DNA of 64,000 nucleotides, taken from Epithemia pelagica (taxonomy: Eukaryota > Protista > Bacillariophyta). The stretch spans positions 3,224,001-3,288,000 of the forward strand of contig OX337235.1 of assembly GCA_946965045.2 (NCBI GenBank), in the 5' to 3' direction. The notes under the pieces were generated by a model. It did no database searches, was not told the DNA's origin, and was given only the letters and a program-made list of their open reading frames with translations. The translations under genes and the position numbers were made by a program. Below, one piece after another: positions 1 to 64,000 of the stretch. The first letter of the stretch is position 1. Each line of letters starts with the position of its first letter.

Positions 1-1056
1 TCGTGTTCTATCCTCTGGCAAATAAAATAATAATGAACTACTCCTATTGCACACTTCTAGACAGAGTCGCACACAGGTACCACAGTTCCAAAATGCATTG
101 GCATCCCAATCCAATCCTTGGGATGCTAGAGTAGGCGTGTGTACTTGGGATGGTACTGGATGTGCTCCCGGTGCCTTCTTCTCCCGGGGTTTTCTCGTCC
201 CATCAGTGGCTTGTGTTTTGACAGTTCCAGAACATGATCCTCAGTGCTAGGAGTTGTTGTCAGTGGGTCGTCCATCCAACTTGGTTTCGATTTGTTGGAG
301 ACGAGCGACGTGAAATTCAAGGTTACTGTGTTGTGACGTTACACCACCACGGAAGGCAAACTAGTGCCTGTGCTTCTCAAGGTAGTAGACCATGAGAGTC
401 TACGGTTCGAGAACCCAGGCACACAAACACGCACACGAATCCATGAATGCATTCCCCTTGCGACAATCATCACACCACCACAAAACTCACTGGATGTTGC
501 GGCTGCCGTCGAACCACCACTGTGTAACCTTAGTACGTGTCACCTTCCGTCCTGGAGCAATTTCAAGTCCACCCCGTCACAACAACAACAACAACAACAT
601 CAGTAGATTTGTTTCCATTGTCCCACAAACTGTGGTCGCTTCACCGTTCTTCTGGAAAGCCTTCTTTCATCAGTCTTGTTGGAAGTCAAAATGGTACACA
701 ACAACTTTGTATTTCCCGAGTAGTATATAGGACCGCCACTTTCTCTTGTTTTTCGAGGACCGTGAGTTTTCCCTCCCCTCGTCGTGCTGGAGCATTTCCG
801 TCCATGCAGAGAGTCTTGCAGTGTCACATCTTAGCCAAGGCATATTATTATGGTGCTTTCGTACATGTTTGGTGGGTACTGGATCACAACACACCCGTGT
901 CTCATCCCATTTCTCTGATCGTGGTCCATGGTTGGTTGGTGTGGCACGTCCTCGGGTCGCCCCCAACTACCATCCACCGCAACCTATTCTACACGAGAGA
1001 AATTCCTGTCGTACTAACGAACTTGAACGCGTCGTTGTGGGAATACTCGCCGCCAA

Positions 1057-2373
1057 TCATTCCTCCGTTTCTGGTTCGGCGAGTGCTTGTTCTTGTTGTT
1101 CTTGTTCTTCCAGTCGTTGAAGGAGGGCCATGGCCAGGTCGGGTTTGTTGCAACACACTTGATCGACGCCCGTGTCCAACAGGGCTTGATAACAGGCGGG
1201 GCCCTCCTCGGATCCCACATCGTTATACTTTTGGGGCAAGTCTTGGACCATGCCGACGGGTCCCCGGAACCAGGCCATGCTGGTCAAATTGGCGGCGGCC
1301 ATGGCGGCGACACGGTGTCGCGTACATTCATGGTAGGGGACATGAACTTGCGTGGCTCCACACGCCCGAGCGGCCGCCACCAAGTCCTTTGGCAGAGGCG
1401 ACCCAAACAAGGCACCCGTCGGATACCGGACCGAATCGGGTCGCAAGGTTCGCAATTCCTGCAATTGGGCATGATCAAAACTACTGTACGTACACCGCGT
1501 CGTCATTTTGTTGTTGTGGTTGTCTTGGTCAAAGGATTCCACCACGTCCAAGACGGGTTGGACCGTCCGCGGTCCCTTGAGTTCAATGGTAATGGTCAAG
1601 TTCGGGTAGGGTTGCAAGGCCACCAGTACATCCTGGAGGAGGGGAATGCGGGCCCGGGCCACCTCTTCCGGGGCCAAGTGGGCAAATTCGGGATAGGTGG
1701 GATCCAATCGCAAGGCTTGGACTTGGGACCAGTCCAAGTCTTGAATGGTTCGAGTTTTGGCGTCGTTTTTCTCATGGTCGTCGTGGTCCCACAAGACTTG
1801 TCCGTAGAGGGATCCCAAGGGCAGACCGGGACTGTCATTGCCATGAAAGACCACCACGGATCCATCGCGAATCACGTACACGTCCAGTTCGACACCATGA
1901 CACTGTGTGACACAGGCGAGAAAGGAGGGAATGGTATTTTCCAAGGCGTAATGCAAGGCGCCTCGATGACCCAAAATGCGAGGCCCTTTGGTAGTAGTAC
2001 GACGAGGAGTCGACACTGGAGTTGTCACACCCAAAACGTGACGCAAGGACAAGGACGACGACGCTTCCTTAGGGGAGGAGGAAGATGTCTCGAAGGTTTG
2101 GTTTGGTTCCTCTTGCGCCATGCTTTTGGTACAATGCCTCGCCAAGGAATGGTACTTGTTGTTGTAGTTGTGGTTGTTGTGGTTTCGTTGGATCGACCAA
2201 GACCCGACCAAGGATGCAGACAGTAAAGGAAGCAGCAGCAGCAGCAGCAATGGATGAACGATCCAAATCCCGAGAAATCTCCTCACCCGTGGTGGTTGTG
2301 TCGTTGTGGAAGCAAGAGTATTATTTTTTGTACGATCGACGACGATAAGTCTAGTAGGGACCACCATTCGCAT
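1057..2373 (-). CDS. Glycerophosphodiester phosphodiesterase (GDPD family), copy 1
   Basis: 438-aa ORF with ILGHRGA..ENTIPSF and CHGVELDVYVIRDGSVVVFHG, plus TIELKG and C-terminal GVDQVCCNKPD; hydrophobic poly-Leu segment near the N-terminus. Confidence 0.92.
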   Translation of the reverse strand: MRMVVPTRLIVVDRTKNNTLASTTTQPPRVRRFLGIWIVHPLLLLLLLPLLSASLVGSWSIQRNHNNHNYNNKYHSLARHCTKSMAQEEPNQTFETSSSSPKEASSSLSLRHVLGVTTPVSTPRRTTTKGPRILGHRGALHYALENTIPSFLACVTQCHGVELDVYVIRDGSVVVFHGNDSPGLPLGSLYGQVLWDHDDHEKNDAKTRTIQDLDWSQVQALRLDPTYPEFAHLAPEEVARARIPLLQDVLVALQPYPNLTITIELKGPRTVQPVLDVVESFDQDNHNNKMTTRCTYSSFDHAQLQELRTLRPDSVRYPTGALFGSPLPKDLVAAARACGATQVHVPYHECTRHRVAAMAAANLTSMAWFRGPVGMVQDLPQKYNDVGSEEGPACYQALLDTGVDQVCCNKPDLAMALLQRLEEQEQQEQALAEPETEE

Positions 2374-2805
2374 GGGCCGCTCGTTCTTCTACTCGTTCCA
2401 ACAGCAACAAGCGCCAACCTGTCTATCGTTGTCGTTTTTTTGTCTCTCGCTGTCTCTTTACACGGTTCTGTCTCTCTTTTTTTTCAACATCCATGCGAAT
2501 GATTTCTGCAGTGCGAATCACGCATGATTCAGCTATGTTGAGATTGGCGAACAGGTGGATCACAGTCCGTGTCATCGCTCATGTACAAATCGCCCATATA
2601 GCGATAGGAAGCCTCTAAACTGGCGATTCCTCCGATCCATCGGAGGGTAGCCATAATCTTCAAAGGAATAAACCAAAGCAAAGGAGTGTATATTTGTGTC
2701 CTTTTGGCTGTCTTGAAAAAAAGCGAAGACTTGCGCACAAGAATGAAGTTTTCAGTATCAAAACTCGCGTGCATTTTGACAACGACGACGACAAAAATGC
2801 TTTTG

Positions 2806-4227
2806 TCATATCAACCTCCATTTTTCCAAAGCATTTCTATAGTTCCATAGGAGACATTTCTCCAATATCTCAGCGGCTGCCAGTGAGTACAAGTCGTCCT
2901 GAGAATTTGACCAGCATTCGTTGAGGTTTTCCACACCAGGAATGGCAGTTACAAGATCCAAGTCGCCGTTGTCTTTTACTTCTGTAATAAGAGTCACACG
3001 ATGATCTTGAGGGTAGAATACGTGAACGTCAGCTCCAGTTATCGTCCAGCGAGCACCTTGGTTCTTGTTCAGTATCGCGTTGTTTCCTAGCTTGGGCAAA
3101 AGTCCCGCGGCAATTCCATTATTGTTAAATTCCAACTCCAATGGAATTCTGAAGCAGGGACAACCATCAATGATACTAATCGTAAACCCGCCCTCAGGTC
3201 GTACTGGCTTGATGGCAAACGTCTGCACTGTTTTTCGACGCTTACCTCTTCCCCGTCCAGTTCCATCAAAGTTTACATGGACGTCCCTGCTCAAAGCAAG
3301 GCGGTTATATTCGGGTGCATCAAGCCATTTATATTTTCCAGTGCATTGGGCGCTTGGGAAAATATGCGCAGACTCCGGCGCAGCAAGTGCAAAGGAGGAG
3401 TCGGTTTCTATCCGTTGGAATCGAAACGTGGTGTCGGTGGTTGATAGAAGAGTCACGTCAACCGAACCTTCGAATGATCTAGTTTCAACCACCATGTCAA
3501 TAGGGGGCGACATCGGATCTGCCTCCCCTGTTCGTGGTTTGTAGTGACTAAGCAAGACTGAGTTTTGAAACGTTCTTGCAAAGGGAGCGATTTCCGTGAC
3601 CTTTGGATGGTCAGTCTTGCTCCCCTGATCATCCAAAAGTTCTAGATCCATCTTGTTATGTAGTAAATACATTTCGACGTCACTAACAAATTTGGTAGCC
3701 CTATCAATTGTCGTGAAAACCACCGAAAACCTGAGGATTGAACGATCCTCTTGGGAACTCGCCACAGTTTCGAACGCAGTTTCTGCATCCAATTCTGGTG
3801 GATACAATCCACCAGGACAAGCCAATTTGAATAGCTGGAAACGGGCACCGCCGTGGCTTATGGGTCGAGATATCGTCCCTGATACTTTTTGAAATCGCTG
3901 GTCTGCCGCATCTGCAATCGCCGCATCTGCCTTCGCGGGTGCCATGGCAATCACGGGACGTGGTGTTCTTTCGCCGGGCAACGGGTCTGTGCTAGGAACT
4001 TCCTCCCATGGCTTAATAAACTTGTCTTCGTAGCCTTCAATCGTCACATCGGTGTCGGGGGGGTACACGGAAAGATTTGCCGCATCACAATGGCTGAGGG
4101 AATGTGGTAGCTCTGCCTTTACTTCCTTCGTCAAGTCAGCAACATCTTTAGGTGCTGGATTAATGTTAATGGGATGGCCCGCCGGTTTTTCCTTTCCCTC
4201 GTAATATAGCTGAACCCAGACAGACAT
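2806..4227 (-). CDS. CR (Crinkler/RHS-type) effector-like gene 1: header A + HNH cassette X
   Basis: Starts MSVWVQL, header ends VIAMAP (equivalent of the CRN HVLVxxP motif); C-terminal ESAHIFP...NRLALSRDVHVNFDG matches the HNH_2-type nuclease pattern. Start placed at the ATG at 4227. Confidence 0.8.
   Translation of the reverse strand: MSVWVQLYYEGKEKPAGHPININPAPKDVADLTKEVKAELPHSLSHCDAANLSVYPPDTDVTIEGYEDKFIKPWEEVPSTDPLPGERTPRPVIAMAPAKADAAIADAADQRFQKVSGTISRPISHGGARFQLFKLACPGGLYPPELDAETAFETVASSQEDRSILRFSVVFTTIDRATKFVSDVEMYLLHNKMDLELLDDQGSKTDHPKVTEIAPFARTFQNSVLLSHYKPRTGEADPMSPPIDMVVETRSFEGSVDVTLLSTTDTTFRFQRIETDSSFALAAPESAHIFPSAQCTGKYKWLDAPEYNRLALSRDVHVNFDGTGRGRGKRRKTVQTFAIKPVRPEGGFTISIIDGCPCFRIPLELEFNNNGIAAGLLPKLGNNAILNKNQGARWTITGADVHVFYPQDHRVTLITEVKDNGDLDLVTAIPGVENLNECWSNSQDDLYSLAAAEILEKCLLWNYRNALEKWRLI
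3859..3923. repeat. 65-bp hinge J, copy 1
   Basis: TATGGGTCGAGATATCGTCCCTGATACTTTTTGAAATCGCTGGTCTGCCGCATCTGCAATCGCCG, identical at 11874, 27713 and 43357; encodes AIADAADQRFQKVSGTISRPI on the minus strand. Confidence 0.97.
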
Positions 4228-4638
4228 GACGTATACTCGATGCCTACAATACGGCAAAGTTCGAGAGAATTATGGTTGCAACCGCTTTCTTGTGGTCTTT
4301 GACGACGGCGAACAAGTCGATCGAAGACGACAGGATGGATGGAGGCAGGCAGCAAACTGGCCCGCCCAGATAAACACGCGCGCAGCTCCTCCTAATTTGA
4401 GCCCGCGTTCCGGCTGGAGCGTCCGAGGTTGGCAGTACATATTTCAAAGGCCAACCTCGGACGCTCTCGGCGGGGAAGCACGAGTTGGTACGGACCACCT
4501 AACGAGCGGATGACGGACAGTGTATGGTGGCAACCAGTCCGAAAAATGGAATTTTTCTGCGCGTGATCGCTGAAACTCAAAATGTTGTGCACGAAAAATG
4601 ATACCACCACGGACTGAAAATCAACGATTAGAGGCTAA

Positions 4639-7600
4639 CTCCGTATCTAGCTATGCAGGTAGTTCTGCTCACATTTTTATAGTAGAGTAGGAAATTATTG
4701 TACGAGCGGGAGGTAGTAATTACCGAAAGTTCGCGCGATTCGCGCAGAAAAACGCCGGGCGAGCAAACCAAGGGGGAAAACCGGACCACAGGAGAAAGAG
4801 ACGGACGAAACGATGGTAACGACGATACCAAAGAGAGACGAAGCAATAGACGAGCATTAGAAATAGCAAGTTGAATGTGAGAATAGGAACAATAAAGCAA
4901 CAATCAGACAATATTCGAGGACTTACAATGCCGGGGATCAATCAGTGACAACTGAGATACCTGTGAAACACTGATAGTATTGTCAGTCGACAAACTCAAG
5001 GGCGACAAAAGATCCAAAGACAGGACAAAAGACTCACCAACCCAGCAATTATGAAGACTTCTTTGCAGTACATAAAGGAGAATGGAGAGAAGGATAGAAG
5101 AAAACCATGAAGAATATGAAAAGAAGTCATGTACTGCGAACAGAATGAAGTAAAGAGTGAGATTGATGCATATGGAAATAAGCATAAAACAGAAAGAAAC
5201 TTACCAAACCACCAGTCAACCAGACCGCTTCTTGCCATGCTTCTTGTACTTGCGTTGATTTGAGTGGTTGGGTGCAAGTTGTTGATATGAAATGGCTCCT
5301 GGTTGCTGGATACCAAGGATGGGTGGTTGAATCGTAGGGGGTACCATGCCAGGTTGAGGAAGGCCAAATTGCAAAGGGGCAGACTGAAGAACAGGTTGTT
5401 GAAGAATGGCTCCATAAAAGGGTTGCTGGGGTGGCGGTGGTTGGTAAGACTGAACAAATGGGGCCATGGGAGCAAACTGTTGAGGTTGCTGCTGGGCGAA
5501 AAACATTGGTTGTGGTTGTTGCATTGAAACATGATGCATGCCATGGGTAATGCATGGTATGGTGCCATGATTGGATGATGCTGATGACATCGACGACGAC
5601 GAAACAGGAGTACTCGAAGAAGAAGCATTCACCTTTGAATCAGACTTCTTCGTGGTTTTTTCACGGGGAGAAGAAGGAAAAACATCCCAGTCAAAACCAT
5701 CAAACAACGAACAAGTGGACTCATCTTCAGCGTCTATATCCAAAGGCGCGGCAGCTGGTGACTTCTTGTCCTTCGATGCACAAGGTTTCGAATCATCGGG
5801 TTCTGTGACGAACAAACAAGGAAAGGTAAGACAAGTGTCAATGGAAATGAAACAATCAGCAATCAACGACAGATGAACGTACCAGTTTTGACCGTCACAG
5901 CTTTGGCGTCAGAATACCAATTCGCAGTCAAAAGCTTTGCGTACGATTCAGAGCGAAGCTCCTGGTACGCAAAACTTGCCTGCTGGTCCGTCTTGTGGCG
6001 CCCAAACTTATTTACAAGCTTCTGTGGTGCGCCGGATGCCACAACGTTAGAAATACCGGTACGACGGCCTGTACGTGCAGTCGTACGTTGCCAGTCTTCT
6101 AAGCCACACCTCTTGAAGAGGATTTTGGCATTCTCGTTCGGTCAGTTCTTTCCCAGCTGCCCGATCGGTCGCATCGGTGGAGGTCCAGTGAATCCCTGAG
6201 CGACTGCCTTCTTGTATTTCGCTATGACGTCTTTGGACATGTCGCGAACCAACATGGTGCCAGCCCACCACTTGTCATTCGCAGATGGACGAGCCTTGCG
6301 CTCCTTGTCGGTGGCAATGTTTAGAAAAAGCAGTCCTGTCCAGCCAGGAGGAAGGGCGTGCTCGATCCAGTACTTTAGTAATTTGTACGTGGACCACGGG
6401 TCATCGGGGTTGTCGACTACCACATTCAATTCACGCTCATCCTCTCCATCCAGAGTCGGATTCGTCAGCGAGAGCTTCGAGCATTTCTCGCGAGAGCACT
6501 CTTTCAATTTGTATGCGGGAAGACCTTTCAAAGAACCATACGACTCAGGCAGCGCGGCAATATGCACTAAATCAGACACTCTTAATTTAGTAGTCTGTGA
6601 CAGAAAATCAACGTGTGAGAGCGGAAGAAGACACATGAAAAACCAACAATCCAACAGTACTTACTTCAATGGTACCACGTGGACCAAAGTCACGTTGCGA
6701 CTTGTACACTGTCATGCGTAGCAAATCGATTGGGACTCCGAAAGGATTGAAGGGGGGGTCCGCTTTGTTGCGGAATAAAAACTCGTCGTTCTCGACAACC
6801 TTGGCTTTCTTTGGACGGCGACCAAAGTCGGGCCGGATTTCAGCTTCGTCTTCAAAAAGTTTCTTACAAAACGCGTGAAAGGATTGCGGAAGATTGGCAA
6901 GATCCAAGCTGCTATATTGGATGCCGTTTGCATGAAAAACAGCAAACAGGTGGTCCAACATCTTCTTGATCACGGCGGGTTGATAAATCTTACCAGCCCT
7001 CGTGTAGAGGTTGGAGACGAAGACGTACAAAGCGAGGTTGAGCAGCTTGGCCTTCTCTGGTGTCTTGTAACCACGTAACAAGACGAAGAGTCGCAGAGTT
7101 TGTTTCGTAGAGTTGTCTGGATCGGGCATGACCTCGGTAAGTTTGAAGAGATCCTGGTGACGGGCCAAGATGCTCAGGAACCGTTCGACTGTTCTAGCTT
7201 TTTCGCGCTCATAGCCTGCCGTGTTCATTGACAGGTCGGTGAAAGATACTTTCTTGGCGTCGGCGCCATAGACGCGATCGTTCGAAATCGTTGCATACGA
7301 TGCCCAGGCATCGATGTCATCGGGAGTCTCGACAATCTCGGGAAGAGGGTTGGTCGCAAGGAAGTCCAGCGTGATCTTGCCTGTTGCTTGGTCTACCACC
7401 AAATTGGACCGGGACGAAGCAGCTTGTGCAGTCAATTTTAAGGATGGTGCAACAGGAACGGGGACGGTTGAGGTGTCTGCTGCTGCTGCCATTGACCTGG
7501 GAAAACAACAATCATCCACGAGGTTAGAAGAGAAGCGACCACCATGGAGAACCACTCATACAACAATTAACTTACACAGCTGGATCGTTTGATTGCTGTT

Positions 7601-8887
7601 GTCGCAACGAGTCTTCCACGGTAGATCCTCGGGTGGAAGGAACGTTTACCTCTCTGTTTGGCAAAAAGACGCGGTGAACAGAATGAGAAAAAGAACGAGG
7701 CGACAACAAAAACACAACAATCAAAGACTCTTACTCGTTGTGAGGAATGGGTTGAAGAGAGACAGGGTTCTCGGAAGTCTTGGATTGCTGTTGCATGCGG
7801 GTAGGACGACGGGTGGAAGGAATGTTCGTCTCTCTGTTTCGGAAAAAGAGGAAGCAACCATGAGAGTCTGAAGGAGGAGCGACACAAAGAAACACAACAA
7901 TCAAAAGAACTTACTGGTTGACAGGGATGGGCTGAAGAGGAACAGGGTGCGTCGGTTTGTTCGACTGCTTTGGAACAGGAACATGCAACGATCGTTTCTT
8001 GAGGAGAGACGACGAGTTACCATTGGATTCAGCAACGGCGGTAGAGATGCTGCGAGTTTTGCGAGACCCCGATACACGAACTGGAGACGCCTCATTCTCC
8101 TTGTTCGAAGTTGAGGCGGAAGCAGCGGCGGCTTTCTTCTTGTTGGCATTACGGGTCTTCATGGTTCGACTGCTGTTCTCAAAAACAAGTTGACACAAGA
8201 AATGAGAAATGAGAAATGACAGTATGAGGGAGGAGAATGAGGATGCGTGACAGTCGAAGGAAGATTTGAATTGCTAAGTGCGACCAGGAAGATTTGGACG
8301 CAAAAGGAAGACCACCATGGCCAAAATGGAGGAAAACAGGCCAAATCGATATGAAAACACAACAATCAAACAAGAAAACTTACAGTTCACAGGATCTTGG
8401 CGCCCTTGAGGCATCTGTGGAGTCGTTGTTGTCTTTGGAGCTCTCCTTGGTGAGATCTATTACGGTAACCCCCCTTCCTTCCCAGTTGAACATGTTGTCG
8501 GGCTCGTCGAAGATGAAGAGATATGAGGAAGACGAATCCGATGACTCCGAGGACTGGGACAGGGAGTCCGATACCAAATCAATCACAGACATGCTCAAAA
8601 CCAACAATCAAACACTTTTTGAAGTAGAGAAGCCGTCCAGAATGATGATCTCATTGTCGTCGACCTTCCTTTCTCCAGTTCTCGGATCGAGAGCAAGGAG
8701 ATGTCGACGAGATCTCTGGGGCCTAAGTGATCCGATGAACGGAATGTTTCAAATTTACATATTATAAGTAACAAGTTTATTTAAAGACTAAATTTTCTGA
8801 TGGGACTCCAAAATTTCCTCAACAGACATGTCCTGCTTATTAATTATAGAAGGGAGGTGAGAACTACCTGCATAGCTAGATACGGAG
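4639..8887 (-). mobile_element. TIR-bounded tyrosine-recombinase (Crypton-like) DNA element, 4249 bp
   Basis: Perfect 28-bp inverted repeats CTCCGTATCTAGCTATGCAGGTAGTTCT (4639-4666 and 8860-8887); TAA on both sides (4636-4638, 8888-8890); internal spliced YR gene. Confidence 0.8.
5216..8592 (-). pseudogene. Intron-rich tyrosine recombinase (Crypton-type) with one in-frame TGA
   Basis: Exons approx 8592-8384, 8172-7915, ~7830-7728, ~7650-7580, 7496-6665, 6594-5883, 5802-5216 join in frame via GTAAGT/GTAAGA/GTACGT..CAG introns. Motifs FGPRGTIE|TTKLRVSDL (box I), GQLGKN, TARTGRRT, GRH and Tyr (FAY). Stop at 6144-6142. The 3' end may extend through a further intron. Confidence 0.8.
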
Positions 8888-8893
8888 TAAGCA

Positions 8894-9070
8894 GATTACT
8901 CCCCTGTGTTTCTTAGTCCTTTCTCGTCGGGCGCCCGGCTGGTCGGGAGAATGACTCATCGGGCACATGTCTTGTCGGGCATGCGCCCTCCTCGCCACGT
9001 GCCCTCCTCGTCATTCTACCCTCCACGCCGGGCGACCCTCCTCTAAAGGACTAATACACCGTGAAGTAAT
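8894..9070. mobile_element. Possible small degenerate MITE
   Basis: Imperfect inverted ends GATTACT..GTGT..TTAGTCCTTT / AAAGGACTAA.ACAC..AGTAATC around a GC-rich core; no clear TSD. Confidence 0.35.
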
Positions 9071-9215
9071 CCTACTACTACATTACCTAGTTGGTTTCTG
9101 AAACTTAAAATTTCTTGTGGGTCATCACGACCCCAGCGACTGATTTTGACCTTAAATCGCTGAATAGAAAAATGTGCTGGGCGAAAAAAATGAAACACCG
9201 CCGTCTTTTTTAGCC

Positions 9216-9524
9216 TCATCGGATATATGAATGAGAAGACGCCGCGTTGACGCTTTGTGCATTGCCATTCACTGTAAAGCTTGTCAAGTTGACCATGTTT
9301 CCAACCTCGGTGGGGATTGGTCCAGTGAAATCATTGTAACTCAAATCCAAACGAATGTCTAAATTCAAGGCAAATATCTCCGGAATCAAGGTACCATTCA
9401 TTCGATTGCTCCCCAAGGATAGGTCACGCAGGTTGTCATTGGCTACTAGCCTAGGTCCGAACAGCAGCACCATTGTCGGTGGAAGTGGCCACGACCAAAT
9501 CAAACCATTCGGCCGTGACCACAA
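9216..9524 (-). pseudogene. Leucine-rich-repeat (plant-type extracellular LRR) gene fragment
   Basis: LRDLSLGSNRMNGTLIPEI and LDLSYNDFTGPIPTEVGNMVNLTSF follow LxLxxNxLxGxIPxExxxL; only about two repeats, no start context. Confidence 0.7.
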
Positions 9525-10259
9525 AATCTGGACGGACTGGTGTCACGTGATTGTGCCGGCATGGATGATGCTATGGTATTTGTTGGTGTATCCGTTGTGG
9601 GAGGGGCTGGAAAGGTGGGAATGTCACCTCCACCCTTGTTGTTGTCGTCGTACTTCCTTGCATTCGTTTTCTTCTTTTTTCAGCCATAGTTCCTCGTATG
9701 TCGCTCTTCAAAACCCGGAACTGGATAGAAGAAACACCGGATTCGAGGTTGGCCCTGTTTCTACAGGTTGTCCTGGCGCCTTGAACGCAGGCTGGCCGAT
9801 CCCATCGGCCACCACACCCTGTGAGATGCACGACCACCCGTCGTGGGAGGGGACTCAGGGACGTCCCAGTAGCCGCGTCCACGAGTGCACGCATGTACTT
9901 CCCCACGAGGGCTGCGACTCGGTAAGCATCAAAGCCACTCACTGTGCGCACGCCCTCCACCGTCAGCAGAGGTGTGATATCCCGTCCTGCGGTTGCAGAC
10001 GCCCAGAACTCACGCAGTGCGGCGTTGACGAGGTGGTGTAAGCGAGAGGTGCGGTTGCGAGCAGGCAGAATACGCTCCACCTGGTTCATTGCCACGGCTG
10101 CAACAAACGTATCACGGGGCCAAAAGGGGAATGCACTCGCCACCACGTGCAGGAACCAACCACACGCCTGTAGCAGCTTGTCCGGATGCCCTCATCAGGG
10201 AACAGAACATCATGAAGTCCAATTGAAAGACAAGCACACATTGAATGCTTTGGATAAAA

Positions 10260-36262: not shown

Positions 36263-38427
36263 CTAGTATATATATAGATTCGAGAGAAAAACAGTGAAGT
36301 TGCTTTACGATTGATGATGAGGAAGATCTAGGTAGAGAATGGAGGAGGAAGAGGACTTGTTCTTTTTGTCTCTCTCTTTTTTCCCTTCTTCCATTTGCTG
36401 TTGTGCTGTGCAAAAAAAGAAGAGAAAAGAGGGGGAGCGGTGGCAGCAGCCGCCGTCGAACATCACCAACCTATACTCCCTAGCAAATTTAAAAGAATAT
36501 CTTTTGTTCCTTCTTTCTACTAAAATCCCTGACCGACTCCCTACGCATCCAATGGTACAAACAATATCGCTGGGATGTATACATTTCGGATTCGGGACCG
36601 CTGTGCCCCGCCGAAGGCCGAATGCCGAACGTGGTCCAACTGGCACTGGCGTTGTGTCGCGGATACGTCACATTTACCCACGTCAGTTTCTGAGCTACAA
36701 ATGTTGAAGTTCCTCGGTACGCAGCTGTTGGTAAAGGCCTGTGTGTCGCTGTGTTTGGAACGTGATTGGTCGCGGTTGAGAGCTACGACAATGCGTCTGG
36801 GGAAGTTCCCCCGGCGCGCACAAACATAGTCACAAAGCATCTCGTCTGTCGCCTCTCGGTGGATCAATTCTCACACACCAAGACTACCCTACTACTTCTT
36901 GAGTTGTGTTGATTCTCCGTGTGGGTCCAAGAGCGAGATACAGCAGGAGGGATGCAAGGTGTCCCCCGAAAACGGGTGGTCTTTGGGGTGGTGGCAGCCG
37001 CTACATGTCTCCATGTCACGACCCTCATGATACAGAGAGAGAGAGAGAGAGACCATGGGGCTGTGGAACACGTTCCGTCACACGGGTTGTGCCACTCGTG
37101 ATGATGAACCGAGAGGATTCTTGGTTTGTTCGTTCGGCCGACCACAAGAATTGGCACACCATATATCAGGACTATATACCTAGAATAGAAACAGCCTCCT
37201 CCTCCAGAGGCAGAGGTGGCAGACACTTGGCGTTCCATCACAGCAGCACCACCAAACCAACACGGTCCCCCTAAAGGACCAACATGGATCAATCTCTCGC
37301 TGTCGGTAGACTCCTCAGCCAGGTTGCTGGAATCTCTGCCGACTGGCGTAGTAGTCACTCAATTTCCTCTTGGTCGTCCATCCCAATCGAGTCCAGGACG
37401 AGATGCCAGATTGGATTGGGTTGGTATAATATTCTTGTGATTGACAGAGAGAGGCCGTGGGTGTTGGATTCGACCGTGGATCTTGTGGGGAGAATCTTGG
37501 AATGGTAGCTGTTGCCGTGGCTGGGTTTGTGGCAAGAGTGCGAGCCCCGCAAATACGATAATCGATAGATCTTGAGGAGGAATGAGGATCCATCCATTCG
37601 TGTTCATTTGTGATATCATCGAGTGTATCTTGTTCTTCCAACTGTTGTTCTTCTGGAGGAGCAGCTGGCTGTGGCTCCACACTGGACAGAATCGTTGTGA
37701 CTGCTACTACAAGGGTTTGAACCGAGAGGCAATTTGGGCAAGAGTAAATTCCAAATCGATCGTTCTTGGCAGGCGACTCTCGTGGAACACGGAATGTTGT
37801 CATTAAGGGAGAAAATCGGGCTCAGGAGGACCACGTTCCGTCGTCACTTTTGCCATTCTTGTGTAGATTCGTCCTCAGCCGACCAAAACAATCGTAAGGT
37901 TCGGAGGAACGTTCCATGAGAAAACAGCCTCCTCCTCCAGGCGGCGGCGGCGACGCATTTTGCGCTCCACCAAGCCGAAGAACGACTCGTGGTTGCACGG
38001 TTGGCGAAACTGCACAGACTGTTGATGCGTTTGTGTTGGAGGGTCCCGAGTTCCTCTTTTCTACTGCGTGAACATGGCGACGCCGGTGGTGGCCACCGCT
38101 ATATCGTTGCGAGACAAGGGGGATTGTATCTTCCCCAACCCCACCCCAAGGGCGTGCGACGCGTCACCGACCCTCGGCCTGACGTGACGCGTTGGAAGAA
38201 TGACGAACTGGACGAAATAACGTCACCATTGACGAAATGAGATACACAAGGTAGGAGTACAAGGTACTCCTCTAGACTTATTATGAGTACAGGAGTAAAA
38301 GGGAACAATGGAACTAACGGGTAGACGTGACATGACGCGTTTTTCGTCAATTCAGATGACGAAATGGAATCGTGACGCCGTCACAGTAGCATCCTTGGTA
38401 CTCTCGTTACGGGACTGGGGGATCACG

Positions 38428-39368
38428 GCAGCCGCTGCATGTCTCCATGTCTCGACCTCGATCCTGTCGTCCATGGATCTCCTGTCTCCAACCTTTTGTC
38501 GGGTCATCGCTACAGACAGATGATCCCGCACATGATGTGTCATCGATCCAGTCTTTTCCTCCGGCGCCAGTTCCTTTTACAGTGCATGGTCATTTGCACT
38601 ATGCCAAAACGGGAGGTTCGACAATCAACGGTATGTTGGCGGCCAAATACGAACGCGTCTGTGGGCACAAGGGATATAGCTACGACTTACCAGTTCAACA
38701 AACGAGTCGAACAGGAAATGCAAAGACGGAATGTCAAAACAATTTCCGTACAAGCAGGAGGCAATGATGTCATTTGAAAATCATACACAAAGATGAATCG
38801 AGGACGAGTGCCGCAAGCAGTCATGGATGAAATTGGTTATGAAAATTGCGATTACATTAGCCTGGAAGCAAATTGGACTGTTTGGAATCGAATGGATGGC
38901 ATTTGGAATTTTGAACTTCACGTTCCCTGTCGCGATCCACTCGACCACCTCCTGTCCCAGTGCAACTTCAAAAACAGATCATTTGACTGTCAAGCCGACA
39001 ATGTCAGAAAGGAAATTCAATCCTGTTTTGTCAAACCCGACCGGTTTCATCCCAAGATGGTACGGAAACACCGACCACACTTCAAGAACCATTCGGTCAA
39101 GTGCTTCAATCCGATTCCAGTGGAGCCATATATGGCTTACATGGATGAGCGTCTCCAACACAAGCGCATTCCGGCAACTTATATGCATCGAGGTACCAAT
39201 AAAAAGCGTCACAAGGAAAGAGAATGTTTGTATCATGAAAACAACACTGAGATTGCCAATAAGGTTACGCAATACTTGGTACAAAAGGTTCCGTATTATC
39301 GATGGTGTCATCAATGTTTGAGGGACCCTGACATGAACTTGCTGTTTCATGTTACTACAACGGAATAA
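38428..39368 (+). pseudogene. Sulfotransferase-like pseudogene, copy 2
   Basis: Start codon removed by a ~250-bp deletion; 2-nt deletion near 38686; CGA>TGA near 38775; retains KYERVCGHKGYS and MDEIGYENCDY, which are broken in copy 1. Confidence 0.7.
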
Positions 39369-40548
39369 AGAATGGATATAGCGAAATTGCAGACTACAGA
39401 TGGTGGAAGGAATATATTCCAGTTTGCATGCTCGTCCACGTGTCCACCAGATCCTTGCAAAGAGAGAAAATAATGCCAACTGTTTTGGTATGTCGTGTTC
39501 TATCCTCTGGCAAATAAAATAATAATGAACTACTCCTATTGCACACTTCTAGACAGAGTCGCACACAGGTACCACAGTTCCAAAATGCATTGGCATCCCA
39601 ATCCAATCCTTGGGATGCTAGAGTAGGCGTGTGTACTTGGGATGGTACTGGATGTGCTCCCGGTGCCTTCTTCTCCCGGGGTTTTCTCGTCCCATCAGTG
39701 GCTTGTGTTTTGACAGTTCCAGAACATGATCCTCAGTGCTAGGAGTTGTTGTCAGTGGGTCGTCCATCCAACTTGGTTTCGATTTGTTGGAGACGAGCGA
39801 CGTGAAATTCAAGGTTACTGTGTTGTGACGTTACACCACCACGGAAGGCAAACTAGTGCCTGTGCTTCTCAAGGTAGTAGACCATGAGAGTCTACGGTTC
39901 GAGAACCCAGGCACACAAACACGCACACGAATCCATGAATGCATTCCCCTTGCGACAATCATCACACCACCACAAAACTCACTGGATGTTGCGGCTGCCG
40001 TCGAACCACCACTGTGTAACCTTAGTACGTGTCACCTTCCGTCCTGGAGCAATTTTAAGTCCACCCCGTCACAACAACAACAACAACAACATCAGTAGAT
40101 TTGTTTCCATTGTCCCACAAACTGTGGTCGCTTCACCGTTCTTCTGGAAAGCCTTCTTTCATCAGTCTTGTTGGAAGTCAAAATGGTACACAACAACTTT
40201 GTATTTCCAGAGTAGTATATAGGACCGCCACTTTCTCTTGTTTTTCGAGGACCGTGAGTTTTCCCTCCCCTCGTCGTGCTGGAGCATTTCCGTCCATGCA
40301 GAGAGTCTTGCAGTGTCACATCTTAGCCAAGGCATATTATTATGGTGCTTTCGTACATGTTTGGTGGGTACTGGATCACAACACACCCGTGTCTCATCCC
40401 ATTTCTCTGATCGTGGTCCATGGTTGGTTGGTGTGGCACGTCCTCGGGTCGCCCCCAACTACCATCCACCGCAACCTATTCTACACGAGAGAAATTCCTG
40501 TCGTACTAACGAACTTGAACGCGTCGTTGTGGGAATACTCGCCGCCAA

Positions 40549-41871
40549 TCATTCCTCCGTTTCTGGTTCGGCGAGTGCTTGTTCTTGTTGTTCTTGTTCT
40601 TCCAGTCGTTGAAGGAGGGCCATGGCCAGGTCGGGTTTGTTGCAACACACTTGATCGACGCCCGTGTCCAACAGGGCTTGATAACAGGCGGGGCCCTCCT
40701 CGGATCCCACATCGTTATACTTTTGGGGCAAGTCTTGGACCATGCCGACGGGTCCCCGGAACCAGGCCATGCTGGTCAAATTGGCGGCGGCCAGGGCGGC
40801 GACACGGTGTCGCGTACATTCATGGTAGGGGACATGAACTTGCGTGGCTCCACACGCCCGAGCGGCCGCCACCAAGTCCTTTGGCAGAGGCGACCCAAAC
40901 AAGGCACCCGTCGGATACCGGACCGAATCGGGTCGCAAGGTTCGCAATTCCTGCAATTGGGCATGATCAAAACTACTGTACGTACACCGCGTCGTCATTT
41001 TGTTGTTGTGGTTGTCTTGGTCAAAGGATTCCACCACGTCCAAGACGGGTTGGACCGTCCGCGGTCCCTTGAGTTCAATGGTAATGGTCAAGTTCGGGTA
41101 GGGTTGCAAGGCCACCAGTACATCCTGGAGGAGGGGAATGCGGGCCCGGGCCACCTCTTCCGGGGCCAAGTGGGCAAATTCGGGATAGGTGGGATCCAAT
41201 CGCAAGGCTTGGACTTGGGACCAGTCCAAGTCTTGAATGGTTCGAGTTTTGGCGTCGTTTTTCTCATGGTCGTCGTGGTCCCACAAGACTTGTCCGTAGA
41301 GGGATCCCAAGGGCAGACCGGGACTGTCATTGCCATGAAAGACCACCACGGATCCATCGCGAATCACGTACACGTCCAGTTCGACACCATGACACTGTGT
41401 GACACAGGCGAGAAAGGAGGGAATGGTATTTTCCAAGGCGTAATGCAAGGCGCCTCGATGACCCAAAATGCGAGGCCCTTTGGTAGTAGTACGACGAGGA
41501 GTCGACACTGGAGTTGTCACACCCAAAACGTGACGCAAGGACAAGGACGACGACGCTTCCTTAGGGGAGGAGGAAGATGTCTCGAAGGTTTGGTTTGGTT
41601 CCTCTTGCGCCATGCTTTTGGTACAATGCCTCGCCAAGGAATGGTACTTGTTGTTGTAGTTGTGGTTGTTGTGGTTTCGTTGGATCGACCAAGACCCGAC
41701 CAAGGATGCAGACAGTAAAGGAAGCAGCAGCAGCAGCAGCAGCAGCAATGGATGAACGATCCAAATCCCGAGAAATCTCCTCACCCGTGGTGGTTGTGTC
41801 GTTGTGGAAGCAAGAGTATTATTTTTTGTACGATCGACGACGATAAGTCTAGTAGGGACCACCATTCGCAT
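40549..41871 (-). CDS. GDPD-family phosphodiesterase, copy 3
   Basis: Same motifs; poly-Leu tract two codons longer through (GCA)n slippage. Confidence 0.92.
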   Translation of the reverse strand: MRMVVPTRLIVVDRTKNNTLASTTTQPPRVRRFLGIWIVHPLLLLLLLLLPLLSASLVGSWSIQRNHNNHNYNNKYHSLARHCTKSMAQEEPNQTFETSSSSPKEASSSLSLRHVLGVTTPVSTPRRTTTKGPRILGHRGALHYALENTIPSFLACVTQCHGVELDVYVIRDGSVVVFHGNDSPGLPLGSLYGQVLWDHDDHEKNDAKTRTIQDLDWSQVQALRLDPTYPEFAHLAPEEVARARIPLLQDVLVALQPYPNLTITIELKGPRTVQPVLDVVESFDQDNHNNKMTTRCTYSSFDHAQLQELRTLRPDSVRYPTGALFGSPLPKDLVAAARACGATQVHVPYHECTRHRVAALAAANLTSMAWFRGPVGMVQDLPQKYNDVGSEEGPACYQALLDTGVDQVCCNKPDLAMALLQRLEEQEQQEQALAEPETEE

Positions 41872-42303
41872 GGGCCGCTCGTTCTTCTACTCGTTCCAAC
41901 AGCAACAAGCGCCAACCTGTCTATCGTTGTCGTTTTTTTGTCTCTCGCTGTCTCTTTACACGGTTCTGTCTCTCTTTTTTTTCAACATCCATGCGAATGA
42001 TTTCTGCAGTGCGAATCACGCATGATTCAGCTATGTTGAGATTGGCGAACAGGTGGATCACAGTCCGTGTCATCGCTCATGTACAAATCGCCCATATAGC
42101 GATAGGAAGCCTCTAAACTGGCGATTCCTCCGATCCATCGGAGGGTAGCCATAATCTTCAAAGGAATAAACCAAAGCAAAGGAGTGTATATTTGTGTCCT
42201 TTTGGCTGTCTTGAAAAAAAGCGAAGACTTGCGCACAAGAATGAAGTTTTCAGTATCAAAACTCGCGTGCATTTTGACAACGACGACGACAAAAATGCTT
42301 TTG

Positions 42304-43725
42304 TCATATCAACCTCCATTTTTCCAAAGCATTTCTATAGTTCCATAGGAGACATTTCTCCAATATCTCAGCGGCTGCCAGTGAGTACAAGTCGTCCTGA
42401 GAATTTGACCAGCATTCGTTGAGGTTTTCCACACCAGGAATGGCAGTTACAAGATCCAAGTCGCCGTTGTCTTTTACTTCTGTAATAAGAGTCACACGAT
42501 GATCTTGAGGGTAGAATACGTGAACGTCAGCTCCAGTTATCGTCCAGCGAGCACCTTGGTTCTTGTTCAGTATCGCGTTGTTTCCTAGCTTGGGCAAAAG
42601 TCCCGCGGCAATTCCATTATTGTTAAATTCCAACTCCAATGGAATTCTGAAGCAGGGACAACCATCAATGATACTAATCGTAAACCCGCCCTCAGGTCGT
42701 ACTGGCTTGATGGCAAACGTCTGCACTGTCTTTCGACGCTTACCTCTTCCCCGTCCAGTTCCATCAAAGTTTACATGGACGTCCCTGCTCAAAGCAAGGC
42801 GGTTATATTCGGGTGCATCAAGCCATTTATATTTTCCAGTGCATTGGGCGCTTGGGAAAATATGCGCAGACTCCGGCGCAGCAAGTGCAAAGGAGGAGTC
42901 GGTTTCTATCCGTTGGAATCGAAACGTGGTGTCGGTGGTTGATAGAAGAGTCACGTCAACCGAACCTTCGAATGATCTAGTTTCAACCACCATGTCAATA
43001 GGGGGCGACATCGGATCTGCCTCCCCTGTTCGTGGTTTGTAGTGACTAAGCAAGACTGAGTTTTGAAACGTTCTTGCAAAGGGAGCGATTTCCGTGACCT
43101 TTGGATGGTCAGTCTTGCTCCCCTGATCATCCAAAAGTTCTAGATCCATCTTGTTATGTAGTAAATACATTTCGACGTCACTAACAAATTTGGTAGCCCT
43201 ATCAATTGTCGTGAAAACCACCGAAAACCTGAGGATTGAACGATCCACTTGGGAACTCGCCACAGTTTCGAACGCAGTTTCTGCATCCAATTCTGGTGGA
43301 TACAATCCACCAGGACAAGCCAATTTGAATAGCTGGAAACGGGCACCGCCGTGGCTTATGGGTCGAGATATCGTCCCTGATACTTTTTGAAATCGCTGGT
43401 CTGCCGCATCTGCAATCGCCGCATCTGCCTTCGCGGGTGCCATGGCAATCACGGGACGTGGTGTTCTTTCGCCGGGCAACGGGTCTGTGCTAGGAACTTC
43501 CTCCCATGGCTTCATAAACTTGTCTTCGTAGCCTTCAATCGTCACATCGGTGTCGGGGGGGTACACGGAAAGATTTGCCGCATCACAATGGCTGAGGGAA
43601 TGTGGTAGCTCTGCCTTTACTTCCTTCGTCAAGTCAGCAACATCTTTAGGTGCTGGATTAATGTTAATGGGATGGCCCGCCGGTTTTTCCTTTCCCTCGT
43701 AATATAGCTGAACCCAGACAGACAT
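42304..43725 (-). CDS. CR effector-like gene 4: header A + HNH cassette X
   Basis: Near-identical to gene 1 (I>M in header, E>V in cassette). Confidence 0.8.
   Translation of the reverse strand: MSVWVQLYYEGKEKPAGHPININPAPKDVADLTKEVKAELPHSLSHCDAANLSVYPPDTDVTIEGYEDKFMKPWEEVPSTDPLPGERTPRPVIAMAPAKADAAIADAADQRFQKVSGTISRPISHGGARFQLFKLACPGGLYPPELDAETAFETVASSQVDRSILRFSVVFTTIDRATKFVSDVEMYLLHNKMDLELLDDQGSKTDHPKVTEIAPFARTFQNSVLLSHYKPRTGEADPMSPPIDMVVETRSFEGSVDVTLLSTTDTTFRFQRIETDSSFALAAPESAHIFPSAQCTGKYKWLDAPEYNRLALSRDVHVNFDGTGRGRGKRRKTVQTFAIKPVRPEGGFTISIIDGCPCFRIPLELEFNNNGIAAGLLPKLGNNAILNKNQGARWTITGADVHVFYPQDHRVTLITEVKDNGDLDLVTAIPGVENLNECWSNSQDDLYSLAAAEILEKCLLWNYRNALEKWRLI
43357..43421. repeat. 65-bp hinge J, copy 4
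   Basis: Identical to other copies; context cassette X + header A. Confidence 0.97.
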
Positions 43726-44073
43726 GACGTATACTCGATGCCTACAATACGGCAAAGTTCGAGAGAATTATGGTTGCAACCGCTTTCTTGTGGTCTTTGA
43801 CGACGGCGAACAAGTCGATCGAAGACGACAGGATGGATGGAGGCAGGCAGCAAACTGGCCCGCCCAGATAAACACGCGCGCAGCTCCTCCTAATTTGAGC
43901 CCGCGTTCCGGCTGGAGCGTCCGAGGTTGGCAGTACATATTTCAAAGGCCAACCTCGGACGCTCTCGGCGGGGAAGCACGAGTTGGTACGGACCACCTAA
44001 CGAGCGGATGACGGACAGTTTATGGTGGCAACCAGTCCGAAAAATGGAATTTTTCTGCGCGTGATCGCTGAAA

Positions 44074-44353
44074 GGGGGTATGTTATCGGGCGCGCGGAGC
44101 ATGGGCGGAGCATGGATATGGGGGGAGCAATGCATGCTCCACGATGCATGCTCCGCGCGTCTAAGACTTCGACTGTTCGACGCATTGAGTGTGTGGCGTG
44201 TGGACGCGTGATTTTGCTTCCAACCATGCTCCACCCGCACTCTTCCTCCGCATGTAAATTTTGCGGAGGAAAGCTCTATATCCGGGTTGGTTTGGCCTTT
44301 CTCCGCCCATATCATGCTCCGCACATGCTCCGCGCGCCCGATAATATACCCCC
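44074..44353. mobile_element. MITE family 1 (280 bp, ~55-bp imperfect TIRs)
   Basis: GGGGGTATGTTATCGGGCGCGCGGAGCATG... / ...CATGCTCCGCGCGCCCGATAATATACCCCC; repeated CATGCTCC/GGAGCATG motif; TTA on the right, AAA on the left, so TSD not confirmed. Confidence 0.85.
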
Positions 44354-44369
44354 TTAGCATGCCGGCTTA

Positions 44370-44860
44370 GGCCGTTCCTTGATATTCTGCAAAAACAAAA
44401 GTTGGAGGGTGACACGTCACAAAAAACCCGGAAATATGGCGTCAAATCCGGGTTCGACGCTGTTTCAGCTTTTGAGGCTGCAAAAGTTGGGTCCAACTTT
44501 TGCAGGCCGGCAAAAGCTGAACAGACATTAGGGATAGTGCTTTCTTTTTGCTAGTGTACATTGGGCCTACAGAAACAAAAATGACGGTTTAGGATTTTTT
44601 GAACGGCGCGCGTTCGACTCCAACGGTCCCCCTAACCTCAATGAAGAGGAAGACGGAACGTCCTCCTAATGTCTTACTTTGATAATTGTAGTATTCAAAT
44701 CATCAAAGTGAATATGGGGACTATTGGGGGCCTTGGGGGAAAAAGTGCGGTTATAGGTTTTGGTTTTGTAAATGCCAAAGGACGGCGTGTCGCGCAATTG
44801 TCTACAAAAAGGTGATGTCATGTGTCGATTTTTGTTTTTGCAGAATATCAAGGAACGGCC
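44370..44860. mobile_element. PIF/Harbinger-like MITE family 2 (491 bp)
   Basis: Perfect 31-bp TIRs GGCCGTTCCTTGATATTCTGCAAAAACAAAA; TTA on both sides (44367-44369, 44861-44863); no coding capacity. Confidence 0.9.
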
Positions 44861-45021
44861 TTACCCGACACGTTCATTCTGAACTCAGTCGAACTACCTA
44901 CCTAGAGCATTTAGCATCCCCATTTCAATTTTTCATTTTTCCACAAGATCTTTTCTCTTTTAAGATGTTATTCTCTTGTACTTGATACAGACCATCGTCC
45001 TCTTCGTAATCGCAACGGGTG

Positions 45022-47151
45022 TCAATGTTCGCGAGCAGACAATTCACGCCATTGTTCCGGCAACCACCTTTTACCGGAAACCCCAAAGAAGCTTCGAAGC
45101 TGTGGTCTTGCAAGACAAGTCCATCCGCGCCTCTCTGATGGATTGACAGCAGGATGCCCACGGACAAGATAGGAATTGGGCAACGTGGCAGGTTGATTTG
45201 GAATCTCTTTCCCTTCCTTTAGTTGGTATCCATAGAGATCATATGTGACAACCCCTGACTTTACATCCTTTTGCCACAAACAAACAAAAACATCGTACTC
45301 TGGAAATTTAGCAAACTTCGGGTAGTAAATAGAAACTTTGGGGAAGTTCCCCTCCCAGTGATGGTTCGAACAGATTTCACCCAGTGCCTTCTGCAATTCT
45401 TCAAGATTCTTGACCATCGATATGGTCCGAGTGGCGGGCAATGGATAATTATAAAAGAGACTTGTCGAAATCGTCTTCATTTCGAAACTCACAGTTGGGA
45501 TGCACGAGACATCTCCAAAATTACCAGAAACATATCGCAACCAGAGAACAAGCAAAAACAAAGACTCCCATCCATCACCGCTTTCTTCTTTGCTCGTGCT
45601 CCAACTTTTCGCATCTTGTACGACTTGACTTTGCGATAGTCCGAAACGACCTTGGATTGAATCTGCAAGATTTCCCAACAACTCCATCAAATAGCATGGT
45701 ATCCAATAGCTTTTGCCATTGCCGTTATCCAAAAGTGCGTCAATATTCGTCCCTAGTGGCTCTCCGGAGAAGAAAGATCCCAAGACTCTTTGCAGCAAGT
45801 CGAAGTCCAATGTTGTACCACTACAAGCCCTCTCTGTACGACGGGCGATCTGCGCTTTCTCAGCGAGCCCTTCAACCGTAAGAGTTGTCACCAGCAATGC
45901 CGGAATGAGGCCGTAATAGAGAGCCATTCGCGGCGTGAGATCGGTGATATTTAGATTTTGTCTTGCACCTGATAGATCCTGAATCAGCGGTAAGGTTTTA
46001 ACTTCCATGTCACGAGAGGAAAGGGACGGCAATGCTTTTTCTGGATTTGTTGAGCTCAAATGGGAAGAAAACACATAGTATCTTCCTCGTTGGGTGAGAA
46101 AGTTCTCCTTCAAGAAAAGTACAATGTCTTTGTCCAACTCCACGTTGTTCAACTCGTCAATCAACAATACGACTTGGTTGGTCCCAAGAAAAGAAGACAC
46201 CTCGTCTGCCGTGATGCTGTATTTCTTGAAGGCTTTAAAATCATCACTTATCGCACCTGTCCTTAAACTCGCTGGACGAGCATCAAACGCAATCCGCCGG
46301 CAAAGCATTTCAAGACTCGAGTCTCCTCTCAAAATCTCATAATCGCAATTGGAGAAGTCGTTGAATGAGACAAAGAGAGTTGGAATACACTGTTCGCGAA
46401 GTGCCTTTGCCAACTCGTAGAGTGCCCTCGTCTTCCCTCCCCTGGAGCAGCGAGCCAGGGAAGTGATTGGGACTCGGTACGATCCATCGGCTGCATCCTC
46501 CTTCAGGCACAAATCCGTCACCCTCCCCACGATGTCATCAAGCCATCCTTCTTGGCTTACGAACGGAGGTGTGATCGGTTCAAGATGAGGAATTTCCAAG
46601 AGGTTCATCCACTGTTGAGCCGGAATGCGGATTCTTTTTGGCGGACTTGCCTCTGGCACTGTCCATTGCACGCTTTTAAGTTTTGAGTTAAAATAGTAGG
46701 TCCGCCCCTCGCCGTCTACCATTTCTTGCCATCCTTCTGGAAGGGGCGGTGAATCTGCCGGTTGAGCTGGAATGCGGATTCTTTTTGGCGGATTAGCCTC
46801 AGGCACTGTCCATTGCACGCTTTTAAGTTTTGAGTCTGCAATCGCCGCATCTGCCTTCGCGGGTGCCATGGCAATCACGGGACGTGGTGTTCTTTCGCCG
46901 GGCAACGGGTCTGTGCTAGGAACTTCCTCCCATGGCTTCATAAACTTGTCTTCGTAGCCTTCAATCGTCACATCGGTGTCGGGGGGGTACACGGAAAGAT
47001 TTGCCGCATCACAATGGCTGAGGGAATGTGGTAGCTCTGCCTTTACTTCCTTCGTCAAGTCAGCAACATCTTTAGGTGCTGGATTAATGTTAATGGGATG
47101 GCCCGCCGGTTTTTCCTTTCCCTCGTAATATAGCTGAACCCAGACAGACAT
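45022..47151 (-). CDS. CR effector-like gene 5: header A + WW domain + NTPase + REase cassette Z
   Basis: Header A identical to gene 4; LPEGWQEMVDGEGRTYYFNSKLKSVQWTVP is a WW domain; P-loop-like ARCSRGGKT, Walker B LLIDE, YGLIP; REase-like SGDGWESL..FPEYDVFV..YGYQLKEG. Confidence 0.82.
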   Translation of the reverse strand: MSVWVQLYYEGKEKPAGHPININPAPKDVADLTKEVKAELPHSLSHCDAANLSVYPPDTDVTIEGYEDKFMKPWEEVPSTDPLPGERTPRPVIAMAPAKADAAIADSKLKSVQWTVPEANPPKRIRIPAQPADSPPLPEGWQEMVDGEGRTYYFNSKLKSVQWTVPEASPPKRIRIPAQQWMNLLEIPHLEPITPPFVSQEGWLDDIVGRVTDLCLKEDAADGSYRVPITSLARCSRGGKTRALYELAKALREQCIPTLFVSFNDFSNCDYEILRGDSSLEMLCRRIAFDARPASLRTGAISDDFKAFKKYSITADEVSSFLGTNQVVLLIDELNNVELDKDIVLFLKENFLTQRGRYYVFSSHLSSTNPEKALPSLSSRDMEVKTLPLIQDLSGARQNLNITDLTPRMALYYGLIPALLVTTLTVEGLAEKAQIARRTERACSGTTLDFDLLQRVLGSFFSGEPLGTNIDALLDNGNGKSYWIPCYLMELLGNLADSIQGRFGLSQSQVVQDAKSWSTSKEESGDGWESLFLLVLWLRYVSGNFGDVSCIPTVSFEMKTISTSLFYNYPLPATRTISMVKNLEELQKALGEICSNHHWEGNFPKVSIYYPKFAKFPEYDVFVCLWQKDVKSGVVTYDLYGYQLKEGKEIPNQPATLPNSYLVRGHPAVNPSERRGWTCLARPQLRSFFGVSGKRWLPEQWRELSAREH
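46614..46835 (-). repeat. 147-bp-period repeat (1.5 WW units) in gene 5
   Basis: 46614-46688 and 46761-46835 both encode SKLKSVQWTVPEAxPPKRIRIPAQ. Confidence 0.9.
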
Positions 47152-47499
47152 GACGTATACTCGATGCCTACAATACGGCAAAGTTCGAGAGAATTATGGT
47201 TGCAACCGCTTTCTTGTGGTCTTTGACGACGGCGAACAAGTCGATCGAAGACGACAGGATGGATGGAGGCAGGCAGCAAACTGGCCCGCCCAGATAAACA
47301 CGCGCGCAGCTCCTCCTAATTTGAGCCCGCGTTCCGGCTGGAGCGTCCGAGGTTGGCAGTACATATTTCAAAGGCCAACCTCGGACGCTCTCGGCGGGGA
47401 AGCACGAGTTGGTACGGACCACCTAACGAGCGGATGACGGACAGTTTATGGTGGCAACCAGTCCGAAAAATGGAATTTTTCTGCGCGTGATCGCTGAAA

Positions 47500-47779
47500 G
47501 GGGGTATGTTATCGGGCGCGCGGAGCATGGGCGGAGCATGGATATGGGGGGAGCAATGCATGCTCCACGATGCATGCTCCGCGCGTCTAAGACTTCGACT
47601 GTTCGACGCATTGAGTGTGTGGCGTGTGGACGCGTGATTTTGCTTCCAACCATGCTCCACCCGCACTCTTCCTCCGCATGTAAATTTTGCGGAGGAAAGC
47701 TCTATATCCGGGTTGGTTTGGCCTTTCTCCGCCCATATCATGCTCCGCACATGCTCCGCGCGCCCGATAATATACCCCC
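47500..47779. mobile_element. MITE family 1, second copy
   Basis: Appears identical to 44074-44353. Confidence 0.85.
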
Positions 47780-47795
47780 TTAGCATGCCGGCTTA

Positions 47796-47852
47796 GGCCG
47801 TTCCTTGATATTCTGCAAAAACAAAAGTTGGAGGGTGACACGTCACAAAAAA
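47796..47852. mobile_element. Truncated left end of MITE family 2
   Basis: TTA + 31-bp TIR, then homology stops in an A-run. Confidence 0.8.
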
Positions 47853-47948
47853 AATAATTCCAGATTTTGCTTTTCGTTATCCATTGTCTCTCTGTTGGAG
47901 CGACAATTTTGTTGTCTTATTCGGGCGGAGTATTTTGTTGTCATCAAC

Positions 47949-49025
47949 ATGACGTCTCTTGTGGCTAGAACTGTGCATTTGATTGTTTCGGTGGCGACCC
48001 TGTTGAGTGGTGATTTGGACAATTGTCTATTTCCCTTGGACACTTCCTGCAAGGCGGGTGTGGCCAGTGTCAATGCGTTTGCCCAAAACTTAGAAGAACC
48101 TTATTTGGTAATTCCCAAATTTGACAAGGCGAGTCCCTTTGTCCAAATGCATCCCTTGGGATGGTCTGTCAATCGACTAGTGTTGGAGGATATAATGGGA
48201 TGGAAGACTTTTCAGAGTTCTCCTTCTTTGCTCCAAGCGCATTACAAAGATGGTGTGAGTTTGCAGGACTTGAGCGATTTGCAAAGCCAAGAGTTTCCAT
48301 TTCTGTTGAGTAATGTGGCAGTGCCACCAGGAAATTCTTGGTCACCCTATACGATTCCAGTATATTTGGATGAGGAGACAGGGTTGGCCATCATTTCCAT
48401 TGTTAATGATCAACAAACATACAATGGGAATCAAGTCGAAACTACCTTTGGACTGTTGAATTACGTGGAGCGCTTAAATCAAAAGGGTGGCTGTTATGGC
48501 ACTAATGACCAGCTTTCATCCTTATACAGCAACTACGTCAATCAAACGATAAACGAGGAACCCAAATGTTGGATTCCAGTCATTTTGTATGCAGATACCA
48601 AGTCTAATTTTGAAGCCTGGTTGACACCCATCATTAATCACAAGAATCCACCCGCCTTGATTGTCAATACCAAAGAGCCTGTTGATGGCTATGAGACACC
48701 CATTCGATTGCCCAACGCCAAGGGGGGCTTATGGATTGTCACTTATGAAGTCAAAGATGATGTTTATTTGCAATTGACCTTGCAAATTGACGACAGGGGA
48801 CGTGCCATTATGGCGGTGGAGATCGTTCAGAAAGATTTGGAAGTTCTTCCAGACAACGTGAAGGATTCCATTTACATTGAACAGCAAACCCGTCTCAGGT
48901 CCCTGGCAGATGAAGCTGCCACAAACGATCCTGTGGTGGGACAGTCAGTATTGGTACCAACTGTTGGAGGTGCAAGTCGGGAGAATGCGAGATTGGAAAT
49001 TTGTTCAACGATGCGGCGCAGTGGT
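47949..49025 (+). pseudogene. Secreted/receptor-like protein with 5'-nucleotidase-type domains, 5' half
   Basis: Hydrophobic N-terminus, FPFLLSNV motif; a frame change near 48970 gives RCKSGECEIGNLFNDAAQW; interrupted by the copia. Confidence 0.7.
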
Positions 49026-49746
49026 ACTTAGGAGATTCGCTAGCTAGGTGTGATAACGACTTGATAATCGGGGTTAGTTCAGTTGGGTAGCAATGTTAGT
49101 CAACCTATCACGTTGGATCGACGATGGGGCCCTCACCTTCGGTCTACGATATAGGTTGACTCCTTTTGTAGACAACAGTTGCTTGCAACTTTTGTGTTTT
49201 AGAAAAGAGTGAGATTAATCTACATGAAAGTGATTTTCAGGTCTGATCGATCTCCGATCTCAAGGAGAACTTAGCCGCTCCATTTCTCTCTTGGAGAATA
49301 GTTCTTCCTTGTTCTTTTTGTTCTTCATGATTAGATGAGAGTATTCACCTCTCCTGATTGTTTGGGCCTTATGAATGTTCTTTCTAGGAGGTACTTACCT
49401 TTGGAACAGGCCTGCTAGATCATCTGAAGATCGATCGGTATCTTTGTGTAATTCTCAATTTGAGAGAGAAGATATTACGACTAGAGGTATCGTCCAACTT
49501 GCGTTCGTATGAACGGATGTGTAGGCTCGCGACTTGCATTGTGCATGTATATGAATAATTAGTACATGAATCTTCCTGGACTGCTGGGTGAAGTTACTAT
49601 TCAGCTAAATCCATCTGTTGTTCGTCCGTTCAACTGCAACACGAGCGTCTGTCTTACTTCAGGACAGCTGCTTTCCTCTATGTCGTAGCTACGTCGTGCT
49701 ATGTCACACCTAGATCTAATGGTGCTAGATGTGCTATGTTGTAACT
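49026..49746 (-). repeat. 3' LTR of the copia
   Basis: Appears identical to 58073-58793; preceded on the minus strand by purine tract GAGAGGGAG (49755-49747). Confidence 0.97.
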
Positions 49747-49799
49747 CTCCCTCTCATGGAGTGATTGGGCTAGAATTGCGACATGGAAGGTATGATGGT

Positions 49800-52657
49800 T
49801 TACCATCCTTGATTGAGCTTACGGCAGCGCTCAAAAAGTTCTCGATTCTGGCATTTAGTAAAGTAATCAGCCTTTTGGTCAGCGGTGCTGACCATGCTAA
49901 CTTTCACGCCGCCGGGGTGGTCGCCTACATGCTCCCAAAAGAAGTGGAGGTAGGTGTTAAAATGCTTGGTCCTTGGGGTTAGGCGCTGCTTCGTTGCAAG
50001 GTAAAAGGCTCCACTATTGTCCTCAAAGACTTCAGAGAAAATAGTGGGCTTCGGGAACGGCAGCTTGAGATTGCCTAAAAGTTCTTCAATCACTCGGCGG
50101 GTAGCTATCACACTACGCATGGCTTGTGAGAGGGCATGGTACTCAGCCTGGAGTGTACTAAGAGCTACCGATGATTGGAGTTGCGAACGCCATATTAGTG
50201 GGCATCCACAAAATGTTAGTATATAGCCAGTACGAGACTTAGCACTAACGGGATTGTCTTGGGGTTCGCGTCCATGCAAACCGGCAAAATCAGCATCTAC
50301 ATAGCAATCTAGTTTGAAATCTGTAGTAGGGGTGAAGATAGTCCCTTTGTCTCTTGTTCGAACTAAGTAGCGCACAATTGTCTTGATGGCGGTAGCGTGT
50401 GATTTCTTTGGTGCTGAACTGAATCTAGCTACCTGACTAACAGCGAAAGCTATGTCAGGTCTAGTGTTGGTAGCCAGGTATAGGAGCATTCCTACTACGG
50501 AGCGATATTCCCAGCTTTCTTTCATAGGTTCACCGTCTGGGTCGCTGCCTAATCCCAGCTGGGTTGCAGGAGTCCAATTAGGGTTGCAATCTTCTAGTCC
50601 TGTAGTTTTAATAATCTTCGCAATAAGTCCTTTCTGGGTCATGGTAATAGATTTATTCTCATGACGGATAAAGTTTATTCCGAGGTAGTCAGTCAGATTT
50701 CCTTCTTTCTTGAGAGATAACCCTTTTTCTTGTAGTCTTTTGATTAGATCGTCTATTAGTTCCATTTTAGGAGCACAGACACCACAGTCGTCTACCCACA
50801 GAAAAATGATGATGTTGTCTTTGTAAAGCAAACACTCGTCATGAGCACTGAGGGTGAATCCGTCTTCCTTTAAAGCCTCTAGTAGGTGGGTATACCATAA
50901 CCTTGGAGCTGAAGACAGGCCATATAGACTCTTGATGAGTCGCAGGCAGGTCTCTCCAGGTTTGCCAGACCTAAATCCTCTAGGTAAATGAATCCATACA
51001 GGTTCATCCAACGTAGCTTGTACAAATGCATTGTTAAAATCAATGCAGGCAAGCTCCCATCCTAGGATTAAGCTGATAGTGAGGACAATACGGATTGAGC
51101 TCCAGTGAACAACTGGGCTGTAGTTTTCTTGTTCCGTTTCCTGTAAGTCTCCTCTCACACAATATCTGGCTTTGTGTTTGAGGATCTCACCATCGGGAGT
51201 TCTCTTTCGTTTAAATACCCAAGTTCCTGGTAGAATCCGCGTTTTTGCCTGAGATTTTGGGACCTCTTCCCATGTTCCTTTACCTTCGAGTTCCATAATT
51301 TCTTTGTGTGCTGCAACTTTCCATTTTTCAATGTCAGCATCTCGCATGGCTTCGTCATAAGAAAGCGTATCTGGATCAGAGAGAGATGCTTTCATGACGG
51401 TCAGGAGGTCGCTATGATCTACAGATGGAGGAGCAGTAGGATGAACGGTAGCCACATTTATTTCTTCTACAAGACGAGTGGGCCGTTTAACAGTCCGACC
51501 GGAGCGACGAGTGGTGATGGTTGGTGCGAGAGAGGGAGTGGAACCGGAAGTGGGTTGAGTGGATTTGCAAGGACGGGACTCCCTCTGAGGCCGAATCTCC
51601 CTCTGAGGAGATGGACCAGGGGAAGGAGTAGTGTTGGGAGAAGGAGAAGGCAAAAGAGGGGTTGTCGAAGGCGAGGTTTCAGCGACCTGGTCAGTTTTCT
51701 CCCTCTGAGGAAGGGGTGTATTGGAAAAGGACATCCGCTTAGGGGATGGTTGAGACACCGGTTCCTCATTGGGAGCTGAAATCGATACGGGTCTGTTGCT
51801 TGGTGTCGAACTGGGTGCTGGTGCGCCAATGGGAGTAGCACGGGGATTAGTTAAAGGAAACGTGCCAGGAGTGGAACTGGGTTGGGAAGGCGATGGAAGC
51901 ACGGCAAAAGGACGATGAGTCCCAATTGCATGTGCGACATCGGATTCTCTTTGTGTATAGGACTGTTGTGCGGCCTCATCGGTAGTAGTAGGCGCTTCAA
52001 TATTTGGAGCATCGTCGTTGTCGAGATCTATATATTGATAGGAGGAGTCTCCGAACAGTTTATACCACGTGTCAGTGAAGAAGTCGGGCAATTGTTCATA
52101 AGTCATAGCAATTGTACTGAACCAATCGTCGAAAACTACATGGAATTGTGGTGTTATGTAGCCGGTGTCAGGGTTAAGTACCAGAGGGACCGAACTAGCA
52201 TGGCGGTTACTTAACCCCATGAGTTGGCAACGTGTAGACCTAGGCTTCCAACGAGGTAGTTTCTTCCCGTCGGCAATGGATTTCTGTAGGACATAGACTG
52301 GGCAGCCCCACACGTGTAGGTCGTGGAACTTTCGTTGTTCCCAACGGACACGTGTAAATAAGTCGTGAGGGCTAATCCCTGTGTCAGTACGGGGCACATG
52401 ATTATGTAGGTACACTGCATGTGATACTGCCATGGGCCATAGCATAGGGTCAGCTAATTCTGGCCAGTGTATTGCAGCATGGAGCATCATTGTACGAGCA
52501 ATAGACATAATAGTTTGTATTGCCCGTTCGGCAATGCCAGCATGGTGATGTGCCCCAACTCCGGCAAATCTGGAAATTTGAGCGAATGTTCGGAGTGATT
52601 GGGTGTAATCCTTAGAGGTAAAGGCTGCTCCATTGTCCGTTAGGTATTGAAGCGGTA
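49800..52657 (-). CDS. Copia pol: integrase core/C-term, reverse transcriptase, RNase H
   Basis: YLTDNG..AERAIQT upstream of the listed ORF; GCPVYVL, KARYCVRG, LYGL, LWVDD, YVDADFAG, FEDNSGA, KHF, QKADYFTK. Confidence 0.95.
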
Positions 52658-55600
52658 CTACCCCTTTCCTCTACAGAAAAGCTCGAAGGATTCCTTAACA
52701 CTCAGCGTTTCATGTGTATTTAGGTGGGATTGAAATCCTATCCACGTGTATCCCGAAGCGTGGTCTACAAAGATTGCTCCACCTGTATAAAGATCGTTGA
52801 TTTTTGATTTCCCTTTTGAGTCAAAGCGTCTCCCCTTTGTAGAACACACAAAATGATCTACTGAGATGCATTGACCTGGATGCAGGTTACCGTCTTTGGT
52901 AACCCCTTGTTTGTCTTTGACGATGATCGTTTTCGTCCCTGGTTCGGTTCGTCTGCGTTGTTTCCCGAATTGACATGCTGCGCACAAGGGTAAGTCGGTG
53001 AGTGTGGATGCGAGAGTGTGTAAACGACGCGTTTTCTCTGTTGTTGCCAAAACGCCTGTTCGCATGAGAAACTGTACCTTGAGAAGATTCATGTGTCCGA
53101 GTCGGTAATGCCATTTGAGAAGTTCCTTCTGTGCTGGTGAGAGGTTTGCGTTTTGGTGTGCGACTTCATTCACAGTACTGTTGAAAGCGAGTGATGTTGT
53201 TTGTAAGTGGTCTGAATTGTATCCGTAGGACATTGGAAGATTGTTCTTCGGATTTACCATCACATTTACCTCTCGGCGATCAGGGTCGCCTGGAATTCCA
53301 GTCAAGGTAAGTGTATAACCGTCCTGAATGATTTTCTCTCCATGGTACTGCTGAAGAAGATTTTGCGTTGACAACAATCTCACAGAAATTTTTGGTACAT
53401 GGAATGCAGGAAGTTTCAACATTTGTGGAGCCCCATTCGTGTCCAAAACCGTCCAAAGGACAGTTCCTCGTCCAACAGCCTTCATTTTATTGGCAATACC
53501 TTTTACTTTCAGATCAGGGAAGGGCTTGATCTTTCCAATGAAGTCCTTGGCGTCGTTGGTAATGGAGATACTCGCTCCGGAGTCCCAGATGATTGGGTAC
53601 GAGGCTCCTTTTGGCATGGATTCACGAAGAGCCTTTGGATCTTGGAGTGTTGCTCGAAGAGCCTGTAGGGTGATGTTCTCCCACGGGTGGTGTGTGATGG
53701 AGTCAAGGTCAAGATCGTTGATGGAGGCCATCATTGCCATCATGTTGTTTGGATTGAGGGAGGCTCGGTGATGATGAAATCGTGGTACAGGCCGTGTGGA
53801 GCATGGTACGTTTTGGCAATAATAGGGAGTGTTGCTCCTGTTTTCGGTGTTCGATCTCTGACGGTTGTATCCCGCCAGATGTTGATGGGGATTTCCAGCA
53901 GAGATGGGGTGCTGGAAGCGACGAGTGCGAGAACGCAACAAACTTGTCTTTGTCGGCATTCGTCGGCTGGTCGGTAGTGTGAAGTCATTATGCTCGGAAG
54001 GTGTGTTAGCGAATGGCCCGCGGCTTCGCTTGTGCCTTCGAGGTGAACTCGAGTTGACCTTGAATGAAGTGTTCCGCCGTTTTCTCCCTCGCTTCGCGGG
54101 TATAATGGTTCGTAAGCTCGTAAGGCCAGCCTGACATAACGATGCCGACCATTCCAACAATCTACAACCAAACACAACAATCAACCGAATCGGTGTGGAG
54201 AACAAGGAGAAGAAGAAGGACCTTGTAGGGGAGTTGTGGTTGGTGGCAAAGTGGGTTCGGCGGTTGTTTAGCTGGGCACGAAAGGCATTGACCGAGACGG
54301 CGGTCCTTTGGGTGCTATTGGGGCGATTTGGTCCCTTGGCTTTGTTAGAGTTCTTGGATTTGGGACTGGATGAGAGGCTGAAACTGAGAAAGATGGCCAC
54401 CCAACAAGAAATCCATGTAACGATACCAGGCATGCAGCCAGGATGTAGCAAGAAGGAAACAGAAATTTCCTTGAATCCGCAGTAAGCTTCATAGACACCA
54501 TAGTAGAGATGTACCGCGGCACTGTACAGGTGTCCTAGCCCATTTGTAAAGGCGTCCTTAGATTCCTCGGTAGTGGTTGGAGCTGGGATCAGCCAGAGGA
54601 TGATCGGTAACAAGACAACAAAATGTAGAAGGGCGACCAAGAAAAGATGCTGAAGAGAGAAAGTTTCGTCTGAAAGCTCCTCGACTGGCGTGCGCGCCGG
54701 TCGTCGTGGGGTACGCACGTGTCCAAAGGTGAAAGGTGCATAGTAGACTTCTACGCATTTTCCTACCATTGAGCCTCCTACTGTCTCGTCCACAGTACAG
54801 TTGGATCCGTCCGAAGTGTCTTGGGGGTCAGTGTCTCCTTCATTTTGTAGAGAAGTGGCAGGTTGTGAAGCCTCATCTTCATCATCGTCGAAATCGACAC
54901 AAGCGAGATGGGCAAAATACTTGGTGACTGCCACTGTCTTGTTCGAGTCGTCATCATCATCCGTCTTGTTTTCGGGTTCCGAGGGAACGAAAGAGGAGGA
55001 TGAGTTGCTTGTTGAGTCATCTGTCATCGTGCTCTTGTTCTCACGGAATGTTGTGAGTTTTGTTGCAGGAGTGAACTGCATCGCTGATCCAGAGCTGGAG
55101 GTGTCCATCGGTTGAAAACAAGGAACCATCGGGCCTGGTGGAATGGGCGACATTCCAGGAAAGCAAGATGCTGGTCGAGGGTGATTCGGAATGGGCATTC
55201 CATCAACGAAGTATCCCATTGCCCATTCCTCTTCTTTGACACGTTGGTATGCCTCAGCCACGGTAAGTCTCGGCTCTCGCCAAGCGTTTGCGAACACGGT
55301 TTTGGCTGCTCTCTCGTACCTCATCCCATCTCTTTTTGCTTGCTCTGCTTCGAGAATGATATGCTGCATTGCATATTTTGTCGATGCAGGGATGCTCAGC
55401 CGTCGTCTTGGAGGAGGAGGCGGCGGAGTCGGATCGTTCGGAGAAAAGGGCAAGGGAGCATTTGGCCGTGGTGGCAGAGGTCGTGCCTGATGGATTGGAG
55501 AGATGGCTGGTAGTTTCTTTTCCAGACTCGCCAATTGTCCAGCTTGGAGATGCTTGATTGCATCAGTCGATGTGTCCGTGCTTGTTTCAGGAGTTTTGTA

Positions 55601-57607
55601 AGTGAGATCTGTCTCTTCACTTTCCATTTCGTCGTAGTTCTCATTGATTGCTGCTGCTGCTGTGATTTCTTTGTCGTACATGTCCTCGAGAAATCGTTGG
55701 GTTGCAGCGTCATTCAATGGATCGAGCGGATCGTCATCATGGTTGTTTGTCATCGTGAGATCCATGTCATTCCATTGATCGAAGTATGTTGGTCCGTTGT
55801 TCTTGGATGGCTCGACGACTGGAAAGGTAGGCTCAAACGTTCCAATGGTACTGGTTCCTGATGAGTCTTCCATATCACTCTCACTGAACTGTTTTTCTTT
55901 AATGTTGGCTGAAGTGACACGATCCGGTGTAACAGCTTGGGGAGTGGTGTTGGAGAAGAGCGAGCTTGAATCTTCATTGGACTTGGTTTCTTCATACCTT
56001 TCTTCTTTGCTTTCTTCGTCTTCTTCAAAGGAGGCCATGAAGGCACAAAGTTCGTATTCCTCATCAGGTGAGTTGTCACAGTGGTCGTAATCGTCGTCCT
56101 CTGAGTTGTCTTCACAGAACTCATATTCTTCCTTGTCCATTTCTCTGACAATGTCCCTGTCCCAGTAGCGAGAATGGAGATCGAGTTCTGCTTTCCAGGC
56201 CGTTGCGTCAAACTCAAGAACATGAGCGGATACTTTATGTTTCTGTTGGTTCTTGTTGTTCTTGGCCATGGATTTGAATCCGACAATATGCTCGCTAGTA
56301 CGATGCATGGTGTTCCAGATCTTGCAAGTGCCGCACCAGAAATATGTTTGGCCGTCTTTGGTACGTTCATCCGGCTGGCCATCTGCAGGCGGAACACGTT
56401 TCCATTGGTGAGTAGAATCGTTTTTGGGTGTGGAAGAAGGCTTGTCCGTTTTGCCTTTGAACTTGTTGTTGCTCTTGTTCTTCCCCTTCTCACGAAAACT
56501 GTTCTTGCTCTTACCATACGTTTGCATCTGAGGGATGAGGGCATTGGCTTGGTAGCCGATGCGGGTCTTGCCACGGCGATTGTTTGTCACTGTCAGGTTC
56601 CCGCCATAAGAAACAGGTAAGGCCTTGCTGTCCTTGTGGGAGCTTTTGGCACTCCATTCGCCTTGCTTGACACTAACAAGGTACCGGTTGTTGGCGATCT
56701 CGGAGACGTGCGTGTACAGGAGCTTGTTGGTGCTCATGTAAGAGTCAGCGACGGAACGATCGAGAAAACGGATGTGTTCTACGGCGTCTTTGACTTTCTT
56801 GTTGAGAATCAAGAGGTCAAATTTTGGAGTTTCCGGCCATTCAGCGGTGAGGATGTTCTTGAGGAGATTCGCGGTGAGGGTGTGGTCATAAAGACCAGCA
56901 GCCGAAAGAGGACGTGCCTTGTTCGCGAAATCAGTGGTAAGTGCGGTAATGTCGTGTCCTGAGTACTGTTGGGGTACCAGACTGCGCATCTCACCCTTTA
57001 CCAACTCCCAATGTTCGATGGAGTCGTCCGTAATGATGCGGACGATTACCATAAAGAGGACGGGAAACGAGTTCGCAGAGCGGGATTGGTCCTCTACTTC
57101 GCGACGAAAGGTTTTCTCGAGAGAATCGAGTAAGTAGTCCTGAGCCGCTGCGTCATTGTTCTGATCGTACTTATCGTATTTTTGGATCTGCTCTGCCATC
57201 AGGTCCTGGACGCGCTCGTTGGTGAAACGAGGATGCTCCGTGATGATGTTGATCATCGATGTGGAGTTCTTGGGGTCAGGTAAGTACACAATCGTGTCCA
57301 TTCCATGTTTGACAAAGTGCCGATTGAGCTCATCCTGCAATCGCGAGAAATCGCCTTTCTTCTTGTCAAACTTGTCAATAGGTCCAGTTACGCGGTCGAT
57401 GTACCGCTTGTCTGTTAAGGTACGTAACTGGAGACTCCTGAGAGGTTCCGTCTTGGCTGAGTCATCTAACTTGGACCAGTCATGTTTCGGTTTTCCTCCA
57501 GTCCAAGCGACGTACTCGTCACGTCGGGACTGCACCAGTCCGCCCATGAAGGGCTTGTCTGGCATGAAAACGTCCGTGTTTTCTTGTGGATCGTCGTTTG
57601 CTGCCAT
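52658..57607 (-). CDS. Copia gag + long insertion + protease + integrase N-term
   Basis: Zinc knuckle WCGTCKIWNTMHRTSEH, protease IWDSGAS, WHYRLGH...CAACQFGK, ISVDH; ends at a 1-nt frameshift near 52665. First ATG at 57607. Confidence 0.93.
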   Translation of the reverse strand: MAANDDPQENTDVFMPDKPFMGGLVQSRRDEYVAWTGGKPKHDWSKLDDSAKTEPLRSLQLRTLTDKRYIDRVTGPIDKFDKKKGDFSRLQDELNRHFVKHGMDTIVYLPDPKNSTSMINIITEHPRFTNERVQDLMAEQIQKYDKYDQNNDAAAQDYLLDSLEKTFRREVEDQSRSANSFPVLFMVIVRIITDDSIEHWELVKGEMRSLVPQQYSGHDITALTTDFANKARPLSAAGLYDHTLTANLLKNILTAEWPETPKFDLLILNKKVKDAVEHIRFLDRSVADSYMSTNKLLYTHVSEIANNRYLVSVKQGEWSAKSSHKDSKALPVSYGGNLTVTNNRRGKTRIGYQANALIPQMQTYGKSKNSFREKGKNKSNNKFKGKTDKPSSTPKNDSTHQWKRVPPADGQPDERTKDGQTYFWCGTCKIWNTMHRTSEHIVGFKSMAKNNKNQQKHKVSAHVLEFDATAWKAELDLHSRYWDRDIVREMDKEEYEFCEDNSEDDDYDHCDNSPDEEYELCAFMASFEEDEESKEERYEETKSNEDSSSLFSNTTPQAVTPDRVTSANIKEKQFSESDMEDSSGTSTIGTFEPTFPVVEPSKNNGPTYFDQWNDMDLTMTNNHDDDPLDPLNDAATQRFLEDMYDKEITAAAAINENYDEMESEETDLTYKTPETSTDTSTDAIKHLQAGQLASLEKKLPAISPIHQARPLPPRPNAPLPFSPNDPTPPPPPPRRRLSIPASTKYAMQHIILEAEQAKRDGMRYERAAKTVFANAWREPRLTVAEAYQRVKEEEWAMGYFVDGMPIPNHPRPASCFPGMSPIPPGPMVPCFQPMDTSSSGSAMQFTPATKLTTFRENKSTMTDDSTSNSSSSFVPSEPENKTDDDDDSNKTVAVTKYFAHLACVDFDDDEDEASQPATSLQNEGDTDPQDTSDGSNCTVDETVGGSMVGKCVEVYYAPFTFGHVRTPRRPARTPVEELSDETFSLQHLFLVALLHFVVLLPIILWLIPAPTTTEESKDAFTNGLGHLYSAAVHLYYGVYEAYCGFKEISVSFLLHPGCMPGIVTWISCWVAIFLSFSLSSSPKSKNSNKAKGPNRPNSTQRTAVSVNAFRAQLNNRRTHFATNHNSPTRSFFFSLFSTPIRLIVVFGCRLLEWSASLCQAGLTSLRTIIPAKRGRKRRNTSFKVNSSSPRRHKRSRGPFANTPSEHNDFTLPTSRRMPTKTSLLRSRTRRFQHPISAGNPHQHLAGYNRQRSNTENRSNTPYYCQNVPCSTRPVPRFHHHRASLNPNNMMAMMASINDLDLDSITHHPWENITLQALRATLQDPKALRESMPKGASYPIIWDSGASISITNDAKDFIGKIKPFPDLKVKGIANKMKAVGRGTVLWTVLDTNGAPQMLKLPAFHVPKISVRLLSTQNLLQQYHGEKIIQDGYTLTLTGIPGDPDRREVNVMVNPKNNLPMSYGYNSDHLQTTSLAFNSTVNEVAHQNANLSPAQKELLKWHYRLGHMNLLKVQFLMRTGVLATTEKTRRLHTLASTLTDLPLCAACQFGKQRRRTEPGTKTIIVKDKQGVTKDGNLHPGQCISVDHFVCSTKGRRFDSKGKSKINDLYTGGAIFVDHASGYTWIGFQSHLNTHETLSVKESFELFCRGKG

Positions 57608-58061
57608 GATTCGTTGCTGTCGCCTCCTGGATCTCGATATACCAATCAACGGTCTTGTCCGATCTGTATCTGATGTGGCAGTTCGCGTTGGGTCGGTCTC
57701 AGGTGGAGCAATTTGCAATGGTCGAGTGGTCTCTTGCTGGGATTCGCGTTGGGCGTTTGGATCGGCAGTTGGATCACTGTTCGGTGCTTCTAGAGGGTCG
57801 ACGGTCTCTTGCTGGGGATCTGGATTGGAGTTGGTATCACTGTCCGAATTCAACCAGTCGAAGCTTCCAAGTCCACTTGAGGTCGGGGAGATGTCGTCCG
57901 CCGTTGTGGATTCTTGGTTGGGGCCTTGATTGGCTCCAGTAGTATTTGCGCGCTTTGGATGCTTGGTAGGGACGACTCAGTGGTAGTCCTCCAAGGTAGT
58001 TAACTTCTTGATAAATCGATCGATAGAGAGAATAGCGTATGGTTTATCAGCCTTGATTTGG

Positions 58062-58073
58062 GCTCAGCAACCA
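58062..58073 (-). other. Primer-binding site of the copia
   Basis: TGGTTGCTGAGC directly abuts the 5' LTR; cognate tRNA not identified. Confidence 0.75.
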
Positions 58074-58793
58074 CTTAGGAGATTCGCTAGCTAGGTGTGA
58101 TAACGACTTGATAATCGGGGTTAGTTCAGTTGGGTAGCAATGTTAGTCAACCTATCACGTTGGATCGACGATGGGGCCCTCACCTTCGGTCTACGATATA
58201 GGTTGACTCCTTTTGTAGACAACAGTTGCTTGCAACTTTTGTGTTTTAGAAAAGAGTGAGATTAATCTACATGAAAGTGATTTTCAGGTCTGATCGATCT
58301 CCGATCTCAAGGAGAACTTAGCCGCTCCATTTCTCTCTTGGAGAATAGTTCTTCCTTGTTCTTTTTGTTCTTCATGATTAGATGAGAGTATTCACCTCTC
58401 CTGATTGTTTGGGCCTTATGAATGTTCTTTCTAGGAGGTACTTACCTTTGGAACAGGCCTGCTAGATCATCTGAAGATCGATCGGTATCTTTGTGTAATT
58501 CTCAATTTGAGAGAGAAGATATTACGACTAGAGGTATCGTCCAACTTGCGTTCGTATGAACGGATGTGTAGGCTCGCGACTTGCATTGTGCATGTATATG
58601 AATAATTAGTACATGAATCTTCCTGGACTGCTGGGTGAAGTTACTATTCAGCTAAATCCATCTGTTGTTCGTCCGTTCAACTGCAACACGAGCGTCTGTC
58701 TTACTTCAGGACAGCTGCTTTCCTCTATGTCGTAGCTACGTCGTGCTATGTCACACCTAGATCTAATGGTGCTAGATGTGCTATGTTGTAACT
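58073..58793 (-). repeat. 5' LTR of the copia
   Basis: 721 bp, starts AGTTA and ends TAAGT on the element strand. Confidence 0.97.
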
Positions 58794-59824
58794 GTGGTAT
58801 ACTTCCTCTGACATTGGGTTCCAAGCCAGTGGAGGATTTCGAGGACCGGGATGGGAGGCGGGAGGTGTCAAGGTATCCAATATTTGGTCCTCACTGCCAT
58901 TCAACAACAACCTTTGTACAGGAGTCATTTCGGGTGTGTCACTCTTTCAGCTATTCAACTATTCTGTGACTTACAGTACCTTTGAAGGAGAAAATACACA
59001 AATGGGAGATCGACTATTGCAAGTATTGGGATTGCGGATATCTTACAACTTGGAGCTGCCGGCAACATCGCGATTGGTCAAAATGGAAGTATGGAATGAC
59101 GAGACTCAAGAATATTCCAATGTGGATCGATTGGGATTATACTTCTTTGTGACCGACTCGTACACTTGTTTTGGCTTTGTGGAATATCCATTCTTACTGG
59201 GAGCAAAATCCTTGAAACTAGATGGTGAAGTCCCGGGCAAGATTGGCAGCAATATGATTATTCAGTCTGTGGTAGGCGACTACCTTACGCAATTTGAGAA
59301 TACGCCCTACGATCCAAGCCTGCCGGGAGCCCGATTGGTCAATTGAACGGATCTCCTGACCAATGAATCTAGTACAGACACCGGACTCCTGTCTAGCAGG
59401 CGAATACTGGCAAAAAGATATTGCCTCATGTTCTGAGTGTCCTGACGATACTTCTGTATCCTTCCTCAGCGAAAAGCTCAAATTTGATGGAGACAATAAT
59501 GGGTCGGATGGAATAAGCATTTGATTGGTTAATGCGGCTCTCTATGACATTGCTGTGTTGGTCAAGTCCATGCCATCTTGGGTCTCTATTTCGGCTGCTT
59601 CCTACAAAGATTCTGGATTGGATGTGAGTTTCCATGGGAACAGTACTTCCGTCAACCTCATGTCGGGTCAGACAATGCTGCTTACCTTTGGGGTCAATCT
59701 AGACATACTCGAGCCTGGTACTGGACAAGGCACGGTTGCCTTTGGAGTTCAGCTTTTGCCCGTCCTCAACGTGAGCATTTCCACTGTAGAATTTATTCGG
59801 TTTATCAGACCCACGTATTGTTGA
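58794..59824 (+). pseudogene. 5'-nucleotidase-type gene, 3' half
   Basis: Resumes W|YTSSDIGFQASGGFRG..SLPFNNNL..SGVSL..LLQVLGLRISYN (5_nucleotid_C pattern); frameshift near 59350 and TGA near 59520. Confidence 0.75.
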
Positions 59825-61789
59825 GTTCACCGTGTGTTGAGGCCGGGGAAGGTCGTGAACTATTCGACCTGGAGCGCTGGAAGGGCGAGAAATATCTTGA
59901 TCCACATCAATGTTGGATCGTCGGCAGGACGTGAGTGGAGCAGGAATATATGCATTTGCGCACATACTCGGGCAAAGGCAGATGTACAAAGTCTCTTCTG
60001 TGCCAAACCTCTTGAGAGGATGCATATGAAAGTGTGGCCATCGGGGATGCATTCGGTTTATCATCGAAATGAGCTATCTCTTCCCTACACCGTTGGAGTT
60101 GAAAGTTGAACGTGCCAGATACTCTCGTTGACGGATCTTCAGTATGAGGCTGTCATTATTCGACGGAAGGTGTATGCAAGGAGAGTGTCAGAGAAGATAA
60201 TCAGTGTCCATGCGGTGCAGAATTTGACGTACCGCGTCCGCAAGAATTTGTCCATCGCCGACAGCGATCTCAGATGTGAGCAAACTGTCGACATTCCTTT
60301 ACGGTTTGTTTTAATTGTTGAAGCTCTCGTTTGCTTCACATATAATTGTTGGCCTCGTGGGAGACATCTGCTTCCAAGAGTGCTCATTCACTTTCGGCAA
60401 TTTGAATAGAGAGCCCGTTTTTGCGGGTTGTGCCGGGTGACGTATACTTCATTGGGTGTGCTGTCCTGCTGTATGCGTTGAGGTTGATGTATTGCCACAC
60501 AGTTGCCCATGAACCGCATTTGTTATGGATGGTGCTTTATGCATTGTCCTTGGCAGGAACTTCTGAAAAGATGTGGTGATTGGTGGTTGATTGGTGGTCT
60601 GATATCACACCGTGCCTTTGACTGTCATTACATTGGCTGACATCCACTGTGAGTCTGTTTGAATCCATGACACGTGATATGACAAGGGCCCAATAAAAAG
60701 GTGCAATCAAGCTGTGATGTCCTTTAGTTGCACTTTGTGTTGGTAGCCCTCGGGCGAACAAACCTGTCCTTGGACGAACAAACCTGTCATTAATGTGACT
60801 GCAACGATGGTTACATGTCTATGCAAGGGCTGTTGGTGGGTAAAACCTACCGCCATGGCAGTCGTTCGCTTCGAACGACAACTATGTACCACGCCAAGAA
60901 TTGCCCTATGTCTGGTTCTATGCTATTAAACGCTTGGTGTGTGTTGGGTACAACTGTACCAGCAATGCATGAAAATGACAACGTGTATCGGACGAAAATC
61001 GTACCATGATTGTTTTGGCTCGTCTTGAGTCAATGAGTGGCTAGCTGGGAGAGGATCCCTGTCGCTATGGCCGATGTTTTCCCTCCACACTCCTCATGAG
61101 CTAGGAGCTGGACACGTCAGTATGTATTCGAAACTATCGAAATTGTTGTTTGCTAGTTGGGATGGCAAAATAAGCAGAGCATAACATCCTGCCTTTCAGC
61201 AACGTCTTACTCAAGACCGTGAAATGAAAAGAAAGAAAGAAAGAAACAAAGAGTAGTTCTGGCATATCGGGCAGTTTGGGCCCTTACCATGCATGAACTA
61301 AAAGAAAATCCACTATGAAATTGAACTACCAGGGGGGACAAGGCAGTATACTGATTTGCCCCCATAACTCGATGGAATACACTGCATTTTCGTACATGTG
61401 AATTTGCGCTCGCTCTTGAGTGTCCTGTTTGGGTTGAATTCCCTATGAAAGAATATCCCATGAAAGTGAACGATGCGTTCGCTGTGGTATACTTCACAAG
61501 TCAGAAACCTGGTATATTCCACCGGTCAGCGACCTCTTATCCCAAGCAAGCCTTGTCGTTCCCGTGCCCCTCTACATGACGGGCAATGCGTTGCTACGAT
61601 TTGCAGGGGGAAATACAAGATTGGGCAATTCGTATCAGCGCATTTTGAGGAACCTGCACCAATTACAGAGCCCGTTTCGAGGCATTATGCGTATCGAGGC
61701 ATTCTGCGCAACAAGTCGCACCGCCTGAGCAATTCCCGAGTCGCACGACCTTTACCACCTCATTTGGAATGATAGTCCTAGTTGTGGGA

Positions 61790-61897
61790 CTCCACCAGTC
61801 AATAATGAGCAATAATGATGGAGGTGTGCAACAATGGTCTGATCTCCACCAGTCAATAATGAGCAATAATGATGGAGGTGTGCAACAATGGTCTGAT
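61790..61897. repeat. Perfect 54-bp tandem duplication
   Basis: CTCCACCAGTCAATAATGAGCAATAATGATGGAGGTGTGCAACAATGGTCTGAT twice. Confidence 0.95.
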
Positions 61898-62850
61898 GTG
61901 CGACGATATCGGAGAGGTGACAAATTGAAACCTAACCCTCGAACATTTGATGTTTGAAGGGCCATCGTTGTGATATGTATTCAAAAGGATTCAAAGCCAT
62001 GCACCAAGGCATGTGAGGTCAGTGCCGTCAGGGCTGACAAGTTCCTAATATCCTAAGAGAGTAGCCGCCAATTGGCAGTGTTGAGGAAAGGGCATGTAGA
62101 CAAGTGTTCGCATGCCAATAAGACGAAAAAGTCAGCGGGACATTTACAAACAAGTGCTCCCATACAAATTACAAATGAAATGCAAGAAACACGAACCTTG
62201 GGCTCAACTTTCGTGTTGATGCTTTCAATAAGTCCTGATGCGCGGGTTGGCAAGGAAAAGGAGACAACATCAGGCACTCTATTTTGCCGCCTTCTTATTT
62301 TATTGTTGCTGTGTGAGCACGAGACTACTTGTTGCCCTGTTGATTCCTAGCCATGAAAGCAAAAGATGGTGTGAAGCCAAGTTGTTACCACTCCTTCCAG
62401 CGTGGATTACGGCATGTTAATATCGAAAGTCAATGTGGAAATTGAAAGTCGCCAATGGCCAAATTTTGTCCAGCACACATACCAGCATCCATTCCAAGCC
62501 CCTTCATCTGTTTAAGCCTAGCGTGCTTGATGCATAGGGCAGAGAAAAAAAAGGAGAAACAAGTTTCTTATGACCAAGTGTTATTGATTGCTGGTGGCAG
62601 TTGTTCACTGACTCCGCCCTGGTCTTGATCAGCAAGAGCATTCCATTCTGGACCGATGAAGGCGCTCCTTCCTTCCCATGGACGCTACCTTGTACCGTTG
62701 CTTCTGGTGACCTGTGCACCTGGACTGGTCCTGATGCACCGGTCAAGGGGGAATAAGCATGAACCCATGGAGACCGGTCCACCATCAAAGAAAGGATGCA
62801 AGATGTAAGAAAGTACTAGCAGATCACTGCGGCGGCATTTGTCGCATGAC

Positions 62851-62963
62851 GTGGTCTGATCCAGTATCGAAGTACCGACTAGCACCAGTGTGGTCTGCTC
62901 CAGCATCGAAGTCTGGTCTAGCATCAGTGTGGTCTGCTCCAGCTTTGAAGTCTGGCCTAGCAC
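62851..62963. repeat. 39-bp minisatellite, about 3 imperfect units
   Basis: GTGGTCTG.TCCAG...GAAGT....CTAGCA.CAGT repeated. Confidence 0.85.
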
Positions 62964-64000
62964 GAATGAAGGATGCAAGGAAGAAAGTACTGTCACTGCC
63001 AAGCACACTTATTGAATGAGGCAGGGCAGTTACAAAGCTGAAAACAACATTCTGCACCGGTTGCCATGGATGGCAACATGCAGCATGCAGAATTTTGCAC
63101 AGGTTGCCATGGATAGCAACGTACCACATGCATCATTGCAGCAGGTAACATTGTTTACCGCAATTCACCTATATTCGAATTCCAAGAGAAAATCAAAGTC
63201 GTACGTCGTTGATGTGCAAGACAAGACGACAACAATGGCAATGATAGGCCATGCTATGCCATGATAAAAGAAAAGAAGTCGTTTTATGGCAATCCTTCGT
63301 TGCAGCATGAACAACCCTGTGTCAATAAGAAATACAGTCACACTGCCACGTGCATGCGGTGGTTGACAAATTAAAGAGAAGACTCCCAGTCTACTATCGA
63401 ATGAAACGGCCTTGTGTCGGTGGCAGTGGCACATGGCGAACTGATGAGCGTTCGCCCACTGTCATGCGTAAGGTATTGGCAACTGCCATCCATTACGAAG
63501 CATATTGAGGCCAAGTCTGATCAACTTGGCAAAACCACTGGCTCATCGGTGGACAATAACAAGTCGTTGACGACGAACTGCCATCATCTAGAGTGTCTGC
63601 ATGGCTGAACATTATGCCAAACGATTGGCTGAAGAGAGCTGTCGACCAGAGTGTCGGCATGACTTATTGACTATTACACCACCCGAATGGCGGGCAAGGA
63701 GAAGTTACGTAGTCGGTGGACCATGAAAAGGAACACAATGAATTGAAGGTATGGGGCAAGGGCCGCGGTAAAAGATTTTGGAACGCTGGATGAGGTGTGT
63801 CTTGTTCATTTCAGTCGCTAAGAACTGCCTTTGCCGTCCAAAGTGATGACGGGTCAGAGTCTTTCTTGACAGAGCCCCGAAGCAGACGATTGTGAAGGTT
63901 AATATACCTCGAGAATTCACATTGCGTGATCTCTGCTGATGAGATGACAGATGCACAATGTACCGAGAGACTAGTCGTGAAAGTCTGTGAAGAAACAAGC

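Follow-up and report, generated by a model that had tools for sequence, protein, structure and literature searches.

Candidate Crinkler-type genes in a diatom locus with signs of recent rearrangement between headers and cassettes

CR (Crinkler-RHS-type) effectors, introduced by Zhang, Burroughs, Vidal, Iyer and Aravind in 2016, are described in the summary given in PMC5289972 as proteins in which ubiquitin-like headers are joined to interchangeable enzymatic C-terminal modules. The CRN effectors of oomycetes are modular, and in the 2009 model of Haas, as outlined in PMC5289972 and in PMC3726527, they carry the motifs LxLFLAK, DWL and HVLVxxP. We identified five genes in a 64-kb window (the whole stretch of DNA that was analysed) that resemble CR effectors in having a header assigned to the PF20147 family and closed by a conserved hydrophobic strand whose last residue is P, in their predicted module classes (HNH, P-loop NTPase with restriction endonuclease (REase) and, in relatives, trypsin), and in the pairing of one header with several tails and of one tail with several headers. 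In contrast to CR effectors, they occur in a free-living diatom, they mostly have the header on an exon of its own, and one cassette (Z) has WW repeats between the linker and the NTPase. A literature search, beyond whose reach the 2016 paper defining CR effectors lay, found no paper describing CR genes encoded by diatoms.

With oomycete CRN genes the locus shares its modularity, recombination inferred just past a conserved hhhhxxP motif, and clustered families with tandem copies. However, the diatom headers have neither the LxLFLAK motif nor the DWL region and start with an S-V-W-V-Q-type sequence, and the diatom junctions can be read to the base, most of them being non-homologous. Like the Rhs/CDI polymorphic toxins of bacteria, the genes have a constant N-terminal part and variable enzymatic tips exchanged near a short conserved junction, but they are eukaryotic and contain introns, and each of the window's cassettes is attached to a header, with no promoter-less orphan cassettes. 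No immunity gene was recognised beside any cassette. X and the GDPD gene are direct neighbours; the short ORFs that follow Y, as well as those in two further loci (L001 and L007), matched no family except for one leucine-rich repeat, which is weak evidence.

Our main reading, to which we assign a probability of roughly 0.6, is that the window holds five intact diatom CR genes that have undergone recent rearrangements, among them a crossover at a 65-bp sequence (the hinge), non-homologous joins and conversion of a header exon.

Gene layout and headers

A survey of open reading frames located five minus-strand genes at the positions given in the preliminary description (2806, 10260, 26660, 42304 and 45022), and all five are open (Table 1). 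They comprise the pairings A+X (genes 1 and 4), B+Y (gene 2), B'+X (gene 3) and A+Z (gene 5), so header A is present three times and B and B' once each. Each protein would consist of a ubiquitin-like Crinkler header ending in a P-L-I-V-V-A-P-type motif, a short low-complexity linker, and one of three unrelated cassettes. In the B and B' genes the header exon is followed by a canonical GT..AG intron of 163 nt in phase 0, by eight B-specific codons and then by the hinge. The hinge had been placed just after the motif that ends the header (VIAMAP in A, LIVVAP in B and B'). This needs amending for B and B', where LIVVAP lies on a separate exon and the intron and eight codons intervene. Other in-frame ATGs occur in gene 2 upstream of the first exon, at 12528, and downstream within that exon.

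Table 1. Positions of genes, hinge copies and repeated blocks in the window
Feature	Position	Strand	Remarks
Gene 1: header A, hinge, cassette X	2806..4227	-	ORF; 473 aa from ATG; without intron; relatives; AF2 model
Gene 2 exon 2: 8 B-specific codons, hinge, cassette Y	10260..11960	-	
Gene 2 intron	11961..12123	-	163 nt, GT..AG, phase 0; predicted from sequence; same as gene 3 intron
Gene 2 exon 1: header B, LIVVAP motif and Q run	12124..12498	-	
Gene 3 exon 2: 8 B-specific codons, hinge, cassette X	26660..27799	-	At tandem-unit seam
Gene 3 intron	27800..27962	-	163 nt
Gene 3 exon 1: header B'	27963..28334	-	
Gene 4: header A, hinge, cassette X	42304..43725	-	
Gene 5: header A, 13 nt of hinge, half WW repeat, one full WW, cassette Z	45022..47151	-	
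Hinge copy 1	3859..3923	-	Exact 65 bp
Hinge copy 2	11874..11938	-	Cassette-side edge is end of homology to C+Y paralogue L001
Hinge copy 3	27713..27777	-	Putative junction of tandem duplication
Hinge copy 4	43357..43421	-	Exact 65 bp
Tandem unit 1	11874..27712	.	15,839 bp: hinge, B header, 489-aa gene, 392-aa gene, kinase, INO1, GDPD, cassette X
Tandem unit 2	27713..43356	.	99.1-99.3% identical to unit 1; without 247 bp found at 22564-22810 of unit 1
Duplicated block: GDPD, X, hinge, A and 350 bp upstream	1..4575	.	99.7% identical to 39493-44073
1018-bp block: A header, upstream region, inverted-repeat element	46835..47852	.	100% identical to 43409-44426; left end is the A-Z junction

The assignment of the headers to the Crinkler N-terminal (PF20147) family, with a predicted ubiquitin-like fold, holds by transitive evidence. 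The window's own proteins gave no direct match to PF20147 or HNH_2. A profile built from A, B and B' retrieved 220 representatives, and 24 of the 104 that were scanned match PF20147 (best E 1.6e-101); one protein that is approximately 50% identical to gene 1 over its full length (P0008) passes the threshold, scoring 26.8 bits against a cutoff of 24.6. The header is beta-beta-alpha-beta...beta in the AF2 model, and the seven columns of the P-L-I-V-V-A-P motif are kept in 79, 80, 86, 89, 69, 87 and 85 of 96-97 homologues, respectively. When the A, B and B' headers were read for a motif of the LFLAK type none was found, and their conserved start is S-V-W-V-Q-L-Y-Y-like. Together with a match of cassette Y to a trypanosome RHS model, these results bear out the CR-type genes proposed earlier. 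Every relative found is from a diatom (Cylindrotheca, Fragilariopsis, Nitzschia, Seminavis, Grammatophora or Attheya), in agreement with the probable diatom origin that had been suggested.

The free combination of headers and cassettes is likewise supported beyond the window. In another assembly of the same genome we found C+Y, an N-terminal part with two WW repeats and Z, and A+Y. Among the homologues, one type of header is joined to X in P0011 and to Z in P0051 and P0065.

Predicted cassettes

Cassette X is predicted to combine a ferredoxin-like domain with an HNH_2-like His-Me core that falls below the Pfam threshold. In this core H288, N308 and H317 are nearly invariant, and two relatives match HNH_2 at E values of 3.5e-4 and 3.4e-3, both below the cutoff. 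X had no PDB match by sequence or fold, a Foldseek search with the X model returned no nuclease, and hhalign of the X protein against a protein with a header and HNH_2 linked only the headers.

Cassette Y is probably a P-loop NTPase with a trypanosome-RHS-type (restriction-endonuclease-like) C-terminal domain, the link to REases being drawn from a sub-cutoff match and from motifs. The Walker A and B motifs are invariant, residues 343-477 match positions 571-694 of TIGR01631 (Trypano_RHS) with an E value of 2.9e-9 and 35.7 bits against a cutoff of 89.75, and Q-M-T occupies the position of the expected K. Y resembles trypanosome RHS proteins in this C-terminal match and in the NTPase upstream of it. 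However, it scores far under the family cutoff, it differs towards the N-terminus, and the gene carries no retroelement insertion. Basic patches can be read from the sequences of both X and Y.

Cassette Z comprises a WW domain, an AAA+/STAND-like NTPase, a helical domain and a C-terminal domain with a D..QxK motif. Its model, with a pLDDT of 87, folds as an AAA+/STAND-like NTPase and matches Avs3, Apaf-1, ORC/Cdc6 and MuB at E values from 6e-5 upward. Of 43 sequences, 41-43 keep the Walker A/B residues, D515 and QxK, with 41-42 for the D..QxK motif. The predicted REase fold of Y and Z matched no solved structure. The cassettes had been called HNH and PD-(D/E)xK nucleases; for X, and for the C-terminal parts of Y and Z, these calls stem from motifs and sub-threshold matches. 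The five proteins may have nuclease activity and may act as toxins or in defence.

The hinge, the tandem units and the junctions

The hinge is present as an exact 65-mer in four genes, as had been reported, and its flanks are unrelated on one or both sides. Four exact copies within 64 kb cannot have arisen by chance. The sequence common to genes 4 and 5 runs down to 43409/46835, and gene 5, which breaks inside the hinge as claimed, therefore retains the first 13 nt. The hinge is not supported as a common recombination signal. Instead, it is native A+X sequence, and its 3' half encodes the conserved start of the X family, a W/F-x-K-V-S-G-x-I-S-R-P stretch found in 18 diatom relatives; a homologue with an A-type header, the hinge and X (P0013) is 82% identical. 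We also rejected the option that the four hinges represent four independent events, as genes 1 and 4 are duplicate copies and gene 3 is the seam of tandem units. Judging from the alignment, genes 1 and 4 are copies within a duplicated segment that spans 4.6 kb or more, which may extend further left because its start coincides with the edge of the window.

Self-BLAST places the hinge (h) at all three boundaries of the tandem units (11874, 27713 and 43357), in the order Y-h-B, X-h-B' and X-h-A. The units differ by 0.4-0.9% and by a 247-bp indel, and the window contains no N. At the seam, the left flank of the hinge is that of gene 4 (X) and the right flank is that of gene 2 (the intron and a B-type exon), and deleting either unit gives an identical pre-duplication state. 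This layout is exactly the outcome expected of one crossover between the hinges of genes 2 and 4. As in non-allelic homologous recombination, a direct repeat stands at both ends and at the seam, and the gene at the seam is chimeric, with its left flank from one parent and its right flank from the other. However, the repeat is just 65 bp, and this length is at the low end of those used by homologous recombination.

The positions of the other junctions, and the homologies that define them, can be read directly. At the hinge-Y junction the homology of a C+Y gene (L001, 98%) ends at 11874, and at the A-Z junction the homology of a gene with two WW repeats and Z (L002, 99.6%) ends at 46835, each with 1 bp of microhomology. 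The A+Y gene of the other assembly (L007) consists of A, 46 bp of hinge and Y, with 3 bp of microhomology. These three joins and the one between B and the hinge are non-homologous, with 1-3 bp of microhomology, and are clustered in the linker, presumably because in-frame joins are tolerated there. The preliminary description had all parts swapped at one hinge, which stands for the exchange in gene 3, where the hinge serves as homology, but not for the hinge-Y, A-Z and B-hinge joins, which are illegitimate.

The B and B' exons are mismatched at 37 of 375 positions (approximately 10%, dS 0.12) and have three gap columns. In contrast, the two genes show no differences in the 250 bp of hinge and intron and one mismatch in the 700 bp upstream. 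Because the difference is confined to the header exon, it suggests a gene-conversion patch of the size of that exon.

Proposed history and alternatives

From this arrangement we infer an order of events in which several very recent rearrangements would have assembled the locus. Gene 2 would carry the hinge as a remnant joined non-homologously to Y. An unequal homologous crossover between its hinge (B-h-Y) and that of gene 4 (A-h-X) would have produced the 15.84-kb tandem duplication, with gene 3 (B'-h-X) created at the seam. For gene 5, the 1018-bp block with the A header and upstream sequence would have landed midway in the first WW repeat of a WW-WW-Z gene, with 1 bp of microhomology at the join. 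The proposed crossover presupposes that gene 2 already carried its hinge, gained through two separate junctions. In that case a B+X gene would have pre-existed and gene 3 need not be younger.

It is possible that shuffling chiefly uses the intron behind the header exon, together with gene conversion, and that the identical hinge is a conversion tract rather than a crossover site. Most header homologues are short (83 of 102 have at most 200 aa, and 64 of 94 end within 60 aa of the VVAP motif), with tails that resemble translated GTAAGT or GGTAAG. In addition, a locus with a different header exon (L005) has its intron acceptor inside the hinge, and the B/B' patch coincides with exon 1. However, the A-type genes are intronless, the B intron stops 22 nt short of the hinge, and a conversion tract leaves the 15.8-kb duplication with a hinge at each end unexplained.

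We regard as rather improbable an assembly artefact in which the two haplotypes of one locus were strung together as units 1 and 2, or were misjoined at the hinge. Under this view gene 3 would not exist, and B' would be an allele of the B of gene 2. The divergence between the units, indels included, is allele-like and within the allelic range of diatoms. At the corresponding locus an ENA assembly (ERZ21939226) has a single P-Q unit and no gene 3, with the B exon in surroundings that are otherwise the same and a P copy that matches unit 2 nearly exactly except for the header patch; its contigs break beside the seam, two of them terminating 0.2-1.3 kb from the unit boundary. A check of the B'+X junction against this second assembly found it absent, and no database record exists of the gene 3 product, the B' exon or the unit-1 kinase allele. 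On the other hand, the two contigs are not one molecule because they differ at about 19 alignment columns over a 1.1-kb overlap, and three distinct versions of the P start are present (P1, P2 and ctg1146l). An artefact would also have placed the seam exactly in a 65-bp exact repeat and yielded an intact, in-frame gene. Overlaps of long reads require far more than 65 bp, and an overlap of that length would probably not suffice to mislead a long-read overlapper. The tandem duplication is thus plausible yet unverified, since the independent assembly breaks at the junction with one unit and without gene 3. Of the earlier picture of parental and recombinant genes side by side, the layout fits one unequal crossover, but the recombinant junction is missing from that assembly.

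Less probable still is a history in which gene 3 (B+X) is older and gene 2 (B+Y) derived, a deletion having fused the hinge of an upstream B+X gene to the start of Y in a neighbouring C+Y gene, in a 15.8-kb array that predates the fusion: gene 2 must descend from a header-hinge-X gene because its Y is preceded by the initial 14 codons of the X family, the hinge-Y join is non-homologous, tandem arrays of C+Y occur in the same genome, and the three copies of Q are all about as distant from each other, but at the right-hand end (X-h-A) the hinge must in any case have been broken, which makes this history more costly in events than one crossover, and the deleted X or C header left no trace.

If the hinge crossover, the joins and the conversion took place as we propose, we would tentatively suggest that free-living diatoms keep a large, actively reshuffling Crinkler-type repertoire, in which new combinations appear over the time spans of polymorphism within a species, through three or more routes: unequal crossover within the 65-bp linker, header-exon conversion and microhomology joins. 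The locus would then display parents and product together, as a eukaryotic, intron-equipped counterpart of the cassette exchange of bacterial polymorphic toxins, and gene 3 at the 15.8-kb seam would be, if the assembly is right, a rare, datable case of effector part-swapping. Defence or intraspecific conflict would be favoured over virulence because the diatom has no known host to attack.

In most members of the family, the position of the linker also holds an intron.

The hinge and the tandem array

Recombination directly after the header is held to be the way in which Crinkler-type effectors diversify, a claim based mostly on the comparison of finished genes. At the locus described here the junctions can be read to the base. 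A single exchange is homologous and several others are not, and all of them fall in a linker of about 65 bp. The window DNA is eukaryotic, with about 48% G+C and an N count of zero. The preliminary description had proposed that four of the five CR (Crinkler-RHS-type) genes share an identical 65-bp hinge between header and C-terminal cassette and that gene 5 breaks inside it. This is correct: the 65-mer occurs in four exact copies, and gene 5 has only its first 13 nt in common with gene 4, so the hinge cannot be a chance match.

In 18 diatom relatives the X family opens with a conserved W/F-x-K-V-S-G-x-I-S-R-P stretch, which is the 3' half of the hinge. In addition, in a homologue from a related organism (P0013, 82% identity) a single ORF joins an A-type header to X through a hinge that has diverged slightly. 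Judged from these sequences, the hinge is native to A+X genes. When JGI metagenome contigs were scanned with the hinge and the start of X, no relative was returned.

Self-comparison resolves 11874-43356 into a tandem pair of 15.84-kb units; copies of the hinge mark where the array begins, its seam and the position just past its end. Each unit contains ordinary genes, those for INO1 (myo-inositol-1-phosphate synthase), a protein kinase and a GDPD-domain protein, along with two more. The order along the array is Y-h-B, X-h-B', X-h-A (h, hinge), and removal of either unit leaves the same ancestor, with gene 2 (B-h-Y) and gene 4 (A-h-X). The array is best seen as the footprint of one unequal crossover in the hinge, of which gene 3 would be the chimeric seam gene. 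The earlier proposal of swapping at the hinge would hold at the seam of the duplication, which uses the hinge as homology, but the self-comparison shows that the four hinges do not stand for four independent events. Genes 1 and 4 belong to a larger duplicated block that is cut off by the left edge of the window, and the three copies of the X-containing block are roughly equidistant, with 2-5 private substitutions each per 3.9 kb.

We consider the tandem duplication to be real, possibly heterozygous or strain-specific, with a probability of about 0.65-0.7. That it is an assembly artefact seems unlikely, although the second, independent assembly (ENA ERZ21939226) holds only one unit and has the exact INO1 protein on just one contig, and the divergence between units 1 and 2 is within the allelic range. 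Against an artefact, the window is without gaps, the seam falls inside an exact repeat, and the gene that spans it is intact; a 65-bp repeat is probably too short to mislead long-read overlap. Moreover, the ENA contigs themselves break here. One of 507 kb stops 1.3 kb beyond the gene 2 hinge, another of 69 kb begins 147 bp from the seam hinge, within the intron, and the two differ at about 19 alignment columns over their 1.1-kb overlap, which suggests structural ambiguity exactly at the seam. It counts against the duplication that exact look-ups found no record of the protein of gene 3, of the ORF in exon B' or of the kinase allele of unit 1. Provided that the assembly is correct, the locus is unusually informative. 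A real duplication would date the birth of a new head-tail combination, and would prompt one to ask what role nuclear-type nucleases bearing Crinkler heads play in an alga that is free-living and photosynthetic.

Features of the CR locus, in window positions
Feature	Position	Strand	Description
Gene 1	2806-4227	minus	Header A, linker, cassette X; counted from ATG
Gene 4	42304-43725	minus	Header A, linker, cassette X; counted from ATG
Gene 5	45022-47151	minus	Header A as in genes 1 and 4, then WW repeats and cassette Z
Header exon B	12124-12498	minus	124-125 codons, upstream of ORF at 10260; ends in LIVVAP and a glutamine run
Header exon B'	27963-28334	minus	124-125 codons, upstream of ORF at 26660; ends in LIVVAP and a glutamine run
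Hinge, gene 1	3859-3923		Cassette side X; header side A
Hinge, gene 2	11874-11938		Cassette side Y; header side B-specific codons, then intron
Hinge, gene 3	27713-27777		Cassette side X; header side B-specific codons, then intron
Hinge, gene 4	43357-43421		Cassette side X; header side A
Self-match	1-4575 and 39493-44073		99.7% identity
Self-match	1-3923 and 23855-27777		99.8% identity
Self-match	11874-22563 and 27713-38428		99.3% identity
Self-match	22811-27777 and 38427-43421		99.1% identity
Self-match	43409-44426 and 46835-47852		100% identity
INO1	18760-20406; 34616-36262		Housekeeping gene, two copies with identical protein; carried along by the duplication
GDPD-domain gene	1057-2373; 24911-26227; 40549-41871		Three copies; 1-2 substitutions and a two-leucine indel
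Unit 1 stretch	22564-22810		247 bp, with a short tandem repeat of 22 bp; missing in unit 2 and in ENA contig ctg1146l
Linker direct repeat	3924-3950		A-type genes; 11-nt repeat, 4 nt apart (A-D-A-A encoded twice)
WW tandem repeat	46614-46835		Gene 5; 147-bp unit is the WW repeat
Inverted-repeat element	44072-44355; 47498-47781		284 bp, located upstream of header A in genes 4 and 5; terminal inverted repeats of 62 bp, 90% identical
Copia-type LTR retrotransposon	49026-58793		RVT_2, gag_pre-integrase; just right of the CR cluster; two 721-bp LTRs, 100% identical

Header exons and their probable exchange

The ORF calls bear out the positions first reported for the five long minus-strand ORFs. Those at 10260 and 26660 are best read, from splice-like signals, as starting inside an intron: the B and B' header exons are followed by CAG/GTAAGT, and 163 nt further downstream lies an acceptor that joins the cassette ORF in phase 0. 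The exons of B-type genes were used as separate search queries. A and B headers are 31-33% identical and alignable end to end.

A profile of A, B and B' found 220 cluster representatives. The Pfam Crinkler family, PF20147, is matched by 24 of the 104 header homologues scanned, and others carry HNH_2, AAA or trypsin domains, which appear among the C-terminal classes listed for CR proteins in PMC5289972. The start of the header is conserved (W in 98/102 homologues), as is its closing P-L-I-V-V-A-P strand. Most homologues are short, with 83/102 no longer than 200 aa and 64/94 ending within 60 residues of the VVAP motif, and their tails resemble translated GTAAGT or GGTAAG. Their length and splice-donor-like tails suggest that, as a rule, the header exon of this diatom family has an intron behind it, and a separate header exon would offer a simple route for shuffling. 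Two homologues from outside the window (P0101 and P0102) share about 90% identity with header B over their first 69 residues, whereas the rest of their header is unrelated to B, indicating mosaicism inside headers too.

A Pfam search of the five window proteins returned only the WW domain, and the defining features of CR proteins are found in the window genes through transitive homology. In contrast, the LxLFLAK motif and DWL region of oomycete CRNs are both absent, so these genes are not oomycete CRNs in the strict sense. Our search of a literature library for diatom-encoded Crinkler-type genes found only papers on oomycete parasites of diatoms; the 2016 CR survey may list diatoms.

The B and B' exons (375 bp) differ at 37 positions and 3 gap columns (dS 0.12, dN 0.10), whereas the adjoining hinge and intron (250 bp) are identical between the two copies and the 700 bp upstream have one mismatch and a 10-bp indel. 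ENA contig ctg1146l is almost perfectly matched to unit 2 and the sequence to its right, with 4 differences in 29-38 kb and 0 in 38-46.2 kb. Its header exon is nevertheless B-type, not B'. The exchange of a header-exon-sized patch is therefore recent, or the patch is polymorphic; this putative conversion patch differs between two assemblies of one locus.

Junctions in related loci

Three paralogous loci (L001, L002 and L007) come from the ENA assembly. In L001, Y (98% DNA identity) is preceded by header C, which has 83 residues and is not ubiquitin-like, and homology to the window ends at 11874, the cassette edge of the hinge. In L002, the N-terminal region is basic and is followed by two complete WW repeats and then Z (99.6%), and homology ends at 46835. 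The gene 5 junction, with 1 bp of microhomology, thus halves the first WW repeat, leaving one and a half repeats against the two complete ones of L002. A simple 3.4-kb tandem duplication does not account for gene 5, as the duplicated part is only 1018 bp and there is no second Z copy upstream. L007 lies on the ENA contig that also holds the left part of the window, about 160 kb away. Its header A is 100% identical and leads into 46 bp of hinge, after which come the final 12 nt of header C and Y; the join has 3 bp of microhomology, and one break splits the coding sequence of this A+Y gene into two ORFs. L005, from another sample, has a further header type on its own exon, an intron acceptor inside the hinge, and X at 95%.

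Together with the window genes, these loci show that five or more different junctions fall inside these 65 bp or at their edges. The hinge serves as homology at just one of them, the seam of the tandem duplication. New combinations most likely arise by rare homologous exchange where two genes happen to have linker sequence in common, by header-exon conversion, or by microhomology joins, and only joins located in the linker or intron would survive. The predicted protein, by analogy with the family, would consist of a ubiquitin-like head, a disordered linker and a nucleic-acid-directed enzyme, and may act as an exported toxin, as a defence nuclease or as the product of a selfish gene.

Several further features were observed. 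The breakpoints of gene 5, the B genes, L005 and L006 are all within about 30 nt of the 11-nt linker direct repeat. L006 (1-120, JGI 3300008928) is a contig with 91% protein identity to X, in which the A-type linker and hinge are preceded by an N-terminus of just 19 residues; it is without a ubiquitin-like header, and its leader holds a 22-nt tandem repeat. The ENA assembly has further CR clusters: C+Y occurs in 3.5-kb tandem repeats at a contig end (L001 165-6833), a 551-aa gene and the WW-Z gene together form at least 3 copies of a 5.7-kb tandem repeat at a contig start (L002 1281-15787), and the A+Y gene adjoins a C+Y gene (L007 8001-14759). The duplicate containing genes 1 and 4 stops exactly at the left edge of the 284-bp inverted-repeat element, a related copy of which lies 3' of each Z gene in the other assembly (L002 5946-6152). 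A plain insertion of this element does not explain the difference between genes 1 and 4, as sequence past it is also unmatched. The polyprotein of the Copia-type element is in two long ORFs of different frames, implying at least one break.

Cassettes X, Y and Z

The AF2 model of X (pLDDT 75) has a ferredoxin-like domain followed by a near-invariant core, A-H-I-F-P ... N-R-L-A-L-S-R-D-x-H-x-N-F. Of the CR folds anticipated in the preliminary description, those of the headers are borne out by the PF20147 family, and the cassette matches are below cutoff: two X relatives match HNH_2, and Y residues 343-477 match the trypanosome RHS model at E 2.9e-9. Foldseek with the A+X model gave only weak ferredoxin-like matches (E above 0.04) and none to HNH, and hhalign of the X family against a header+HNH_2 protein linked the headers alone. 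Profiles from the alignments of X, Y and Z had no significant match in the PDB, an NCBIfam search gave no match for X or Z, and a PADLOC run gave none; no immunity-like partner gene was recognised among the neighbours of the cassettes.

Walker A and B are invariant in both Y and Z. The Z model (pLDDT 87, pTM 0.82) has Avs3, Apaf-1, ORC/Cdc6 and MuB as best fold matches, and its C-terminal alpha-beta-beta-beta unit keeps D and Q-x-K in 41-42/43 sequences. In hhalign, Y and Z align only locally, over the strand with the putative catalytic D (probability 4.5%); we treat them as unrelated cassettes. The relatives of X, Y and Z are all from diatoms and include transcriptome sequences from Grammatophora, Fragilariopsis and Amphiprora, which indicates that the family is expressed.

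Follow-up and report, generated by a model that had tools for sequence, protein, structure and literature searches.

Probable recombinase gene and its product

The window (the whole stretch of 64,000 nucleotides that was analysed) carries on its reverse strand a mobile unit, in which one intron-containing gene lies between two inverted repeats and a long hairpin block, here called R, forms the 5′ end in gene orientation. The features are as follows.

4635..9079, possibly 2 nt longer (to 9080-9081), (-): whole mobile unit of family W, 4,445 bp, with a near-identical second copy
8894..9071 (whole block 8891-9079), (-): R, a long hairpin/palindrome at the 5′ end of the unit, recognised by its fold and covariation and present in all copies
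8888..8890, (-): TTA (TAA on the forward strand) beside the 5′ repeat, part of the palindrome and conserved in families W, A, B, and C and in the miniature M
8845..8892, perfect core 8860-8887, (-): 5′ inverted repeat (the right terminal repeat of the original prediction), internal to the unit and forming a conserved pair with its 3′ counterpart across the families
5216..8162, (-): recombinase gene, running from the earliest ATG with good support to its stop codon, based on open reading frame (ORF) pieces, homologues, and dN/dS
7620..7969, (-): 180-bp tandem duplication of an exon-plus-intron unit within the gene, found by repeat comparison
6665..7496, (-): conserved N-terminal exon, 76% identical to P0001 and aligned with residues 236-513 of an Entomoneis paludosa transcript protein
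5883..6594, (-): catalytic exon, with the Arg codon at 6580-6582, RxxR at 6064-6075, His at 5995-5997, and Tyr at 5965-5967
6142..6144, (-): nonsense codon TGA, which is TGG in the relatives compared
4634..4681, perfect core 4639-4666, (-): 3′ inverted repeat (the left terminal repeat of the original prediction), ending 4 nt from the 3′ terminus
4635..4638, (-): 3′ terminus TTAG, in which TAG (4635-4637) repeats the TAG of the 5′ junction (9078-9080)

The original prediction of a single tyrosine recombinase gene with six introns stands as far as one multi-exon gene on the reverse strand is concerned; six introns are plausible, two were checked by frame and GT-AG borders, and for that at 6664-6595 there is additional support from a transcript-derived homologue spanning it. 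An automatic splice search gave no reliable full gene model, and exons 5′ of 8162 are putative. The in-frame TGA at 6142-6144 had been overlooked. This position reads TGG (Trp) in L001-L003, in L009, and in a contig of run X3, where it appears as a T>C variant at 6142, and a second assembly of the same locus carries the same TGA. As judged from its reading frame, the window copy cannot make a full-length enzyme. Comparisons at the codon level show purifying selection on the predicted protein between families (dN/dS 0.073 for family W vs. A over 512 codons; 0.9 between young copies).

The identification of the only gene as a tyrosine recombinase is supported by top structural matches to recombinases and type IB topoisomerases (topo IB), by the R..RxxR..H..Y residues, and by the dN/dS of 0.07. 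The R, R, R-H, and Y positions are nearly invariant over 30 homologues, and the motif reads RTGRR...RH...Y, with Arg where the canonical tetrad has its first catalytic His. The AlphaFold2 model of the catalytic exon (pLDDT 86) shows a divergent tyrosine recombinase fold: each of the best 19 structural matches is a tyrosine recombinase, a topo IB, or the QRICH1 domain of Crypton origin, and the matches also include the integron integrase IntI (2a3v). The Z scores were 6.8 for Cre, 6.8 for Xer, 6.7 for XerA, 6.1 for XerH, and 6.0 for QRICH1, the best of which lie in the middling range of the search tool. These matches came from a wide VIA-align search; a Foldseek search against PDB gave nothing significant. 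At the sequence level, a profile search against PDB returned only XerA (E 0.5), with the catalytic residues aligned, and a single-sequence phmmer search against PDB returned no match. Neither the Pfam search of ORF pieces, relatives, and long homologues, which did not recognise the protein, nor the ESM Atlas feature search with the catalytic ORF gave a usable match, and PF00589 matched weakly in 3 of the 30 homologues. The predicted lack of a DDE transposase or reverse transcriptase was upheld, as Pfam found no domain in the ORFs of at least 40 amino acids tested in the unit and its relatives.

The gene product may alternatively be cargo or a regulator, with the unit moved by another factor, for example through replication or hairpin priming at the palindrome. 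The replaced His, the silence of Pfam, and the presence of QRICH1 among the structural matches speak for this reading, and the Crypton-derived DUF3504 domains are non-catalytic (PMC3212892). We consider it improbable, given that the Arg, Arg, His, and Tyr nucleophile residues are nearly invariant over the 30 homologues, that the unit has no other gene, that comparisons between transposing families show strong purifying selection on this one, and that the short direct repeats of variable length described below match recombinase exchange.

Boundaries and end structure of the unit

Related copies in the same organism (n = 11) comprise four families and a 390-bp miniature. All share a start approximately 190 nt outside the gene-proximal inverted repeat, with the conserved block R, and an end reading ...GGAGTTAG(TA), and the flanks differ only past these points. 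The second W copy (L009:6553-10999) is 98.8% identical to the window copy from 9079 to 4635, with unrelated flanks. The same boundaries occur in families A, B, and C, which have R at the start and GGAGTTAG(TA) or GGGGTTAGT at the end, and in the miniature, a non-autonomous derivative that retains R and both inverted repeats. Copies are 99.1-99.3% identical within A (L001, L003, and L004), 99.4% within B (L005/L006), and 99.8% within C (L007/L008). R adjoins the outer side of the 5′ arm at nine full-length loci and in the miniature (i.e., at all readable gene-5′ junctions). Aligned in this way, the copies show both unit boundaries and R moving together with the element. The unit is not bounded by the inverted repeats, as had been proposed; its gene-5′ boundary lies approximately 190 nt farther out, at 9079-9081 instead of 8890.

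Locus L011 matches window positions 260-13169 at 99.95%, so families W, A, B, and C are paralogues in one genome. The candidacy of ERZ21939226 as another species was rejected; the comparison shows the same organism as the window. No empty site was found within the window, where the homology among internal duplicates breaks at 4575 and not at the element, and the contigs from three DNA runs of one study contained no joint that skips the element. Neither an empty site nor a circle junction nor an excision footprint came to light in the copies and contigs examined, and a metagenome scan with the conserved 3′ motif gave one bacterial match, by chance.

The 28-bp inverted repeats are perfect, as first described, at 4639-4666 (+) and 8860-8887 (-) (chance expectation 0 matches), and the arms extend imperfectly to 48 nt at 83% identity. 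Across the four families, the repeats are 39-48 nt long and remain conserved and covarying, with one terminal and the other 190 nt inside the unit. Concerted changes in both arms number five between W and B, five between W and C, and two between W and A. The conservation of the pair and its covariation between families suggest that these repeats are functional. TAA is indeed present on both sides (4636-4638 and 8888-8890), but its interpretation as a duplication failed, given that the TAA at 8888-8890 lies inside the unit and that an identical TTA...TTA occurs in all copies of the four families. This invariance indicates that the TTA is inherited and not produced at each insertion. The TTA/TTA pair is a conserved T·T mismatch within a larger palindrome and no target-site duplication.

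The original prediction took the repeats as the termini of a 4,255-bp unit with a 3-bp TAA/TTA duplication, moved either by its own recombinase at a 28-3-28 dyad or by a PIF/Harbinger transposase in trans, with a circle junction that would read ...ATACGGAG-TAA-CTCCGTAT... The perfect 28-bp arms with TAA on both sides, the PIF-like C-TTA...TTA-G context, and a DDE_Tnp_4 fragment elsewhere in the genome (L003:5815-6144) agree with that model. We regard both the model and its junction as most improbable: at every readable junction R lies outside the 5′ arm and the flanks diverge only past R, the TTA is invariant in four families, no copy lacks R, and the unit has no DDE domain. The related proposal that a non-autonomous TIR or PIF element captured the recombinase gene did not hold either. 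No repeat-to-repeat copy without R was seen and the ends are direct repeats of the Crypton type; moreover, R shows no differences inside a family and diverges in step with the families, which contradicts such a capture.

R folds as DNA at -53.7 kcal/mol (z -8.7), with nearest-neighbour energies that leave G·A pairs outside the model. The consensus fold of five family representatives has 68 pairs, 12 of which have compensatory double changes, and in the symmetric loops of the gene strand, 15 of the 19 facing bases are G·A or A·G. Conservation covers R, both inverted repeats, and the last 300 nt, in contrast to the coding DNA, which diverges. R identity within families is 100% in A and C and 98.9% in W; across families it is 93-95% for sisters and 82-84% for deeper branches.

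These identities also bear on a scenario with two elements, in which a recombinase element bounded by the inverted repeats inserted repeatedly and site-specifically at the ends of dispersed R-type MITEs. R is indeed MITE-like, its core has very high depth in the reads, R-bearing miniatures stand alone, and site specificity is possible for tyrosine recombinases. Nevertheless, R is identical beside copies that are 99% identical and 5-18% different in other families, its divergence follows the element family tree, and its orientation is constant. The miniature also bears both inverted repeats, which makes it a deletion derivative of the whole unit and not a bare target. We therefore hold the scenario to be highly improbable.

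When the ends of the single R-bearing unit were joined in silico, R folded together with the 3′ and 5′ repeats into a rod of approximately 290 nt, with 89-100 pairs in each of the five families. In this fold, the middle T of the 5′ TTA lies opposite the middle T of the 3′ TTA, and G·A prevails among the inner mismatches of the rod on the gene strand (facing loop bases G·A or A·G in 15/19, 17/24, 19/28, 16/22, and 17/26 for the five families).

The direct repeat found at both ends of the unit is AG in L009, TAG in the window and in family A, TAGT in family C, and TAGTA in family B. Models with a fixed target-site duplication of 3, 6, or 8 bp for the whole unit were tried and all failed over the copies. 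In L007, the element interrupts a TPR ORF, and a 466-aa ORF with canonical TPR spacing returns only when GTAGT is kept, which implies that one TAGT was already in the target. The empty site derived from this ORF is a sequence reconstruction and not an observed allele, and a search for an intact homologue of the TPR target gave only the query itself.

Comparison with described mobile elements

Cryptons have terminal direct repeats of 4-7 bp, which are read as microhomology, and no terminal inverted repeats (PMC3212892, PMC13465315). The closest description is that of CryptonS (e.g., CryptonS-1_PTri of Phaeodactylum tricornutum; Kojima & Jurka 2011, PMC3212892), likewise a stramenopile DNA transposon with an intron-containing tyrosine recombinase as its sole enzyme. 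The sizes are 4.67 kb for CryptonS and 4.4 kb here, both have low copy numbers and non-autonomous derivatives, and the terminal direct repeats are 5-7 bp in CryptonS vs. 2-5 bp here. As in Cryptons, the element encodes neither reverse transcriptase nor DDE transposase, and its short terminal direct repeats show target microhomology and variable length, with no empty allele among the loci examined. However, Cryptons are described without inverted repeats, whereas this unit has subterminal repeats of 39-48 nt and a 190-nt hairpin block. The termini also differ from the TATGG (oomycetes) or CTGTAAG (P. tricornutum) of CryptonS, and the printed CryS1_PTri motif (HSAKRS...GW...Y) has low similarity by eye to the motif here.

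Other systems share single traits with the unit. In DIRS1-type retrotransposons, inverted repeats and an internal segment likewise define the joined-end circle junction together, but DIRS elements encode reverse transcriptase and RNase H and use reverse transcription to restore the junction; the reverse transcriptase/RNase H that accompanies the recombinase in DIRS, Ngaro, and VIPER is absent here. The Fusarium element MarCry-1_FO, a Crypton fused to mariner, also combines a Crypton recombinase with terminal inverted repeats, yet its repeats and TA duplication go with a DDE transposase that it also encodes. No such transposase gene is present here, and our repeats are non-terminal on one side. 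PIF/Harbinger elements and Tourist-like MITEs share the apparent TWA flanking the inverted repeats and the C-TTA-G context. Unlike these, the unit has no DDE or Myb gene, its TTA is inherited and internal, its true ends are not mutual inverted repeats, and no 3-bp TWA duplication arises at insertion. Starships are giant cargo-carrying elements of Pezizomycotina with a DUF3435 captain recombinase; our unit has no PF11917 match, measures 4.4 kb, has a single gene, and resides in a diatom. In integron attC/IntI and CTX-phage attP(+)/XerCD systems, a tyrosine recombinase acts on an imperfect palindrome of which one strand's fold is functional. The strand-specific G·A pattern on the gene strand resembles this signature, and single-strand use may apply here as well. 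In contrast to the G·A stacks found here, the attC and attP(+) sites are bacterial, 60-150 nt long, and have extrahelical bases.

Taken together, window positions 4635-9079 (-) probably represent one copy of a recently active Crypton-type tyrosine recombinase DNA transposon that was disabled by a TGG>TGA change, set beside the named Crypton groups by description.

Possible mechanism and implications

In gene orientation, the unit runs from R (190 nt) through the 5′ inverted repeat and the intron-containing recombinase gene to the 3′ inverted repeat, which ends ...GGAGTTAG. The recombinase may excise it as a circle through exchange at the short direct repeats, with an expected junction of ...GATACGGAGT-TAG-TAGTAGGATTACTTC... 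Circularisation would place R between the 3′ and 5′ repeats and create a single palindrome of approximately 290 bp, in whose stem the joint would lie. The earlier idea that the repeats meet on circularisation would survive in spirit, but no 28-3-28 dyad would form, because the palindrome R of approximately 190 nt separates the arms after joining. Integration would then take place at a target that shares (G)TAG(T) with the joint, such that the direct repeats would vary in length without a fixed duplication.

The covarying palindrome is equally compatible with symmetric duplex binding and with fold-back. G·A predominates among the rod mismatches on the gene strand only, for which reason the enzyme may recognise the folded gene strand or a cruciform. 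It is conceivable, although we think it unlikely, that this family recombines via a folded single strand or extruded cruciform, with the G·A-zipped hairpin and the repeats as the substrate and the cut a few bases from the T·T. This would make it a eukaryotic counterpart of attC and CTX-phage sites and a new Crypton-like subclass.

To our knowledge, there are no studies of the mechanism by which Cryptons move. Their boundaries have been hard to define and they have no conserved cis sequences (PMC3212892). What we describe is a Crypton-type element with an end architecture not found described for the Crypton class in the literature searched. For annotation, it calls for caution, as "TIR plus TWA" mimics PIF/Harbinger here and places the boundary off by 190 nt. 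With its sharp ends, covarying end structure, non-autonomous derivatives, and copy pairs that are 98.8-99.8% identical, this family opens the mechanism to direct tests, including how the ends join in a circle, which strand is used, and how targets are chosen. Should the strand-specific G·A hairpin prove to be the substrate, tyrosine recombinases would be seen to recombine single strands in eukaryotic transposons as well as in bacteria.

Copies of the element and its boundaries

With the N-terminal ORF of the gene as the entry, we found a cluster of copies in the ENA assembly ERZ21939226. This assembly comes from the same organism, because one contig end is 99.95% identical to window 260-13169, a stretch that takes in the element with its TGA, and because a 602-aa ORF beside the element (10263-12068, minus strand; no Pfam match) is encoded identically in both assemblies. 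A copy split by an inserted Copia-type (RVT_2) retrotransposon (L002:2290-10419) was left out of the identity comparison within family A.

Copies of the element, by family (R, hairpin block at the gene-5' end)
Family W: L009, second copy, 98.8% identical to the window copy
Family A: four copies (L001-L004); L001, L003, and L004 mutually 99.1-99.3% identical; ~70% to W
Family B: two copies, 99.4% identical
Family C: two copies, 99.8% identical
Miniature M: L006:13442-13830, 390 bp, non-autonomous, retaining R and the inverted-repeat pair, with a short interior
Miniature M, partial second copy: L004:13184-13287, at a contig end, 97% identical

The original prediction described a unit running from one terminal inverted repeat (TIR) to the other. 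Copies are indeed present elsewhere in the genome, but they do not end at the proposed TIRs. At every locus with a readable gene-5' junction, the shared sequence starts ~190 nt outside the gene-proximal repeat, with R beginning (GT)AGTA..., and, beyond the other repeat, runs on for 4-6 bases to a final ...GGAGTTAG(TA) or ...GGGGTTAGT. Directly outside both shared ends the flanking sequences show no relation to one another, and the boundaries in the window are 4635-9079. This boundary evidence contradicts both a unit bounded by TIRs and TAA and the capture of a tyrosine recombinase gene by a PIF-type element; both explanations fail, and the predicted structural model is wrong in details.

Repeated insertion beside R-type MITEs would be another way to place R next to the element. 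R identity is 100% within A and within C, 98.9% within W, 93-95% between sister families, and 82-84% between deeper branches. R therefore tracks the element's own tree, a pattern that contradicts such insertions, and this explanation fails as well. R as a favored landing site was also rejected, since R follows the element tree and the miniature retains R and both inverted repeats. By these comparisons, R is co-mobile with the element.

In the window's genome the core of R is read at very high depth, so R-bearing miniatures may be numerous. In contigs from three DNA runs of one study, depth is higher at the termini and across R, and position 6142 has the TGG variant. One joint in these contigs, 4780/6455, skips 1,674 bp and with them the catalytic exon, and another, 8721/8860, skips 138 bp adjoining the 5' repeat; both represent internally deleted forms and indicate that such relatives of the element exist at other places in the genome.

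Direct repeats of 68 bp, at 3859-3926 and 11874-11941, delimit an 8-kb segment (3927-11873) that contains the element. A paralogous copy lacks this segment (1-3926 matches 23855-27780, and 11874-13000 matches 27713-28846), a difference due to insertion or else to repeat-mediated deletion. The window also contains large duplications that are 99.7% identical (1-4575, 39493-44073, and 46835-47499); homology with the element's locus stops at 4575, 60 nt short of the element. Just left of the element (4410-4473), an inverted repeat with 24-nt arms (88%) encloses a 16-nt loop; this feature recurs in both duplicated flank copies.

Inverted repeats and the predicted structure of the joined ends

Conservation is 80-93% for R and the final 300 nt, compared with 58-74% for coding DNA, as expected for cis-acting ends. 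The 28-bp arms (4639-4666, plus strand; 8860-8887, minus strand) are perfect, as predicted, with 0 chance matches in 100 shuffles. Across families the inverted repeats are 39-48 nt long, and changes between families are concerted on both arms (two positions for W vs. A, five for W vs. B, and five for W vs. C). To judge from these alignments, the inverted repeats are real and important. TAA does stand beside both arms, but its reading as an insertion duplication did not hold. The gene-strand TTA adjoins both repeats in all five families (W, A, B, C, and M) and is therefore inherited; because the gene-proximal TTA is also internal to the unit, the pair, on this comparative evidence, cannot be a target duplication.

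For R alone, a long hairpin is predicted at -53.7 kcal/mol (z -8.7), and comparison of five family representatives backs this fold with 12 compensatory pairs. When the element ends were joined in silico and folded, the 3' repeat, R, and the 5' repeat formed one rod of 89-100 pairs in five of five families, in which the two TTA triplets pair save for a conserved T·T. At facing positions of the symmetric internal loops, G lies opposite A on the gene strand in 15/19 cases for W, 17/24 for A, 19/28 for B, 16/22 for C, and 17/26 for M; this pattern takes in the few mismatches within the inverted-repeat stem, and the opposite strand has C/T at these bases. Because tandem G·A pairing is stable in DNA, this bias points to one strand. 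Symmetric binding to the duplex, instead of to one folded strand, is a possible explanation of the palindrome.

A probable gene for a divergent recombinase

Between the arms, as predicted, lies a single minus-strand gene with several exons. No Pfam match was found for any of its ORF pieces or the other ORFs tested in the segment, and thus the DDE transposase and reverse transcriptase are absent from them, also as predicted. Among 76 relatives recovered by an exhaustive HMMER search, none is annotated, and PF00589 was touched weakly by 3 of 30. Near-invariant residues in their alignment include Arg-x-x-Arg, Arg-His, and Tyr. The sole match of their profile in PDB was the tyrosine recombinase XerA (E 0.5), with RxxR on HxLR of XerA, RH on GH, and Tyr on the nucleophile; in place of the first catalytic His, the element's recombinase has Arg.

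The AlphaFold model of the catalytic exon (5883-6594, minus strand) has a pLDDT of 86. Foldseek returned no significant match for this model; in an exhaustive structural search, matches 1-19 were exclusively tyrosine recombinases, type IB topoisomerases, or QRICH1, and the best (Cre, Z 6.8; Xer, 6.8; XerA, 6.7; XerH, 6.1) have modest Z in a uniform list. The DUF3504 domain of QRICH1 is a domesticated Crypton recombinase (PMC3212892). The residues, the XerA match, and the structural list support the predicted tyrosine recombinase, to which sequence methods are almost blind.

The dN/dS between W and A is 0.073 (512 codons), and that between two young W copies is 0.9, a neutral difference. A transcript-derived protein of the diatom Entomoneis paludosa spans the exon junction 6665/6594 unbroken in the alignment. 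From sequence and modeled structure, we conclude that the gene probably encodes a divergent recombinase with function maintained by selection; a recombinase-like but non-catalytic product is improbable. The window copy is defective, and the catalytic exon contains an in-frame TGA (6142-6144) that the original prediction missed. L009 has five extra C in a homopolymer at window 6759 (6744-6757 region) in the N-terminal exon, reflecting a frameshift or else a homopolymer error of long-read sequencing.

Direct repeats, target sites, and a possible mechanism

The termini share short direct repeats, namely, AG (L009), TAG (window and family A), TAGT (C), and TAGTA (B). One family C copy (L007) interrupts a TPR gene, whose halves lie at L007:5114-5632 and 9825-10658 (minus strand). 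These halves join in frame to restore an ORF of 466 aa with the canonical spacing of TPR repeats solely when GTAGT stays after element removal, which implies that the target contained one TAGT before the insertion. This target site is a reconstruction, and a search for an intact homologue of the gene found none. No empty allele, circle, or excision footprint was seen in the contigs of the three DNA runs.

Cryptons have direct repeats of 4-7 bp, read as microhomology, and no TIRs (PMC3212892; PMC13465315). The element resembles them in its variable 2-5 nt joint-target identity but differs in its conserved 39-48 nt inverted repeats. In the literature searched, no Crypton is described as having a split palindrome, a hairpin at its end, or inverted repeats, although this does not prove absence. 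We propose that recombinase exchange across the direct repeats would excise the unit as a circle, in which the joint would fall within the stem, where the repeat stem meets R. The circle would then integrate into (G)TAG(T)-like targets, and the folded strand may possibly be recognized.
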